A stretch of DNA of 64,000 nt from Planctomycetota bacterium (GTDB lineage: Bacteria > Planctomycetota > MHYJ01 > WSZJ01): NCBI GenBank assembly GCA_038060895.1, contig JBBTCT010000018.1:1-64000 (forward strand). Direction: 5' to 3'. Shown piece by piece: positions 1 to 64,000 of this stretch. Numbering within the stretch: position 1 is the stretch's first letter; each line of letters starts with the position of its first letter. The notes under the pieces are model-generated. The model made no database searches. It saw nothing but the letters and a program-made list of their open reading frames with translations, and was not told the DNA's origin. A program made the translations under genes and the position numbers.

Positions 1-39
1 CCCCATGTGGGGCGCCGTTTCCATTTCAGGAGACCCCCC

Positions 40-804
40 ATGTCGCACACGAACATCGCCCGCCTCCTCGAGCGTTTCAACGACGCCGGGCTCGCTCTCA
101 CGGTCAACCGTGAGCAGCGCCGGGGCGTCCGCGGCGACGTGTTCTCGATGTCCGTCGAGCGCGCGGGGAAAGAAAACAAGGAGCGATTCGTCCTGTTCCC
201 GGGCGCGACGGAGCGCCTCGAGGTGCTGGACGTGTCGCCGGTCGTGAAGCAGGCCGTGCTGCTCGTGAAGGAGCCGGAGCGGTCGTTCACGCAGCGGGCC
301 TGGGACCGAAAGCTCGGGGACTACGTCGACCACGTGCAGGTCACGCCCGGCACGACGCGGCGCTACCTGGTCGGGATGGACGAGCGGTCGTACTTCATGG
401 CCGAGCTTCCTCGCCCCGTGACAACGGTGAAGGAAGCGCACCGGGCGCTGCGGCCCGGCGAGGTCGTGGATTGGGAGTCGCGTCGTGAGAACCGTGGCAA
501 GAAGGCGGTCCGGCAGGGCGAGTGGCTCTTCCTCCCCCTGCCTCCGTCCGAAGCCCGCGAGCTCGACAACCGGATCGCGCGCAAGCAGGCGCTGGTCCGG
601 CAGAAGGCGCGGATTCCCGGCCGGCCCGGAAAGCCGCACGTGGCGTTCCGGCTGGTGGTGGAAGCGCGGATGCAGGCGCCGGTGGTGTACGCGCAGGGGT
701 CTGTGAGGCACGCGGACCACGACATGCTGCACCTGAACGGATGGCACCGGGTTGTGGCCAACATGGAAGTGAGGCGTGCGCAGGTCGGGTCGTGGATTGA
801 CTGA
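40..804 (+). CDS. Conserved-looking hypothetical protein with His-rich C-terminal motif (RQGEW...H...HxxHxxL)
   Basis: ORF 7..804; AGGAG at 28-32 precedes in-frame ATG at 40; followed by a hairpin terminator. Confidence 0.7.
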   Translation: MSHTNIARLLERFNDAGLALTVNREQRRGVRGDVFSMSVERAGKENKERFVLFPGATERLEVLDVSPVVKQAVLLVKEPERSFTQRAWDRKLGDYVDHVQVTPGTTRRYLVGMDERSYFMAELPRPVTTVKEAHRALRPGEVVDWESRRENRGKKAVRQGEWLFLPLPPSEARELDNRIARKQALVRQKARIPGRPGKPHVAFRLVVEARMQAPVVYAQGSVRHADHDMLHLNGWHRVVANMEVRRAQVGSWID

Positions 805-811
805 AGAACGG

Positions 812-841
812 GGGCCGCGGTTCCGAGAGGGGCCGCGGCCC
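812..841 (+). terminator. GC-rich hairpin after hypothetical gene
   Basis: GGGCCGCGGTTCC-GAGA-GGGGCCGCGGCCC stem-loop just past the stop codon; short T tail. Confidence 0.6.
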
Positions 842-845
842 TTGA

Positions 846-985
846 AAAACGACCGGGGATTGGGAACGGCGGGCCGGGGATGGGGGGGGATTGGGATTGG
901 GATAGGGATGGGGATAGGGAAAGCGCGCATCGCGGGTGGCCCCATCCCAATCCCCATCCCGCATTTCCCAATCCCCTGCCGTTTT
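846..985. repeat. Palindromic element with GGGATN hexamer arms (family G, copy 1)
   Basis: Left arm GGGATT GGGATT GGGATA GGGATG GGGATA; right arm CCCATC CCAATC CCCATC...TTCCCAATCCCCTGCCGTTTT. Confidence 0.85.
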
Positions 986-1043
986 CCCTTCCGTTGTCCC
1001 CCGCCGTTGTCCCTTCTCCACCCCCTGCGTACACTCCCGGGCC

Positions 1044-1964
1044 ATGTTCCTCATCACCGGCGGCGGCGGTTTCATCGGCAATACTGTCGTCAGACGCCTC
1101 GTGGCGTCGGGCGACCCCGTGCGCGTCATCGACAACTTCTCGACCGGGTTCCGACGCAACCTGGACGGGCTGGAAGGCAAAGTCGAGATCGTCGGCGCCG
1201 ACATCTGTGACCCGGAAGCCGTGGCAATGGCGATGCGCGGCGTGAAAGCCGTCGTGCACCTCGCCGCGATCCCGTCCGTCGCCCGCTCCGTCGCAAACCC
1301 CGTCGAAACGTGGCGCGTCAACGTTGACGGGACTCTTCGGTTGCTCGAGGAGGCCCGCAGGACCGGAGTGAAGCGCTTCGTCTTCACCTGCTCGTCGTCC
1401 GTCTACGGCGACGCGCCCACGCTTCCCAAGCACGAGGACATGCCGTCGCGCCCGCTGTCGCCGTACGCGGCCTCCAAGGCGGCGGGGGAGTCTCTCGTTT
1501 CGTCCTACGCCGCCTCCTACGGCCTCTCCGCCTGCTCGCTCCGGCCCTTCAATGTCTATGGCCCCCGCCAGGACCCGAAGTCGGAGTACGCGGCGGCGAT
1601 CCCGCGCTTCATCCTCGCCGCCCTCGAGAATCGCCCCGCGACGGTCTACGGAGACGGCTCGCAGACGCGCGACTTCACGTACGTGGAGGATGCGGCGGAG
1701 GCCTTCGAGCGCGCGGCGAAGTCACAGGCCCAGGGTGTCTTCAACGTCGCTGCGGGCGGCCGCGTGAGCGTGAACGACCTGATCGGCCGCATCCGCGCGA
1801 TCTGCGGGGGCCCAGGCCCGAAGTTCGAGCCGAAGCGGGCAGGGGACGTGCTGCACTCGCAGGCGGACGTGTCCGCCGCCGAGAAGGAACTCGGGTTCAA
1901 GGCAAAGACCGCGCTGGAGGAAGGTCTGAAGCGGACCATCGAGTACTTCAGGGGGCTTCGATGA
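1044..1964 (+). CDS. NAD-dependent epimerase/dehydratase (extended SDR, UDP-glucose 4-epimerase-like)
   Basis: TGGGGFIG Rossmann motif, SSSVYG, YAASK catalytic motif, FNVYGPRQ; start moved to ATG 1044. Confidence 0.93.
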   Translation: MFLITGGGGFIGNTVVRRLVASGDPVRVIDNFSTGFRRNLDGLEGKVEIVGADICDPEAVAMAMRGVKAVVHLAAIPSVARSVANPVETWRVNVDGTLRLLEEARRTGVKRFVFTCSSSVYGDAPTLPKHEDMPSRPLSPYAASKAAGESLVSSYAASYGLSACSLRPFNVYGPRQDPKSEYAAAIPRFILAALENRPATVYGDGSQTRDFTYVEDAAEAFERAAKSQAQGVFNVAAGGRVSVNDLIGRIRAICGGPGPKFEPKRAGDVLHSQADVSAAEKELGFKAKTALEEGLKRTIEYFRGLR

Positions 1965-2176
1965 AAACGGGTCGCAACCTGACGTGGGAAAAGAAATTCG
2001 CGAAGGTCGGCGTGACGATCAAGTACCCGGCGCCGAAGACCCGGCCGCACGAATACGTGCTGAACCACGACTGCGGGAAGACGTGGATCGTGAAGTACCT
2101 CGCGCTGCCCCGCGAGGCGCGCACCGAGTACTGGCGCTGCCCGAACGGCTGTCACAAGGGCGTGACGCTCAAGTAG
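1961..2176 (+). CDS. Small hypothetical protein, possible Zn ribbon (HDCG...CPNGC)
   Basis: ATGA overlap with epimerase stop; native codon usage. Confidence 0.65.
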   Translation: MKTGRNLTWEKKFAKVGVTIKYPAPKTRPHEYVLNHDCGKTWIVKYLALPREARTEYWRCPNGCHKGVTLK

Positions 2177-2192
2177 GCCGTAGAATGGCCGG

Positions 2193-3221
2193 GTGCCGAA
2201 GAAGATCGTCGTCGACATGGCGGACATCCGCACCCAGACCTTCGAGGTCCACCACAAGGCCGTGGAGGACACGCGGCTGGACGTGTACATCCCGAAGCGG
2301 CTGCCCGGGTACTCGCGCACGCTGATCGCGAAGCTGATCAAGGACCAGCTGGTGCTCGTGAACGGAAAGAAGTCGAAAGCGTCGTACCAGATCCAGCAGG
2401 GAGACAAGATCGAGGTCCAGATCCCGCGCCTCATCGAGCCCCAGATGATCGCCGAAGACATCCCGCTGAGCGTCGTCTTCGAGGACGACCAGATCGTCGT
2501 CGTGAACAAGCCGCCGCATTTCGTCGTGCACCCCGCGGCGGGGCACTGGGACGGCACGCTCGCGAACGCCCTCCTCGCCCACGTCGGGCACACCCTGCCG
2601 AAGGCCTCCGACGGCGACATCTACCGCCCCGGCATCGTGCACCGCCTCGACCAGGACACGAGCGGCATCATCTGCTGCGCGAAAACCGCCAACGCGCACA
2701 CGTACCTGTCGCTTCAGTTCCAGGAACGCCTCCTCGAGAAGGAGTACCTCGCGATCGTGGAAGGCGAGCCCAGGCTGGACGGCGACTGGATCGACGCGCC
2801 GATCGGCCGGCACCCGAAGGATCGCGAGAAGATGGCGGTGCGAAAGGACGGAGACGCGAAACCGTCGCAGACGCGCTGGGAAGTCCTCGAGCGTTATCGC
2901 GGATTTTCGCTCGTCAAGTGTTACCCCAAAACGGGCCGCACGCACCAGATCCGCGTCCACCTCGCCTACATCGGCCATCCGATCGTTGCCGACGAAGCCT
3001 ACGGCCGCCGCGAAACCCTCTACGAGTGGCAACTGCGTTACGACACCAAGCCGGCGGACCACCCGATCGAGCAGCCGATCCTGGAGCGCCACGCCCTTCA
3101 CGCGTTCGCACTCCGCATCACGCACCCGAACGGCACGGACATGCGCTTTGAAGCGCCGATGACCGAAGACATGGCGCGAACCAGGGATGCGTTGAGAAAG
3201 TGGCGACCGGCGAACGGATGA
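2193..3221 (+). CDS. rluD: RluA-family (RluD-like) pseudouridine synthase with S4 domain
   Basis: RLDVYI S4 start, VVNKP, HRLDQDTSG catalytic motif, TGRTHQIRVHL, GHPIV, ALHA. Confidence 0.92.
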   Translation: MPKKIVVDMADIRTQTFEVHHKAVEDTRLDVYIPKRLPGYSRTLIAKLIKDQLVLVNGKKSKASYQIQQGDKIEVQIPRLIEPQMIAEDIPLSVVFEDDQIVVVNKPPHFVVHPAAGHWDGTLANALLAHVGHTLPKASDGDIYRPGIVHRLDQDTSGIICCAKTANAHTYLSLQFQERLLEKEYLAIVEGEPRLDGDWIDAPIGRHPKDREKMAVRKDGDAKPSQTRWEVLERYRGFSLVKCYPKTGRTHQIRVHLAYIGHPIVADEAYGRRETLYEWQLRYDTKPADHPIEQPILERHALHAFALRITHPNGTDMRFEAPMTEDMARTRDALRKWRPANG

Positions 3222-3393
3222 GGCTGGCAAGAGGCTGGCAGAGGCTAAAGGCCCTTGGGGCGCTGTGAGCGAGTAAACGCCGGTGGGACTACCGAAGATG
3301 GGGGCCAACCTCCCACCGCAGCACAGCACGCTGTTCCAACTCAGCCTCCGCCAGCGTCTGCCAGCCTTCGCCAGCCTCCGCCCGCCTGCCGTT
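3220..3393. repeat. Palindromic element with ~10-nt unit arms (GAGGCTGGCA / AGCCTCCGCC)
   Basis: Three units at 3220-3246 inverted against four units at 3343-3382, ending CCTGCCGTTT. Confidence 0.75.
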
Positions 3394-3454
3394 TCTCCTC
3401 GCATCGGCACGCCAGAATCGTTACACCACTACCTGCGGACGGTTCCGCCTAACC

Positions 3455-4180
3455 ATGACGCGCATCATCGACCTCAGTGCCGACGCCGGAGAGGGGCCCG
3501 ACGCCGAAGCTGATCTCCCCCTCTTGGAGGTTCTCACCTCCGTGAGCATCGCCTGCGGCACCCATGCCGGCGGACCGGCCACCATCGCGCGGCTGTCGAA
3601 AGCAGCGGCCGCGCGGGGAGTCGGGGTGGGGGCGCATCCCGGGCTGGTCTCCGGGAGGAAGTCCCGCACGATCGAACCCGGTGAAGCGGAAGACGCGCTG
3701 CTGGCCCAGGTCGCAGAGTTCCGCAGACACACCCTCGCGCCTCTTCAGCACGTCAAGCTCCACGGGGCGCTGTACCACGCGGCCCGCGACGCCCGGGTTG
3801 CCGGGGCGGTGATCGACGCGTTCAAGACGCTGGGCGTCCCGATTCTCGTCGCACAGGCCGGTTCGCCGCTGGAGCGGCTGGGGCGGGAAGCGGGAGTAAG
3901 GATCGCCTCGGAGGCGTTCCTGGACCGCGCCTACCAGCCCGACGGGACGCTGGTGCCGCGCGACAGCACGGGCGCGCTCCTCACCGGAGAACGTGCGGTC
4001 GCTTCGCGCGCCGTCCGATTCGCGCTCGAAAATCTCGTGGATGCAGGCGGCGACATCGCGGTCGTGGCGGACACGCTGTGCGTTCATTCGGATACGCCTG
4101 GCGCCGTGGGCCTGGCGCGGGCGGCGCGGGTGGCGCTGGAGCGTGCGGGCGTGGTCGTGCGTCCGATGGGGGCCGCATGA
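3455..4180 (+). CDS. pxpA: 5-oxoprolinase subunit A (LamB/YcsF family)
   Basis: IDLSADAGEG, IACGTHAGGP, GAHPG, HVKLHGALY, EAFLDRAY, TLCVHSD motifs. Confidence 0.88.
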   Translation: MTRIIDLSADAGEGPDAEADLPLLEVLTSVSIACGTHAGGPATIARLSKAAAARGVGVGAHPGLVSGRKSRTIEPGEAEDALLAQVAEFRRHTLAPLQHVKLHGALYHAARDARVAGAVIDAFKTLGVPILVAQAGSPLERLGREAGVRIASEAFLDRAYQPDGTLVPRDSTGALLTGERAVASRAVRFALENLVDAGGDIAVVADTLCVHSDTPGAVGLARAARVALERAGVVVRPMGAA

Positions 4181-5763
4181 AATTCATCGAAGAAGGCGAC
4201 AGCGGACTTCTCGTGCGCTGGACGGCGTCGTCCGACCCGACGGTGGCCTATCGCGCGACCGGGCTGAGGCGGCGGCTGGTGGATTCTGCGCCGAAGTGGC
4301 TGCGCGAAGCGGTGCCGGGGGCGTGTTCTCTCTGCATCGTGTTTGACCCGCTCATGGCGGACTTCGCCGAAGTTCAGGCGGCCGTGGTGGCGCTGGGGGA
4401 TTCCGCCGAAGAGCCTCCGGGCGCGAAGACGGTTGAGGTCCCGGTCGTCTACGGCGGTCCGGATGCGCCGGACATGCAGCGCGTCTGCGAGCACACGAAC
4501 CTGTCGCCGGAGGAAGTGATCCGCCGGCATTCGAGCGGGAAGTACCGGGTGGCGTTCATGGGCTTCTCGCCGGGATTCGCGTACATGGTGGGGCTGCCTC
4601 CCGAGCTCGTGACGCCGCGCCTGCGCTCCCCGCGTGTCCGCGTCCTCCCCGGCTCGGTCGGTTTCGCGGCAAGCCACACCGGCATCTACCCGACGGAAAC
4701 GTCCGGCGGCTGGAACATCATCGGCCGCACTACCGCGCGCATCGTGGACTGGCGCCGCCCGGAGCCGTTCCTCTACCAGCCCGGCGACCGCGTCATCTTC
4801 AAGCCCGTCGAGAAACACTCCTTCGAACTCGCGCAGCAGGAATCCACGACCTTCGAAAGCCCGCACCAGGCCGCCGAAATCCGCCACGCCGGCCTCCTCA
4901 CCACCGTCCAGGACCTCGGCCGCGGCGGCTTCGGGCACCAGGGCGTCCCCATCTCCGGCGCCATGGACCGCGTCGCCATCCGCCTCGCCAACCTCGCCGC
5001 CGGCAACCGCGAAACCGCCGCCGCCCTCGAATACACCTACCCCGCCCCGAAACTTCGCTTCACCAGCAAAGCCTCCTTCGCCCTCGGCGGCGCCGACTTC
5101 GGCGCCCTCCTCGCCGGCCGCCCCGTTCCCATGTACGAGCGCGTGGACGCCAAGCCCGGCGAAGAACTCGTCTTCGACCGCCGCCACCGCGGCCATTGGG
5201 GCTACCTCGCCCTCGCCGGCGGTATTTCGGCGAAGCGCTTCCTGGGAAGCGCCGCGACGGACACCCGCAGCGGCATCGGTCCGAACCTCAGCGCCGGCGC
5301 GCGGCTGACGCTCGAAGGAACGCCCGCACCCAACGGCCGCACCGTGCCGAAGGACCTGGCTCCGATGCCCGGCGAAGAGCCGAAGGTGCGCTTCATGCCG
5401 GGCGAGGAAACGGCCTCCGCGACGCTCGATGGCACGGCAATCATCCTGAGCGTCCTCCAGGACCGCGCCGGCTACCGCAGCGACGCGCCGGAGTTTCAGC
5501 CGGGTGATTCGTCCATGCTCTCGGAGGGCATTCCGCCGGGCACGATTCAGCTCCCCCCCGACGGCAAGCCGATCTTCCTGATGGCCGATCGCCCCACGAC
5601 CGGCGGCTACCAGAAGCTCGCGTTCTTCGCTTCCATCGACACGCGCATCATCGCGCAGTCACCGCCAGGCACGCACCTGAGGTTCCAGAAGGTCACCGCG
5701 GAAGAAGCGCGGCGGGCAGTGCGGGAAATGCGGGCGGCATTGACGGCGATTGAGGGGTTGTAA
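4177..5763 (+). CDS. Fused 5-oxoprolinase subunits B and C (KipI-KipA-like)
   Basis: N-half GFSPGFAYM/GIYP..TSGGWNIIG (PxpB); C-half TTVQDLGR.G, GTIQLPPDG, TTGGY (PxpC); ATGA overlap with pxpA. Confidence 0.88.
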   Translation: MKFIEEGDSGLLVRWTASSDPTVAYRATGLRRRLVDSAPKWLREAVPGACSLCIVFDPLMADFAEVQAAVVALGDSAEEPPGAKTVEVPVVYGGPDAPDMQRVCEHTNLSPEEVIRRHSSGKYRVAFMGFSPGFAYMVGLPPELVTPRLRSPRVRVLPGSVGFAASHTGIYPTETSGGWNIIGRTTARIVDWRRPEPFLYQPGDRVIFKPVEKHSFELAQQESTTFESPHQAAEIRHAGLLTTVQDLGRGGFGHQGVPISGAMDRVAIRLANLAAGNRETAAALEYTYPAPKLRFTSKASFALGGADFGALLAGRPVPMYERVDAKPGEELVFDRRHRGHWGYLALAGGISAKRFLGSAATDTRSGIGPNLSAGARLTLEGTPAPNGRTVPKDLAPMPGEEPKVRFMPGEETASATLDGTAIILSVLQDRAGYRSDAPEFQPGDSSMLSEGIPPGTIQLPPDGKPIFLMADRPTTGGYQKLAFFASIDTRIIAQSPPGTHLRFQKVTAEEARRAVREMRAALTAIEGL

Positions 5764-5933
5764 CGTCCCGGAAGTAGGGTCGGATTGGGGGGATTCTTTC
5801 TCACACTATTTCCAGCCCATTGGGTCGATCAGTTGTATTGAGGAGGACAGTCGATGGGAAAATGTGTTATGTCGCTGGGCAATATCCGTCATTTGAACTT
5901 TGGTTTCATATCTGCCGTTCGAATGGGAGGGCC

Positions 5934-6632
5934 TCACTTCGCTTCCGCACTCACCCACCCCTCCGCCTCCGGATTCACCATGCGGTGATCGGCCGGCCGG
6001 CCCCCCTGGTCGCGCTTCCAGACAATCCCTCGCTGATCGATGTAAAACGTAAGAAACCCGTCCTCTCCGTGCGTGCGGGGGTAAGCCGTGGCGGCGAACT
6101 GCGTGAGGGAGTCCACGCCGACGACGGTGCGGAAGAGATACCCGTCGCGTGGGATGGGCGGGGCGCCGGTGGCCTCGGCGCCGTCGGCACGCGCGACGTC
6201 GATGCCCATGGATTCCGGCCGGCCGTGGCGGGCCAGCTGGAATCGGTAGAGGCCGGCGATGTCCTCGGTCCAGTAGTCCTGCACCCCGTTGCCGTCCAGG
6301 TCGTCCTTCCTCAGGGACTCCTGCTGGGCCGCGATGCGCGCGAGGCCGTCGGGGGCGGAGGCTTCGCCTTGGGCGATGCGATCGCGGTAGAGGCGGCGGA
6401 GAAGCGGTTCGGGGCGGGCGAGGTAGATCGCCGCCGCGATTCCTTCCAGGATGAACCAGAGAATTCCGAGTCCGATCCCGATGCGGGCGAGCCGCGCGCC
6501 GCGTCTGGCGCCTCCGGACTCGCGGATCTCCGCGAGCGCGGCCAGGCCGAGGAGCGAAGGGAAGAGCGGGGCGCCGAGTGCGCCGAAGGCGGCCGCGGCG
6601 ATGGCGAGAGGGGAGATTCGGGGAGAGGGCAC
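5934..6632 (-). CDS. Membrane-anchored protein, DUF4190-like N-terminus plus DUF2950-like domain
   Basis: Two N-terminal hydrophobic helices around 'AEIRESGG..RGARLA', DLDGNGVQDYW, FAATAYP..G..G..TFYI. Confidence 0.6.
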   Translation of the reverse strand: MPSPRISPLAIAAAAFGALGAPLFPSLLGLAALAEIRESGGARRGARLARIGIGLGILWFILEGIAAAIYLARPEPLLRRLYRDRIAQGEASAPDGLARIAAQQESLRKDDLDGNGVQDYWTEDIAGLYRFQLARHGRPESMGIDVARADGAEATGAPPIPRDGYLFRTVVGVDSLTQFAATAYPRTHGEDGFLTFYIDQRGIVWKRDQGGRPADHRMVNPEAEGWVSAEAK

Positions 6633-6686
6633 GGGGGAATGTTACGACGGTTCGAGGGCGGGCATCTGCGCGTGTCTGCGAAATTC

Positions 6687-8021
6687 TTAAGTTGTCTGGG
6701 CGGCGTCCACGCTCTCTTCAAGCACATCGAAGATCCGGTTCAGCGTTCGCTCCTCCATTGCCAGCGCCGGCATGACGACGATCGCGTCGCCGAGGGGGCG
6801 CAGCACGAGCCCGCGCTTGCGGCACTCGAGAATCACCCGGTGGCCCATGCGTTTTTCCGCGGGATACGGCCGCCCGGGGGCCGCTTCCAGCTCGACCGCT
6901 CCCATGAGCCCGCGCGAACGGGCGTCGGCGACGTGTTTGCGGCCCCGGAATCCCCCCAGGCGCTCTTCGAAAACCGCGACTTTCGCGGGGAGGCGTTCGA
7001 GGGTGCGCTCCTTTCTGAAGACCTCGAGGGAAGCGTTGGCGGCGGCGCAGGCGAGGGGATTGCCGGCGAAGGTGTGGCCGTGGAAGAATTGTTTCATTTT
7101 GTGCCAGGGCGCCAGGAACGACTCGTAGATGGCGTCCGTTGCGAGCGTGGCGCTGAGCGGCAGGTAGCCCGCGGTGATCCCTTTGCCGAGCGCGAGCAGG
7201 TCGGGCGTGACGCCGTCGTGCTCGCACGCGAACATTTTCCCCGTGCGGCCGAACCCAACCGCGACTTCGTCCGCGATGAGGAGCGTCCCCGCTTCGGAAC
7301 AGAGGTCGCGCACCGCGCGCACGAAACCGGGGGGCTGCGGCAGGATGCCGGCGGCGCCCTGCACGACGGGTTCGAGGACGACCGCCGCCACGGCACGCTT
7401 CCTCCGGTGAAGCACCGATTTCAGCGCGGCCAGCGAGCGACGCGCGGCGCCGACCGAGTCGCGCGGCGCGTAGGGGCACGGGACCTGGACGGTGGGGAAG
7501 AGGAGCGGCTTGAACAGGCCGTGGAAGAGCGAGATCGCCCCGGCGCTGACCGCGCCCAGCGTGTCGCCGTGGTAGGCGCCCCCGAACGTGACGAAGGTGT
7601 CGCGCGCCGGACCGCCGCGCTGGCGCCAGTGCTGGAATGCCATCTTCAGCGCGACTTCCAGGGCTTCGCTCCCGGAATCCGAAAAGAAAACATGGTTCAG
7701 TCCGTGGGGGGCGATGGCCGCGAGACGCTCCGCGAGTTCGATCGCCCCGGGATGGCAGAGGCCGAGAAGCGTCGTGTGCGCGGCCTTTGCGAGCTGGCGC
7801 TTCAGTGCCGCGTCGATCGCAGGATGCCTGTGTCCGTGGACGTTGCACCAGAGGCTGGCGTTGCCGTCGATGAAGCGGCGGCCGTCGGCGTCGACGAGGG
7901 TCGTGCCGCGAGCCTTGACGATGACGGGAAAGTCCTCGGCGTCCCATGACTGCATCTGCGTGAACGGCTGCCAGAGGCTTGCGCGGGCGCGGCGGCGGAG
8001 GGAGGGGGAGCGGGGCGGCAT
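6687..8021 (-). CDS. bioA: Adenosylmethionine-8-amino-7-oxononanoate aminotransferase
   Basis: LWQPFTQM, LWCNVHGH, DSGSEALEVALKMA, YHGDTLG, DEVAVGFGRTG, GKGITAGYLP, FFHGHTF. Confidence 0.95.
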   Translation of the reverse strand: MPPRSPSLRRRARASLWQPFTQMQSWDAEDFPVIVKARGTTLVDADGRRFIDGNASLWCNVHGHRHPAIDAALKRQLAKAAHTTLLGLCHPGAIELAERLAAIAPHGLNHVFFSDSGSEALEVALKMAFQHWRQRGGPARDTFVTFGGAYHGDTLGAVSAGAISLFHGLFKPLLFPTVQVPCPYAPRDSVGAARRSLAALKSVLHRRKRAVAAVVLEPVVQGAAGILPQPPGFVRAVRDLCSEAGTLLIADEVAVGFGRTGKMFACEHDGVTPDLLALGKGITAGYLPLSATLATDAIYESFLAPWHKMKQFFHGHTFAGNPLACAAANASLEVFRKERTLERLPAKVAVFEERLGGFRGRKHVADARSRGLMGAVELEAAPGRPYPAEKRMGHRVILECRKRGLVLRPLGDAIVVMPALAMEERTLNRIFDVLEESVDAAQTT

Positions 8022-8071
8022 GGGCGGGGATGGTACGCGATGGCATCGCCGTCGGAAGGCGGGAAAAGGAG

Positions 8072-8125
8072 AACTACAATTCTCAAGTTCCAAGCAAACA
8101 AACAACTACAAGACGACAACTCCAA
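8072..8125 (+). repeat. Single 54-nt arm of the CAA-rich palindrome family (family A)
   Basis: AACTACAATTCTCAAGTTCCAAGCAAACAAACAACTACAAGACGACAACTCCAA aligns without gaps to both arms at 10874-11004. Confidence 0.8.
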
Positions 8126-8238
8126 GGACGTTCGAACGGGGGGGAACCGTCCTGTCGTTGGTCGCTTGCTGATCCCGGTGGCGCCGGCACGGAACCCCCT
8201 TTGTGATCGGCGCCGGTTCGCCTATTCTCGGCACTCCA

Positions 8239-10245
8239 ATGTCATCTCAGGAAACACCTTCTTCCTCGCAGGAATCTCCTGGCCACCTTGAGCAGAGCCT
8301 GCGCCTGCGGACTGAAGAGCTGGCGCGGGTGAGCGCCGAGTTGAGATCGCGCGAGCGTGAAATCCGGCTTCTTTTCGAACGCACCAGCGACGCGGTGATC
8401 CGGATGGACGGTGCGGGCAAGATCACGACCTGGAACCCGCGAGCCGAAGCGCTCTTCGGCTGGACGGAAGTCGAGGCCGTCGGCCGCTCCCTCGCGGAGA
8501 CGATCATCCCGGAACGCTTCCGCCCGGCCCACGCGGCCGGACTGGCGCGATTTCTCACGACGGGGGAAGCGCCGGCGCTGAGCCAGATCCTGGAACTTTC
8601 CGCGCTTCGGCGGGACGGGAGCGAATTTCCCGCCGAGATCGTGCTCGTGGCGACGCCGGGCGCGCTTTCGTGGTCCTTCACGGGATTCCTGCGGGACATT
8701 TCGGTGCGGAAGGCCGCGGAAGCAGAGCTCCAGCGCGCCGGCGAAGCGGCGCGGGCGGCGAATCGAGCGAAAAGCGAATTCATCGCGAACGTCAGCCACG
8801 AGATCCGGACGCCGATGAACGGGATTCTCGGAATGACCGAACTCGCGCTCGGGACCACGTTGACGGCCGAACAGCGCGAGTACCTGGAGACGGTCAAGCG
8901 CTCCGCCAAAGGCCTCCTCGCGATCCTGAACAGCGTGCTCGACTTCTCGAAAATCGAGGCCGGCAAGCTCGAGATCGACCAGGTCACGTATCCCGTCCGG
9001 CGCGTGGTCGAGGACGCCGTGAAACTGCATTCGTTCCGGGCGCAGGAAAAAGGGATTGCGTTGTCGTGGGCCGCCGACCCCTCAGTCCCCGAACGGATGT
9101 CGGGCGACCCGCTCCGGCTGGGGCAGGTCCTCGGAAACCTGGTGGCCAATGCGCTCAAGTTCACCGAACGCGGCGAAGTTGAAATCCGCGTGTCCCTCGA
9201 CCGCGCCGATGGCGCCTCCGCCATGCTCCACTTCGCCATCCGCGACTCCGGCATCGGCATCCCCCTCGACAAACAGGGGAAACTCTTCCGCGAATTCTCC
9301 CAGGTCGATGCCTCCGCGACGCGCCGTTTCGGCGGCACCGGGCTCGGGCTCGCCATTTCCAGCCGGCTGGTCGGCCTCATGGGCGGCCGGATCTGGGTCG
9401 AAAGTGAGGCCGGAAAGGGGAGCACGTTTCACTTCACGGTCGGCCTCAATCCCGCCCGGACGATGGTTTCCGAGGCCCCGCGCACGATGGCGAAAGTCGC
9501 CGGCCCTCTGAAGCGCCTGCGCATCCTGGTCGCCGAGGACAATCCGGTGAACCAGCGGCTCGCGGTGGCCATTCTCCAGAAGCGCGGGCACGAGCCCGTC
9601 ATCGCCGGCGACGGCGCCGGGGCGATCCAGACCCTCCGCAACGAACGCTTCGACGTCGTCCTCATGGACATCCAGATGCCCGACATGGACGGGATGGCCG
9701 CCACGGCGGCGATCCGTCGGGGCGACGCCGGCCCCGAGGCGAAGTCCGTGCCGATTGTCGCGATGACCGCCCACGCGATGACCGGCGACCGCGAGCGCTT
9801 CCTGCAGGCCGGCATGTCCGACTACCTCTCGAAGCCCGTGGATGCGCGCGAGTTGTCCGACATGGTGGAGGGACTGGCGGCGACCGGCGGCAGGCTAAGT
9901 TCGAAGGCGTTCGGCGCGGCGGAAGCCCTCGAGCGTGTCGGCGGCGATCCGGAAGTGCTCCGGGAACTTGCCGTCACCTTCGTCCGCGACGTCGAACGCC
10001 TGCAGAAGTCGATCCGCGAAGCGGTGCAGTCGCGGAGTTTGCCGGCTCTGGAGCGTGCCGGGCACTCGATCCGCGGGGCGGCCGGGATCTTCAGCGCGAC
10101 ACGCACGGTGTCTGCGGCGCAGGTGGTGGAGGAAGCGGCGCGGGCGAAGGACGCGTCGGCCTGGGCGGCGGTTCCCGCTCTGGAAATCGAGCTGAAGCGG
10201 CTGAGCGACGATCTCGACCGGCTCGTCAAGGAGGGACGCCTGTGA
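8239..10245 (+). CDS. Hybrid sensor histidine kinase (PAS-HisKA-HATPase-REC-Hpt)
   Basis: PAS WNPRAE..FGW; SHEIRTPMN H-box; NALKFT, DSGIGI, GGTGLGL; REC VAEDN/DIQMP/KP; Hpt HSIRGAA. Confidence 0.95.
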   Translation: MSSQETPSSSQESPGHLEQSLRLRTEELARVSAELRSREREIRLLFERTSDAVIRMDGAGKITTWNPRAEALFGWTEVEAVGRSLAETIIPERFRPAHAAGLARFLTTGEAPALSQILELSALRRDGSEFPAEIVLVATPGALSWSFTGFLRDISVRKAAEAELQRAGEAARAANRAKSEFIANVSHEIRTPMNGILGMTELALGTTLTAEQREYLETVKRSAKGLLAILNSVLDFSKIEAGKLEIDQVTYPVRRVVEDAVKLHSFRAQEKGIALSWAADPSVPERMSGDPLRLGQVLGNLVANALKFTERGEVEIRVSLDRADGASAMLHFAIRDSGIGIPLDKQGKLFREFSQVDASATRRFGGTGLGLAISSRLVGLMGGRIWVESEAGKGSTFHFTVGLNPARTMVSEAPRTMAKVAGPLKRLRILVAEDNPVNQRLAVAILQKRGHEPVIAGDGAGAIQTLRNERFDVVLMDIQMPDMDGMAATAAIRRGDAGPEAKSVPIVAMTAHAMTGDRERFLQAGMSDYLSKPVDARELSDMVEGLAATGGRLSSKAFGAAEALERVGGDPEVLRELAVTFVRDVERLQKSIREAVQSRSLPALERAGHSIRGAAGIFSATRTVSAAQVVEEAARAKDASAWAAVPALEIELKRLSDDLDRLVKEGRL

Positions 10246-10850
10246 AGATCCTCGTCGCCGAAGACGATCCGGTTTCCCGACGGCTCCTGGAGATTTCGCT
10301 CTCCCGCTGGGGCCACGAACCCGCGCTGACCGAGGACGGCGATGCCGCCTGGGCGGCGCTTCAGAGCCCCGACCGCCCCCTGGTTGCCGTGCTCGACCTC
10401 ATGATGCCCGGCCTCTCCGGGATCGAAATCTGCCGGAAAGCACGTGCGCTTGCGGCAAAGCGCCCGCTCTACCTGATTCTCCTGACCGCGAAAAACGACA
10501 CCGCAACGATCGTCGAGGCGCTGGACAGCGGGGCCAACGACTACGTCGTGAAGCCCTTCACGCCCGACGAGCTCCGTTCCCGGATCGGCGTCGGCATCCG
10601 TGTCGTCGAGCTGGAGAAGCAGCTGGAGACGCGCATCGAGGAACTCGAGCGCGCCAATGCCGAGCTGAAAGAGCTGCGACAGATGATCCCGATGTGCGCG
10701 TACTGCAAGAAGGTGCGCAACGACCAGAATTTCTGGGAAAAGGTCGAGACGTACATCGGGATGCGCACGAAGGCGAAAGTCAGCCATGGCGTCTGCCCGG
10801 AGTGCATGGAAAAGTTCATGAAGGATGATCCGGATTTGATGGGGCGGTAA
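10242..10850 (+). CDS. Response regulator (REC, coiled coil, C-terminal Cys/His domain)
   Basis: VAEDD, DLMMP, LLTAK, DYVVKPF; C-terminal CAYCKK...SHGVCPEC; GTGA overlap with kinase. Confidence 0.92.
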   Translation: MKILVAEDDPVSRRLLEISLSRWGHEPALTEDGDAAWAALQSPDRPLVAVLDLMMPGLSGIEICRKARALAAKRPLYLILLTAKNDTATIVEALDSGANDYVVKPFTPDELRSRIGVGIRVVELEKQLETRIEELERANAELKELRQMIPMCAYCKKVRNDQNFWEKVETYIGMRTKAKVSHGVCPECMEKFMKDDPDLMGR

Positions 10851-10852
10851 CG

Positions 10853-11014
10853 GAAAACGGCAACTTCAATTTCAACTTCAAATTTCAAGTTTCAAGCAAA
10901 CGGCGAACTCCAGGAGGACAACTTCAATTCACGGCTTGGAATGGGGGATGTTGAAGTTGGCGTCTTGGAGTTCTCCGTTTGCTTGAAGCTTGTGAGTTGT
11001 AGTTGACTGTTTTC
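10853..11014. repeat. Complete CAA-rich palindromic element (family A)
   Basis: 54-nt arms 10874-10927 and 10951-11004 inverted; termini GAAAACGGCAAC / GTTGACTGTTTTC. Confidence 0.85.
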
Positions 11015-11020
11015 AGTTTC

Positions 11021-11806
11021 TCAGCGCTTCCCCTTCGGCGCCAGCCTCTCAAACGTCGCCTCGCACGTCATCGACAGCCTCAACGGCGTGATCGACACAT
11101 ACCCCATCCTCACCGCCTCGATGTCCGTCGGGTTGTGCCGTGCCGCGCGGCCGTTCCGGGAAGCGACCTGGTCCCCATCCATCCAGAAGTACGTCCGGCC
11201 CCGGGGATCCAGCCGGCGATGGAAGGCGTCCTCCCAGGCGACGGGCGCCTGGTGCGTGAAGCGGACGCCCCGGATGCGTGAGACGGGGAGGTTCGGGATG
11301 TTCACGTTCAGGCAGACGGGAGTGCCTTCCACGAACGGCGCGAACTCATCCACGACGCGCCGCGCGATTACGCCCGCATCCTTCCAGCGAGGCGCCGACT
11401 TCGTGCAGAGCGACATCGCGAAGGACGGAATTCCCGCGAACGACGCTTCCAGTGCCGCCGCCACCGTCCCGCTGTAGAAGACATTCACTCCGAGATTGGC
11501 GCCGAAGTTGATGCCGGAGAGGACGAAGCGAGGCGGTCTGGGAAACAGCTCGCACAGGGCAAGCTTGACGCAGTCCGCCGGCGTGCCGTCCACGGAAAAA
11601 CCGCGGCGGCCGCGGCCCAGGGGGACCGGGTCGCAGGAGATCGGCCTGTGAATCGTGATGGAGTGGCCGACCGCGGAGCTGTTGGAGGCGGGAGCCGCCA
11701 CGGTGGTGCGCACGCGTCCCTCGAAGGCGGCTCGAAGGGCTGCCAGGCCGGGGGCGTGGATGCCGTCGTCGTTCGTCAGCAGGAAGTCCGCGGGGCGAGG
11801 GGGCAT
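11021..11806 (-). CDS. surE: 5'/3'-nucleotidase SurE
   Basis: LLTNDDGI, VAAP, GTPADCV, SGINFGANLG, YSGTVAAA, LNVNIP, SITPL. Confidence 0.95.
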   Translation of the reverse strand: MPPRPADFLLTNDDGIHAPGLAALRAAFEGRVRTTVAAPASNSSAVGHSITIHRPISCDPVPLGRGRRGFSVDGTPADCVKLALCELFPRPPRFVLSGINFGANLGVNVFYSGTVAAALEASFAGIPSFAMSLCTKSAPRWKDAGVIARRVVDEFAPFVEGTPVCLNVNIPNLPVSRIRGVRFTHQAPVAWEDAFHRRLDPRGRTYFWMDGDQVASRNGRAARHNPTDIEAVRMGYVSITPLRLSMTCEATFERLAPKGKR

Positions 11807-11813
11807 GGGCGCG

Positions 11814-12125
11814 CTAGGCCGTGATGTCGAGAGCGCGACCCTTTCCCTCCGGGTCTCCCGGAGCAGCCTCCTCGGCCTTCTCTTCCGGCTTCGGAGCATG
11901 AGGCGTCCCCTCGTACGCGCCCGAGCCGCCCGTCTCCTCTTCGCGGATCTTCGCACCCTGCGCGGGGTCGAGCTGATTGACCGAAGTCGCGTCCCTGGCG
12001 CCGATGTCGCGTCCTTCCTGCCCCGCTGCGGCGCGTCCGGCTCGATCCGCCTGCGCGAACAGGTTCTGCACCTGCTGCGCGGCGTCGCTTCGGGCCAGGG
12101 ACAGGTTGAGGGGTTCCACGGGCAT
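11814..12125 (-). CDS. Hypothetical protein with C-terminal KG..LDI motif (flagellar-region small protein)
   Basis: 103-aa ORF, TAGAAT 6 nt before ATG, ends KGRALDITA. Confidence 0.6.
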   Translation of the reverse strand: MPVEPLNLSLARSDAAQQVQNLFAQADRAGRAAAGQEGRDIGARDATSVNQLDPAQGAKIREEETGGSGAYEGTPHAPKPEEKAEEAAPGDPEGKGRALDITA

Positions 12126-12156
12126 GGCCCTATTCTACCGCCTCCGCCGAAATGAA

Positions 12157-12190
12157 GCGGGGCGGAAGCGATGTGTCGCTTCCGCCCCGT
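12157..12190. terminator. Hairpin terminator downstream of fliA
   Basis: GCGGGGCGGAAGCGA-TGTG-TCGCTTCCGCCCCGT. Confidence 0.75.
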
Positions 12191-12210
12191 TTGTGGTCAT
12201 TTCTCGTGGC

Positions 12211-12987
12211 CTAGAGCAGCTCGGTCTTCCGGCGCGAAAGCTCGTCCTTCAGCCTCGCGACGATCTTCGCGTGGATCTGGCACACGCGCGATTCGGAGAG
12301 GTCCAGGGTGGCGCCGATTTCCTTCATGGTCAGCTCTTCGTAGTAGTAGAGCAACAGGATGAGCCGCTCCTTGCGCGAGAGGCCCTTCGTGATGAGGTCG
12401 ACGAGTTCCTTCTTCTGGATGTCGCGTGAAGGATCGATGTCGCGCCGGTCCTCGACGATCTCGACGGTCTGGAGGCCTGTCTGGTCGTCCATGTCGGTCC
12501 AGCGCTTGTGCATGGAGACGGCGGCGGCGGTGGAGGTTTCGCGGCGGATTTCGGCGAGGCCGGGGACGGAGACGCCGAGTTCCTTGGCGAGTTCGGGCTC
12601 GGTCGGGGTGCGGCCGAGGGTGGTTTCGAGGTGGTTGGCGCCGCGTTCGAGGCGGTGGGCCTGGGCGCGGACGAGGCGGGGGACCCAGTCGAGGTTGCGG
12701 AGCTCGTCGAGGATGGCGCCGCGGATCCGGTTGGTGCAGTAGGTTTCGAACTTGATGTTGCGCTCGGGCTCGAATTTGTCCACGGCGTCCATGAGGCCGA
12801 ATATGCCGGCGCTGGCGAGGTCGTCGACCTCGACGTTCTGGGGAAGCTTGGACAGGAGCCGCTCTGCCACGTAGCGGACGATGGGGAGGTAGTGCTCGAT
12901 GAGCGCGTTCTTGGTGGCGTGGTCGCGGTCTTTGGCGAAGCGAACCCAGAGTGCGGCCACTTCGTCCTTTGCAAGCTTTGTGGTCAT
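12211..12987 (-). CDS. fliA: RNA polymerase sigma-28 factor FliA/WhiG
   Basis: DDLASAGIFGLMDAVDKF, RIRGAILDELRNLDWVPR, LYYYEELTMKEIG..LDLSESRVCQIH. Confidence 0.95.
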   Translation of the reverse strand: MTTKLAKDEVAALWVRFAKDRDHATKNALIEHYLPIVRYVAERLLSKLPQNVEVDDLASAGIFGLMDAVDKFEPERNIKFETYCTNRIRGAILDELRNLDWVPRLVRAQAHRLERGANHLETTLGRTPTEPELAKELGVSVPGLAEIRRETSTAAAVSMHKRWTDMDDQTGLQTVEIVEDRRDIDPSRDIQKKELVDLITKGLSRKERLILLLYYYEELTMKEIGATLDLSESRVCQIHAKIVARLKDELSRRKTELL

Positions 12988-13055
12988 GAGGACAGGCTCC
13001 GTGAGAAGGGTACTTGCGAAGTGATGTTTATATTTTATAACATATAAAAATAAGG

Positions 13056-13316
13056 TCAAGCCCCTTTCTTGGATATTTCCTTCTTCTTCTCGATCGCAGG
13101 CGGCGGTTGCGCGTCGCGCGCCAGGCTGTCCGTCATCGCTCGTCCTAAGATCAATCCAATCAAGAACATAAGCGCGGCTCCGCCGGCTGCCCTCAGAACC
13201 GCCGCTTCCAGCCCTAACCCCACTCCCAACCCCCAGACCAGGACCGCCACGAAGGCCGCCATGCCCATGCAGGCTGCCAGCACGCGGGGAAGGGAGGGAT
13301 TCGCGGGTCCGGGCAC
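13056..13316 (-). CDS. Small two-helix membrane protein between flhG and fliA
   Basis: GTG just after flhG stop; two hydrophobic segments and a charged tail. Confidence 0.55.
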   Translation of the reverse strand: MPGPANPSLPRVLAACMGMAAFVAVLVWGLGVGLGLEAAVLRAAGGAALMFLIGLILGRAMTDSLARDAQPPPAIEKKKEISKKGA

Positions 13317-13321
13317 GAGGC

Positions 13322-14209
13322 TCAGGCCCCCAGCCGCAGTATCTGGAAGATCCGCTGCACAAACCCGCGCGGCCGCGGCGTCCCGCCGCACAACCGCGCC
13401 GCCAGGTTGCGGATACACCCCGCCGCGGCTCCCCGCGCCGCCGCGACCACGAAGGGAGCCCTGGCCATCACCGCGCGCCCCACCGAGGCGTCACGCAGCA
13501 CGTAGCCAAGCCGGTCTACGTCGGCCTGGAGGAATCGCCGCGCCACCGAAACCACCCCCGCGGAAATCCGGTCCGCTTCCGCACGGTCCGTCGCCTGGTT
13601 CACAATCATGCGGATCGCGCCCGCGTCCGGCTCGCGCGACAGCAACTTCACCGTCGCATACGCATCCACCAGCGCCGTCGGCTCCGGCGTCGTCACAACC
13701 AGCGCTTCGTCCGCCGCCGCCGCGAATTCGATGACGTTCCGCGAAATCCCCGCGCCCGTGTCGAGAATCACGATGTCCGCGCGCTCCGCCAGGCGCCCGA
13801 AGGCCTCCCGCAGTCGCTCGCGCTCGGGCGACGTCAGATTGGCGTAACTCTCAATCCCGCTCGCACCCGCCAGCAGCATCACACCGTGCGCCGGCGTCAG
13901 CGCCTGCAGGATGTTCAGGCGCCCCGACAGAACGTGCGCGATCGTGGCTTTCGGCGAAGCGCCCAGCACGACGTCGGCGTTTGCGAGCCCGAGGTCGAGA
14001 TCGACCAGCGCCACGCGTTTCCCGAACGCGGCCGCCGCGACGGCGAGATTGACCGCGATGTTCGTCTTGCCGACGCCGCCTTTCCCGCTGGTGACGGCGA
14101 TGACGCGTGCGTGTGACGCCGCCGCGGGTCGGGGAGCCTGCTTCGCTCGCTGCGCCACAAGCCGGCGCAATTCCGCCGCCTGGTCCTCCTGAAGCGTTTC
14201 CGGGCTCAC
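13322..14209 (-). CDS. flhG: MinD-like flagellar number regulator FlhG/FleN
   Basis: SGKGGVGKT, DLDLGLAN, DTGAGI, VTTPEPTA; follows flhF. Confidence 0.92.
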   Translation of the reverse strand: MSPETLQEDQAAELRRLVAQRAKQAPRPAAASHARVIAVTSGKGGVGKTNIAVNLAVAAAAFGKRVALVDLDLGLANADVVLGASPKATIAHVLSGRLNILQALTPAHGVMLLAGASGIESYANLTSPERERLREAFGRLAERADIVILDTGAGISRNVIEFAAAADEALVVTTPEPTALVDAYATVKLLSREPDAGAIRMIVNQATDRAEADRISAGVVSVARRFLQADVDRLGYVLRDASVGRAVMARAPFVVAAARGAAAGCIRNLAARLCGGTPRPRGFVQRIFQILRLGA

Positions 14210-15345
14210 GCCGTCCTCGCTTCCCGCAGAATCAACTCCGCGAGCCGTTCGCGCTTCGCCGGCTCGATGTCCTGCGGGATGCCCTGGCCCGTGGTGACCC
14301 AGGAGACACCCGTCTTCACGCGAGCAAGCACATCGAGGATCAGCCCGAAGCGCGCCGCTTCATCGACCTTCGTCAGGATCACGTGCGACACCGCGTACCG
14401 CGCGAACCGCTCGACCTGGTCCATCAGCGTGTCCGGGTGCGTCGTCACCGCGCACACCAGGTGCAGCTCGTCCGCCTTTGCCGCCTGCACGAACGGTGCC
14501 AGCTCGTCCATCTTCGCGCCGTCCCGCTGCGACCGGCCGGCCGTGTCCACCAGCACGACGTCGCGCCGCGAATGCTCTTCCAACGCGCTCTTGAGCTCCT
14601 CCGGCGTCCGCACCACGGCCAGCGGCACGTCCAGCAGCTCCGCAATCCGGCGCAACTGCTCCGTCGCCGCGATCCGGTACGTGTCGAGCGTCACGAGGGC
14701 CACGTCCTTGCCCTCCTTGACCGCGTAATTGCCCGCCAGCTTCGCGATCGTCGTCGTCTTTCCCACGCCGGTCGGCCCGACCAGCATCACCCGTTTGGCC
14801 CGGCCCTTCGTCCAGCCCGATGGCGCAGCAACCGGGATCATGTCTTCCACCGTGGCTTTCACGGCCTGCTCGACCAGGCTGCGGTTCCGAAGCGCGTCCG
14901 GCGCCAGCTTCGCCCCGATCCGGTCGACGATCGACTTCGCGAGCTTCTGCCCGATGTTTGCGTTGAGCAGCGAGACGTAGGACTGGAAGAGCTCTTCCGG
15001 CGCCCCGGCCATTTCGCGGTGCTTCACGTGGTCGCCAAGCTCCGCGATCATCTTGCGGATTTCCGAAAGCTCTGCGGAGTTCGCGGAAGCGAGTTTCGGC
15101 GCTTCGGTGCCGTAGACCTTGCGGAGGAGGGCCGCGCCGGGAGCCTCGGACGCCGACTTTGAGTTCGGCACGACGCGGAAGCCCTTGCCCGCGAGGATCA
15201 CGTACTTGTCCCGCGAGAACAGCCGCCAGAGCCCGCGCTGCGAGGGCGCGAAGGTCTGGAGCACGACGGCATCGTCGCCGAGGTCCTCGCGGACCTTCTT
15301 CAGGGCTTCCTGCAACGTCCTGCCTTCGAACTTTTTGAGCTTCAT
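14206..15345 (-). CDS. flhF: Flagellar biosynthesis SRP-type GTPase FlhF
   Basis: GPTGVGKTTTIAKLA, DTYRIAA, DTAGRS, TKVDE, TTGQ.IPQDI. Confidence 0.95.
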   Translation of the reverse strand: MKLKKFEGRTLQEALKKVREDLGDDAVVLQTFAPSQRGLWRLFSRDKYVILAGKGFRVVPNSKSASEAPGAALLRKVYGTEAPKLASANSAELSEIRKMIAELGDHVKHREMAGAPEELFQSYVSLLNANIGQKLAKSIVDRIGAKLAPDALRNRSLVEQAVKATVEDMIPVAAPSGWTKGRAKRVMLVGPTGVGKTTTIAKLAGNYAVKEGKDVALVTLDTYRIAATEQLRRIAELLDVPLAVVRTPEELKSALEEHSRRDVVLVDTAGRSQRDGAKMDELAPFVQAAKADELHLVCAVTTHPDTLMDQVERFARYAVSHVILTKVDEAARFGLILDVLARVKTGVSWVTTGQGIPQDIEPAKRERLAELILREARTA

Positions 15346-15382
15346 GGAAGGGGAGCCCGGGCGCGGGATCGCGCTCCTCTAT

Positions 15383-15412
15383 CTATCGGTCGTGGGGTGG
15401 CGGTGACTTGTG
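15383..15412 (-). promoter_or_regulatory. Sigma28-like promoter upstream of flhF
   Basis: CACAAG-N16-ACCGATAG on minus strand. Confidence 0.5.
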
Positions 15413-15419
15413 GGGTGAA

Positions 15420-15564
15420 GAACGACCTGAGCCGCAGAGGACGCAGGGAGCGCCGAGAAATGCGATTTCAGCAGCACAGTCAGTTCGCAGCCGGCCCTTC
15501 GCAGACTCGCTCATAAAAAAAGTCGTTCTCTGTGAACTCTGTTTCCTCTGCGGCTAAGTCGTTC
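15420..15564. repeat. Palindromic element with 9-nt CGCAGAG-type arms
   Basis: GAACGACCTGAGCCGCAGAGGACGCAGGGAGCGCCGAG inverted against CTCTGTGAACTCTGTTTCCTCTGCGGCTAAGTCGTTC. Confidence 0.8.
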
Positions 15565-15602
15565 CTCGTCAGCCGAGGTACTCCGAAAGCCGCTCGATTC
15601 AA

Positions 15603-17681
15603 CTAAGCCGCCGCTTCCATCACCACGAGCCCGTGCGACTCGACTTTCAGGTCCTTCGGAACCTCGTTGTAGCTCAGCACCGTGATGCCGGGCTGGATCT
15701 GCTCGGCGATGCGCTTGACCTGGAGGCGCACCTGGGGCGAGCAGAGGACGACGGGAGTGAATCCGCGCCCGACGAGCTTCTCGATTTCCTTCGCGAGCGC
15801 CTGAACGAGGTGCGCGATCGTCTTCGGGGCGAGCGTCAGGTGGGAGCCCATGTCGCTGCGCTCCGTGGCGCCCTTCAGCAGGTCCTCGAGGCGGGGATCG
15901 ACCGTGACGACGTGCAGCCGCCCGTCCCCGGCGAGAACCGACTGGCTGATCGACCTCGCCAGCGCGTTCCGGCAGTACTCGACCAGGATCTCCGGGTCCT
16001 TGGTGCGCGTCGCCGTGTCGCCCAGCGCTTCCACGATCGTCGCCAGGTCGCGGATGGACACGCCCTCGCGTAGCAGCCCCTGGAGCACCTTCTGGAGCTC
16101 GCCGAGCTTCACGACCGCGGGGATGACTTCCTCCACCAGCGCCGGATGCGACTCCTTCAGGTGGTTCACGAGGCCCTGCGTCTCTTCGCGCGTCAGCATC
16201 TCCGGCGCGCGCATCTTGATCGTCTCCGTCAGGTGCGTCGCGATCACCGTCGTCGCGTCCACGACCGTGTACCCCAGCGCCTCCGCCCGCGGCTTCTGCG
16301 CTTCCGTGATCCACGTCGCCGGAAGCCCGAACGCAGGCTCGCGCGTCGGCGTGCCTTCCAGCTTTGCCGGCGCAACGCCGCCGCCCGGCGCCATCGCGAG
16401 GAACTGGCCCGGGATGGCGCTTCCGGAAGCGACCTTCGTGCCGCGGATGCGGAGGACGTAGTCGTTTGCGGCGATCTGCATGTTGTCGCGGATCCGGATC
16501 GGAGGGATGACGAGGCCCATGTCGATCGCGCACTGGCGACGGATGAGGCCGATGCGCTCGACGAGGTCGCCGCCCTGGGAAGGATCGACGACGCGGATCA
16601 GGCCGTAGCCGACCTCGAGTTCCATCGGATCCACCTTGAGCAGGCCTTCGACCTTCTCGGGCTTCGGGATCTCTCTCTTCGCTTCCTTCACGGCCGCCAC
16701 GACTTCGCCGGCCCGGACCGTCTCGATGGTGCGGGCGATGTAGGCCAGAAGCGCCGCCATGGGGAGCATCGCGTACCAGGGGAAGCCGACGAACGCGAGG
16801 CCGCCGATGAAGATCGCGGAGACGTAAAGCGCCTTCGGGACGCTGAAGATCTGTGTCAGCACGTCGGAGCCGAGGTTCGAGACCGCCGTGACGCGCGTGA
16901 CGATCAGGCCGGCCGCGATGGACACGACCAGCGCCGGCACCTGCGTCACCAGCCCGTCGCCGATCGTAAGCCGCGCGTAAACGTCGAGCGCCTGCTGGAA
17001 CGACATCCCGCGCTGGAACACGCCGATCACGAAGCCGCCGACCAGGTTGACGAGGATGATGATGATCCCCGCGATCGCGTCGCCACGGACGAACTTCGTC
17101 GCGCCGTCCATCGCGCCGTAGAAGTCCGCTTCCTTCCCGACATGCTCCCGCCGGCGCCGAGCCTCCGCTTCCTTGATCAGCCCGGCGTTCAGGTCGGCGT
17201 CGATCGCCATCTGCTTCCCGGGCATCGCGTCCAGGGTGAAGCGCGCGGCGACTTCGGCGACGCGGTTGGCGCCTTTCGTGATCACGACGAACTGGATGAT
17301 GATGAGGATGCAGAAGAGGATGAATCCGACCAGCGGCTGCGCGCCGGCGACGAAGTTCGCGAATGTCTCGACGACCTGCCCGGCGGCCCGGGTGCCGTCG
17401 ACGGACGCGTTCGAGAGGATGAGCCGGGTCGTCGCGACGTTCAGCGCGAGGCGGAACGCCGTGGTGACGAGCAGGACCGCGGGAAAAACCGAGAACCCGA
17501 GCGGCTCTTTCACGTAGATCGCCGTCAGCAGGATGATCACGCTGACCGCGATGTTCGTGACCATCAGCATGTCCACGAGCGCCGTCGGAAGAGGCACGAA
17601 GATGGCGACGAGGACGCCGATGACGCCGCCCACGAAGAGCAGGTCGAGGTTTTTCCGGACTGTTTCTGGGAAGGTAGGCAT
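15603..17681 (-). CDS. flhA: Flagellar export gate protein FlhA
   Basis: FRLALNVATTRLIL, RVAEVAARFTLDAMPGKQMAIDADL, FYGAMDGA.KFVRGD; start 17681 preferred because a promoter -10 lies at 17721-28. Confidence 0.96.
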   Translation of the reverse strand: MPTFPETVRKNLDLLFVGGVIGVLVAIFVPLPTALVDMLMVTNIAVSVIILLTAIYVKEPLGFSVFPAVLLVTTAFRLALNVATTRLILSNASVDGTRAAGQVVETFANFVAGAQPLVGFILFCILIIIQFVVITKGANRVAEVAARFTLDAMPGKQMAIDADLNAGLIKEAEARRRREHVGKEADFYGAMDGATKFVRGDAIAGIIIILVNLVGGFVIGVFQRGMSFQQALDVYARLTIGDGLVTQVPALVVSIAAGLIVTRVTAVSNLGSDVLTQIFSVPKALYVSAIFIGGLAFVGFPWYAMLPMAALLAYIARTIETVRAGEVVAAVKEAKREIPKPEKVEGLLKVDPMELEVGYGLIRVVDPSQGGDLVERIGLIRRQCAIDMGLVIPPIRIRDNMQIAANDYVLRIRGTKVASGSAIPGQFLAMAPGGGVAPAKLEGTPTREPAFGLPATWITEAQKPRAEALGYTVVDATTVIATHLTETIKMRAPEMLTREETQGLVNHLKESHPALVEEVIPAVVKLGELQKVLQGLLREGVSIRDLATIVEALGDTATRTKDPEILVEYCRNALARSISQSVLAGDGRLHVVTVDPRLEDLLKGATERSDMGSHLTLAPKTIAHLVQALAKEIEKLVGRGFTPVVLCSPQVRLQVKRIAEQIQPGITVLSYNEVPKDLKVESHGLVVMEAAA

Positions 17682-17720
17682 GGGTGGACTGCGGGCGAGT
17701 ACGGAATGCCCGTTCATCCG

Positions 17721-17750
17721 TTATCGGCACGAACATGAGGCAAACTCGAG
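17721..17750 (-). promoter_or_regulatory. Sigma28-like promoter upstream of flhA
   Basis: CTCGAG-N16-GCCGATAA (perfect sigma28 -10) filling the flhB-flhA gap. Confidence 0.65.
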
Positions 17751-17751
17751 C

Positions 17752-18819
17752 CTACGCCGCCCGGGACTTCAACGAATAGACATAAGCCAGAATCTCGGCA
17801 ACCGCTTCGTACATCTGCGCCGGAATCTCCTTCCCAACCTCGCACTTGAACAACTCCCTTGCGAGCGGCGCGCGCTCGACGATCGGCACGTCGTGCTCGT
17901 GGGCGATCTCCCGGATTCTCTCCGCGATCAGGTCGGCGCCCTTCGCCACGATCTTCGGCGCCGCCATCTTCTCGTCGTAGGCGAGAGCGACCGCAAAGTG
18001 CGTCGGGTTCGTGACGATCACCGCCGCCTTCGGAACCGCGGCCATCATGCGCTGAGTGGCGATCTGGCGCTGGATCGCCCGGCGCCTTTCCCGGACGCGC
18101 GGGTTGCCCTCGAGGCGCTTCAGCTCTTCCTTCACCTCCTGCTTCGACATCCGCAGGTCGCGCTCGTACTGCCACTTCTGGAAGCCGTAGTCGAGGAGCC
18201 CCAGGGCGACGAGGGCGGCGGCGGCGCGGATGGCGAGCGTGAAGCCGAGATCGGCGAGGGCGGCGGCGATGCGCGGGGCGGGAAGCGACGGCAGGGCGAG
18301 GATTTCGCTGAAGTTCCCGGAAAGGGTCCAGCCGAGCACGGACCCGATGACGGCGAGCTTGAGAAAGTCCTGCACCAGGCGGGCGGCCGATCGGGTGGAG
18401 AAGAGTCGCTTGAGTCCCGCGATCGGGTTCAGGCGGGCGAGGTTCGGGGAGAGGGGTTCGCCAGTGAACAGGAAGCCGACCTGGGCCCAGTTGGAGGCCA
18501 GCGCGACGGCGACGGCGGCGATGAGAAGCGGCCCGAGGGCGCGAACGAGGATCCAGAGCACGGCCGCGGTTCGAGGCGCAACGGTGTCGGGAGAGATGTC
18601 CAGCGCGTCGAGACCGCCGAAAGACCCTCGCGCGAGCAGGGTGAGGCCTTCCAGGATGTTCTTCCCGAAGTAGTTCAGCGCGAGAAGCACGGCCAGCAGC
18701 ACCAGGGCGCCGTTGAGGTCGCTGGACCGAGCGACGTGGCCGCGATCCCGCGCTTCCTCGCGCCGGCGCGGCGTCGCCGTTTCTGTTTTGTCTTCCGATT
18801 CGAAGAGGTCGTCGGCCAT
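17752..18819 (-). CDS. flhB: Flagellar export switch protein FlhB
   Basis: KTE.ATPRR, LRMSKQEVKEE, NPTH autocleavage motif, PKIVAKG. Confidence 0.96.
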   Translation of the reverse strand: MADDLFESEDKTETATPRRREEARDRGHVARSSDLNGALVLLAVLLALNYFGKNILEGLTLLARGSFGGLDALDISPDTVAPRTAAVLWILVRALGPLLIAAVAVALASNWAQVGFLFTGEPLSPNLARLNPIAGLKRLFSTRSAARLVQDFLKLAVIGSVLGWTLSGNFSEILALPSLPAPRIAAALADLGFTLAIRAAAALVALGLLDYGFQKWQYERDLRMSKQEVKEELKRLEGNPRVRERRRAIQRQIATQRMMAAVPKAAVIVTNPTHFAVALAYDEKMAAPKIVAKGADLIAERIREIAHEHDVPIVERAPLARELFKCEVGKEIPAQMYEAVAEILAYVYSLKSRAA

Positions 18820-18871
18820 GGGCTAGATGCGAGGCTGGGGTTCCTTGCTGGGACGGTGTGGAAACAACGGG

Positions 18872-18989
18872 GTCTAAGGTCGAAGGTCTAAAGTCTAAGG
18901 ATTAAGGGCAAGGCGGACCTGTCTCGCGAACGACCATCTGGCGAAAGGGCGATGATGTGACCTTCGACCTTCGACTTCCGACCTTCGAC
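18872..18989. repeat. Palindromic element with TCKAAGG heptamer arms (family T, copy 1)
   Basis: TCTAAGG TCGAAGG TCTAAAG TCTAAGG, 60-nt spacer, CCTTCGA CCTTCGA CTTCCGA CCTTCGA. Confidence 0.88.
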
Positions 18990-19006
18990 TCTTGGCCGTC
19001 GACCTC

Positions 19007-19786
19007 TCATGCCATCATCCGCAACAGTTGCTCCAGCTGCCCCTGGGCCTTCCCCCACATCTTTGCGAACGCCCAGGCGAATGCGGGAATGGAGACGGCG
19101 AGAACAGCGAGGCCGAGGCCGACGCGGACGGAGAAACCGTGGAGGAACAGGTTCATTTCGGGGACGGCGCGCGCCGTGAAGGCGAGGGCGACGGTGACGA
19201 GGAACATCGCGGCCAGTGCCGGGGCGGCGAAGCGGACGGCTGTGGAGAGGAGGTCGGTGAAGAGCGTATCGGCGACGTAATTGCCGAGGGGATTGGTGAA
19301 GTGAAGGCCGAGGAGCGGGACGTCGTGGAACGAGGCGGTGATGGCGGAGAGGATGAAGTGGTGGCCGTCGAGGATGAGGAAGAGAAGCAGGGCGAAGAGG
19401 AATTTGAACTGGCCGACGAGGGAGACCTGGTCGTTGGTGATCGGGTCGAGAACGTTGGCGAGGCCGAGGCCGAGTTCGTTGTCCACGAGGGCGCCGGCGA
19501 GGGACGCGGCGCCAAACAGGAACGTGGCGGTCAGGCCGAACATGAGACCGACGGCGGTCTCCATTCCCGCGGCAAGGGCCAGCTGGCCGGGGCCGTGCAG
19601 GTCGGGTGCATGAATCGACGAGTGGGGGAGGATCGCGGCGCTGAGGAGCAGCGAAAGGCCGATCGTGACCTGCGACGGCGTCGTGCGGGCCGAGAAGAAC
19701 GGCGCGGTCATCAGCGTCGCCGCGATGCGGAAAAACACCAGCACGAAGGCGTGGAACTGAGCGAGCGACAGATCGAGCGGGTTCAT
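19007..19786 (-). CDS. fliR: Flagellar biosynthetic protein FliR
   Basis: Hydrophobic; APFFS, LGLGLANVLDP, DGHH, RAVPEMN; position before flhB. Confidence 0.92.
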   Translation of the reverse strand: MNPLDLSLAQFHAFVLVFFRIAATLMTAPFFSARTTPSQVTIGLSLLLSAAILPHSSIHAPDLHGPGQLALAAGMETAVGLMFGLTATFLFGAASLAGALVDNELGLGLANVLDPITNDQVSLVGQFKFLFALLLFLILDGHHFILSAITASFHDVPLLGLHFTNPLGNYVADTLFTDLLSTAVRFAAPALAAMFLVTVALAFTARAVPEMNLFLHGFSVRVGLGLAVLAVSIPAFAWAFAKMWGKAQGQLEQLLRMMA

Positions 19787-20043
19787 GGCGCCTCGGGACC
19801 GGCCGCCGGAAACGCTTCAAGCGGCGGCGCCCCGCATCCCAGCCGCTCGAGAATCGGCCGCCGCCGGAAGTCCCAGACCGACAGCTCGAGATCCCAGCTG
19901 AGCTGCCAGTCGCGCGGTCCCGTGGACAATTCCTTGCGCCAGCCGCGCTGCGCGGCCATCTGCCGCGCGCCCTCGCCCGTGATCAGCGCGAGGTAGCGGA
20001 TGTAGGCGAACTCGGAATCCCAGTCGCGCTTCGGTGCATTCAT
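19783..20043 (-). CDS. Orphan 86-aa protein translationally coupled between fliQ and fliR
   Basis: ATG overlaps fliQ TGA; its TGA overlaps fliR ATG; fills the gap exactly. Confidence 0.6.
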   Translation of the reverse strand: MNAPKRDWDSEFAYIRYLALITGEGARQMAAQRGWRKELSTGPRDWQLSWDLELSVWDFRRRPILERLGCGAPPLEAFPAAGPEAP

Positions 20044-20318
20044 CGGAACATCCCCGGCATGCGAGTGAAGAGGTTGACCGTGTACTCGGTCATGCGCGTC
20101 ATGAGCCACGGGAGGAGAACGAAGAGGGCGAGTGCGGTGGCGACGATCTTGGGAACGAACGCGAGCGTCTGTTCCTGGACCTGCGTGGCGGCCTGGAGGA
20201 CCGAGACGGTGAGGCCGACCACGAGGCCGACGACGAGAAGCGGCAACGAGATCACCAGTGCGAGAAGGATCATCTCGCGGCCGAGGTCGATGGCTTGCTG
20301 GTACTGGTCGGGATTCAT
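20040..20318 (-). CDS. fliQ: Flagellar biosynthetic protein FliQ
   Basis: LQAATQVQEQTLAFVPKI, PWLM. Confidence 0.95.
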   Translation of the reverse strand: MNPDQYQQAIDLGREMILLALVISLPLLVVGLVVGLTVSVLQAATQVQEQTLAFVPKIVATALALFVLLPWLMTRMTEYTVNLFTRMPGMFR

Positions 20319-20325
20319 GGGAGGG

Positions 20326-20479
20326 AAACGGCAGGGGATGGGGAACAACGGGCCTGGGATGGAGGGGGCTTGGGATCGGGATGGGGATAGGGCGAACGGA
20401 GAACAGTCGTTGCCCGATCCCCATCCCAATCCCAATCCCCCCCGATCCCGAACCCGCCCTTCCCCTGCCCCTGCCGTTC
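20326..20479. repeat. GGGATN-arm palindromic element (family G, copy 2) between fliP and fliQ
   Basis: AAACGGCAGGGGATGGGGAA...GGGATCGGGATGGGGATAGGG / CCCGATCCCCATCCCAATCCCAATCCC...CCTGCCGTTC. Confidence 0.85.
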
Positions 20480-20489
20480 TGCCTTTCGC

Positions 20490-21242
20490 CTAATAGAAAC
20501 TCTTCACGAGCGACCCGACCGTGAGATGCCATCCATCCACCAGGATGAACAGCAGGATCTTGAACGGGAGACTGATGAGCACCGGCGGCAGCACGAGCAT
20601 CCCCATCGAAATCAGCGTCGTGCTCACCACGAGATCGATCACCAGGAACGGCAGAAAAATCGCGAACCCCATGATGAACGCCCGCCGGAGCTCGCTGATC
20701 ACGAACGCCGGAACGAGGATCTCCGTCGGGATGTCCTGGTTTTTCACCTGCTGCGGCACGGGCGTTTTCGTGATGTCCAGGAAGAGCTTCACGTCCTTGC
20801 GCCGCGTCTGCGCGAACATGAACTTGCGCATCGGCTCGAGGGCTTCGTGAAGCGCCTGCTTCTGCGTGATCTTGCTGTCGAGGTACGGCGTGATCGCGTT
20901 CGCCTTGATCTCGCGAATGGTTGGCCCCATCACCATGAACGTCAGGATCAGCGACAGCCCGATGATGATGTTGTTGGGCGGCAGGTCCTGCGTCCCCAGG
21001 CTGCGCCGCACGAACGACAACACGATCACGATCCGCGTGAACGCCGTCGTCAGCACCAGGATCGAAGGCGCCAGCGCCATCACGGTCAGCATCACGAGGA
21101 TCTCAAGCGTCGTGACGACCTTCTCGGGATCCTCGGAGCGGTCGAAATGATGGAACGTCGGCACGATTCCCTGCGCTTCCGCCGGGGAAGCGGCCGCCGC
21201 GAAGAATGCGAGCACGCACAGGGGGAGCAGCAGGCGCTTCAT
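20490..21242 (-). CDS. fliP: Flagellar biosynthetic protein FliP
   Basis: TAFTRIVIVL, PAFVISEL..AF.MGF, PPVLISLPFKILLFILVDGW. Confidence 0.96.
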   Translation of the reverse strand: MKRLLLPLCVLAFFAAAASPAEAQGIVPTFHHFDRSEDPEKVVTTLEILVMLTVMALAPSILVLTTAFTRIVIVLSFVRRSLGTQDLPPNNIIIGLSLILTFMVMGPTIREIKANAITPYLDSKITQKQALHEALEPMRKFMFAQTRRKDVKLFLDITKTPVPQQVKNQDIPTEILVPAFVISELRRAFIMGFAIFLPFLVIDLVVSTTLISMGMLVLPPVLISLPFKILLFILVDGWHLTVGSLVKSFY

Positions 21243-21901
21243 GCGCTCGCCCTCCACCCGTTCACGACCTTGCGGATCGCGTCGAGTTCGTTCTTCACGG
21301 AGACTTCCGCCGGGGGCGCCGCTGTTTCTTCGCGGACCGGGCTTTCTTCTTCCACCGTCTGAGGCTCTTCCTCGGCCGGAGCTTCGACCCGCGTTTTTCT
21401 TTCCGGCACGGCCTGCGCGGCCATCGCTTCTTTGAACGCCGAGGCTTCATTCGTCCCCAGGCACTGGCCGCGGATCAGCGCGACCTCGTCGGCATCGGCG
21501 ACTTCGCCCATGAACGTGAGAGCGTCCTTCGCGACGCCGACACGGAGGACGCGGCGACCGACCTGGACGAGGAAGAGGGAAGCCTGGGGGGTGAGGTTGC
21601 GGCGGCCGAGGATCTGGATGGCGTCGGAAGCGCCGAAGCGGCGCGCGCCGGGGACGATTTTCTTCGAGAGGACGATGAGGCCGGCGACGAGGAGTACGAG
21701 GACGATGGCGTAACCCGCGAACGACCCCACGGTGCCCCATGCGGACGCCGGCCGCGCATCGGCGGGGGCGCTTTCGCCATCGCCGCCGAACGCGAGTTCC
21801 TTTTCAAACGCGTGCCGGTCGGCCGCCTCCGGTTCCGCCACCGCAACGAGCGGCGCGAGCGAACCGGCGGCGAGCGCGAGGCACAGGAAGGCCATGCGCA
21901 C
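21239..21901 (-). CDS. fliO: Flagellar biosynthesis protein FliO/FliZ
   Basis: Signal/TM segments, IQILGRRNL..QASLFLVQVG; directly upstream of fliP. Confidence 0.8.
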   Translation of the reverse strand: MRMAFLCLALAAGSLAPLVAVAEPEAADRHAFEKELAFGGDGESAPADARPASAWGTVGSFAGYAIVLVLLVAGLIVLSKKIVPGARRFGASDAIQILGRRNLTPQASLFLVQVGRRVLRVGVAKDALTFMGEVADADEVALIRGQCLGTNEASAFKEAMAAQAVPERKTRVEAPAEEEPQTVEEESPVREETAAPPAEVSVKNELDAIRKVVNGWRASA

Positions 21902-21934
21902 GGGAGTCCCCTCTCCAAGGGAATGCCGGGGGAC

Positions 21935-21964
21935 TTATCGGCAAGTGAGGCGGCAAAACTCCAG
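21935..21964 (-). promoter_or_regulatory. Sigma28-like promoter upstream of fliO
   Basis: CTGGAG-N16-GCCGATAA. Confidence 0.65.
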
Positions 21965-21968
21965 CCAG

Positions 21969-22138
21969 CTAAGTAGCTCCACGTTGATTCTGTGCCATGC
22001 AGCCGCCGCGAATTTCGCCGGCCCGCAAGGCGGAGACCGGAACTGGAGCGGAACGGAGCTCCAGTGAGGATCGACAACGAAGCGGGACGGCGAAAGGCGC
22101 GCGGATGCATGGCACAGAATCAACGTGGAGCTACTTAG
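21969..22138. repeat. 170-bp REPIN/MITE-like element with 33-bp perfect terminal inverted repeats
   Basis: CTAAGTAGCTCCACGTTGATTCTGTGCCATGCA (21969-22001) perfectly inverted at 22106-22138; GTAG near ends; internal ACTGGAGC/GCTCCAGT stem. Confidence 0.88.
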
Positions 22139-22411
22139 GCGGTGGAGAGCACCGATTCGAGCCAGACGCGACGGGCGTCGGTCGCCGGCATGACCTCTTC
22201 GATTTCTCTTCGGACAAGGTCGCGATCAACCCGGTCGCCCTGGATCGCGAGGACCTCCCGTATGTCCAGCTTGTCCCGTTCCCTGCTCGCAATGGCCTTC
22301 ATTACAATCAGATGCTCCGGCCGCGCCACACGCGCCTCGTGACTGAAAAACTTGAATGGAAGCATCCAGGATCTCGCCGACGAATTGGTCGAACGGCTCA
22401 GGATCAGGCAT
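22135..22411 (-). pseudogene. Internally deleted/frameshifted nucleotidyltransferase (MNT/AbiEii-like) gene
   Basis: N-term MPDPEPFDQFVGEILDASIQVFQSRG in one frame; C-term VARPEHLIVMKAIASRERDKLDIREVLAIQG in another; catalytic core not seen. Confidence 0.6.
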
Positions 22412-22634
22412 GGGGCTGGGCCGGAAGCGGAGGAGGCGGACAATGCTCTTCAATCTCTTCCTGCCACAGGAATCTCTCCGCTTGTTCGCGATCAGGCCTG
22501 GCGAGCCACATCTTTCGCGCCAGGGTTGACAGCTCGATTCCCTCCCGGAAGCGCTCTTCCATCGATTGCTGTCGCGCTCGCTCGAGTTGGTCTTCTTCTT
22601 TCCGACGGAAGTGTTCTTCCCACATGGGGGACAT
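22404..22634 (-). CDS. Small helical hypothetical protein, likely antitoxin-type partner of the NTase
   Basis: 76 aa, 'ARQQSMEERFREGIEL'; stop overlaps the NTase ATG; lower GC than neighbours. Confidence 0.55.
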   Translation of the reverse strand: MSPMWEEHFRRKEEDQLERARQQSMEERFREGIELSTLARKMWLARPDREQAERFLWQEEIEEHCPPPPLPAQPHA

Positions 22635-22670
22635 TTTACCCCTTTGCGGCCCCGGACGCTTGCCTCGCCG

Positions 22671-23057
22671 CTACTTCTGTCCGACGACCTCGGTCACTCG
22701 CACGCAGAAATTGTCGTGGAGGACGAGGACTTCGCCCTTGGCGACGAGCTTGTCGTTGACGTAGATGTCGAGGGGCTCGCCAGCGAGCTGGTCGAGGGGG
22801 ACGACGGAGCCTTTGCCCAGCGCCAGGACGTCTTCGAGGCGCATTTTCGTGCGGCCGAGCTCAATGCGGACGTTGAGGGGGATGTCGAGGAGGGCTTCCT
22901 GGGGGAGAACGCCTTCCACGGAAGCGGGGACGGGCTGGGACGGGTTGAACGAGGCGGGGCGAGCGACGGCCCTGGGGTCCGAGAAGGTGCCTTCGCCGGT
23001 GATCTGTTTGATCAGGCGTTCGACGTCGGCGTCGGTGGGCTTGGGGGGCTCGGGCAT
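22671..23057 (-). CDS. fliN: Flagellar motor switch protein FliN
   Basis: LLDIPLNVRIELGRT, GSVVPLDQLAGEPLDIYVN..LVAKGEV (SpoA domain). Confidence 0.93.
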   Translation of the reverse strand: MPEPPKPTDADVERLIKQITGEGTFSDPRAVARPASFNPSQPVPASVEGVLPQEALLDIPLNVRIELGRTKMRLEDVLALGKGSVVPLDQLAGEPLDIYVNDKLVAKGEVLVLHDNFCVRVTEVVGQK

Positions 23058-23077
23058 TGGGGGATAGCTTATGAGAA

Positions 23078-23107
23078 AGATCGGCTGGCGGTAGGGGTGA
23101 ACTGAAG
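23078..23107 (-). promoter_or_regulatory. Sigma28-like promoter upstream of fliN
   Basis: CTTCAG-N16-GCCGATCT. Confidence 0.5.
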
Positions 23108-23124
23108 CCCGGTGGGGGGGAGAG

Positions 23125-23210
23125 GGTAGTTGGCAGGGGGTAGCGGGTAGTGACAGCCGCACTGAGATGGGTTCTTCCTACCCCCTACCCAAGTACCCCC
23201 TACCAACTGC
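23125..23210. repeat. Palindromic element with GGTAGNN heptamer arms (family Y, copy 1)
   Basis: GGTAGTT GGCAGGG GGTAGCG GGTAG inverted against CTACCCC CTACCCA AGTACCC CCTACCA ACTGC. Confidence 0.8.
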
Positions 23211-23211
23211 T

Positions 23212-23757
23212 TTACGGGCCGTAGTACCGAAATACTACTTCCTTGGCGGTTTCTTCCCGGAAGACGGACTGATTCAGCGCTGCGCGCAACCGGTCCTTCA
23301 GGCGCTCGCGGTTTCCCGGGTCCACGGCCTGCTCCGCCGACTGGGCGCCGACGGTGCGCGCAATTTCGTCGGCGATTTTTGCCGCGTGGGCACGCACCGC
23401 GTCCCGGGCCTTGGCTCGCTCCGCGCCGTCGCCCGTGACGAGGATCGAGGCTTCGACGCGGATCGTGATGTGAACGTCGATGCCCGATTTCGAAGAGTGA
23501 ACCGGGACGGAGGCCGTGTCGAGATCGATGTACTCCTGGCGCGAGAAGTCGGCGCTCGCGGCCGCCGAAGGCGGGCCTTCGACGCGCCGCAGAAGCGCCA
23601 CGATGAGCAGTGCTTCCAGCACGAGAAACACTGCGAAAAGCGCGATGTTCTGCGGGCTCAGGGCGGGTGCTCGCGGCGGCGGTGGAGACGGCGGCGTGGC
23701 GGCCGCGACGTTGCCCGAGGGCCGTACGGGAGTGGGAGGGGAGAGGCGCGGGGGCAT
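23212..23757 (-). CDS. fliL: Flagellar basal body-associated protein FliL
   Basis: Single TM, C-terminal 'RERLKDRLRAALN...KEVVF'; position after motB. Confidence 0.75.
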   Translation of the reverse strand: MPPRLSPPTPVRPSGNVAAATPPSPPPPRAPALSPQNIALFAVFLVLEALLIVALLRRVEGPPSAAASADFSRQEYIDLDTASVPVHSSKSGIDVHITIRVEASILVTGDGAERAKARDAVRAHAAKIADEIARTVGAQSAEQAVDPGNRERLKDRLRAALNQSVFREETAKEVVFRYYGP

Positions 23758-23760
23758 GGG

Positions 23761-24465
23761 CTACTTGACCTTGACCTTGTCTTCGAGCAGGAGTATCTCC
23801 ACGCGGCGGTTGCGCTGTCTCTGGAACGTGTCCTGCGTCTCCAGGATGTTCACGACCGGGTCGTTCATCCCCATCCCGGTGACGCGGATTCGCGCCGCGC
23901 TGATTCCCGGCTCGCCGCGGCCCTCGATCAGCAGCTTCGCCACCGCCTCGGCGCGCGCCGAGGACAGCTTCCAGTGATCGTCGCCCGGCGGATTCTCTTC
24001 CGGACTGGTGTACCCGCGCACGTCGATCTTGTTCAGGGAGCCGCGTACGAAGCGCAGGAAGCCGCTGATCGCGTCCGCCTGGTCCGGCCGAATCTCGGCC
24101 GAGCCTTCCTCGAACGCAATCGCCCTCTCGAGCGAGACCCGCAGCCCGTCCTTCGTCCGCTCGACCCGGAACTCTCTTCCTTCGGGCCCCCACTGCTCCG
24201 AGCTGATGGACTTCCCGGTGGCGGTGGCCAGGGTGTGCGTCATGACCCAGTACACGATGAAATCGTCGCGCGGAGGCGGAGCTTCGCGCCCCCTCGCGCC
24301 AGAAAACGATGCGCCGAGCTGCGCAAATTTGGTTTCGTCGATGTTGGAAAGCGCGAAGAGCACCGCGAAAAACACGACGAGCTGCGCCTGCATGTCGGAG
24401 AACGAGATCATCCAGAGCGGCGCGGCGTCGTCGCCGGCCTTGAAGGGGCGGCGGGGGCGGATCAT
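23761..24465 (-). CDS. motB: Flagellar stator protein MotB
   Basis: WMISFSDM TM with conserved Asp; OmpA-like WKLSSARA, NRRVEI. Confidence 0.92.
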   Translation of the reverse strand: MIRPRRPFKAGDDAAPLWMISFSDMQAQLVVFFAVLFALSNIDETKFAQLGASFSGARGREAPPPRDDFIVYWVMTHTLATATGKSISSEQWGPEGREFRVERTKDGLRVSLERAIAFEEGSAEIRPDQADAISGFLRFVRGSLNKIDVRGYTSPEENPPGDDHWKLSSARAEAVAKLLIEGRGEPGISAARIRVTGMGMNDPVVNILETQDTFQRQRNRRVEILLLEDKVKVK

Positions 24466-25241
24466 GCGCGGTCGCTCTGCATCTGTTCGCGGACCCGGGG
24501 AGGGAGGAAGAGGCGCAGCTTCTGTTCGACGATGCGCGGGTTGTCGCCGGACTGGATGGCGAGGATGCCCTTGATGACCATTTCCTTCACGGTCAGCTCT
24601 TCACGCGACCGGATCTCGAGTTTCTTGGCGAGGGGGTTGGCGAAGACGTAGCAGCCGATGGTGCCGTAGAGGGTGGCGCAGAGGGCCTGGGACATGCCCG
24701 GGCCGACCTCGTTCGGGTTGTTCATGTTTTTCATCATGACGATCATGCCCGTCAGGGTCCCGACGAGGCCGAAGGCGGGGAAGAAGAGGCTGAGGGTTTC
24801 GAAGAACTTGCGGCCCAGCTCGTGGCGGGCGGCGATGCCTTCGAGTTCCGTCGTGAGCATCGCCTGGATGACATCGGGGTCGGTGCCGTCGATGGCGAGC
24901 TGGAGGCCGCGGACGACGAACGGATCCCGGATTTCCTCGGCGACGCCCTCCAAGGCGAGGATGCCGTCCTTGCGGGCGATTTCGGCGTACCGGACGAAGT
25001 CGCGCACGATCTGAATCGAGTCGCTGGCGCGATGAAAGAGAAGCTTTCCGAACACGCGCGGGAATTCGACCAGGTCCGACCACGGGAACTGGGCGATCGT
25101 CGCGCCGCCGGTGCCGCCCAGGATGATCCCGAGGGCGCCGAGGTTGACGAAGTGGTTGGCCTGGCCGCCGGCGTCCATGACGCCGAGGACGATGGCGGCG
25201 ACGCCGATCAGGAGGCCGATGATGGTTGTGAGGTCTAGCAT
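24462..25241 (-). CDS. motA: Flagellar stator protein MotA/PomA
   Basis: ARKDGILALE, PAFGLVGTL, ATLYG, GILAIQSGDNP. Confidence 0.95.
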   Translation of the reverse strand: MLDLTTIIGLLIGVAAIVLGVMDAGGQANHFVNLGALGIILGGTGGATIAQFPWSDLVEFPRVFGKLLFHRASDSIQIVRDFVRYAEIARKDGILALEGVAEEIRDPFVVRGLQLAIDGTDPDVIQAMLTTELEGIAARHELGRKFFETLSLFFPAFGLVGTLTGMIVMMKNMNNPNEVGPGMSQALCATLYGTIGCYVFANPLAKKLEIRSREELTVKEMVIKGILAIQSGDNPRIVEQKLRLFLPPRVREQMQSDRA

Positions 25242-25248
25242 TTACCGA

Positions 25249-25311
25249 AGTTTTGAGTGTTGAGTGTTGAGTGTTGAGTAGGGAGCAGGCAGTAGTAGGT
25301 AGGTGGTAGGA
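25249..25311 (+). repeat. Nine in-register heptamers grading from AGTGTTG to GGTAGGN, no inverted partner
   Basis: AGTTTTG AGTGTTG AGTGTTG AGTGTTG AGTAGGG AGCAGGC AGTAGTA GGTAGGT GGTAGGA. Confidence 0.8.
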
Positions 25312-25317
25312 ACGACT

Positions 25318-25518
25318 TCATGTGGAAACGGGGCCTCGGATGCCGCGATTGTAGTCGACGACCCGCTTGATCAGGTCGTCGATGGCCTCTTTCACGACAA
25401 TCTTCTCCTTGTTCGCCAGAGTAATCACGGTGTCCGGAGTCGCTTCCATGAACTGGATCATCTCCGCGTTCACGACGAACTCTTTCCCGTTCAGTCGGGT
25501 TACCTTGATCATCGGCAT
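25318..25518 (-). CDS. flbD: Flagellar protein FlbD
   Basis: MIKVTRLNG.EFVVNAEMIQFMEATPDTVITL. Confidence 0.92.
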   Translation of the reverse strand: MPMIKVTRLNGKEFVVNAEMIQFMEATPDTVITLANKEKIVVKEAIDDLIKRVVDYNRGIRGPVST

Positions 25519-25583
25519 TTCCTCCTAACCGGCTGGCGTCGGGTGAGCCTCTTCCCGGGCCCTTCCGGAAGGGCCAGGAAAGA

Positions 25584-25608
25584 GGGCCCGGGAGATGTCC
25601 CCGGGCCC
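25584..25608 (-). terminator. Hairpin after flgE
   Basis: GGGCCCGGG...CCCGGGCCC followed by TCTTT on the minus strand. Confidence 0.55.
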
Positions 25609-25615
25609 CCGATTC

Positions 25616-27694
25616 CTAGATGATATTCACCAGGTCCTGCAACAGCTCGTTCGCAACCGTGATCGTTCGCGTGTTGGCCTGGAAGGCCCGCTGCGCCACG
25701 ATCAGGTCCGTGAACTCCTTGGCGATGTCCACATTGGACTCCTCGAGGAACCCGCCGCGGACCGTGCCCGCCGACGACTGGCCGGGAGCTGCGATCTGGC
25801 GTGTCCCTGCATTCGCGCCGACCTGCCAGTAATTCTGGCCGACGCTGAGCAGCCCTTCGTTGTTCGCAAACCTCGCAAGCATCACCTGCGCGATCGAACG
25901 GGTCTGGCCGTTCGTGAAGATGCCCGTCACCACTCCGTCCGAACCGACCGAGAAGTCACTGAGCGTCCCTTCAGCAAAACCGTCGTTGTCGCTCGTGAAG
26001 AGCGACGACGCCGGCGCCGCAAGGGCCGTCATCTTCGCGTGGTCGGCATCGGCCGCGAGGGCCGTCAGCACGCCCGACACGACCAGGGAGAGGTCGATCG
26101 CCGAGCCCGGATTCTCGCTGACGAACTTGCCGGTCGCGTCGAAGTCGATCGTTCCCGTGCCGACCGGAGTGCCAAAGACGCCCGTCTGGACCTGGTCCGC
26201 CGCTTCCGCAAACCACCGGAGACGCATGCCGACCGCGTCCGGCGTGGTGGGGGACCGCTTGGACTCGATCATGTACGTGATGGCCACGTCGTGAGGCTGG
26301 CCGAGGGAGTCGTAGACGGTGACGTGTGTCAGCGCCGTTTCGCCCACGGCCGTGGCGGTTTCGTTGAAAAGCAGGAGCCGGTTGCCGCCCTCCGACAGGA
26401 CGACGTTGTCGATGGCGTTCAGCAGCCCTGCGTTCGCAGCGATCCGCATCGTGCCGGCGGTCGAGCCTTCGTCGATCCGCCTGTCGGGTGTCGGCCCGGC
26501 ATCGGACAGGATCCCGTCTTCCGTCCCGGCCACCACGCCGACCGCCACGCGGGAGCGTTCGTTGAACTCGAACGCGTCGCCGGCAACGGGAAGAGCGATG
26601 GTGCTGTCGAGCGGTGAGACAAAAGTGATCGTGGTGACGCCGGCCGCTTCCGTGATCGTATCGATCTGGGCAGTGTGGCCTGCGCCGGTGCCTCCCGTGA
26701 AGCGGAGGTAATCACCGGGACGGACGCCGGCGGTGACGAAGCTGCCCGTGAGGGTGGCTCCGGCCGTGGTGACCGTATCGAGGGCCCCGACGAAACCTGT
26801 GGAGAGGGATGCGCCCCAGGTGCCGCTGGAGAGGGAGGTATTGATCCCGAGGGCGCCCTCGATGAAATCGAGGAGGTCCTGGAGGGTGGTACCGGTGTCG
26901 TCGATCCCTGCGGCCGGAGGGCCGGCGGAGATTTCGAAGCGGCGGACGCCGAGGGAACGGCCGCCCTTGTCGGCCTGGAACTCGAGGACATCGCCGAGGG
27001 CGAGCGCGAAGTCCACGGGTCCGCCGGCGTCGAGCCGGCCCAGGTCGGTCAGGAGCGTGGCGAGCGTCGCGGGCGTGGCGCCTGTGACGTCGATGAGCGG
27101 CACGGCCGACTGGAGGACGTTGCCGTTCGAAGCGATGGGGCCGCCGCCGTTGAAATTCCCGTCGATGGAGAACTGGGACGTCGCGTTGGCGATCGTGAGG
27201 GACCCGAGCGGGATGGTGATGTCGGACAGCGCCGCGCTCGGCGTGATCGTGAACGTGGAGAGGTCGGCCAGCAGTCCCTGGACCTTGAAACCGGACGACG
27301 GGTCGATCAGGAGATTGCTGGCGTTCAGCCCGAACGTCCCGTCCCGCGTGTACAGCTCCTGGCCGCTTCCGTCGGTCAGGATGAAGAACCCGTCGCCGTC
27401 GATCGACAGGTCGGTATTGACCCCTGTCGCCACGAAGTTGCCCTGCAGGAAGTTCGTACGGGAACCGGAGACCTGCACGCCCAGGCCGACCTGCGACGGA
27501 TCCTTGCCGCCGAGATTTCCGGACGGCGCGGCGCCGAAGCCGAGCGTCTGGCTGAGCAGGCTCGCGAAATCAACGGAACTCGACTTGAAGCCGGTCGTGT
27601 TCACGTTTGCGAGATTGTTGCCGATCGCGTCGATCTTCACCTGCTGGGCCCTGAGCCCGCTGATCGCGGAATTCATTGCCCTGATCAAAGCCAT
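25616..27694 (-). CDS. flgE: Flagellar hook protein FlgE
   Basis: SGLRAQQ..IGNNLANVNTTGFK, YTRDGTF, LEESNVDIAKEFTDLIVAQRAFQAN. Confidence 0.95.
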   Translation of the reverse strand: MALIRAMNSAISGLRAQQVKIDAIGNNLANVNTTGFKSSSVDFASLLSQTLGFGAAPSGNLGGKDPSQVGLGVQVSGSRTNFLQGNFVATGVNTDLSIDGDGFFILTDGSGQELYTRDGTFGLNASNLLIDPSSGFKVQGLLADLSTFTITPSAALSDITIPLGSLTIANATSQFSIDGNFNGGGPIASNGNVLQSAVPLIDVTGATPATLATLLTDLGRLDAGGPVDFALALGDVLEFQADKGGRSLGVRRFEISAGPPAAGIDDTGTTLQDLLDFIEGALGINTSLSSGTWGASLSTGFVGALDTVTTAGATLTGSFVTAGVRPGDYLRFTGGTGAGHTAQIDTITEAAGVTTITFVSPLDSTIALPVAGDAFEFNERSRVAVGVVAGTEDGILSDAGPTPDRRIDEGSTAGTMRIAANAGLLNAIDNVVLSEGGNRLLLFNETATAVGETALTHVTVYDSLGQPHDVAITYMIESKRSPTTPDAVGMRLRWFAEAADQVQTGVFGTPVGTGTIDFDATGKFVSENPGSAIDLSLVVSGVLTALAADADHAKMTALAAPASSLFTSDNDGFAEGTLSDFSVGSDGVVTGIFTNGQTRSIAQVMLARFANNEGLLSVGQNYWQVGANAGTRQIAAPGQSSAGTVRGGFLEESNVDIAKEFTDLIVAQRAFQANTRTITVANELLQDLVNII

Positions 27695-27766
27695 GACAGT
27701 ACGCCTCGAAAGCGGGGTTCCTCGGTCGCTCGGAACCCCTTCCTGAGCCTCCCTTTCGGGGCCGGC

Positions 27767-28144
27767 TCAATCCAGGATCACGGTCGAGTCGATTTCGGTG
27801 AAGACCCTCTCTTTCAGGTCCGCCTTGTCGACCGCCGTCACAACCGTCTTGTTCTGCACGGACACGACCAGCCCGATGTCGCGAAGCAGGAAGAGCGAGT
27901 TGCGGCTCCCCTTTTCCGCTGCCTTTTTCAACGCGCCGTCGATCAGCTGCCGGTCCCGGTCGGAGAGGGAAATGCCTCTCGACTGAAGCCGCTGCTGCGC
28001 GTGCGCCGACCACTTCAATCCCCCCAGCTTCGACTTCAGGACCTCGGCGAACTTCGGCCCGCCCGTGACCGGCAATTGCCCGGCCCGCTGCGGCTGGTCC
28101 GCGTTCCCGATGCCCGGAATGTTGCGAAGAGGATCCATGGTCAT
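27767..28144 (-). CDS. Flagellar operon protein (TIGR02530-like)
   Basis: KWSAHAQQRLQSRGI, KGSRNSL, TVVTAVD..VFTEIDS; between flgD and flgE. Confidence 0.85.
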   Translation of the reverse strand: MTMDPLRNIPGIGNADQPQRAGQLPVTGGPKFAEVLKSKLGGLKWSAHAQQRLQSRGISLSDRDRQLIDGALKKAAEKGSRNSLFLLRDIGLVVSVQNKTVVTAVDKADLKERVFTEIDSTVILD

Positions 28145-28575
28145 ACCGCCGGCTCTTCCGCGGGCGCCGGCAGGAAAATCTGCGCGACGGCCGAGAGGCT
28201 CATCGTCTGGTCGCCGATCACGAGCTTCACCTGCCCGTCGAGGACCACCACGCGCGAAACCAGGCCTCCTCCCTCAAGACCGTTGTCGGTGACGCCGATC
28301 ACGGCCTTTCCGAGCAGGGCAGAAGCGCTCGCCAGGTCGCCGCTGTGCTGAAGGCTGCGGAGGGAATCGGTCAGGGTCGCCGCGCTCTCGATCTGGTTGA
28401 GCGTGGCGATCTGCCCGAGGAACTCCGAGTTCTTCATCGGTTCCAGCGGATCCTGGCTCTGGAGCTCCGTGATGAGGAGCTTCAGGAAGTCGTCGCGGGT
28501 GACCCGGGCGCGGGCCGATGCGGAATCCGCGTTCAGCAGCGATTCCGTCGGCGACATCATCGAGGTCACATTCAC
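28141..28575 (-). CDS. flgD: Flagellar hook capping protein FlgD
   Basis: FLKLLITELQSQDPLEPM, ASALLGKAV; AGGAG before GTG 28575. Confidence 0.93.
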   Translation of the reverse strand: MNVTSMMSPTESLLNADSASARARVTRDDFLKLLITELQSQDPLEPMKNSEFLGQIATLNQIESAATLTDSLRSLQHSGDLASASALLGKAVIGVTDNGLEGGGLVSRVVVLDGQVKLVIGDQTMSLSAVAQIFLPAPAEEPAV

Positions 28576-28591
28576 GGTTCGTTCTCCTGAG

Positions 28592-29767
28592 TTAGACGGT
28601 GACGTCCAGCAGGCGGGGAAGACGTGCTTCCGGCCGCGAGTCGGAGACAGTCTCCGGCTCCGCCTCCGTGAAGAACGGTTCGGGATTGGAAGCAAACGAG
28701 CCTTCCGCCCCGTTTCCTTCGCCCTGCGACACGGACACGGACATCCGGCCGAGCGTGAGACCCTGGTCCTCGAGCGACTGCCGGAGGTCGTTCGAGTGCT
28801 GCTGGAGCGAATGCCGGGCGGACTGCGAGTCGGTTTCCATGCGGGCGAACACGACTCCGTCGCGGACGGCGATTTCGATCCGGAGCGCGCCGAGGTGCGG
28901 CGGGTGAAGAAGGATCTTCACGCGACCACCTCCCAGCGAGGCCTGCGCTTTTACGGCTGCCGTCACGCGATCGACCGAGGACGGCGAGAGCGGACCCGAC
29001 GGCGTCGCGGAGCGAAGCACGGGGGCTGCCTGGCCGGACTGGGGGGCGGAAGCGGGAACGGGGCTGGACGGCGAATCGGCTGCGATCGGCGTCGAGGCGG
29101 AGACGGAAGCGTCTCGTGTCGCGACCGATCTTGCAGCCGCCGGCGCGGTCGGGGCGGAGAGATTCGGCACGGCGGCGGCGATTCCGGTGGATTCCGGAAC
29201 CTCCGACACCGGCGCGAGCTCACCGCTCGGGCCCGGCACGGTTTCAATTCCCTGGGACGAACTGACGACGGAAGTTCCCTTCGACGTCACGAACTGACCG
29301 GCGACCGGAAGAACCGGCACGACGGAGGACACCGCTCCCTCGAAGACGCAATCCTGGGCGGGAGCGAGGCTCCCGGCACCCGGTGCGCCTCCGACCGTCC
29401 CTGCCGAGAATGCAGGTGCGGTCTCGGGCCTGGGAGACGGGTGGAACGATTGACGACTCTCCGGAGAGCGGGGTTCTACCTGCTGCCGGATCGGGGGATG
29501 CGCATCGGTCGACTCTTCCGGCCGATTTGCCTCCCGGCTCCGGGGAGCGGGCGTTTCGTCGGGACGAATTGTGTCCGTGACGTCACGACCAGCGTCCGGT
29601 CGATCCTGTGCCCCTGCTTCCCGTGCGACCTCCGGCGATGGTCCGGCCGGAAAAGCCGAGAAGAGCGATCCGAGCATCGCGGAGAATTCCATCGAGGCGG
29701 GACGGTCGTCCTGCGACGGTGGAGCCTGGTCCGGCTGCCGGGATCCTGAAATCGTCTGAATCTGCAT
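28592..29767 (-). CDS. fliK: Flagellar hook-length control protein FliK
   Basis: Low-complexity Pro/Ser/Ala N-region; C-terminal ILLHPPHLGALRIEI...LRQSLEDQGL. Confidence 0.85.
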   Translation of the reverse strand: MQIQTISGSRQPDQAPPSQDDRPASMEFSAMLGSLFSAFPAGPSPEVAREAGAQDRPDAGRDVTDTIRPDETPAPRSREANRPEESTDAHPPIRQQVEPRSPESRQSFHPSPRPETAPAFSAGTVGGAPGAGSLAPAQDCVFEGAVSSVVPVLPVAGQFVTSKGTSVVSSSQGIETVPGPSGELAPVSEVPESTGIAAAVPNLSAPTAPAAARSVATRDASVSASTPIAADSPSSPVPASAPQSGQAAPVLRSATPSGPLSPSSVDRVTAAVKAQASLGGGRVKILLHPPHLGALRIEIAVRDGVVFARMETDSQSARHSLQQHSNDLRQSLEDQGLTLGRMSVSVSQGEGNGAEGSFASNPEPFFTEAEPETVSDSRPEARLPRLLDVTV

Positions 29768-29802
29768 TATGGTTCACCTCCTTTCACAGCAGTTGGAGAC
29801 GG

Positions 29803-29832
29803 TTTTCGGGGAGAGCCTTGGTGGGGCTCTGC
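29803..29832 (-). promoter_or_regulatory. Weak sigma28-like promoter upstream of fliK
   Basis: GCAGAG-N16-CCCGAAAA, same spacing as the other four. Confidence 0.35.
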
Positions 29833-29835
29833 GCG

Positions 29836-29989
29836 AAAAACGTCAGGGGATGGGGAGGGGCGGGATTGGGATGGGGGGATCGGGATTTGGGTCGGGATGG
29901 GGCTGGCAACTTTTCTTGACGGCCCCATCCCCATCCCGATCCCGATCCCCTCCCATCCCCATCCCGTCCTTCCCAATCCCATGCCGTTC
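29836..29989. repeat. GGGATN-arm palindromic element (family G, copy 3) upstream of fliK
   Basis: AAAAACGTCAGGGGATGGGGA...GGGATTGGGATG / CCCCATCCCCATCCCGATCCCGATCCC...TTCCCAATCCCATGCCGTTC. Confidence 0.85.
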
Positions 29990-30601
29990 TCATTTCCCAA
30001 GCGCGGCCTGCACCTCCTTCGCCTTCACCGCGTAGTCCGTTTCTCCCCGCTTTCCCATCGTCAGCATGGCGCCGACGATGTCGGAGGCCTCGTACGGCTT
30101 CATCGCCCTCAGGTACCCCACGATTTCTGCCGTCTCCCAGTCCGCCATCAGCGTCGCGGCCGTCTTCGGAAGGTGATTGCGCAGGACGTCGAGGTTGGAC
30201 TTGAACTTGTCGCCGCCGGCCGAAATCAGGGGAGCCGAGGTCCCTCCCGGCGCCGGCACAACGCCGGCCACCGGCTTTTCGGTCGTCTCCGCCGTCCGTT
30301 TCTCCGCCCGGACGCGATCCGCCTGCAGCCGCAGGTCCCGGTCCCGCGCTTCCGCCATCGCCACCAGCGTCTCCATCTCGCGCAGATCCCCCGGAGTCGG
30401 ACCCGAAACCGCCGTCACCGTCACGGGCGCCGGCATCGGACCCGCAGCCTCGCCGCGCAGCCCTCGCACGGCCGCATCCACCCGGTCGCTCGTGAGGAAT
30501 CCCCCGGCCGCCAGCGTCGCGACGAAAATCGCCACCGCGAGCGTCGTGACCACGCAGAAAACCAGGATCACCCTCCCGGCCGAAGTCATCGCCTTGTTCA
30601 T
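29990..30601 (-). CDS. MotE/FlbB-like flagellar protein (TM, coiled coil, MgtE-N-like domain)
   Basis: N-terminal TM; 'PKTAATLM...YLRAMKPYEASDIV'; follows fliJ. Confidence 0.6.
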   Translation of the reverse strand: MNKAMTSAGRVILVFCVVTTLAVAIFVATLAAGGFLTSDRVDAAVRGLRGEAAGPMPAPVTVTAVSGPTPGDLREMETLVAMAEARDRDLRLQADRVRAEKRTAETTEKPVAGVVPAPGGTSAPLISAGGDKFKSNLDVLRNHLPKTAATLMADWETAEIVGYLRAMKPYEASDIVGAMLTMGKRGETDYAVKAKEVQAALGK

Positions 30602-31050
30602 CGGATTCCTCCTGAAGCGCGGGACGCCGCGGAAGCCTCATCGATCGAGCGCTGCTCGTCCTTCAGCATTTCCACGGTCCACTCCGACGCGCGACGCTCG
30701 CGCAGGCGGTCCAGAGCCTTTCTTTCCTTCATCGAAGCGGAGAGCAAGGCGCGGGCTTTCTCGGAAGCGGCCCGGAGCTCTGCAAGCCGTTGCCTCTCGA
30801 TCCCGGCGCGCCGCTCCAGAGCCGCGATGTGCCGCTGGTGGGCCAGCAGGTCCGTGACCCGCAGCTCACGCGCCCCCTGGGCCGACCGCAGCTCCGTCAC
30901 GGCACGAGACTCCGCTTCCTCAAACCGCGCGACTTCGCCTGCCTGCACGTCAGCTGCCTGCCGCGCGATCCCAAAGGCGCGCTTTGCGCCTTCTTCCGCG
31001 GCGCGCCGCAGGTTCAGGAGAGACTCGAGGCGGAACTCGAAGCGCTTCAT
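30598..31050 (-). CDS. fliJ: Flagellar export chaperone FliJ
   Basis: MKRFEFRLESLLNLR, ERKALDRLRER, EQRSIDE. Confidence 0.9.
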   Translation of the reverse strand: MKRFEFRLESLLNLRRAAEEGAKRAFGIARQAADVQAGEVARFEEAESRAVTELRSAQGARELRVTDLLAHQRHIAALERRAGIERQRLAELRAASEKARALLSASMKERKALDRLRERRASEWTVEMLKDEQRSIDEASAASRASGGIR

Positions 31051-32372
31051 GCGGACCCCTTCGGCTCGCTCAGGGAAGAGCTGCCGATTTCGCGAAGTGC
31101 GGCGACGGTCGCTTCGAGGGACGATTTCTCCATGAGCGGCTGCCGGAGGAAAGCGTTGATGCGGTCCATGGAAGCGATGGCGCGGTCAACTTCGGGGGAG
31201 GCGCCCTTTTGATAAGCGCCGACGGCGATGAGGTCCTCTGCGCCGCGCCAGGCGGCGAGAAGGGCGCGGACGCGGTCGGCGGCGGCGCGGTGATCGGGGG
31301 TGGCGACTTCGAACATGAGGCGAGAGATGGAGGCGAGGACGTCGAGGGCGGGGAAGTGGCCGCGCTGGGCGAGGGCGCGCGAGAGCCAGATGTGGCCGTC
31401 GAGGATGCCTCGTGCCGCGTCGGCGACGGGCTCATTGATGTCGTCGCCCTCGACGAGGACCGAGTAGATTCCGGTGATGGAGCCGGTCGCGGCCTGCCCG
31501 GCGCGCTCGAGGAGTTTGGGCATGGTCGAGAAGACGGACGGCGGGTATCCGCGGGTGGCGGGCGGCTCGCCTGCGCTGATGCCGATTTCGCGCAGGGAAT
31601 TCGCCATGCGGGTGATGGAGTCCATGAGGAGGAGAACGTTTTTGCCCTCGTCGCGAAACGATTCGGCGATGGCGGTGGCAACGAAGGGCGCGCGGGCGCG
31701 GAGAAGGGCGGGCTCGTCGCCGGTGGCAACGACGACGACGGCCTTGCGCCGGCCCTCGGGGCCGAGGTCGCGTTCGAGGAAGTCGCGGACTTCGCGGCCG
31801 CGCTCACCGACGAGTGCGACGACGACGACGTCGGCCGCGGTGTTGCGGGTGATCATGCCGAGGAGAAGCGACTTGCCGACGCCGCTGCCGGAGAAGAGGC
31901 CGAGGCGCTGACCTGCGCCGAGGGTGGCGAAGGCGTCGAGGGAGCGGACGCCGGTCGCCAGGGCCTTGTCGATGCGGCGGCGCGTCATGGCCGGCGGGGG
32001 AGGCGCGTAGACCGGGACACGGGTTGCGGAATGAAAGGCAGGCCCGCCGTCGATCGGGTCTCCGAGCGCGTTCACGACCCGCCCGAGGAGTTCGGGTCCG
32101 GCCGGAACGGTCGCGCCGCCCGGAACTGCGACGACGGCGTCGTGGCGGCGCAATCCGCGCGTCTCGCCCAGCGGCATGAGAAGAGCCCGGTCCTCGCGGA
32201 ACCCGACGCACTCCGCCCGGACGCGCTCCGCGCCGACTTCGCAGACCGCTCCCACCGGGACCGCGATCCCTTCCGCTTCGATCACGAGCCCCACGACCCG
32301 CGCCACTCGTCCCGTGAGAAGAACAGGGGAGCTGTCGAAGAGACGGTCGGCCGCGGTGTCGAGGAAGTTCAC
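31047..32372 (-). CDS. fliI: Flagellum-specific ATPase FliI
   Basis: GSGVGKS, ALVGERGREV, LLMDSITR, GEPPATRGYPPS, ILDGHI. Confidence 0.96.
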   Translation of the reverse strand: MNFLDTAADRLFDSSPVLLTGRVARVVGLVIEAEGIAVPVGAVCEVGAERVRAECVGFREDRALLMPLGETRGLRRHDAVVAVPGGATVPAGPELLGRVVNALGDPIDGGPAFHSATRVPVYAPPPPAMTRRRIDKALATGVRSLDAFATLGAGQRLGLFSGSGVGKSLLLGMITRNTAADVVVVALVGERGREVRDFLERDLGPEGRRKAVVVVATGDEPALLRARAPFVATAIAESFRDEGKNVLLLMDSITRMANSLREIGISAGEPPATRGYPPSVFSTMPKLLERAGQAATGSITGIYSVLVEGDDINEPVADAARGILDGHIWLSRALAQRGHFPALDVLASISRLMFEVATPDHRAAADRVRALLAAWRGAEDLIAVGAYQKGASPEVDRAIASMDRINAFLRQPLMEKSSLEATVAALREIGSSSLSEPKGSA

Positions 32373-33079
32373 GACCGTTCACCCAGCAGCAGCCGTTCGA
32401 TCTGGGCCAGCTGCTCCGCGATTCCTGCGTCGGAGGATCCCTCGGCCCAGGACACCTTCGCGCCTCCGCGGCCGACCGCTTCGTCTTCGACGACGCGGAC
32501 GACTTCCAGGCCGTCGAAGCGCTCCGCCAGCTCGGGCGCGAACTGGTCCATCAACACCCGGTCGGCCGGGTGCACCCGGATTTCCAGGCCGCCGCGCCGC
32601 GCCGCAAGCGCGATCGCCGCCGCCACGTTTCCCCGCACGATCGATTCGTCGAGCGCCACTTCGCGCTTCACCACGGTCCGCGCAATCGCCAGCGCCAGCT
32701 TGATCACGCCTGCTTCGGCGTCGGTCGTTGCCCGGCGGACCGCGTCCTCGAGTGCCGGGCCGAGCTGGCCGAGAAGCGACGCCACGCGGGCCTCGCCGGG
32801 CGAAAGCCGGCCTTGCGCATCCGCGAGCGCGGCGAGCCGCGACTCGGCACGCCCCTTTTCGATGCCCTGCTCACGCCCCGCGGCGACGCCGCGCTCCAGC
32901 GCCGCGGCGCGCTCCGCGTCCGCCAACTTGACGATCCGGGTGGCTTCTTCCTTCGCTCCCCGGATGATCGCGTCGGCCTTCTTCCTGGCCTCCTCGATTT
33001 GCGCGGAGGCCTCGGCTTCCAGGTCGCGGATCTGGAAGGGGGAGGGGGAAGAGCCGGTCTTAGGTTTGAAAATTCCCAT
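32369..33079 (-). CDS. fliH: Flagellar assembly protein FliH
   Basis: AxxxGxxxG repeats, IRVHPAD, GRGGAKV; between fliG and fliI. Confidence 0.88.
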   Translation of the reverse strand: MGIFKPKTGSSPSPFQIRDLEAEASAQIEEARKKADAIIRGAKEEATRIVKLADAERAAALERGVAAGREQGIEKGRAESRLAALADAQGRLSPGEARVASLLGQLGPALEDAVRRATTDAEAGVIKLALAIARTVVKREVALDESIVRGNVAAAIALAARRGGLEIRVHPADRVLMDQFAPELAERFDGLEVVRVVEDEAVGRGGAKVSWAEGSSDAGIAEQLAQIERLLLGERS

Positions 33080-33094
33080 GGTTTTGGGGGACGG

Positions 33095-34114
33095 TTACAC
33101 GACGATCTGCGAGCTCCCGCGGCCCTCTATGACGATGTCGCCCAGGTCCTCGTACTTGCGGACGACTTCGACGATTCCCTGCTGCGCCGCTTCCACATCG
33201 GACAGCCGCTGCGGGCCCAGGTACTCCATCTCCTCGCGCAGGAGGTCCTGCGCGCGCTTCGACATGTTTCTGAAGAACTTGTCCTTGAGGTCGTCGTCTG
33301 CCACCTTGAGCGCAAGCCCGAGCTGGCCGGTTTCGATGTCCTTGAGGATGATCTGGATCCCGTGGTCGTCGATCCGCTTGATGTCCTCGAACACGAACAT
33401 CAGCTTGCGGATCCGGTCCACCATCTGCGGGTCTTCTTCCTCGAGCGAATCGAGGATTGAGCGTTCCGTGGAGCGGTCGGTGAGATTGAGGATGGTGGCG
33501 ACGGACTTGACGCCGCCGGCGCGTCGAAGGTCTTCCGCGAAGAGCGAGGACAGGCGCTTTTCGAGCGCGCCCTCGACCTGGGCGATGACTTCGGGGCTGG
33601 TGACTTCCATCTGCGAGACGCGGCGGACGACCTCGATCTGGCGCTGCTGGGGGAGGCCCTGCAGGATCTCCGCAGCCTGGTGGGCCGGGAGGTAGCTGAG
33701 GATCAGCGCGACCGTCTGGGGGTGCTCGTCCGACAGGAACGTCGAGAGGTTCTGCGGGTCCGCCTTGCGCAGGAACCCGAAGGGCGTCGATCGCGTCGCC
33801 GCCTCGATCGTCTCAACGATTTTCTTCGCTTCGTCCGGATGCAGCACCCGGGAGAGCAGGTCGCGCGCCGCGGGAAGCCCGCCCTGCGCCGTCACGTCCA
33901 GCTGCATCGTGTTGCGCAGGAAGTCCTCGAGCACCTGGTCGCGCTCCTCGCGCGTCACGCCTTCGAGCTTCGCGATCTCAACCGAGACTTCGCGGAGCAT
34001 TTCCTTGTCCATCTCCCCGAGGATTTTCGCCGCGAGGTCAGGATCGATGGACACCAGCAGCACCGCACTCTTGCGGATGCCCGACTGTTCCAGCGCTTTA
34101 GCGGGACTCATCAC
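33095..34114 (-). CDS. fliG: Flagellar motor switch protein FliG
   Basis: KSAVLL, PFGFL, EHPQTVALIL, MFVFEDI, RNMSKRA. Confidence 0.96.
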   Translation of the reverse strand: MMSPAKALEQSGIRKSAVLLVSIDPDLAAKILGEMDKEMLREVSVEIAKLEGVTREERDQVLEDFLRNTMQLDVTAQGGLPAARDLLSRVLHPDEAKKIVETIEAATRSTPFGFLRKADPQNLSTFLSDEHPQTVALILSYLPAHQAAEILQGLPQQRQIEVVRRVSQMEVTSPEVIAQVEGALEKRLSSLFAEDLRRAGGVKSVATILNLTDRSTERSILDSLEEEDPQMVDRIRKLMFVFEDIKRIDDHGIQIILKDIETGQLGLALKVADDDLKDKFFRNMSKRAQDLLREEMEYLGPQRLSDVEAAQQGIVEVVRKYEDLGDIVIEGRGSSQIVV

Positions 34115-35703
34115 TCACCTCGCACAATCCAGTTTCGGATCAGGTTCGCGCCGGCCTGCGGGTTCCTGCGCATCAGATCGGTCACTTTTTCCTGAAGGCG
34201 GGCGCTCCGGAGATCGGCCGCCGCCGTCGCCGGGTCGAGCGAAGGTCCTTCCGGCGGGATCGCGAGCTCGGCGCGGACGCGTTCAATCTCCGCGAGAACG
34301 TCCCGCGGGGCCGAAGCGCGCACGATGCGCCAGATGAAGAAGAGACCTGCCAGGACGAGCAGGACCAGCACGGCCTTTTCGCCGTACCGGGTCGCGATGT
34401 CGCGCCACTCGCTCGCGGCGATCGGCGCCACGACGGCCACGGGCTCCGGAAACGTCACCGGGTGCATCTTGATCTGCGCCGCCTCGACACTGCACGCCCG
34501 CGCTACCAGAAGCGTCCAGTCGCGCAGGTTGTTGGCGATGTTCTCCTGCGTCGCTTCGGCCGAGGCCGGCTTCGAACCGTCCGCTCCGAGCGACGCTTCG
34601 GCGTAGGGAACCACCACGGCCAGCGTCACTCCCTTGATCTTGCCGGGAGGCGTCACCGTGTGCGTCTTCTCCGATCCGAACACGTTGTCGAACTCTCGGC
34701 GCGAAGTGGTCTCGTTTCCAGCAACCGTTTCCGGCGAGCCGGGGACCGCGGTGCCGGGTTCGGCGAGGCCGCCGGGTTCGAGGGCGGAAGCGACTCCCGG
34801 GATGCCGCCCACGGCCGACGAGGGCTTTTCAGTCGTCTCCGAGACGCGAAGGGCGGACTCAGGCGCGAGGGCCTTGTTGGTCTCCTTCTCGACGCTTTCC
34901 ATGTCGAGTTCGACCGCCGCCTGCACCGACACCTTCGAGAGGAACGACAGCGCGTCCTTCGCCTTCTTCGCCGCGAACTCCTCGTGTTCCTTCTTGAGCT
35001 GAAGCGCCGTCCCCGCCAGCACGTGCGGCTGCCGCGGATCGGGGACCTCGTACGAGTTCATCGCCGTGTCCGTGATGATCACCGCTTCCGGCGCCAGGTT
35101 CGGGATGCTCGCCGCCACCATCTCGGCGATCGCCCGGCCGTTCACGTCCCCGGGCGTCCGGCCACGCTTCAGCTTGAGATGCACGCTCGCCTTCGCCGGC
35201 CGCGCGTTGATCGTCGTCTCCGGGTCTTCCCCCGGTGCGATCTGCACCGCGGCCGCTTCGACGGCGTCCATGGAAGCGATCGCGCCTTCGAGCCTGCGGC
35301 GAAGGGTGTCCGTCCACTGCAGCCGCTGGCGCGCTTCGGTCGTGGTCCACACGTCCTGCGTCCAGAGCCACTCGAACTGGTTCTTGCCCTGGGGGAGGAT
35401 GCCGTCGCCGTAGAGCTGGACGAAGAGCTCGTCGCGCTTTTCCGGGGGCACCATGACGATGCCGTTCTCCAGCTTATACGGGACGGCTTTGGCTTTGAGG
35501 GACTCGAGCACGGCCGCGGTCACGTCGGCGGGCGAACCGGCGGGCGTCAGGGGCACCATCGACCGTCCGGGCGCGGCCGCGAAGATCAGGAAGAAGGCGG
35601 CGACGACAACGAGCGCGAGCAGCGCGAGCGAGACGCGCTGGGCACCGGAGAGTTTCGCGAGGAACTCCTGGACCCGTTTGAGCTGCTCTCGAAGAACGTC
35701 CAT
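34111..35703 (-). CDS. fliF: Flagellar MS-ring protein FliF
   Basis: Two TMs, AKASVHLKL, IAEMVAASIPNL, C-terminal NPQAGANLIRNW; between fliE and fliG. Confidence 0.9.
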   Translation of the reverse strand: MDVLREQLKRVQEFLAKLSGAQRVSLALLALVVVAAFFLIFAAAPGRSMVPLTPAGSPADVTAAVLESLKAKAVPYKLENGIVMVPPEKRDELFVQLYGDGILPQGKNQFEWLWTQDVWTTTEARQRLQWTDTLRRRLEGAIASMDAVEAAAVQIAPGEDPETTINARPAKASVHLKLKRGRTPGDVNGRAIAEMVAASIPNLAPEAVIITDTAMNSYEVPDPRQPHVLAGTALQLKKEHEEFAAKKAKDALSFLSKVSVQAAVELDMESVEKETNKALAPESALRVSETTEKPSSAVGGIPGVASALEPGGLAEPGTAVPGSPETVAGNETTSRREFDNVFGSEKTHTVTPPGKIKGVTLAVVVPYAEASLGADGSKPASAEATQENIANNLRDWTLLVARACSVEAAQIKMHPVTFPEPVAVVAPIAASEWRDIATRYGEKAVLVLLVLAGLFFIWRIVRASAPRDVLAEIERVRAELAIPPEGPSLDPATAAADLRSARLQEKVTDLMRRNPQAGANLIRNWIVRGE

Positions 35704-35749
35704 GGCTGCTCCGTGTTAGGAGGGTGGCTTGTGCGGCTTTTTGAATCTT

Positions 35750-35836
35750 GGGTCTAAGGTCGAAGGTCGAAAGTCGAAGGGAACTGCCTCGAATTACGCT
35801 GATTTCCTTCGACCTTCGACCTTTGACATTCGACCC
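35750..35836. repeat. TCKAAGG heptamer palindrome (family T, copy 2) between fliE and fliF
   Basis: TCTAAGG TCGAAGG TCGAAAG TCGAAGG, 25-nt spacer, CCTTCGA CCTTCGA CCTTTGA CATTCGA. Confidence 0.88.
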
Positions 35837-35854
35837 TTCCCGGAAACGGTGTTC

Positions 35855-36157
35855 CTAGATCCGCATCCGCTGGATTTCCTCGTACGCATCAACAAGCTTG
35901 TTCCTGATCTGCATCAGCGCTTCGAACGCCAGCTCGGCCTTGCGGACTGCGGTGAAGACGCCCGCCACGTCATCCGTCTTTCCCGTCGCGAGCGCGGCCT
36001 GCGCCGAGTCCGCTTCCTTCTGGAGCGCGTTGACCTTCTCCATCGATTCCTTCAGGACGTCCTTGAACGCCTTCTCGGGAGCTTCCGCCTGCCCGGCCAG
36101 CTTCGGCCCCTCGGGTCGGATCGGCTGCGGCCCGATCGGCAGAATGAAATCGCTCAT
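35855..36157 (-). CDS. fliE: Flagellar hook-basal body protein FliE
   Basis: FKDVL, VNALQ, QIRNKLVDAYEEIQRM. Confidence 0.95.
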   Translation of the reverse strand: MSDFILPIGPQPIRPEGPKLAGQAEAPEKAFKDVLKESMEKVNALQKEADSAQAALATGKTDDVAGVFTAVRKAELAFEALMQIRNKLVDAYEEIQRMRI

Positions 36158-36558
36158 GCGAGGATCCTCAGGGCCGCGTTGAACAGACCCTTGGTGGCGT
36201 CCATCGCGGTGACGTTGAGTTCGTAGGCCCGGGTCGCGTCCATGAGATTGACCATCTCGACGACCGGGTTGACGTTGGGCATCTGCACGAAGCCTTCTGA
36301 GTTCGCGTCCGGGTGGCCCGGGTCGTGTTCCATCCGGAAAGGAGAAGAGTCGTTGACGATCCTCTCGACGTGCACGCCTGCGACTCCTGGCTGTCCCTTG
36401 GCGCCGACGCGGAATACCACGTCCTGCCGGCGATAGGGACTCACGCGGCCGTGCGCATCGCGCGTCGTGTGGGCGTTCGCGAGGTTGTTCGCGATGACTT
36501 CCGTGCGCATCCGCTGGGCGACGAGCGCGCTGGCCGAAACGTCGAGGGCGTTGAGCAT
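36154..36558 (-). CDS. flgC: Flagellar basal-body rod protein FlgC
   Basis: AQRMRTEVIANNLANA.TTR, PYRR, HDPGHPDA, PNVN...EMVN. Confidence 0.95.
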   Translation of the reverse strand: MLNALDVSASALVAQRMRTEVIANNLANAHTTRDAHGRVSPYRRQDVVFRVGAKGQPGVAGVHVERIVNDSSPFRMEHDPGHPDANSEGFVQMPNVNPVVEMVNLMDATRAYELNVTAMDATKGLFNAALRILA

Positions 36559-36561
36559 GGT

Positions 36562-36990
36562 TTAGGGGCGCTCCCTGATGGCGGACTCGATGAGGTCGAA
36601 CTGCCGCGACAGCAGCTGCGTCAGCGCGGTGTAGAAGGCCGCGTTCTTCGCCATCTTCGCGGCCTCGACTTCTGCAACGACGTCGTTGCCGTCATGTCCG
36701 GGGATGCCCCCCGTGGGGATCGGCGACAGCGTGCGGAGGATGGAGAAATCGCTGCCGGAAGCGAACGCCGGCTGCGCCGGCATGCCGCCGAGCACGACGG
36801 GCTGGGTCGCGCGACCGGCGTCGGTCGCCCTGCGAAGCGCCGCCTGGAACTCATCGACCGGGAGGTCCTGCCCCCGGAATCCCGGCGTGCTCGCATTCGC
36901 GATGTTGTTGAGGATCACTTCATGGCGCTTCCACGAGAAGGCAAGGGCCGACTCGAGGGTGGGAATGGCGCCGGCGCTCGTGACGTCCAT
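36562..36990 (-). CDS. flgB: Flagellar basal-body rod protein FlgB
   Basis: RHEVILNNIANASTPGF, DGNDV..EVE; first gene of the cluster. Confidence 0.93.
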   Translation of the reverse strand: MDVTSAGAIPTLESALAFSWKRHEVILNNIANASTPGFRGQDLPVDEFQAALRRATDAGRATQPVVLGGMPAQPAFASGSDFSILRTLSPIPTGGIPGHDGNDVVAEVEAAKMAKNAAFYTALTQLLSRQFDLIESAIRERP

Positions 36991-37044
36991 CTTTCCTGTT
37001 TCCTCAACGTGGGCGGTGTCTAGACGGATTCCCGACCCAAAGAA

Positions 37045-37060
37045 AGCAAACCCGGGGCCG
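37045..37060 (-). promoter_or_regulatory. Sigma54 (-24/-12) promoter of flgB
   Basis: CGGCCCCGGGTTTGCT = GG-N10-GC with TTGC, about 55 nt upstream of flgB. Confidence 0.65.
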
Positions 37061-37088
37061 GGGGGGTGGTATTCCTGGACTCGCTTCA

Positions 37089-37191
37089 ACTTCTTTAAGA
37101 ACAAGTACTTACAGATGAAGCGTCTGGACTGCCACCCGGCGGGGGTTTCCCTGCTTCTAGTTTCGGCAAGAACCGCCGGCGAAATTTGCCG
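37089..37191. promoter_or_regulatory. IHF-like site and tandem palindromic enhancer boxes for a sigma54 activator
   Basis: AT-rich AACAAGTACTTA at 37100-37111; CGGCAAGAACCGCCG (37164-78) and CGGCGAAATTTGCCG (37177-91). Confidence 0.5.
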
Positions 37192-37304
37192 GAATCCCGC
37201 GGGAAAGGTTCGTCATTCGGCCTCCCATCGAATGCCGAACTCTGCTCGCGAGAGTGGCCGCACTTCGGGGGTCCGAGTCTCACAGGGCTATACTCGCGGG
37301 CCAG

Positions 37305-40300
37305 ATGTCGGACATTCCCCGAACCTTGACCACCCGCGATCGCGCTCTGGCCGAGCTGGTCCGCTTGCGCGGGTGGGCCGATGAAGCCGCGATCCAGCGC
37401 GCGATCCAGGAAGCGTCGAGCGCCGCCGGGGCGCGCGACCTGGGCGCCATCCTTGCGGCTTCGGGCGTCCTCACTCCGAACCAACTCCGGGAACTCGAAG
37501 CCGCGATGGACGGCCGACCCTCCGGCGCCCAGGGCTCCGGATCCTCCTCCGCGCTGGACCGCACCGTGGCGAAATCCGACGCCGGCGTGACCATCGCCGC
37601 CGCTTCCGGCCGGAAGGTCGGCGATACCGTGGGGCCCTATCGCATTCTGCGCGAGCTCGGCCGCGGCGGGATGGGCGTCGTCTACCGCGCGCTCCAGCCT
37701 GAGTTGCGCCGGGAGGTCGCCCTCAAAGTCATGCTCTCCGGCGGCGACGAAAGCAGCTCTGACGTCGAGCGCTTTCGCCGCGAGGCCGCCGTCGTCGCCA
37801 GGATGGGCCGTCACCCGAGCCTCGTCCAGATCCACGACATCGGCCGCGACGGCGAGCGGCTCTATTTCACGATGGACTTCATCGAAGGGCGGTCACTGAA
37901 ACAGAGGATTGCCGAAGAAGGGCCGCTCTCCGGACGCGAGGCCGCGCGGATTGCCGCCGATCTTGCCTCCGCGCTCGCCTTTTCCCACGCGGCTGGCGTC
38001 GTGCATCGCGACGTGAAGCCGGCGAACGTGCTGATGGACCGCGAAGAGCGGGCTTTCCTCGGCGATTTCGGACTGGCGCGCGACCTGTCGAGCAGCGTCG
38101 CGCTCACGCAGAGCGGCGCGCCGATCGGGACGCCGGCTTACATGAGCCCGGAGCAGGCTGAAGGCCGGGCTTCGCGCATCACGCCGCTGTCCGACGTCTA
38201 CTCCCTAGGCGCGACCCTCTACGAGATGCTCACCGGCCGCCCGCCGTTCGACGGCGAGTCGCAGATGGACATCATCCGGCAGGTCCTCGAGAGGGACCCC
38301 GTCCCGCCGCGTTCGCTTCGTCCGGAGATTCATCGCGATCTCGACGTCATCTGCCTGAAGGCGATGCACAAGGTACCCGCCCGGCGATACGAGTCGGCGG
38401 CCGCGCTTGAGGCAGACCTGCGCCGCTTCCTGAACAACGACCCGATCCTCGCGCGCCCTCCCGGTTTTGGGGAAAAGCTCGTTTCGCGCGCCCGCCGCCA
38501 CCGCGTCGCGCTGGCCGCCGCGGCTTGCGTTCTCTTCGCCGGTGCAGGATTCGGCGGGTGGGCCGCATGGCGGGTGAAGAAGCGCGACGACGCCGAGAGC
38601 GACCGCGCCCGGACTCAGCGAGCGAAACAGGATGAGTACGCCCGGCGACAAAGCGAGGTGACGCCCCTGCTCATCGAGGGGAAAGACCTCATGACCCGCT
38701 GGGACGACGCGCGAAAGGTCGGCGATTGGCGCGGCCGCAACCGCTTCGCCGCCGCCGCGATCGCGACCCTGACCAGGGCCGCGGAGATCTTCCCCGAAGG
38801 CGCCGAAGTCCATTTCCAGCTCGGGATGGCCCTTCGCCGCGGGGGGTGGCATGAGAAGGCCCTCGCCTCCCTCGAGCGTGCCGTCTCCATCGACCCGCTT
38901 CATACCCTGGCCTGGTTCGAACATGGAGACATCACGGAGAGCCGCCTCCGCGAAGTTCGCGGCTCCCTGGTGCGAACCGGGATCGTCGCGATCCAGGGAA
39001 GCCAGGGATTCGTCCCCACCGGCATGAACAGGACGTTGATGTTCAGGAAAGAGGCCGGCGAGGGAGATGCCCCGCGCCTGCTTGAAACGGCGAAACGGGA
39101 CTTCCGCCGGACCCTCGAAACGGGCGCCGGCGCCGAACGGGCCGCCTACGGCCGCGCGATGCTCGCGTTCTACGCGGATCGCTTCGACGAGGCCCTCCGT
39201 GAGCTCGACGCCGCACTCGCCGCCAATCCCTACTTCACCGATGCGCTCGAAGCGCGCGCGTCGATCCTCGAGTTCTCGACGCGCGACATGGCGCGCGGGA
39301 TCGCCGACCGGGAAGCGATCCACCGCCTGGAACCCTACAACCCCTGGTATACGAACGAGCTCGCACTTTCTTTTCAGATGGCCGGCCGGGACAAGGAAGC
39401 GCTGGCGCTGGTCGCCGAGGCGGTCCTCAACTGCGACCACCCCGACGTCCTGACACGCGGCGCCTCGATCCGCTTCTCATCCGGCGACTACGATGGATGC
39501 CTGGAACTGGCGAAGCGCGCGCTGGCGACGAGGGAGGGAAGCCGTGCCGGCCGGGCCGATGCGGCGATCTACGTTCCCTACGTGGCGATGATGAGGCGCG
39601 AATTCGACGCCGCGCTTCGCGGGGTGGACGAGCTGGAGGGCGACCTGGGGCCCGATTTCGCGGGCGCGATGCGGGGGGAGATCCAGATGGCCCGCGGGGA
39701 CATGGGCGCTTCGGCCCGGGCGTTCCGAGGCATCACGCCGGGAAGCTATGTCGAGCAGGTCGAGTCGCTCGGGGCCGCCTTCGCAGAGTGGTGGTGCGGC
39801 AATCTCGATCGCGCGCGTCCCCTCTCCGAGACCGCCGTCCGGATGCGCGTCCTCCCGGCGGCGCCCGTCATCCGGGGAATCGTGCGAATGGACCAGGGCG
39901 ATCTTGCCGGCGCCCTCGGAGATTTCGAGACCGTCCGCCGCGACGAGCCGGCGCTCAACGTCAACTACTCAAACCTCGCCGGCGCACGCTTCCTGACGGG
40001 CGACTACACGGGCGCGATCACGGCGCTCGAAGAGGCCGTTTCGACGACGCTGACGTCGCCGGAGCAGAAGGAGGCCGTGAAGCGGTTTTTCGAGCCGCTG
40101 GCGAAACGCGCGGGCGCGGCGAAGTCACCGGCGGAGGCGGCGAAGGTCGTGGAAGGGATCGCGGGACTCCTCGTACTCGCGGGCGCCCAGGCGACCGACG
40201 AGACGATGCGCGCCGGGGTTCGTGAGGCGCAGCGCGGCGTGTTCTACATCCTGCAGGCGTTTTACATTCACCACGAAATGTGGAAGGAAGCGATCGGGGC

Positions 40301-40520
40301 AGGTGAGCGGATCGGGAGAATCACGAAGAGCGGAAGCGCGATGTACAAAGACGCCGTCGCCCGGGCGCGGGGAGGCCGGAAGCCGGAATCGGTGCTGAAG
40401 TCCCTGGAATCCGCCCTGGAGGCTGGCTTCGATGACGGAAAGCGGGTTGACGGCGAGAAGGCCTTCGATGCCCTGAGAAACGACGACGCCTTCAAAATCC
40501 TGCGCTCCCGCTGCCGGTAG
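37305..40520 (+). CDS. Hanks-type Ser/Thr protein kinase with TM and TPR repeats
   Basis: LGRGGMGVVY, VALK, HRDVKPAN, DFGLA, GTPAYMSPEQ, SDVYSLG; TM segment followed by TPR helices. Confidence 0.93.
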   Translation: MSDIPRTLTTRDRALAELVRLRGWADEAAIQRAIQEASSAAGARDLGAILAASGVLTPNQLRELEAAMDGRPSGAQGSGSSSALDRTVAKSDAGVTIAAASGRKVGDTVGPYRILRELGRGGMGVVYRALQPELRREVALKVMLSGGDESSSDVERFRREAAVVARMGRHPSLVQIHDIGRDGERLYFTMDFIEGRSLKQRIAEEGPLSGREAARIAADLASALAFSHAAGVVHRDVKPANVLMDREERAFLGDFGLARDLSSSVALTQSGAPIGTPAYMSPEQAEGRASRITPLSDVYSLGATLYEMLTGRPPFDGESQMDIIRQVLERDPVPPRSLRPEIHRDLDVICLKAMHKVPARRYESAAALEADLRRFLNNDPILARPPGFGEKLVSRARRHRVALAAAACVLFAGAGFGGWAAWRVKKRDDAESDRARTQRAKQDEYARRQSEVTPLLIEGKDLMTRWDDARKVGDWRGRNRFAAAAIATLTRAAEIFPEGAEVHFQLGMALRRGGWHEKALASLERAVSIDPLHTLAWFEHGDITESRLREVRGSLVRTGIVAIQGSQGFVPTGMNRTLMFRKEAGEGDAPRLLETAKRDFRRTLETGAGAERAAYGRAMLAFYADRFDEALRELDAALAANPYFTDALEARASILEFSTRDMARGIADREAIHRLEPYNPWYTNELALSFQMAGRDKEALALVAEAVLNCDHPDVLTRGASIRFSSGDYDGCLELAKRALATREGSRAGRADAAIYVPYVAMMRREFDAALRGVDELEGDLGPDFAGAMRGEIQMARGDMGASARAFRGITPGSYVEQVESLGAAFAEWWCGNLDRARPLSETAVRMRVLPAAPVIRGIVRMDQGDLAGALGDFETVRRDEPALNVNYSNLAGARFLTGDYTGAITALEEAVSTTLTSPEQKEAVKRFFEPLAKRAGAAKSPAEAAKVVEGIAGLLVLAGAQATDETMRAGVREAQRGVFYILQAFYIHHEMWKEAIGAGERIGRITKSGSAMYKDAVARARGGRKPESVLKSLESALEAGFDDGKRVDGEKAFDALRNDDAFKILRSRCR

Positions 40521-41834
40521 CTAAAGACCCCACTTCTTGATCTTGTCGCGCAACGTGCGCTCTGCAATCTGCAACGCGGCGGAGGTCCGCTGGCGATTGC
40601 CGCCGTGCGATTGGAGCGCCGCCGCGATGGCGCGCTTCTCGATTTCCTCCATGGTCAGTCCTTCGAATGCCGAAACGGGCGCCGGCGATGCGGCCGAGGC
40701 GGACGCCGGCGCGATGAGCCACGGCGCGATATCGGCGGCGCGGATCGTGTCCGCGGCGACGAGGACGCAGGCGCGTTCGAGGATATTGAAGAGCTCGCGG
40801 ATGTTGCCGGGCCAGCGGTAGTGACGCAGCGCGTCAACAGCATCGGCCGCCAGTTTTTTCCGGCCGCGCAGGAAGTGTGCGCAGAGCGCCTCCAGGTCGT
40901 CGAGCCGCTCGCGCAGCGGGGATACTTTCACCGGCACGACGTTGAGGCGGAAAAAGAGATCTTCGCGGAAGCGGCCCTTTTCGATTTCAGCGCGCAGATC
41001 GCGATTCGTGGTCGCGAGGACGCGGACGTCGGCGCGGCGGGCGATCGAGGAGCCGACGCGCTCAAACACGCGCTCCTGCAGGACGCGCAGCAGTTTCGCC
41101 TGGAGGTTCGTGTCAATCTCGGAGACTTCGTCCAGAAGCAGGGTCCCGCCTTCCGCCAGCTCGAAGCGGCCTTTGCGCTGCCGGTCTGCGCCCGTGAAAG
41201 CCCCCTTCTCGTGCCCGAACAGTTCGCTTTCGAGCAGTCCCGCCGACAGAGCGGCGCAATTCACCGCGAGGAACGGCCCCGCCGCGCGCGCCGAATCGGC
41301 GTGGATCGCGCGCGCCACGACTTCCTTCCCCGACCCCGTCTCCCCCAGGATCAGAACCGTCGCTTCCGTCGCCGCGATCCGCTTCAGTTCCTCCCGCATC
41401 CCCTTCAGCCCCACCAGCGCCGGACGCTCGCCGGCCACCTGCGCCCGCAGCGCCTCGTTTTCGCGCGACAGCCGGCCGTGCTCGAGCGCCCTTTTCGCCA
41501 GCAGCTCGAGTTCCTGCGCCTTGAATGGTTTCTGGATGAAGTGAAAGGCGCCGAGGCGCATGGCCTCCACCGCAGTTTCGATCGTGCCGTAGGCGGTCAT
41601 GACGATGACGGGAATGCCGGGGTGCAGCTTCTGCAACTCCGCCAGCACCTCCAGCCCGCTCATCGGGGCCATCTTGAGGTCGGTGATCGCGAGCTCCGGC
41701 GCCCACCGGCGCGCCTCCTCGATCGCCGCCGGGCCCTCGGAGAACGCCTTCACCTCGTGGCCCCCGCGCGACAGCGCTTCCGTGACCGATTCGCGCATGA
41801 TCGGCGTGTCTTCGATGAGCAGGACGCGGCTCAT
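40521..41834 (-). CDS. Sigma54-dependent response regulator (FleR/FlrC-like; REC-AAA+-Fis HTH)
   Basis: [43 protein letters not shown]-terminal HTH. Confidence 0.92.
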
Positions 41835-42655
41835 GGGGCCTCCGGAAGGTCGATGGTGAAGACGGCGCCGCCGCCGGCGTGGTTCGCGCCGGCAATGGTG
41901 CCGCCGTGAGCCTCGACGATGCGGTGAGCGATGGCAAGCCCGAGACCGGTGCCGCGCGAGCGCGACGTGTAGAACGGCGTGAACATCTTCGGCAGCGCAT
42001 CCGCCGAAATGCCGGGGCCGTTGTCGCGGAGGGTGATGCGGAGGCGGCCCGCGCTGCGGGAAACGGCGACTTCGATGCGGCCGCCCTCGGGGGCGGCCTG
42101 GGAGGCGTTGACGGCGATGTTGGCGAATACGCGCGTGAGAAGGGAAGGGTCGGCATGGAGAGGGAGGGGGCGGGCGAAGCTGCGGACCACCGAGATCTTC
42201 TTTTCGGCCAGCGCGCGCTCGGCAGCGAGAAGCGCGTCTTCGATCACCTCGGCCAGGTCGCAAGCCCGCCGCTGAGGCTGGATGTCGCGCGCGAAATCGA
42301 GCATGTCCTCGACCAGGCGGTCCAGGCCGCGCATGCCGCGCATCATCTTGTCCAGCGTGACGCGCGCTTCGCCGCCCGCCGGCAGATCCTCCTCGAGGAT
42401 CGAAGCCCACATCTGGATTCCGCCCAGGGGATTGCGGATTTCGTGGGCAAGGCAGGCCGCCATTTCACCGATCAGGGCGAGGCGGTTCTTGCGCGCAAGT
42501 TCCCGGTTCTTCTCCTCGAGCTCGCGCGTGAGCTCCGCGACGCGCGATTGAAGCGCGTCGTGAGAACCCTTGAGGCGCTCGGACGTCTCGTTGAAGGAGC
42601 GCATGAGCTCCATCAACGCGGCAACATCGGGTTTCTCGGTCAGTTTGTCCGGCAT
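41831..42655 (-). CDS. Cytoplasmic histidine kinase (FleS/FlrB-like, no sensor domain)
   Basis: N-terminal coiled coil, [28 protein letters not shown]. Confidence 0.9.
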
Positions 42656-42658
42656 TCT

Positions 42659-43111
42659 CTACTCCGCCCGATCCACAAACCTCGGCGCCGCAGGAGCCAC
42701 GTTCCGGCCATATGCCGCCGCCGCCCGCTTTCCCTCCGCCGCCGCTCGCATCTCCTCCGACACCGTCCCTCGCGCCGCCTCCGCCATGCGCCGCGCTTCT
42801 TCCTCGCTCTTCATCACCGCTTCCAGCACCTTCGCCGTCGCTTCCAGCTCGGCCTCCACCGGCGCCGCCTCGTCGCGAGACAGGCCCCCCCGGATCGCTT
42901 CCCATTCCTCCCGCAACCCCGGCGCCGCCGCGGCCAGCCGCTCCAGCTCGCCCATGACCGCCCGCTTGCGCTCCACCATCTCCGCGAGCCCCGCGGCGTC
43001 CCCGGCAATCAGCGCCCCCTGCTCGCGCGCCAGCTCCGCCAGCCGCTCGTACCACGCGCGCCTCGCCTTCAGGCTCTCCGCCAGCTTCGCCGCCCGCGCC
43101 GCAAAATTCAT
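42659..43111 (-). CDS. FlgN-like helical flagellar chaperone
   Basis: Helical, ends AYG...PRFVDRAE; ATGA-coupled to the upstream gene. Confidence 0.5.
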   Translation of the reverse strand: MNFAARAAKLAESLKARRAWYERLAELAREQGALIAGDAAGLAEMVERKRAVMGELERLAAAAPGLREEWEAIRGGLSRDEAAPVEAELEATAKVLEAVMKSEEEARRMAEAARGTVSEEMRAAAEGKRAAAAYGRNVAPAAPRFVDRAE

Positions 43112-45426
43112 CGCCCCACCACCAGCCGCTCCAGCAGCCGTTCGGCGGCTTCCTCCGCGCGACCGCCGTCCATCCCCGCTTTCCACGCATCCAGCGCGGC
43201 CTTGGCCCGCTCGCGGAAGCGCGCCGCCTGCTTCAGGTCCCCCAGCTTCTCGTGGCAGTCCGCCATCCGCGCCAGCGCCACCGCCGTCTCCGAGCCGCCT
43301 TTCGTGGCCCACGCCTGCCCGAACGCCTCCAGCGCCCCCGCCGTCTCTCCCACCTGCCAGAGCGACTCGCCCAGCAGAAGAGAAGTCCTCCGGGCGTCCG
43401 CCTCGCTCGCCGCGTCACGCGCCCGGCCGGGAAGCGCCAGCGCCGATCTCAGCCGCTTCGCCGCTTCGTCCCATGCGCGGCGCGTCATGGAAAGCCGTCC
43501 GAGGGTCGCCTCCGCCGTGAAGCGCTGGGCCCAGGCGGCGGGAAAACGTCGAACCGCGTCCACCAGGTTGCGCTCTGAGCGCGCAGCGCTCGCCGCCGCT
43601 TCGGAATCTCTCCCCGCAGCGCGAAGCCCCGAGGAGATCCGTGCCTGCACCTCACCGAGGGCGAAGAGCGCGTCCCGCCAGCGAGGGGCTTCGGGCGTCA
43701 CGTTGTCGTACCCGAAGAGGAAGTCCGCCAGCGTCCGCTCCGCGGCTTCGAGATTCCCCAGTGCCTCCTGCGACCGCGCCAGGGCCACGAAGGCCTCGTG
43801 CGCCCACCGCGGCGCGTTCCGGTGCTCTTCGAGGAACTTCGCCAGCTCGGTCACCGCTTCGTCGTGCCGGCCCAGTTCCTGAAGCGACCGGGCGCCGAGC
43901 CAGCGGGCTTCTGCGGAGCGTTCGTCGCTTTCGCCGAACTCGTGGGCCAGGCGCCGGAGGGGGAGGACGGCGGCCTGGTGAAACCCGCCGAGGAAGAGCT
44001 CGCGCGCGCCCAGGAAGCGGTTGTCGCTGGAGCGGGACTTGACGACCAGCGGGCCATCGGCTGCGTGGAGCCGAAGTTCAGCGGCCCGGCCATGGAGGGC
44101 ACGCGCTTCGAGTGCGATTTCCGCAGCAGGTGTTCCGGCCTGATCGGAAGTCCGTGCCCGCTCGTCGGCCAGTTCCGCCCTTCGGGCCGCGACGGCGGCC
44201 GCGAGTTCCAGGGCGGCCTCGCTGTCGCCGAGCGAGTGCGCGAGGCCTTCGGACGCGCGCGCCAGCGCTGGCAGGTCGTTCGGATCGGGGCCGTACCGGA
44301 AGAGGTTTTCGAGGTCGCTCAAGGGATCCCCGGGGGGGACGAGGGCGGCGGGGAACGGGCGGGCGCCCAGATGCTCAAAGGCTGCGGCGTACGCGGCGGC
44401 GGCGTCGGCACGGCGGCCGGCTTCGAGACGGCGGCGGGCAATTCGGGCGCGCGCGGCGAAGAGAGCCTCTGCGGACGCGGGCAAATTGCGGAATTCGGAG
44501 AAATCGCCGTGGAAGAGCGGGTCGTCTGAGGTCGCGCCGGCCTCCAGCAGGGCGATTCCGGCGCGCTCGCGAAGATCCGTCCCGGGTCCCTGGCTCAGCA
44601 GCGCGCGCAGAAGGACCGCGGCTTCCGGGGCCCGTCCCAGCGAGATCAGCGCCCCGCCGCGGTCGAGCCGGGCTTCCGCCGCGTCGCGATCGAGTCCGGC
44701 CTTCTTCAATTCGTCTGCAGCATGGCTGAGCTCCGCTTCCGCTTCTTCTGCCTGCCCGATGCGCGCAAGAACACGGCCCAGGGTGCGCCGCGAGAGGCCC
44801 CTTTCGCGTCCTTCGGCGTCCTCGCGGACGAGCCTCCGGGCGGTTTCGACTGCGCGTGCGCGGTCGTCGGCGTTTCCCGAGGCGAGGGCGAGCGCGAGGT
44901 CGCGCCGTCCGTCCGAGCCGAGATCCCGCGCGGTCTCCAGTTTTTCGAGCTCCGCGATCGCCTCGGCCGAATATCCAAGCGCGATCATCCGCCGTGCGGC
45001 AGCAAGACGCAGCCGCCGGGCCTCGCGAGCATCCGCGCCGAGCGACGACGCCTGCGCGGCGCGCCACGCGGCGAATTCCAGCGCGCTGGTCAAGGGCGCC
45101 CGCTCAAGCCCCGCTTCCTCCAGGCGCGCTGCGGCGGCGAGGAGGGAAGCGTCGCCCGCCACCGCGCGGTGTTCCGCGGGAGAATCCGGCCCGGCGGGCC
45201 GCCGGGCGAGGACGACTTCCGCGCGGATTCGGGCTTCGGAGAATCGACCTTCCGCCATGGCCCTGCGAGCGCGGTCGAGCTCCGCTCGTTCGGCCGCGAC
45301 GCCGACGCCGCCACCGGCGAAGAGCCAGAGGATGGGGAGGGAGGCGAGGGCGGCGAGAAAGAGGGCGATGCGCCAGCGGGCGGCGAGGCGCCAGGGGGAG
45401 CGTGGGGAATCGGCGGGGGCGGCCAC
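43108..45426 (-). CDS. Large TPR-repeat protein with N-terminal membrane anchor
   Basis: N-terminal hydrophobic helix; repeated Ala/Leu-rich TPR-like helices (e.g. WRDALFALG). Confidence 0.7.
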   Translation of the reverse strand: MAAPADSPRSPWRLAARWRIALFLAALASLPILWLFAGGGVGVAAERAELDRARRAMAEGRFSEARIRAEVVLARRPAGPDSPAEHRAVAGDASLLAAAARLEEAGLERAPLTSALEFAAWRAAQASSLGADAREARRLRLAAARRMIALGYSAEAIAELEKLETARDLGSDGRRDLALALASGNADDRARAVETARRLVREDAEGRERGLSRRTLGRVLARIGQAEEAEAELSHAADELKKAGLDRDAAEARLDRGGALISLGRAPEAAVLLRALLSQGPGTDLRERAGIALLEAGATSDDPLFHGDFSEFRNLPASAEALFAARARIARRRLEAGRRADAAAAYAAAFEHLGARPFPAALVPPGDPLSDLENLFRYGPDPNDLPALARASEGLAHSLGDSEAALELAAAVAARRAELADERARTSDQAGTPAAEIALEARALHGRAAELRLHAADGPLVVKSRSSDNRFLGARELFLGGFHQAAVLPLRRLAHEFGESDERSAEARWLGARSLQELGRHDEAVTELAKFLEEHRNAPRWAHEAFVALARSQEALGNLEAAERTLADFLFGYDNVTPEAPRWRDALFALGEVQARISSGLRAAGRDSEAAASAARSERNLVDAVRRFPAAWAQRFTAEATLGRLSMTRRAWDEAAKRLRSALALPGRARDAASEADARRTSLLLGESLWQVGETAGALEAFGQAWATKGGSETAVALARMADCHEKLGDLKQAARFRERAKAALDAWKAGMDGGRAEEAAERLLERLVVGR

Positions 45427-45429
45427 GGC

Positions 45430-45765
45430 TCAGGCCTTCGGCGCGTAATAGTCGGGGAATTTCTTGGCCATGATCTCCTTGATCTCGAGGAGCTGGTGGT
45501 GCAGCTTGAGCAGCTTGATCCACTCGATGATCTTGAAGACGGGTTCGTCATAGAGCCGGTGGCCGGACTTGGTCGCCTCGGCGGCGTGGATGAGGCCGAG
45601 CATCGTGTAGTTGTGAACGGTCTGGCGTGTGAGTCCGGTGTACTGCATGACTTCGCCGATCTTGAAAAGTTTGCGTGGGCCTGAAGTCGGAGGGGCCGTG
45701 GCCGGCGCGGGCGCCGGTTCGGGGTCCTTGGCGGTGCGAGTTGTGCGGCGGGTGGAACCGGCCAT
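45430..45765 (-). CDS. MerR-family HTH transcriptional regulator (DNA-binding domain only)
   Basis: FKIGEVMQYTGLTRQTVHNYTMLGLI...GHRLYD, LLEIKE. Confidence 0.88.
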   Translation of the reverse strand: MAGSTRRTTRTAKDPEPAPAPATAPPTSGPRKLFKIGEVMQYTGLTRQTVHNYTMLGLIHAAEATKSGHRLYDEPVFKIIEWIKLLKLHHQLLEIKEIMAKKFPDYYAPKA

Positions 45766-45838
45766 GGCGGGAACGACCTCCGGGGAAGGGGACTCGACGG
45801 AAATGGTACGGCATGAAAGAGGGGGGCGGGCAGGCGGA

Positions 45839-45874
45839 TTTACATTATGTCAGTCATAAAATGTAAAGTGTAAA
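45839..45874 (-). promoter_or_regulatory. MerR-type promoter with 19-bp spacer and overlapping dyad
   Basis: TTTACA-N19-CATAAT; dyad TTTACATT-N13-AATGTAAA. Confidence 0.65.
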
Positions 45875-45886
45875 TTAGTATCGGCA

Positions 45887-46030
45887 GACCGCGCACGAAA
45901 CCTTCGGCCTTCGACGCGCGACGCTGGCCCGTCCGGCGCGCTCAAGGAGCGGAATCTTGTGCCGGGGCTTACCGTGCGCGCCGGACGAGCCATCGCCGCA
46001 CGCCTCCGGCCGAAGGTTTCGCGCGCGGTC
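45887..46030. repeat. 144-bp long hairpin (MITE-like)
   Basis: GACCGCGCACGAAACCTTCGGCC inverted at 46008-46030 (22/23); inner CGTCCGGCGCGC/GCGCGCCGGACG stem. Confidence 0.8.
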
Positions 46031-46055
46031 CGGGTCCTTGATCGATGGCCGCCGC

Positions 46056-47981
46056 CTAGACCCTTACTTCCAGATCGTCTCCTGAAGCCAGCTCCACCCC
46101 GCTCAGCGCCGGCTCCACTTCCTCGAGCAGGAACAGATCCACCTGCTCCGGGGCGCGCCCGACGTACCGCTTTGCATCCAGCAACTCCGCGCCCTTCCCC
46201 TTGAGCACGGCGAACGCCGGGTCCGCCGCGAGCCGCTCGAACAAGTCGTTCGGCTTGCCTTCTTCGCGGACTTTCGCGAAGGCCGCCACTGAGGCCTCGC
46301 GGATTTTCTCGTGAAGCTGCTGCCGGTCGCCGCCCGCCTTGACCGCCGCCATCAGGAGGTCCTCCGTCGCGAGGAACGGAAGCTCCTGTCGCAGATAGTT
46401 GTCGATCACCTTCGGGTAGACGACCAGCCCCTCGGCCACGCTGATCACGAGATTGAGAATCGCATCAGCGCCGAGGAACGCCTCCGGCACGCTCAGCCGC
46501 TTGTTCGCCGAATCGTCGAGCGTCCGCTCAAACCACTGCGCCGCCGCCGTGAGCGGCATGTTCGCTTCCAGCGAAATCACAAACCGCGCCAGCCCCGCGA
46601 TCCGCTCGCTCTTCGCGGGGTTCTGCTTGTACGCCATCGCGCTGGACCCGACCTGCCCTTTCCCGAACGGCTCCTGAAGCTCGCCGCGCGACTGCGCCAG
46701 ACGCACGTCGTTTGAAAATTTCGCCGCACTCTGCGCGATCCCGGACAGCGCCGCCATCACCTGCGCGTCCACCTTGCGCGTGTACGTCTGCCCTGTGACC
46801 CGGAACGCGCTCTTGAACCCCATCTTCTTGGTCAGCCGCCGATCCAGGTCCTCCACTTTCTCCTTGTCCCCTTCGAACAGCGCCAGGAACGACGCCTGCG
46901 TCCCAATCGCTCCCTTCACGCCCAGGAACCGAAGCGAGTCCCTCCGCGCGATCAGCTCCTTGAGGTCGATGAGCAGGTCCTGCAGCCACAGGCAAGCGCG
47001 CCGCCCCACCGTCGTCACCTGCGCGGGCTGAAAGTGCGTGAAACCGAGGCAGGGAGTGTTCTTCCACTTCGCCGCAAAGTCCGCGAGCGCCCGGCATGCC
47101 CTCGCCACCTTCGGAATCAGCAGCCCCAGCGCTTCCCGCATCACGATCAGGTCCGTGTTGTCCACCACGAACATGCTCGTCGCGCCCAGGTGGATGATCC
47201 CCGCCGCGCCCGGCGCCTGCTCGCCGTAATGGCGGATGTGCGCCATCACGTCGTGCCGCGTCTCGCGTTCGATCTCCGAAGCCCGGCTCGCGTCCACACG
47301 GTCGCGCGCCGACTTCAGCTCGCCGATCTGCGTCTCCGTGATCGGCAGTCCCAGCTCCTTCTCCGCCTCCGCCAGCGCAATCCAAAGGTCGCGCCACGTC
47401 GTAAACCGCTTCCTGTCCCCGAAGAGCTCGATCATCCTCCGCCCCGCATACCGCTGAGTCAGCGGGTTCACCCAGTCCGTCGCCGTCCCTCCCGGGGTGA
47501 CGTTGCGCGGCACCGCGGGAAGGGGAGTGAGCGGCCGCGATGACGACGGCCGCACCCCACGACGTACTTCGGCCTTGTCGTAATCCTGCGGCCCGTTTGC
47601 AGGCGCCACGGGCGGCGGCCGGTCCTTCCTGCGGAACGAACGCGTCGCTTCGTCCCGGCTCTTGTACCGCTTCAGGAAATCGTTCAGCCCCAGCGTGTCG
47701 AACTGCGCCTGGACCCGCGTCCCAACCTGCACCAGCGCGACCGACCCGCCCGCCGTTTCGTTCTCGTCCGTAAACGTCACGAGCATCGCAATCCCTACGC
47801 TCGCCACGAAATCCACCGCTTCCATGTCGATCACGAAATCCCGCATCCCGCCGCGCCTCAGGTTTTCCAGCGCTTCCTGCAGAAGCGGAGTCCCCGACTG
47901 GTCGATTTTCCCGCGGAGCACGATGAGCCGCGCGTTCGAGTCCTCCGGGAGCCTCGAGACGGCGATATCGAGCTCGCTCAC
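46056..47981 (-). CDS. purB: Adenylosuccinate lyase with N-terminal STAS (anti-sigma antagonist) domain
   Basis: aa 1-115 STAS (LRGKID, DMEAVDFVASVG, FDTLGL); linker; NPLTQRYA, RHDVMAH, HLGATS, GFTHFQPAQ, GSSAMAYKQNP. Confidence 0.9.
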   Translation of the reverse strand: MSELDIAVSRLPEDSNARLIVLRGKIDQSGTPLLQEALENLRRGGMRDFVIDMEAVDFVASVGIAMLVTFTDENETAGGSVALVQVGTRVQAQFDTLGLNDFLKRYKSRDEATRSFRRKDRPPPVAPANGPQDYDKAEVRRGVRPSSSRPLTPLPAVPRNVTPGGTATDWVNPLTQRYAGRRMIELFGDRKRFTTWRDLWIALAEAEKELGLPITETQIGELKSARDRVDASRASEIERETRHDVMAHIRHYGEQAPGAAGIIHLGATSMFVVDNTDLIVMREALGLLIPKVARACRALADFAAKWKNTPCLGFTHFQPAQVTTVGRRACLWLQDLLIDLKELIARRDSLRFLGVKGAIGTQASFLALFEGDKEKVEDLDRRLTKKMGFKSAFRVTGQTYTRKVDAQVMAALSGIAQSAAKFSNDVRLAQSRGELQEPFGKGQVGSSAMAYKQNPAKSERIAGLARFVISLEANMPLTAAAQWFERTLDDSANKRLSVPEAFLGADAILNLVISVAEGLVVYPKVIDNYLRQELPFLATEDLLMAAVKAGGDRQQLHEKIREASVAAFAKVREEGKPNDLFERLAADPAFAVLKGKGAELLDAKRYVGRAPEQVDLFLLEEVEPALSGVELASGDDLEVRV

Positions 47982-48397
47982 TGGATCGTCGCCTTCTGCG
48001 CCGGCAGCCAGAGCGCAATCGCGACGTAGACCCCGAGGACAAGCAGGAGCAGAGTCGAAACGAGCCAGACGCGGGTCAGGCGCCGCGGCATCACGAGTTC
48101 GGCGAGGACGAACGCGCCGAGAGGCAGGAAGAGCAGCGCGCCCAGCTGCGCTACGGCGCCGAAGAGCGGCTTCGAAAATGCCGGAATCACGCTTCCGCCG
48201 ATTTCAAGGCGCGACGCCAGCGCATTGACGTGATAGACGCTCCAGCCCGCAAGCGTTCCGTAGAGAAGAAGGGTCAGCCCGAGGTACGAATAGTGAACCG
48301 CCGGTTCCGCGCGATCGTTCCCGGTCTGCGGCGTCGCCCCCGGCAGCCCCGCCGGAGTCGGATTCGCCTGTCCCGCCGGCATTGTCTCGTCAGTCAC
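47978..48397 (-). CDS. Hypothetical membrane protein (about 3 TM)
   Basis: Hydrophobic segments; stop overlaps the STAS-purB start. Confidence 0.6.
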   Translation of the reverse strand: MTDETMPAGQANPTPAGLPGATPQTGNDRAEPAVHYSYLGLTLLLYGTLAGWSVYHVNALASRLEIGGSVIPAFSKPLFGAVAQLGALLFLPLGAFVLAELVMPRRLTRVWLVSTLLLLVLGVYVAIALWLPAQKATIQ

Positions 48398-48668
48398 GCG
48401 GCCTCCCCGCTCCTGCTTCCTCGAGCATCCGGGCAAAACGCGCGGGTTCCATCCGGAACTTGCACGCCAGCTGACCGTCGATGAAGGCCTGCGGCACCGA
48501 CTCCGCGTACTCCGCCGCCAGCGCCGCATCTTCCAGCACGTTGACCACCTCGACCTCGAACCCGTACCACATCAGGAACGCCTCGGCCGCCCCCTTCATC
48601 TCGTCACAAAGAGGGCAGCCGGGTCGTGAGAGGATCTTGACGCGGACGTCAGTGCTTGGGGAACTCAA
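48390..48668 (-). CDS. Glutaredoxin-like protein (DUF836-type)
   Basis: SRPGCPLCDE, EY...VPQAFIDG; probable TTG start. Confidence 0.8.
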   Translation of the reverse strand: MSSPSTDVRVKILSRPGCPLCDEMKGAAEAFLMWYGFEVEVVNVLEDAALAAEYAESVPQAFIDGQLACKFRMEPARFARMLEEAGAGRPRD

Positions 48669-49512
48669 ACTTCGCCTCGTTCTCCTTCCACCACGCCTTC
48701 CACTTGTCCGCCACCGCCCAGCGGTCTTCCTTCCCCGCATACATCTTGTAACCCATGTCGAACCCCGTTCCCCACTTCAGCCCCTCGATCGCCATCATCC
48801 GGATCTCGGGAACCTCGCTGTACAGGAAGTCGATCAGTGACTTCACGCCGTCGCGACACTCCGCTCTCGTCAGCGCATCGGCCAGCATCACCCTCCATGC
48901 TTCCGTGCCTTCGTTGGAGTGCTTGAGAAGCGCCTGCCGGGTCGCGTCGTGCGGATCCCACGCGGACATGATCTTCAGCAACTCGCCGCGAACGCTTCCG
49001 TCGCTGAGATACGGCTCCAGGATGGGTGCGGCCTCCGCCGGCTTCGATTTCGTGAGAACCAGGATCGCGTTCGGCCGGGAGGGTGACTGAAGCTTGCGGA
49101 CGAGGAGGACGAGGTAGGGAAGCAGCTTGTCCGAAGGAAGGGCCAGTCCTTCCTCGATGGCCTTTTCGGGCTTCAGCTCATGAAGCGCCTTGAGGTACGC
49201 GTCGATATTGGCGCGGACCACGGGGTCCATCGGGGTGCCGGCGAGCGCGCTTTCGAGATCATCTCCGCTCAGCGGACGAGAGGGGGGCGAGAGCGCGTCC
49301 ACCTTCCGCTGCAGCACGGTCATAAGCTGGTTGAGGGCGCGGACATCCCGTTCGAGTTCCGCGACGTGCTTGATCATCTCGCGCACGGTGTTGTCGGAAG
49401 CGGCCTGCCGCTCCGCGACGTTGTCCAACCCCACGGAAACCTTTTCGACGTCGCCGGGCGTCGCACAACCCGCTGCGGCAACGGCAAAGAGCAAGGCAGA
49501 GAACTTCTTCAC
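48649..49512 (-). CDS. Lipoprotein with coiled coil and HEAT-like repeats
   Basis: Lipobox AAGC after KKF signal; coiled coil; C-terminal 'LKWGTGFDMGY...AVADKWKAWW'. Confidence 0.75.
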   Translation of the reverse strand: MKKFSALLFAVAAAGCATPGDVEKVSVGLDNVAERQAASDNTVREMIKHVAELERDVRALNQLMTVLQRKVDALSPPSRPLSGDDLESALAGTPMDPVVRANIDAYLKALHELKPEKAIEEGLALPSDKLLPYLVLLVRKLQSPSRPNAILVLTKSKPAEAAPILEPYLSDGSVRGELLKIMSAWDPHDATRQALLKHSNEGTEAWRVMLADALTRAECRDGVKSLIDFLYSEVPEIRMMAIEGLKWGTGFDMGYKMYAGKEDRWAVADKWKAWWKENEAKFEFPKH

Positions 49513-49624
49513 GGGCGATCCTCCAAGTCGCGGCGTTGGCCGCGTGTGTCCCCCCGGGGACGAAGGGCTGAGCGTCGGGCGAAGGGGGGATTGTAGTGAT
49601 CTGCCGCTCGTTCGGCCAGAGCGA

Positions 49625-49746
49625 CTCATAGCGTGAGAAACAATCCGGTGGGTCAGGCTGCGTCGGCCCAGTGGTGGTTGTTTGCAGGGCTCTTCTTTTT
49701 CGGGCCGACTCCGCCCGACCCACCGGATTGTTTCTCACGCTATGAG
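49625..49746. repeat. 122-bp MITE-like element with 30-bp perfect TIRs
   Basis: CTCATAGCGTGAGAAACAATCCGGTGGGTC perfectly inverted at 49717-49746. Confidence 0.88.
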
Positions 49747-49819
49747 GGAAAACGACTCTTCTGAACGAAGTGTCTGAACATTCCTCATCGCGGGCCCGAT
49801 TTCAGCACGCAGTTTTCCC

Positions 49820-49940
49820 AGCGCGCGTGAACCTTGCGAGCGACGGCGAGCGGTCGGGGCTCGCGGCACGGCGTCGAGCCTTTCCGACGCCGGGCCGCGA
49901 GGTCCGACCGCCGACGGCGTTCGCAAGGTTCACGCGCGCT
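49820..49940. repeat. 121-bp long hairpin abutting the purM stop
   Basis: AGCGCGCGTGAACCTTGCGA perfectly inverted at 49921-49940; imperfect pairing continues to the centre. Confidence 0.85.
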
Positions 49941-51004
49941 CACCACTTGATCGCGACTTCGCGCTTGCCCCGCTTGACGGTGCCTACGATGGCGGCGGTC
50001 TCGCCGGATTCCTGCAGCCGGCGGACGACGGCCTTCGCGTAGTACGGATCGACGATCATGACCAGTCCCAGGCCCATGTTGAAGACGCGGACCATTTCGT
50101 CGTCCGGGATGCCGCCCTTCTCCTGCAGGAAGCTGAAAATGCGCGGGACGGGGATTTCGCCGATCTTGATTTCGACGTCCACGTCCGGAGGAATCACGCG
50201 CGGGACATTTTCCACGATCCCGCCGCCCGTGATGTGAGCGATTGCTTTCACCACCTTCTTTGTCCGGTAGGGCGCAAGCACGTGTTTCATGGACCGGACG
50301 TAAATCCGGGTCGGCGTCAGCAGTTCCTCGCCGAGCGTGCCGCGGAGCCCTTCGATCCGGTCCTCGAGCTTCAACCCCGCTTTTTCGAGAAGGACCTTGC
50401 GCACGAGGGTGAAGCCGTTCGAGTGAAGCCCGCTCGACCCGACGCCGATCACCGCGTCGCCGACGCAGACCGATTTCCCGTCGATGATCCGGTCGCGTTC
50501 CACGATTCCCGTGCAGAATCCGCCCATCTCGTATTCGCCTGTCCCATAGTCGTCAGGGTGCTGCGCCGTCTCGCCGCCGAGCAGAACACAGTCCGACAAT
50601 TCGCAGCCGCGAACCAGGCCCTTCACCACGTCCAGCATCAGCGCCTCGTCCATTGGCCCGACGGCAATGTAGTCGAGGAAGAACAGCGGCTCGGCACCGG
50701 AGACGATGAGGTCGTTCACGCTCATGGCGACCAGGTCGATCCCGACCGTGTCGTGCTTCCCGGTGGCCTGCGCGATCTTCAGTTTCGTTCCGACTCCGTC
50801 CGCGCAACCGACCAGGACGGGGTCCTTGTATTGCTTCTTGAAGAGGTTCGCGGGGCCGTTCAGGGCGAAGAAGCCGGCGTACCCCCAGTCGTTCTGGATG
50901 ACGCGCGGGTTGTAAGTGCGGCGCATGAGGCCGAAGAGTTTGTCGATGAAGCGGTCTTTGGCGACCGTATCGACGCCGGCGTCCTTGTAGGTCATGCGCG
51001 CCAT
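49940..51004 (-). CDS. purM: Phosphoribosylformylglycinamidine cyclo-ligase
   Basis: TYKDAGVD, DGVGTKL, GIDLVAMSVND, GGETA, SSGLHSNGF, AHITGGG, FNMGLG. Confidence 0.96.
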   Translation of the reverse strand: MARMTYKDAGVDTVAKDRFIDKLFGLMRRTYNPRVIQNDWGYAGFFALNGPANLFKKQYKDPVLVGCADGVGTKLKIAQATGKHDTVGIDLVAMSVNDLIVSGAEPLFFLDYIAVGPMDEALMLDVVKGLVRGCELSDCVLLGGETAQHPDDYGTGEYEMGGFCTGIVERDRIIDGKSVCVGDAVIGVGSSGLHSNGFTLVRKVLLEKAGLKLEDRIEGLRGTLGEELLTPTRIYVRSMKHVLAPYRTKKVVKAIAHITGGGIVENVPRVIPPDVDVEIKIGEIPVPRIFSFLQEKGGIPDDEMVRVFNMGLGLVMIVDPYYAKAVVRRLQESGETAAIVGTVKRGKREVAIKW

Positions 51005-51055
51005 GGATCGTGGGCTCCTGTTGATTGCGGGCGCGGGATGCTAACCGAGGGAGGA

Positions 51056-51136
51056 GGTAGTTGGTAGGAGGTAGGGGGTAGTAAAGACGCGCGTGCCCAA
51101 AGTGCCGTAACTACCCCCTACCCACTACCCCCTGCC
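51056..51136. repeat. GGTAGNN heptamer palindrome (family Y, copy 2) between purF and purM
   Basis: GGTAGTT GGTAGGA GGTAGGG GGTAG inverted against CTACCCC CTACCCA CTACCCC CTGCC. Confidence 0.85.
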
Positions 51137-52561
51137 CTAGCATTTCTGCTGTTCGTGCTGCAACTTCTCGAATTTCTCATTCACCGGGACGCGGTAACTC
51201 CCGCTGTAGCAGGCGGTGCAGTAGTGATCCTTCGGGCTCGACACCGCGCCCAGAAGTCCCTCAAGCGAGAGGTATCCCAGCGAGTCGAGGTCGAGATGCC
51301 GCCGGATCTCCTCGACATTCATGCGCGCGGCGATCAGTTCCTCCGGATTTGGGAAGTCGATCCCATAGAAACACGGATGGGCGATCGGCGGGCAGGAGAT
51401 GCGCATGTGGACCTCCTTCGCTCCCGCCTGCCGCAGCATCTTGACGCGGCCGCGGCTGGTCGTGCCGCGGATGATCGAGTCATCGACGACCACAACGCGC
51501 TTCCCGCGCACGACCTCGGCGATCACGTTGAGCTTGAGCCCGACCCCCGAGATGCGCGCTCCCTGTGTCGGGGCGATGAAGGTGCGCCCGATGTAATGGT
51601 TGCGGACGAAGCCGTGGTCGAGCGGGATTCCCGACGCATGCGAGAAGCCGAGCGCCGCGTCGTTCCCGCTGTCGGGGATCGGCACCACGATGTCTCCCTG
51701 CGCGGGATGCTCCTTCGCCAGCGCCCGCCCGAGATTCATGCGCACCCCGTGCACGTTGTCGCCGAAAACACGCGAGTCCGGGCGCGCAAAGTAGACGTGC
51801 TCGAAGATGCAGTGCGCAGGCGTCTCGGGCTTTTCGTGGAAAAAGAACGAACGCTCGCCCTTCGAGGAAAACTCCACCACCTCTCCCGCCTTGACGTCCC
51901 GCACGTACTTCGCGCCCACGATGTCCAGCGCGCACGTTTCGCTCGCCACCACCGGCACGCCGTCCAGCTCCCCGATGCACAGCGGACGGAACGCGTGCCG
52001 GTCCCGGATCGCGTAGAGCCGGTCCTTCGAGAGGATGAGAAGCGAAAACGCGCCGCGAAGCTGCCGGAGCGCGCGGATCATCCTCTCGTCCTCCGATCCG
52101 TCCCAGGGCTGCGCCAGCAGGTGCATGATCGTCTCGCTGTCGGTCGAAGTCTGGAAAATCGACCCGCGCGACTCAAACTCACGGCGAAGCTGCCCGCTGT
52201 TCACGAGGTTCCCGTTGTGCGCGATCGCGAGCGGACCCGCGGCGTAGTTAAAGAGAAGCGGCTGCGCGTTCTGGATCGTGCTCGACCCCGTCGTGCTGTA
52301 GCGGACGTGCCCGATGGCGACCGGATTGCGCAGCGAAGCGAGGACTTCATCCGTAAAAATGTCGCCGACCTGTCCCATTTCCCGGTGCGCCAGGAGATTT
52401 CCGCCGCTCGTCGAGCAGATCCCCGCGCTTTCCTGTCCGCGATGCTGAAGCGAGTAAAGCCCGTAGTACGTCTTGTGCACCGCTTCCGGGTGCCCGTAGA
52501 TCCCGAAGAGCCCGCAGAATTCCCGCGGCCCTTCACCCGTCGCGTCGCGTTCGTCGCTCAT
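51137..52561 (-). CDS. purF: Amidophosphoribosyltransferase
   Basis: Propeptide then CGLFG, LQHRGQESAG, HVRYST, CIFEHVYFARPDS, VDDSIIRGTT, CTACY. Confidence 0.96.
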   Translation of the reverse strand: MSDERDATGEGPREFCGLFGIYGHPEAVHKTYYGLYSLQHRGQESAGICSTSGGNLLAHREMGQVGDIFTDEVLASLRNPVAIGHVRYSTTGSSTIQNAQPLLFNYAAGPLAIAHNGNLVNSGQLRREFESRGSIFQTSTDSETIMHLLAQPWDGSEDERMIRALRQLRGAFSLLILSKDRLYAIRDRHAFRPLCIGELDGVPVVASETCALDIVGAKYVRDVKAGEVVEFSSKGERSFFFHEKPETPAHCIFEHVYFARPDSRVFGDNVHGVRMNLGRALAKEHPAQGDIVVPIPDSGNDAALGFSHASGIPLDHGFVRNHYIGRTFIAPTQGARISGVGLKLNVIAEVVRGKRVVVVDDSIIRGTTSRGRVKMLRQAGAKEVHMRISCPPIAHPCFYGIDFPNPEELIAARMNVEEIRRHLDLDSLGYLSLEGLLGAVSSPKDHYCTACYSGSYRVPVNEKFEKLQHEQQKC

Positions 52562-52608
52562 GATCCCCCAGTAGATCGACTTTCCGACTTCGTTGCAAAT
52601 CTGCCGCT

Positions 52609-53136
52609 TCAGGCGTCTTTCAGTTCCCTGGCTACTTCGGCTTCCCATTTCCTCCACGGGTCGAGGACGAGCGACTTCCTGAAGTGTTTTCTTGCGAGCC
52701 GGGGCATTCCCTCGCGCTTATAGGTCATTCCGATGTGGAAATGGGCGTCGGGGTCGTCGCGGTCGAGTTTGAGGACGGAGCGCAGCTTGATGCGTGCGCG
52801 CGGGTATTCGCCGCGGAGGTAATAGCCGAACGCGCTGAGGAATCGTTCGCGTTTTCGCTCGTCGAGCGCCCTCCTGCGCCGCCAGACGAGGATGCGAAGG
52901 AGGTCGAGGGTGGCATAGAGCCAGATGACGCCGGCTGCGACAGCGCAGCCGCGGGCGTCGACCCGGGTTCCGAGGGCGCCCAGGACCGGCGAAACTGCCG
53001 TGGCGTTGGCGAAGAACGTGAACCACACGAAGAACCAGAGGCCGCGGCCGATCCGGCCCAGGACGACATGGCCGACACCGGGGAGAACGAATCCCAGGCA
53101 GGCGGCGAGCTTGGTGGTTCTGGAAAAATCAGGCAT
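52609..53136 (-). CDS. Membrane protein with C-terminal TPR
   Basis: LPGVGHVVLGR TM motif; DAHFHIG TPR. Confidence 0.7.
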   Translation of the reverse strand: MPDFSRTTKLAACLGFVLPGVGHVVLGRIGRGLWFFVWFTFFANATAVSPVLGALGTRVDARGCAVAAGVIWLYATLDLLRILVWRRRRALDERKRERFLSAFGYYLRGEYPRARIKLRSVLKLDRDDPDAHFHIGMTYKREGMPRLARKHFRKSLVLDPWRKWEAEVARELKDA

Positions 53137-53161
53137 GACCGCCGCGATCCTCGCCCACGTG

Positions 53162-53920
53162 TTACTTCGACATGCGCATGGCGGGGATCGGGTCCGAGCC
53201 CGTGTACTGGCGCTCCCAGGACCGGATGTGGTCGATGCGAAGGGCTCGCTCCGCGACCTGGTAGTCCTCGCCCGTGATCGGAACGGCCTTCATCGGGGGG
53301 GTCACTCCCTGGCCGTTTTTCTTCGAAGGCGCCCAATCCTCCGTAAACAGCAGCGAGATGCGGTCGGTCGGCGCAAGCGCCGCGGTTCTCCCGGGAGGCG
53401 CCGTGTAGCGCTTTGTGTTGCCCGTGCTTCGGACCAGTTCCGGCGGCGCGTCGCCGACGGGAGCGGCCACTTCAACTCCCGCGCCGGTGGAAAGCCCGTA
53501 GTACTTCTTGAGCGCGTCCTGGACTTCCGCCTCAGGCGCGACCACGACCTTGACCTTCAGCCCGGTCGATTTCCTCACGTCCACCACGGCCGCGCGATTG
53601 AAGAAATTCGCCTTGGCAATGAACACGATCCCCGCGGCTTTCTCGACCGGTACGATTTCGTGCTTTTCCGCCAGTTCCTTCGAGACGCAGGCGATCACGT
53701 CCGCCGCGATGTTCAGCGAAGCGATCGATACGTGGGGAATCTGGTATGTGGCTGCCAGAAACCGGGCCAGCTCGCCCCGTGCGGGAGCGCCGGCGCCAAC
53801 CAGCGCGGCCAGGATGGGGGAGCCTTTACGCTCTTCCCCTGCGCGCGCAATGTCTTCAGCAAGAACGGCGCCTTCCTCGATCAGGATCTCGCCGACACGC
53901 TGAAGGTCTTCACCGGCCAT
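53162..53920 (-). CDS. Stand-alone GspE/PilB N-terminal (MshEN/T2SSE_N-like) protein lacking an ATPase domain
   Basis: RVGEILIEEGAV; LARFLA..YQIPHV, LAEKHEIVPV; no Walker A. Confidence 0.7.
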   Translation of the reverse strand: MAGEDLQRVGEILIEEGAVLAEDIARAGEERKGSPILAALVGAGAPARGELARFLAATYQIPHVSIASLNIAADVIACVSKELAEKHEIVPVEKAAGIVFIAKANFFNRAAVVDVRKSTGLKVKVVVAPEAEVQDALKKYYGLSTGAGVEVAAPVGDAPPELVRSTGNTKRYTAPPGRTAALAPTDRISLLFTEDWAPSKKNGQGVTPPMKAVPITGEDYQVAERALRIDHIRSWERQYTGSDPIPAMRMSK

Positions 53921-54063
53921 GTGCTTCTCCGGGAGTGGGTTCGTGGAGAGCCTGATTATAAGGGGAAGCGAGCGGACCTTCCAATTCAAATCGAAGTTCA
54001 ACCCGCCAGCAGGGCCCCGCCAGGCCCTGAATCTCTCTCGCCTCGGAAGTCATTGTCCTTCTG

Positions 54064-54180
54064 AAGTTTGCGAGTACGCGGGGTGTGGATCGCGGGGGCG
54101 CAGGGGAGCCGGGCCGGAGCCGTTCCCGGCCCGTGCGACCCGGAGCCCCCGCGATCCACACCCCGCGTACTCGCAAACTT
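54064..54180. repeat. 117-bp hairpin with 36-bp perfect inverted arms
   Basis: AAGTTTGCGAGTACGCGGGGTGTGGATCGCGGGGGC perfectly inverted at 54145-54180. Confidence 0.9.
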
Positions 54181-54330
54181 GACCGGCCCCTCCCGCCGCT
54201 GCTAGCATTTCCCGAGCGTCGTGCCGAGCCGCGCCCGGGGCGGAGGTGAACGGCAGACGCAGACCGGGCGGGGCGCGCCCCCTTCCCGGCCGACAGGCCT
54301 GCTCCCTGGCGTCCGACAACTGGAGGATGC

Positions 54331-55353
54331 ATGCCGGATCTCACCTGGGACGTTCAGAAAGTCAATCAGCAGGCCGCCGTCATCATTCTGTCCGGCTCCA
54401 TCGATGCCAAGACGGTCCCGTCCTTCCAGGAACAGATGAACAAGGTCAAGGATGACGGGGTCATCAAGTTCGTCCTCGACATGGAAGCCATCAAGTACGT
54501 GAACTCGACGGGCCTCGGGTTCCTCGTCAACCTCGCCGATTCGCTCGACCCGCGCGGCGGCGGCATCGCCCTCGTCAAGCTCCACCCGAAGGTCAAAGTC
54601 GTTTTCGACATGCTCGGGCTCAATGCGTTCTTCAAGATCTTCGGCAGCCGCAACGACGCCGTCGCTTCCATGACGGGCGCGGGCAAGAAAGAAACCGTGG
54701 AGTCCGCCCCTGCCCCCGTCGCCACTGCAACCGCGCCGCTGCCCCCGTCACAGCCGCAACCCGCCACGCTGGCGCGCGGAACAACGCAGTCCTTCGCCCC
54801 CGTCCCCCAGGGCGAGGAAGTCGCCGTCTCCGGGCAGCAGCTCGAGTGCGCTTCCTGCAAGGCCACCCTCCTCGTTCCCGAGCCCGGCAACTACAAGTGC
54901 CCCCGCTGCAGCGCGATCTTCACCTATACGCGCGACGGCAAGGCCAACTTCCTCCCGCGCCGCCGCCTCACCCCGATCCAGATGACCCTGACCTGCTCGC
55001 CCGAGTGCACCGAGGGACTCGTGACAATGGCGGGGCTGCTCGCAAAGCGCGCCGGGTTCAACGACGGCCTGGCGAAATCCATGGAAGCGAGCGTCCGGGA
55101 ATCCGCTTCCACGATCTGCGACAAGGCGTACGGTTCGAACGAGCAGGCGACGTACCAGGTGCTGATGGTTGCGAGCGACAACGAGGTGTCGATCAAGTTC
55201 AGCGACTACGGCAAGAAGATCGAAGCGGACATGCGCGACGCGAGCGGGAAGTCGGTGTTCACCGTGACGCGGCAGTCGATGGACGTGTTCGACCTGAAGG
55301 CGCATCCGAAGGGCGGGAACATCCTGACCTTGAGCAAGAGAGCGAGCGCTTAA
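54331..55353 (+). CDS. STAS domain, Zn ribbon and degenerate RsbW-like (HATPase) fusion
   Basis: SGSIDA..YVNSTGLG..VFDMLGL; CASC/CPRC; ESASTICDKAY, SDYGK, RQSMD..GGNILTLSK; GGAGG RBS. Confidence 0.78.
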   Translation: MPDLTWDVQKVNQQAAVIILSGSIDAKTVPSFQEQMNKVKDDGVIKFVLDMEAIKYVNSTGLGFLVNLADSLDPRGGGIALVKLHPKVKVVFDMLGLNAFFKIFGSRNDAVASMTGAGKKETVESAPAPVATATAPLPPSQPQPATLARGTTQSFAPVPQGEEVAVSGQQLECASCKATLLVPEPGNYKCPRCSAIFTYTRDGKANFLPRRRLTPIQMTLTCSPECTEGLVTMAGLLAKRAGFNDGLAKSMEASVRESASTICDKAYGSNEQATYQVLMVASDNEVSIKFSDYGKKIEADMRDASGKSVFTVTRQSMDVFDLKAHPKGGNILTLSKRASA

Positions 55354-55380
55354 GGCGGGACGGGAGTCGGGAGAAACGAC

Positions 55381-55411
55381 AAGGACCTGCGGAAACGCGG
55401 GTCCTTTTTTT
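55381..55411 (+). terminator. Rho-independent terminator
   Basis: AAGGACCTGCG-GAAA-CGCGGGTCCTT followed by T run. Confidence 0.85.
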
Positions 55412-55418
55412 CGGCGCG

Positions 55419-57125
55419 CTACGCCCGAAGGTCGCGAATCGCCTGGAGCGTGAGCAGGACGCCGATCAGGACGATGAGTGCGCTTGACGCGACGGCGAGG
55501 CGTCGCAGCCACGGCCCGCTGGCCTCCATCCGGGCGGCCATGTACTTCTTGGCGGAAATCAACAGGACGCCGATCACGGTGAGGACGCCGCCCAGGCCGA
55601 GTGAGAACGCAGTGAGGAGGATCAATCCCCACCCGACGCGCTGCACGGACAGGGAGAGGACGAGGATGAGGATGCCGGCGGGGCAGGGGACCATGCCGCC
55701 CAGGATGCCGGTGGTGATGAGGTCCCACGCGGTGATTCCCGGGGCATCGAGGGGCTGAAGGGTCTCGATGGCGTCCGCATTGCCGGCTTCGGTTTCGCGA
55801 GTTTCCGTGGCCACCGCGTGGCCGGAATGATCGTGAGTGTGGCCGTGTCCGTGGTCATGATCGTGTGAATGAGCGTGATCGTGTCCGTGGTCGTGCGCGT
55901 GGACCAGCCCGTGCAGGTGGTCGTCCCCGTGCGAGTGACCGTGCCCGGGGAGATGCGTATGCCCGCCCGGACCGTGTGCGTGACCGAGGCCGAAGCGCCA
56001 GCGGGAGTAGAAGAGCCACGATCCCATGCCGATGATCGTGATGCCGCTGAAGAGCGAGATCCACCTGGCGACTCCTTCGTCGCTGACTTTCCAGAACAGG
56101 AGGGCGAGCCCGACGGCGAGCACAACGCCGACGTGCGCCAGCGTGACCGTCAAGCCGAGCAGGAGCGCGTGACTGAGCCGGCCGTGTGAACCGACGAGGT
56201 ACGCCGCGACGAGGGTTTTCCCGTGCCCGGGGCCGATCGCGTGCGCGGCGCCATAGCCGAACGCGATCAGGATCATGATGAGTGCAAGCCCGATCGGCGG
56301 CGACGCGTCTCCTTTGATGAACGCACGGATCCGGTCGTCCCAGGCGCGATTCAGTTTTTCGAACCATCCACGCGGCGGTGGCCGGTCTGACAGCTGTCCG
56401 GTCGTCATGTCCACCCACTTGCCGTCGGTCGTGAAGAAGTCCCCCGGCCGATCCAGCGTCCCGGGAACCTCAAACCAGAGCGGGAAAATGAACCCCCGGG
56501 CCATCGGCGCATTCCGGCCCGTCCCCACCGTCGCGAACGATTCCGTCGAGCCCGGCGGCTGGCCGATCGCGATGTTGCCTTCGCGGATCACCCGGCCGAC
56601 AAGCAGCGTGGCGTAGCGAAGCGGGTTGCTGTACGTCAGGATCGCGACGTACTTCTTCCCCGGGACGGGAGTGAAGTCCTTGACCGTCCATTGGAAATTC
56701 ATTTTCACGCGGCCATCCGTGGTGGTGCGGTCCCCCCCGATGTCCGCGGCCTCCTTCTCGAGCTTCATGGAGCACACCGCAGCCTTGCCGTCGTCCCCTT
56801 CGATTTCGAGCAACAGGCCGTACTCGTTGACCAGTGCTCGGGTTCCAGCGAGGACCAGCGCCAGTTCTTCATCCGAAATCGACTTGTCCTGCGACTCGTC
56901 CGCCACCTGGCGCCATTCGAGCGCCGAGAGATCCGTGAACTGCATCCAGAGGTCCACCAGCAGCTTGTCGTGGTGGATCTGCAATTCCACCGACGTCGAG
57001 AACCCCTTCACCCGCGGGTCCGTCAGGTCGTGCGCCCACATTTCTTCCGTGCGGACATCCGCGGGATCCGACTCGGCCGAGACCGGGCCGGCGAGGGCGC
57101 ACAACAACAGGAGAAGGCGCTTCAC
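55419..57125 (-). CDS. Ni/Co transporter (RcnA/NicO family) with exported N-terminal domain and His-rich loop
   Basis: GAAHAIGPGHGKT, AHVG, poly-His loop, GMVPCPAG, FSLGL; N-terminal signal peptide. Confidence 0.85.
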   Translation of the reverse strand: MKRLLLLLCALAGPVSAESDPADVRTEEMWAHDLTDPRVKGFSTSVELQIHHDKLLVDLWMQFTDLSALEWRQVADESQDKSISDEELALVLAGTRALVNEYGLLLEIEGDDGKAAVCSMKLEKEAADIGGDRTTTDGRVKMNFQWTVKDFTPVPGKKYVAILTYSNPLRYATLLVGRVIREGNIAIGQPPGSTESFATVGTGRNAPMARGFIFPLWFEVPGTLDRPGDFFTTDGKWVDMTTGQLSDRPPPRGWFEKLNRAWDDRIRAFIKGDASPPIGLALIMILIAFGYGAAHAIGPGHGKTLVAAYLVGSHGRLSHALLLGLTVTLAHVGVVLAVGLALLFWKVSDEGVARWISLFSGITIIGMGSWLFYSRWRFGLGHAHGPGGHTHLPGHGHSHGDDHLHGLVHAHDHGHDHAHSHDHDHGHGHTHDHSGHAVATETRETEAGNADAIETLQPLDAPGITAWDLITTGILGGMVPCPAGILILVLSLSVQRVGWGLILLTAFSLGLGGVLTVIGVLLISAKKYMAARMEASGPWLRRLAVASSALIVLIGVLLTLQAIRDLRA

Positions 57126-57214
57126 AATCGCGAGTATCGTCCGAACCCTGCCACCGGGCAAGCGCAGCCCGGATTCCTCTCGACTTGCCCCGGACGCTCG
57201 GGTAAATTCCCTGC

Positions 57215-57451
57215 ATGATCACGCTCGTCGGGATTTTCGGACTGGGCGGCACCGAAATGGTCGTCATCTTCGGGCTCGCCGTCCTGCTTTTCGGCGCCGC
57301 CAAGCTCCCTCAGCTTGCCCGAAGCATGGGCAAGAGCATCAACGAGTTCAAGAAGGGGATGTCCGAGGGAGGTAAGGAAGAAGAGGGCGAAAAGAAGGAC
57401 GAGGACGCGCCCCGGAAGAGCGAAGAAGCCCCCTCGGGGAAGAAGGAATAG
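57215..57451 (+). CDS. tatA: Twin-arginine translocase TatA/E
   Basis: GLGGTE...LLFGAAKLPQLARSMGKSINEFKKG. Confidence 0.92.
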   Translation: MITLVGIFGLGGTEMVVIFGLAVLLFGAAKLPQLARSMGKSINEFKKGMSEGGKEEEGEKKDEDAPRKSEEAPSGKKE

Positions 57452-57578
57452 GACCGATTCGCGGCTGGCATTCGCCGCCGCGCGGACCTTGGATGCAGTC
57501 ACGCCATTCAGCGGCTTGTGCGCTTCCGCCACCACGGCGGATCAGAGGTTCGCGTTGCCCTGATGGGGGCTCGGCCTG

Positions 57579-58649
57579 ATGGAAATCGCGCTTCTCACCC
57601 GCAAGCTGGACGTGCGCGGCTCGACGATCTACACGCTGAATCTCGCGACGCAGCTCGTGGCGCGCGGCCACGGCGTCCGGCTGATCTGCGGGGGCGGGAG
57701 GCTGCTGCCAGATTTCGAGCGGGGGGGCGTGCCGGTCGTGTTGTTCCCCGGGCTGGGGGACTCAACGGACCTGTTTCTCACGCGGAAAATCGCGCGCAAG
57801 ATCCGCGAAAAGCCGCCGGCCCTCCTCCACGTCATGAGCCCCGCCGCCGCGTCTACAGGCGCTTCTGTCGCAAAGGCCGTTGGCATCCCGTATTTCATCA
57901 GCGTGCACTCGCCGCTCGAGCAGGTGCGGATGGCGACGAGTTCGAAGTACCTGCGCGGCGTCCTGGTGGCGAGCGAGTCGGTGCGCGAAAGCCTGGTCAA
58001 CGAGACGCGGGTAAGGAAGGACCTGATCCGCGTGGTGCTGCCGGGGGTGGACGTGAAGCGTCTGAAAGAGACGCCGCCGTTCTCTTCGGAGGGCGCGCCG
58101 GTGGTCGGGATTCTAGGGCCGCTGGAGACCGTGCGAGGGCACGACACGTTTCTGGAAGCGGCGAAGGTGATCCTCGTGTCGCATCCCGAGGTGCAATTCC
58201 TCGTGATCGGCGAAGGGCCGGAGGAGGAACGGCTGCGCAAGAAAACGGAGGAGCTCGGGATCCGCAAGAACGTCACGTTTCACGCCGACCCGGACAATTA
58301 CTTTACCGTGCTCTCGGGAGTGGACATCTTCCTGATGCCGTTCCTTCAGATCGGGCTCGGCAACACCGTGCTCGAGGCGATGGCGTGTGGCAAGCCGGTG
58401 GTCGCCAGCAGCGTCGGGGGCGTGTTCTACGTCATCAAGGAGAACGAGACCGGCCTCCTTCGCCCCAAGAACGACCCGCCTGCGTTCGCGGAGGCCGTGT
58501 GCGCCCTTCTCAGGGACCGCGACAAGGCGCGCCGCATCGGCCACGCCGCTCGCCTCCACGTCGAACAGAATTTCACCGCCGAGCGCATGGCCGCCGAGAC
58601 GCTCGAGGCCTACCAGCGCGCGCTGGAGTCCGCCGCCCCGAATGGATAG
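57579..58649 (+). CDS. Glycosyltransferase family 4
   Basis: PGVD, IGEGPE, LEAMACGKPVVASSVGG, ETGLL. Confidence 0.9.
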   Translation: MEIALLTRKLDVRGSTIYTLNLATQLVARGHGVRLICGGGRLLPDFERGGVPVVLFPGLGDSTDLFLTRKIARKIREKPPALLHVMSPAAASTGASVAKAVGIPYFISVHSPLEQVRMATSSKYLRGVLVASESVRESLVNETRVRKDLIRVVLPGVDVKRLKETPPFSSEGAPVVGILGPLETVRGHDTFLEAAKVILVSHPEVQFLVIGEGPEEERLRKKTEELGIRKNVTFHADPDNYFTVLSGVDIFLMPFLQIGLGNTVLEAMACGKPVVASSVGGVFYVIKENETGLLRPKNDPPAFAEAVCALLRDRDKARRIGHAARLHVEQNFTAERMAAETLEAYQRALESAAPNG

Positions 58650-59607
58650 CCGGGACTGCTCCGTGATCGTCGTCTCGTGGAACACGCGCGAGCTTCTGGA
58701 AGCGTGCCTGGCGAGCGTGCGGTCAAAGGCGGCGGGGGCGGAGATCGTCGTGGTAGACAATGCCAGCGAAGACAAGTCCGCCGAAATGGTGCGCGACCGG
58801 TTTCCGGAAGCGGCGCTCGTCGCCAACCCTTCGAATCGCGGATTCGCGCGGGCCGTAAATCAGGGGATTGCGCTGTCGAAACGGCCCGTAGTCCTGCTGC
58901 TGAATCCCGACGCGACGCTCACCGAAGGAGCGGTTGACGAACTGCTCCGCGCGATGGACGCGGACCCGAAAATAGGAATCGCCGGCGCGCAGCTCCTCGA
59001 CGAGGACGGCGAACGCCAGCACTCGTTCGACGGCTTCCCCTCGCTGGCGACCGAGTGCCTCAACAAGTGGCTCCTCCGCACCCTCTTCCCGGGCCGCTTC
59101 CCCGGCAAGCGCCTCGCGTTCGACGCCGTCACCGACGTCGACAGCGTCATCGGCGCCTGCCTCGCCGTTCGCCGCTCCACCATCGATCGCGTCGGCGCGC
59201 TCGACGAGCGCTTCTTCGTTTTCCTCGAGGAGACCGACTGGTGCCTGCGCATGAAGCGCGCGGGGCTCCGGGTGGTCCACGTCCCGGCGTCGCGCGTCGT
59301 GCACCTCCAGGGGAAATCGAAAGCCCGGCGCCCTGTTCTCGCGCGCATCGAGTACCTCCGCTCCCTCTTCATCTATTTCCGCAAGAACTCCGGCGCCGTG
59401 GCCTGGCTCGTTCTCCACGCCGCGCGTTTCTTGAAATCCGCCGTCAACGCCCTATTCTGCGGAATAGCCATGCTCCTCACCCTCGGCCTCGTCCCGTCGC
59501 TTCGCCGCCGCTGCGCGATCCACGCCGGCCTTTTCGGCTGGCAGATCCTCGGCTGCCCGCGCTTCATCGGCCTTCAGCCCCCCGACCTGCCCGAGGCCGT
59601 CCGATGA
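58642..59607 (+). CDS. Glycosyltransferase family 2
   Basis: SVIVVSWN, VVDNASED, NRGFARAVNQG, LLNPD, EETDWC. Confidence 0.92.
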   Translation: MDSRDCSVIVVSWNTRELLEACLASVRSKAAGAEIVVVDNASEDKSAEMVRDRFPEAALVANPSNRGFARAVNQGIALSKRPVVLLLNPDATLTEGAVDELLRAMDADPKIGIAGAQLLDEDGERQHSFDGFPSLATECLNKWLLRTLFPGRFPGKRLAFDAVTDVDSVIGACLAVRRSTIDRVGALDERFFVFLEETDWCLRMKRAGLRVVHVPASRVVHLQGKSKARRPVLARIEYLRSLFIYFRKNSGAVAWLVLHAARFLKSAVNALFCGIAMLLTLGLVPSLRRRCAIHAGLFGWQILGCPRFIGLQPPDLPEAVR

Positions 59608-61037
59608 GCGGCAGCATCGACCTGGATGTCGCCGGCGCCCGGTGGACGGTGGATCCGTCCGACCCGGAGGCGGCGCAGCCGGCCTTCCTCCAGAAAGTCG
59701 CGGACGGCACCGGCGACCTGCTGAAGGAAGTTCGGATCAAGCGCCTCCTTCGAATCCGCTCGGCGAGCGGGCGTCCCTACCTCGTGAAACACTACCGCGG
59801 ACGCTCCTTCGTAGATTCCCTCAAGAACTTCTGGCGCGGCTCCGCGGCGTTCGAGGAATACGAACTGGTGCTGGAGGCGCTGAAGCGCGGGATCCCGACG
59901 ATCGCGCCGGCGTTCTTCGGCGAACGCGGGCACGACTCCTGGATCGGATTCCCCGAATTGCTCGAACTCATCCCCGCCGACAAGTACCTCCGCGGGCAGC
60001 GCAACGATATCCCTTCGGCAGGGGAACCGCGCAAACGCCTCGTCCGCGCGTACGGGCGATTCGCCCGCCGCGTGCACGACCTCGGGCTGGACCAGGACGA
60101 CTTTGACCCCAACAACGTGATGTTCCGCGTCACACCCGACGGGGCGCCGCACTTCGTCATCGTGGACTTCGAACGCGCGTCGTTCGCGGCCCCGGACCTG
60201 GCGCGCCGCGTGTGGCTCCTCGCGAAGATGAACCGCTTCGACGGCGCTTCCATGACTGACCGGCTTCGCTTCCTCGCCGGTTATTGCGAGGGCGCCCCGC
60301 GGATGCACCTGAAGGGGACCGCCTCGTCGATTCTGTCCGAGCATCGCAAGGTGCTGCTGCGCGATCTGTCGCGCGGCTCACGCAACGCTACCGAGGAATC
60401 ACGCAACATCGGCCGCATCGAGACCGGCTATTTCCGGAAGAAGATCGGCCGCGAGTCCGGCGACGGGCTGAACGAAGAAACGGCACGCGGTCTCGCGCAG
60501 GTCGCCCCGGGACTGTTCGGGGAGCCGTTCGCCATCGCTCCGACGGGCGCCCGCATCGTCCGCGTCGAGGCAGGCAAGGAAGGCGAACTCTGGCGTGCCG
60601 CCAACGCCTGCCTTCGCGCCGGGTTGCCCGTGCTCCCGCCCCTCGCTCACGGCGCCGGCTGGATCGCCTTCGCCGGGCTGGGGCGCGACCTTCCGGATTT
60701 CCTTGGCGGCCATCGCGGCCGTCCTGAATTCGGTCAAGCCCTCGAACAGCTGGGCCGCTCCTTCGGCCGCTTCGAAACCCTGGGACTCGACGTCCCGGGC
60801 CCATTCCCCCCGGACCCGCTCACCATCTTCGTTCACGACGGCCGGGTGCTCTTTACCTGCCTCGGCCCCCTGGGAGAACCCGCAGGCAGCACGAGGACTG
60901 GCGTGGAAGAGCGGCTCGCGGCCGTCACCGCCCCCCTGCGAAAGCGGTTCGACCTGACGCGCGCCGACGAAGAGCGCTTCGTGGAGGGCCTGCGCCGCGC
61001 AGGCGGACACACCGGTGTTTCCCGGAAGCCTCACTGA
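59604..61037 (+). CDS. Lipopolysaccharide kinase (InaA/Kdo/WaaP-like)
   Basis: YLVKHY, GIPT, HDLG..QDDFDPNNV, IVDFE, TDRLRFL; ATGA overlap with GT2. Confidence 0.75.
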   Translation: MSGSIDLDVAGARWTVDPSDPEAAQPAFLQKVADGTGDLLKEVRIKRLLRIRSASGRPYLVKHYRGRSFVDSLKNFWRGSAAFEEYELVLEALKRGIPTIAPAFFGERGHDSWIGFPELLELIPADKYLRGQRNDIPSAGEPRKRLVRAYGRFARRVHDLGLDQDDFDPNNVMFRVTPDGAPHFVIVDFERASFAAPDLARRVWLLAKMNRFDGASMTDRLRFLAGYCEGAPRMHLKGTASSILSEHRKVLLRDLSRGSRNATEESRNIGRIETGYFRKKIGRESGDGLNEETARGLAQVAPGLFGEPFAIAPTGARIVRVEAGKEGELWRAANACLRAGLPVLPPLAHGAGWIAFAGLGRDLPDFLGGHRGRPEFGQALEQLGRSFGRFETLGLDVPGPFPPDPLTIFVHDGRVLFTCLGPLGEPAGSTRTGVEERLAAVTAPLRKRFDLTRADEERFVEGLRRAGGHTGVSRKPH

Positions 61038-61086
61038 GGGTGGGCGGGATTCTCCGAACTCGCTTCTTCCGGCGAGCGATACAATC

Positions 61087-61115
61087 TTGCGACGCGTGAG
61101 CCGTGCGACTAGTAT
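61087..61115 (+). promoter_or_regulatory. Sigma70 promoter of tRNA-Thr
   Basis: TTGCGA-N17-TAGTAT 11 nt upstream of the tRNA. Confidence 0.6.
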
Positions 61116-61126
61116 TCGCGCCGCTT

Positions 61127-61199
61127 GCTGGGCTAGCTCAATTGGCAGAGCCCGTGTTTTGTAAACACGAGGTTGCGGGTTCAAGTCCCGCGCCCAGCT
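61127..61199 (+). tRNA. tRNA-Thr(TGT), CCA not encoded
   Basis: Acceptor GCTGGGC/GCCCAGC, D-arm TAGCTCAATTGGCAGAGC, anticodon stem CGTGT/ACACG with loop TTTGTAA, T-loop GGTTCAAGTCC. Confidence 0.95.
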
Positions 61200-61263
61200 T
61201 AGACTTACGTCAATTTGGTTCTCCCGGCACCGTCCTAGGCACCGTTCATGCCTCCGATTCCGC

Positions 61264-62421
61264 CTAAACCGCCTTGCTCTCCGTGGCACCGTCCGAGCCG
61301 GGGGACAGGTTGAGAACCTCGCTCAGGCCTTGAATCGCACGGAGAGCATTTGACGGGTGCGCGTGCGCGTAGTGCCGAGCCGTCACGCGGACGTCGGAGT
61401 GCCCGAGGACCCGGGAGATATCGAGAATCGGCGTTCCCTTCATGGCGAGCAAGGTCCCCGTAGTGTGCCGGAGAACGTGCGTTCCGATATGGCCCCGCTT
61501 CTCCGCCGGGATCGCATCGCCCGCGCCCCGAACCGCCCGCTTGAGTGCCCGCTTGACCGCTTCGCCAGTCAGGGGCCGACCGTCCCTCTGCCGGAGAATC
61601 GGTGACGTCGTTTCGTCCAACGGAGCCGGAGAGGTCGCGCGTAGATTGCTCAGGACCGCGTGAGCGTCGGGGGTCAGGGGGATTTCCCGAGCCCGGGAAG
61701 TCTTGGCGGTCTTGGCGACAATAACAAGCGACCGGCGGGACAGGTCAACGGCACCCCAGGTCAATCCGAGAAGCTCGCCCCGGCGGGCTCCGGTCGAAAC
61801 CGCGACCACGAGGAACGGCTTGAACCAGTCCTCCGCCGCGTTGACGAGCGCCCGAACCTCGGCGGGCTCTAGGTAGAGTTGCCGCTCCCTGCCCGCTTCC
61901 GAGAAGCGAGGAATCCGGCGGACCGGGTTTCCTTCGACGAGCGACCGACGTTCGGCCCACTTGAAGAACGTGCTAAGAACCGAGAGGTAACGATTCATGC
62001 TCGCCCCGCTCGTGCCCGCCTTCAACCGAGCATCGCACCACTTTTCGAGGTCGGCGCTCGTCACGGCGGAGAGGTTCTTCCCGCCCCAAGATTCGCGGAG
62101 CATGAAGTCGAACTTGTCCGAGTGCCCTTTGTGGGTAGACGGCTTGAGCCGCGGGCCGACCGCTTCAAGGAACATCGGCGCGGCTTCCCGAAGGGTCAGG
62201 GTTGAGCCCGTTACTTCGTTGAAAATCCGCCCGAGCGTCTCGTCGAGTCCCGCTCCCTCGGCGAGCAGGGATTCAATCGCGGCGAGTTTCCGCGTTGCGT
62301 GAGCCCGCGTTGGCCCCGCGTTCCGCATGATTTCCCGCCCCTCAGCGTGGAACACAACGTAGTACCCCGGCCTTCCGGCACGTCGCTTGACCTGTCCGAA
62401 GTCGCGTCGAGACTGACTCAT
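61264..62421 (-). CDS. Tyrosine recombinase / phage-type integrase
   Basis: TGARRGELL (R), AKT (K), HVLRHT, LGHS, RHYAH (Y); N-terminal arm-binding-like region. Confidence 0.92.
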   Translation of the reverse strand: MSQSRRDFGQVKRRAGRPGYYVVFHAEGREIMRNAGPTRAHATRKLAAIESLLAEGAGLDETLGRIFNEVTGSTLTLREAAPMFLEAVGPRLKPSTHKGHSDKFDFMLRESWGGKNLSAVTSADLEKWCDARLKAGTSGASMNRYLSVLSTFFKWAERRSLVEGNPVRRIPRFSEAGRERQLYLEPAEVRALVNAAEDWFKPFLVVAVSTGARRGELLGLTWGAVDLSRRSLVIVAKTAKTSRAREIPLTPDAHAVLSNLRATSPAPLDETTSPILRQRDGRPLTGEAVKRALKRAVRGAGDAIPAEKRGHIGTHVLRHTTGTLLAMKGTPILDISRVLGHSDVRVTARHYAHAHPSNALRAIQGLSEVLNLSPGSDGATESKAV

Positions 62422-62615
62422 GCCTTGCCCCCTTTCCGCTGAGCGCCCGAACCGCCCTCGCGCGTGGCGAGGTAATCGGAGAGCGCAATCCTCAGAAAAT
62501 CACTCAACCCCCGGCGATCCGCTTCCGCCGCCTTTTCGAGCGCGGCGCGAAGCTCCGTCGGAACGCGAACGACGAGCGTTTCACTCATCCCCTTCTCCTC
62601 CGGTTTGTGTTTCAT
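62418..62615 (-). CDS. Ribbon-helix-helix (CopG/Arc-like) DNA-binding protein
   Basis: TLVVRVPTELRAALEKAAEADRRGLSDFLRIAL; TGA overlaps the integrase ATG; alternative start 62588. Confidence 0.8.
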   Translation of the reverse strand: MKHKPEEKGMSETLVVRVPTELRAALEKAAEADRRGLSDFLRIALSDYLATREGGSGAQRKGGKA

Positions 62616-62622
62616 GCAACAC

Positions 62623-62651
62623 ATTGTATCGCAACGTATCGCACAAGTCAA
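62623..62651 (-). promoter_or_regulatory. Sigma70 promoter with tandem TGCGATAC operator for the RHH-integrase operon
   Basis: TTGACT-N17-TACAAT; TGCGATAC repeated twice across the spacer and -10. Confidence 0.7.
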
Positions 62652-63199
62652 GCGACAATCTGGGGAGGAAGTGATATCACTCGCTCGGCGACAGGCTCAA
62701 CGCGGAGGCGGTACGCGCGCGTTGGGTTCGCGCGAGCCGGGCCGGGAAGCGAGGGCGGAGAGAGCGAAGCGAGTCGATTTGCCGCATTTCGCCCATTCGC
62801 GGGACCCGCGCACCGAATAGGTAAACCCGGACCCCCGTTTGCGGGCGGACTGGCAACGCGCCGGAGTCGCGGATTAGATCGGTTTTCGCGAGGTTCCATC
62901 GGCCTGCTTGGATAGGTTGCGCGGGAGTCTCGCGCGGCGGAATGAGAATGAAGCGAGCGGTCCGGGCGCGTCCCCTGCCGCACGTCCTCGCGCTCTAACC
63001 CGCAAGGCCGGGCCGCTCGCTCCGGCGGGACGATATCACGGGGCGCGGGGTGGCGAGCGGGCGAACCGGTGCGGGGCAGGTGGAAGGCGTCGCGGGTCCT
63101 CCGCGCTTGCCCTGTATGTCCCCGCGGAGAGAGCCTCTCCCGACGAAATCAAAACCCCGGTCGGGTCGGCTCGATACGTCCAATGGTAGGGCTCAGGGT

Positions 63200-64000
63200 A
63201 TGGCAGGGAGGGAACGCAACCCGACCGGGACACAAATTCTACGAAGGTCCGGGAGACCGGCAAGTAAGCGGAGGGGCCGGGGGAGGGTCGCGGTCATCAG
63301 GTCCATTTCCGTTCGCGTTCGGAGTCCCGTGTCCCATACGATCCACCGACGGGGGAAGCGGCTCGACCTTTCTAAGTGGCACTCTAGGAAGCGCGAAAAC
63401 ATGGAGATGACTCCTCGCGAGGCGTTCGACGCAAGCCTCGAAGATTTCAGGGGCTTTCAGGCGGAGATCGCCAAATTTGGCCTCACTTGGCTTCAGAAGC
63501 TATCTGCCCACATGAAGCCGTCGGTGGGTGCTCAGCAACTTCGCGAGATCGCCGACCAAGAGGCTGGGAGACTCATGCGGTACATCATCCTTCGAGTAGG
63601 CGCAGGCATTCCCGAATCGAACACTCGCGCGAAGGCGCTCCCCGCACTCTTCTACCGAGGGCTATTCCCAGAGACGGGCCCTGCGGAAACCCTAGCTCAG
63701 ATTGCGGACTACAGAGCCGACGGTCCGGTTGCGTTCTCTCGCTGCTTGTTCAAGCGGAGCGGCATGATCCCACCGCTTGAGTTGCAGGTTCTCGCGGCGA
63801 AGCAGACGAAGGGCCAGATGGACGACTATGAGAAGATTTTTCGCCTTTTTGCGGAGGGTCTCGCCGAGAAACACGGTCTCCCTGACACACTGGATGCAGA
63901 ACCGGCCCAGAGGGGACGTCCTGTCGCGGTCGATGAGATTGAGGAAATCAGTCCGCTGAGAGGGGCCGAGTCAGCGACGGACCAGCGCGCCGCTTGGGAG
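63200..64000 (+). CDS. Hypothetical protein of the integrated element, runs off the window (absent from the ORF track)
   Basis: Frame open from ATG 63200 (or ATG 63401, MEMTPREAFDASLEDF...) to the window end with no stop. Confidence 0.6.
   Translation, partial: MAGRERNPTGTQILRRSGRPASKRRGRGRVAVIRSISVRVRSPVSHTIHRRGKRLDLSKWHSRKRENMEMTPREAFDASLEDFRGFQAEIAKFGLTWLQKLSAHMKPSVGAQQLREIADQEAGRLMRYIILRVGAGIPESNTRAKALPALFYRGLFPETGPAETLAQIADYRADGPVAFSRCLFKRSGMIPPLELQVLAAKQTKGQMDDYEKIFRLFAEGLAEKHGLPDTLDAEPAQRGRPVAVDEIEEISPLRGAESATDQRAAWE

Follow-up and report, generated by a model that had tools for sequence, protein, structure and literature searches.

The palindromes with periodic arms that lie at gene junctions in this Planctomycetota genome are probably copies, gene-less and non-autonomous, of very small hairpin-bounded mobile cassettes, and these cassettes are most likely of one kind with the intervening sequences (IVSs) of rRNA genes. 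The genome is a 5.4-Mb MAG, 86.5% complete, in which at least 138 hairpins belonging to at least 15 unit families were counted when loops of up to 160 nt were considered. Their stems are 30–65 bp long and built of tandem units. Within each family the order of the left and right arms is invariant (e.g., 19/19, 17/17, and 15/15 copies). Furthermore, dispersed copies keep an identical order of non-mirrored unit variants at 91–100% identity, which fits copying from a master element and not local slippage.

In the window, i.e., the whole stretch of 64,000 nucleotides analyzed, the first-pass annotation had described palindromic short-period arrays at gene junctions. Reading the sequences directly confirmed them at all the named sites, and Tandem Repeats Finder recovered short-period arrays at each one except 8072 and 15420. 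Eleven sites were folded and compared each with 200 dinucleotide shuffles. Eight are hairpins matched by no more than 2 of the 200 shuffles, and the folding energies of the window hairpins range from −47 to −121 kcal/mol. None of these features is assigned to a strand. The GGGATN family is represented by three hairpins: 846..985, separating an unannotated ORF from an epimerase gene (−76.4 kcal/mol, z −3.6, 0/200 shuffles), with an outer stem formed by AAAACG... and ...CTGCCGTTTT; 20326..20478, at the fliP/fliQ junction (folded from 20330: −121.2 kcal/mol, z −10.4, 0/200), with the ends AAACGGCAG/CTGCCGTT; and 29839..29988, between a 203-aa ORF and fliK (−103.8 kcal/mol, z −7.1, 0/200). The second of these is covered by an RNA-library contig (20300–20547). 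A GGTCGAA-family hairpin lies between fliE and fliF (35750..35836; folded from 35745: −47.8 kcal/mol, z −6.4, 0/200), and a GGTCKAA-family hairpin between fliR and flhB (18871..19005; folded from 18865: z −2.4, 2/200). The CAACTTCAA-family hairpin at 10853..11012 (folded from 10857: −73.5 kcal/mol, z −9.7, 0/200) starts with GGAAAACGGCAAC, occupies the entire convergent spacer between a response-regulator (RR) gene and surE, and is spanned by an independent DNA contig (run X3). Between the rluD-like and lamB/ycsF-like genes, a hairpin of the GAGGCTGGCA family with 10-nt units (3220..3387; −89.0 kcal/mol on the plus strand and −95.6 on the minus strand) terminates at its right end with CTGCCGTTTC. 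A GGTAGNN-family hairpin separates purF from purM (51047..51138; folded from 51040: −51.5 kcal/mol, z −3.7, 0/200). The weakest site that still folds is a degenerate CAA-rich arm that pairs imperfectly with its partner, in the spacer between the divergent aminotransferase and histidine-kinase genes (8072..8165; folded from 8060: z −3.0, 1/200); relatives of this arm were detected elsewhere in the genome by BLAST.

Two further sites have complementary arms and an ordinary folding energy, not distinguishable from that of the shuffles. These are the imperfect hairpin with CRCAGAG-unit arms, a unit type specific to GxxExxY cassettes, at the flhA/flhF junction (15420..15530; folded from 15415: z −1.2, 27/200) and the GGTAGNN-family inverted arms at fliL/fliN, around 23125 (23107..23205; folded from 23095: z −0.9, 41/200). 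At the flbD/motA junction (25249..25312), folding from 25240 gave no hairpin (z +1.6): two adjacent unpaired arms from different families, AGTGTTG ×4.4 followed by a GGTAG-like array, are found there. The estimate of at least six unit types was correct for the window, the genome as a whole holding at least 15. None of the 12 window sites encloses an ORF.

The similar termini reported for different families proved real but restricted to some of them. AACGGC occurs at 35 of 276 hairpin ends, compared with 1.8% of random intergenic 38-nt windows, and AACGNC is common at the ends of the GGGAT (10/14) and AAACGAAAA (13/26) families. Conversely, it is rare or absent in the GTTCCGG (0/38), GGTAG (2/34), and GCGGGC (1/30) families.

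Gene-carrying counterparts of these hairpins are present in the same genome. A full cassette, of about 430–1150 bp, consists of a left arm, an AT-rich sigma-70-like promoter, a single gene of 100–145 codons, and a right arm. The gene is of one of two kinds: it encodes either an Avd-like four-helix-bundle protein of the '23S rRNA intervening-sequence protein' family (PF05635/TIGR02436) or a GxxExxY nuclease of PD-(D/E)XK type (PF13366/TIGR04256). Eight of the ten PF05635/PF13366 genes sit between inverted arms (6/6 and 2/4, respectively), as do none of 247 random control small genes submitted to the identical test; the association of short-period arms with four-helix-bundle and GxxExxY genes, which the first-pass annotation had mentioned for other bacteria, is thereby verified in this genome. 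An unbiased scan of 1963 genes gave ten matches, five of them PF05635/PF13366 cassette genes. Arms also enclose a few small genes of other kinds (C9:85000 and C36:102550), which counts against reading the hairpins as cassette copies. The eight cassettes have eight different arm sets. Seven match families of gene-less hairpins (GGTCGAA, GGGAT, CAACTTCAA, AAACGAAAA, GTTCCGG, GAATATC, and CACAGAG), and dispersed copies of the arms of the eighth (TATCCGCG) were found by BLAST. Several large families, among them GGTAG (17 copies) and GCGGGC (15), are represented in the 86.5%-complete assembly by gene-less copies only. The first-pass proposal is supported in the half that takes the sites for scars or gene-less forms of cassettes with small genes; they may be landing sites for exchange or, alternatively, deletion derivatives. 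As expected of MITEs, seven arm families are common to gene-less and gene-carrying elements; the other MITE hallmarks, duplication of the target site and a partner element encoding a known transposase, were not found, the partner genes not being known transposases. We know of no recombinase or transposase activity of PF05635 or PF13366 proteins.

The same association extends to other genomes. Of 76 PF05635 loci that could be evaluated, drawn from many phyla and from archaea as well, 47 have inverted arms, and 43 of these 47 are periodic, mostly with heptamers. In relatives of the present genome, inverted arms are found at 24 of 29 PF05635 loci and are periodic at 21. Arm type is specific to the gene family: at least two CRCRRAK units occur in an arm at 25 of 29 GxxExxY loci and at none of the 76 PF05635 loci. 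The heptamer also diverges together with the protein. Protein identity falls from 72% at a heptamer distance of 0 to 64% at 1, 57% at 2, and 54% at 3 (Spearman −0.21, reached in 0/2000 permutations).

The relationship could be the reverse, the hairpins being primary, either host-selected or selfish, and the PF05635 and GxxExxY genes being passengers that home into their loops, as into the helix loops of 23S rRNA, so that the empty hairpins never carried a gene. Known intervening sequences replace tetraloops of rRNA helices (PMC4990558), and empty hairpins outnumber gene-enclosing copies by at least 138 to 8. On contig C7 (207332–207842), a GTTCCGG hairpin is enclosed by unpaired arms that belong to a different family; this arrangement reads as a nested insertion, which is a sign of mobility under the cassette reading, and an element within the span of another indicates that the interior of a hairpin can take an insertion. 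In favor of the cassette reading, the fliR–flhB hairpin (18872) retains in its loop 19 of 20 nt from the 3′ interior of a PF05635 cassette (C2:94589), a score reached by 0 of 200 shuffles and at only these two sites genome-wide, yet this is the only one of seven loops tested with such a remnant. Against this reversal, the strict tie between arm type and gene family and the co-divergence of heptamer and protein are unexpected if genes dropped into arbitrary hairpins, and the arm sets of all eight cassettes differ. We consider it unlikely.

The elements come and go among sister species and lie shortly downstream of stop codons. The gap between fliR and flhB, 189 nt here, is reduced to 4, 14, and 12 nt in the related genomes G002, G004, and G007, and the 182-nt gap between fliP and fliQ to 18 nt in G007, in agreement with the statement that the arrays interrupt normally tight junctions. 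The RR–surE hairpin is absent from G002 (gap of 13 nt) and G004 (33 nt), and the junction corresponding to 3220..3387 measures only 67 nt in G006. Other sites are shared: the fliP–fliQ hairpin is orthologous in G002, G003, and G004, the fliL–fliN junction of G002 also carries the GGTAGNN family, and the two-arm arrangement at flbD–motA recurs in G002. Different hairpins occupy the junction between the 203-codon ORF and fliK in G002, G003, and G006, and those at fliE–fliF in G002 and G003 belong to other unit families. Orthologous junctions are thus variable and not invariant. Comparison of filled with empty sites revealed no duplication of the target, and neither an intermediate of transposition nor an excision event was observed.

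The presence of a different family at one junction among sister species could equally reflect selection for a hairpin at that place. According to such an explanation, the palindromes would be immobile RNA structures selected by the host as mRNA 3′-end stabilizers, processing sites, or terminators, and made in place by microsatellite slippage and template switching between arms. Hairpins that differ in sequence at the fliE–fliF and ORF203–fliK junctions of three to four species would fit it, as would their placement just past stop codons and their relative rarity in divergent spacers. On the basis of our crude gene calls from GC3 bias, the arrays start at a median of 26.5 nt after the stop, and divergent spacers hold 17 hairpins, compared with 31 for convergent spacers and 84 for tandem ones. 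However, making in place accounts poorly for dispersed copies with the same order of unit variants, for the fixed arm order in every family, and for matching arms around genes that have spread horizontally through many phyla. Nor are these intrinsic terminators, which combine a short GC-rich stem with a U-tract: no T-run follows the stems at the window sites or in the sequences from relatives. Moreover, G007 runs the same operon on junctions of 12–18 nt. We judge host selection of immobile structures to be rather improbable.

A role of the arrays as binding sites of global regulators or as G-quadruplex-forming regulatory repeats seems very improbable. Paired tandem-repeat sites have been annotated as 'putative global regulator binding sites' in Geobacter metallireducens (PMC2700814), GGGAATC repeats of Xanthomonas have been shown to form G4 structures (PMC4692102), and the GGGAT family described here has runs of three Gs. 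But most families lack G-tracts (GGTCGAA, CAACTTCAA, GAATATC, AAACGAAAA), each of at least 15 unrelated units would require its own regulator, and the sites at shared operon junctions vary among sister species. REP/REPIN-type elements moved by a RAYT, a Y1 tyrosine transposase, have a similar layout, with multicopy families of intergenic palindromes at gene 3′ ends and a small gene set between repeats of its own, but we give them hardly any credence given the lack of PF01797 (Y1 transposase) matches in the 86.5%-complete genome, the 30–65-bp tandem-unit stems in place of REPs of 20–40 nt, and the identity of the flanked genes (PF05635 and PF13366).

For the preferred reading, that of gene-less copies of mobile cassettes, a mechanism of mobility can be inferred. 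The gene-less hairpins would be copied or maintained in trans by a cassette protein reading the tandem units. By analogy with rRNA intervening sequences, and in line with the alternative of RNA-processing hairpins raised in the first-pass annotation, the transcribed stems of 30–65 bp may be cut by RNase III, the gene of which is present in the genome; an insertion in an operon would then punctuate the mRNA and not destroy it. It is possible, although we hold this only tentatively, that the tandem units are the address: the small oligomeric protein of each cassette, an Avd-like four-helix bundle or a GxxExxY nuclease, would recognize its own array of about four to five units and thereby copy, protect, or process more than 100 gene-less hairpins in trans. 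The solved Avd-like four-helix-bundle homologs, 2GSC and 2RLD, are each listed with five chains.

These elements share features with several known systems. REP/REPIN sequences with their RAYTs and hairpin MITEs cleaved by RNase III, such as the Correia elements of Neisseria, are likewise abundant intergenic palindromes at gene 3′ ends, include a protein gene set between repeats of its own family, and form transcribed hairpins that affect mRNA. Unlike them, the elements described here have arms that are tandem arrays of 6–10-nt units and are associated with a four-helix-bundle protein or a small PD-(D/E)XK nuclease, and neither a Y1 transposase nor a target-site duplication was detected. The closer likeness is to 23S rRNA intervening sequences. 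Those of Coxiella burnetii and Leptospira carry an S23p/PF05635 ORF; the Coxiella element has a terminal stem and is excised by RNase III, and its tandem heptamers (GACAGAT ×3, variable in copy number) adjoin the ORF (PMC4990558). ORF-less versions exist, and in that account mobility is suspected and was never shown (PMC4990558). Like them, the present elements are small cassettes with a terminal inverted-repeat stem, found around eight of ten, and six full-length copies located outside the window hold a PF05635 four-helix-bundle ORF in the loop. In contrast to IVSs, which occupy helices 9, 25, or 45 of the 23S rRNA, the cassettes, like the more than 100 gene-less copies, all lie between protein-coding genes, and the 23S gene of this genome (C33:1044–4036; 2993 nt for a model of 2925) has no array, long inverted repeat, or large insert. 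Here each of the two arms is in its entirety a tandem array, the design is shared by the GxxExxY genes, which form an unrelated second family, and RNase III processing, demonstrated for rRNA intervening sequences (PMC4990558), is proposed by analogy.

We found no paper linking gene-less hairpins with PF05635/GxxExxY cassettes. Two published repeat systems resemble them nevertheless. In G. metallireducens, the four classes (1–4) of putative regulator binding sites (Aklujkar et al. 2009; PMC2700814) are multicopy intergenic sites with three to five tandem repeats of 7–9 nt, mostly in opposite-strand pairs, and reverse-complementing their class 2 unit, TCTCCGTS, gives the CRCGGAGA-type unit by which GxxExxY cassettes are marked here; the description of these sites interprets them as regulator sites and makes no link with PF05635 or GxxExxY. 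The second system, that of Xanthomonas campestris and X. axonopodis, consists of GGGAATC heptamers that occur in inverted pairs (Rehm et al. 2015; PMC4692102). The intergenic arrays hold about four units, and each genome has 70–75 convergent pairs capable of forming stem-loops; whether a site is single or paired is kept between species, whereas lengths vary. They differ in comprising one unit family, studied as G-quadruplex DNA, and are stated there to be generally not associated with mobile elements (PMC4692102). However, repeat #15 in the table of these authors lies at the start of XCC0516, which encodes the PF05635 protein of PDB 2GSC, a connection that their account of the repeats does not draw (PMC4692102). 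If the tandem units are indeed read as addresses, the elements would define a class of mobile elements, both autonomous and non-autonomous, that is very widespread in bacteria and archaea and operates without a known transposase; it would also take in the classical intervening sequences of 23S rRNA, the GGGAATC repeats of Xanthomonas, and the 'regulator sites' of Geobacter.

The window (C18:1-64000) belongs to G000, a draft MAG of an uncultured member of the Planctomycetota (5.42 Mb in 47 contigs, 66% G+C, 86.5% complete), in which we made crude gene calls of our own from GC3 bias. A minus-strand flagellar cluster identified with Pfam occupies its centre, in the order flgB-flgC-fliE, fliFGHIJ, fliK-flgD-flgE-flbD, motAB-fliL, fliN...fliOP, fliQR, flhBA, and flhFG-fliA. 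The junctions between these gene blocks host most of the sites at which the first-pass annotation had described arms of tandem 6-10 nt units. Short-period arrays were detected by Tandem Repeats Finder at all of these sites except 8072 and 15420, and every site was also read directly. The claim that most of the arms face an inverted arm holds. Among 11 sites folded against 200 dinucleotide shuffles each, eight are clearly structured (846, 8060, 10857, 18865, 20330, 29839, 35745, and 51040; z from -2.4 to -10.4, equalled by 0-2 of the 200 shuffles). At 15415 and 23095 the arms are complementary, yet the folding energy is ordinary, as 27 and 41 of the 200 shuffles, respectively, fold as well; 25240, which consists of two adjacent unpaired arms, does not fold. 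Site 3220, too long for the shuffle test, folds at -89.0 kcal/mol on the plus strand and -95.6 kcal/mol on the minus strand. DNA contigs from an independent study cross the hairpin at 10853 unchanged. An RNA-library contig (20300-20547) spans the whole fliP-fliQ hairpin, with a flank of just 27 nt on one side and possibly as DNA carry-over. In these groundwater and aquifer samples, other organisms have contigs that match the repeat units at 25249-25279 and 10873-10904 alone and then continue into unlike sequence, so that these units are present in other genomic contexts of the community.

Other features of the window were recorded alongside. An ORF of about 84 codons lies between fliQ and fliR (19787-20039, minus strand) and overlaps both through ATGA junctions. 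It is kept in the related genomes G002, G004, and G006, is missing in G007, where the fliQ-fliR gap is 18 nt, and is possibly a lineage-specific accessory gene of the flagellar export gate that has escaped annotation. The flhB-flhA gap measures 34 nt in the window versus about 4.2 kb in G002 (loci L035/L036), 2.3 kb in G004 (L041), 2.2 kb in G006 (L037/L038), and 0.85 kb in G007 (L039); the insert of G002 and G004 matches histidine-kinase queries taken from the window. A second class of foldbacks consists of long near-perfect palindromes devoid of periodic arms (arms of 36-55 nt, -88 to -133 kcal/mol), found at 21969-22138, 45887-46030, 49625-49746, 49820-49940, and 54064-54180. Three of the five belong to dispersed families of their own, with about 8 copies of the 21969 type (83-99% identity), more than 20 of the 49625 type, and about 13 of the 49820 type.

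The periodic-arm palindromes of the window are members of dispersed families. Pairing of complementary arrays throughout G000 gave 167 pairs, including 138 non-overlapping hairpins with a loop of at most 160 nt. These counts are minima, as three sites of the window itself (10853, 20326, and 23125) escaped the pipeline. At least 15 unit families are present. Every family has one arm that always precedes the other (e.g., 19/19, 17/17, 15/15, and 13/13), and since a palindrome is the same on both strands, this fixed order reflects an intrinsic polarity rather than gene orientation. A rule by which the G-rich arm always comes first was ruled out, the CCAACTCC, CCTTAAC, GTGCCTG, and GCCCTT families beginning with the C-rich arm. 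From copy to copy within a family, the imperfect unit variants follow one another in the same order, and identity is 91-100%. According to the crude gene calls, the hairpins occupy 84 tandem, 31 convergent, and 17 divergent spacers, the array starting a median of 26.5 nt past the stop codon. The AACGGC-like termini that had been seen in several window families are real and enriched genome-wide (35 of 276 hairpin ends vs. 1.8% of random intergenic windows) but are confined to some families: 10 of 14 GGGAT and 13 of 26 AAACGAAAA ends carry them, compared with 2 of 34 for GGTAG and 0 of 38 for GTTCCGG. At C7:207332-207842, a GTTCCGG hairpin is enclosed by the unpaired arms of another family, an arrangement that reads as a nested insertion.

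The first-pass annotation had added that, in other bacteria, similar arms border genes for four-helix-bundle and GxxExxY proteins. This is borne out in G000, which harbors six PF05635 (TIGR02436, four-helix-bundle) and four PF13366 (TIGR04256, GxxExxY) genes. Eight of these ten small genes lie between inverted arms (6/6 and 2/4, respectively), forming cassettes of a left arm, one gene, and a right arm that span 436-1148 bp. None of 247 random small genes passes the same flanking-arm test, and an unbiased scan of 1963 genes returned 10 hits, five of which are the PF05635/PF13366 genes. The arm families that bound the cassettes are of the same kind as those of the gene-less, or empty, hairpins. 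The eight cassettes carry eight different arm sets, and seven of these are also known as empties in G000: GGTCGAA; GGGAT with AAAACGGCAG ends; CAACTTCAA with GGAAACGGCA ends; AAACGAAAA; GTTCCGG; GAATATC; and CACAGAG. Several of these seven families have empties inside the window. For the eighth set, TATCCGCG, dispersed arm copies were found by BLAST. In the window hairpin at 18872, the loop still matches 3' interior sequence of the GGTCGAA cassette at 19 of 20 nt, a score equalled by 0 of 200 shuffles, and this loop and the cassette are the sole two such sites in the genome; within the family, one of seven loops matches the interior of the cassette, which lies on contig C2. Upstream of each cassette gene, inspection by eye revealed an AT-rich, sigma-70-promoter-like stretch, conspicuous in DNA of 66% G+C. 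Pairwise identity among the six PF05635 proteins is only 19-29%, so they are not recent duplicates.

Three further small genes are located between periodic arms in G000, encoding an FtsL-like membrane/coiled-coil ORF (C9:84947-85379), a 134-aa membrane protein (C36:102550-102954), and a 165-aa coiled-coil protein (C6:1188-1983). Either the cargo is wider than two gene families, or unpaired arms lie on both sides of these genes by chance. MAG contigs often stop inside hairpins or cassettes, as at position 1 of contig C70 of G003 (L040) and, in G000, at C8:1-131, C41:1-139, C12:77-299, and the ends of C30 and C47, and these elements are thus one cause of assembly breaks.

Arm type and gene are associated across phyla. 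A profile of the six PF05635 proteins was unusable, no stretch being conserved enough, and the single best protein was searched instead against one genome per species. It identified 80 loci, at 45-65% identity, in Acidobacteriota, Cyanobacteria, Chloroflexi, Nitrospirota, Bacteroidota, Firmicutes, Patescibacteria, and two archaea. By a strict test, inverted arms are present at 47 of the 76 evaluable loci and are periodic in 43 of the 47, nearly all with a period of 7; among same-class relatives, inverted arms occur at 24 of 29 loci and are periodic at 21. Arms comprise about 4-5 units, a figure derived from the arm lengths of the PF05635 loci only, as the Tandem Repeats Finder counts over all loci were swamped by weak or coding arrays. 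PF13366 is present in 57 of 121 sampled Planctomycetota genomes, with strict arms at 19 of 29 evaluable loci. Two or more CRCRRAK units (CACAGAG, CGCAAAG, CACGGAG, and CACGAAG) occur in an arm at 25 of 29 GxxExxY loci versus 0 of 76 PF05635 loci, so that each gene family has an arm type of its own. The GxxExxY type is represented in the window by 15420 alone. The gene-family specificity counts against the less probable alternative that small genes home into pre-existing hairpins.

Protein and heptamer diverge together. Over 49 heptamer cassettes, protein identity is 72% at a heptamer distance of 0, 64% at 1, 57% at 2, 54% at 3, and 53% at 4-5 (Spearman -0.21, reached by 0 of 2000 permutations), related genomes being non-independent samples. 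All eight protein pairs of relatives with at least 60% identity have the same or a related heptamer, the arms being judged by eye. For G000 and eight other genomes, hairpin density was sampled in five stretches each (about 50-100 kb). A PF05635-rich set (G000, G003, G018, G027, and G033; contigs picked from those with known matches) yielded 3 hairpins over about 499 kb, and four genomes with no PF05635 match yielded 0 over about 346 kb, a comparison without power, as the 100-kb sample of G000 itself contains none. Anecdotally and in the same direction, the syntenic flagellar region has no hairpins in G007 (one weak PF05635 match), G008 (none), and G015 (two weak).

Sister species have gained, lost, or replaced these elements relative to one another. 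FliP identity to G000 is 95-89% for G002, G003, and G004, 80% for G006, and 79% for G007. The fliR-flhB junction is 189 nt long with a hairpin in G000, compared with 4 nt in G002 (TGATG overlap), 14 nt in G004, and 12 nt in G007. Similarly, RR and surE are 170 nt apart in G000, a spacer made up entirely of hairpin, compared with 13 nt for G002 and 33 nt for G004. Between fliE and fliF, three species carry three unit families (GGTCGAA, GAGTTGAG/CAATACT, and GTTGCGA) within kept flanks, namely the stop codon and ...CGGAGCAGCC-ATG ahead of the start. At ORF203-fliK, four species have four different hairpins. The fliP-fliQ junction holds an orthologous GGGAT hairpin in four species, its ends conserved and its interior diverged; the G003 contig stops within it, and in G007 the junction is 18 nt long and hairpin-free. 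The unpaired arms of two families at flbD-motA show the same layout in G000 and G002. No target-site duplication was recognisable at filled versus empty junctions or at family boundaries.

These data suggest that the empties are non-autonomous derivatives that would rely on a cassette protein, and that this protein would read the tandem units. No Y1 transposase was found in the G000 genome (86.5% complete). The first-pass proposal of RNA processing may also apply: by analogy with the intervening sequences (IVSs) of rRNA genes, transcribed stems might be RNase III substrates. An RNase III gene is present in G000, and a large insert looked for in its 23S rRNA gene was not found. Located within operons such as the flagellar cluster, variable between sister species, and breaking assemblies, these elements matter for operon expression, MAG contiguity, and genome annotation, the latter because crude ORF calls extend into the arms. 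In thousands of genomes, the two gene families carry, to our knowledge, no annotation beyond the labels "four helix bundle protein" and "GxxExxY protein," and the reading of arms and gene as one element offers them a testable role. A sequence search returned no solved structural relative of the GxxExxY protein. PF05635 has been noted to resemble Avd (PMC10053308). If cassette proteins do read the units, this would be a new sequence-specific nucleic-acid recognition by an Avd-like protein and would bear on diversity-generating retroelements.

Three published systems share features with these elements. In the Coxiella 23S rRNA IVS, a terminal stem of 28 bp is combined with an S23p ORF and three tandem GACAGAT heptamers, variable in number; RNase III cuts this IVS, its excision has been demonstrated, and the origin of such elements is called unclear (Warrier et al. 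2016, PMC4990558). Xanthomonas genomes contain 70-75 inverted GGGAATC pairs each, treated as G4 DNA and generally found without mobile-element association (Rehm et al. 2015, PMC4692102). Repeat #15 lies at the start codon of XCC0516 (PMC4692102, supplementary table), which is the PF05635 protein of PDB 2GSC and matches a G000 cassette protein (E = 5e-23). In Geobacter, paired tandem repeats were described as "global regulator binding sites," and the unit of their class 2, reverse-complemented, gives the GxxExxY-type unit found here (Aklujkar et al. 2009, PMC2700814). Full-text searches, with subscription journals outside their scope, returned no literature linking such repeats to PF05635 or GxxExxY genes. 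Added here are the within-genome match between every cassette and a repeat family of its own, the gene-family-specific arm types, the codivergence of protein and heptamer, and the junction-by-junction turnover. Our reading would unite three unconnected and unexplained oddities, the S23p-ORF IVS, the Xanthomonas GGGAATC pairs, and the Geobacter "regulator sites," into one class of elements.
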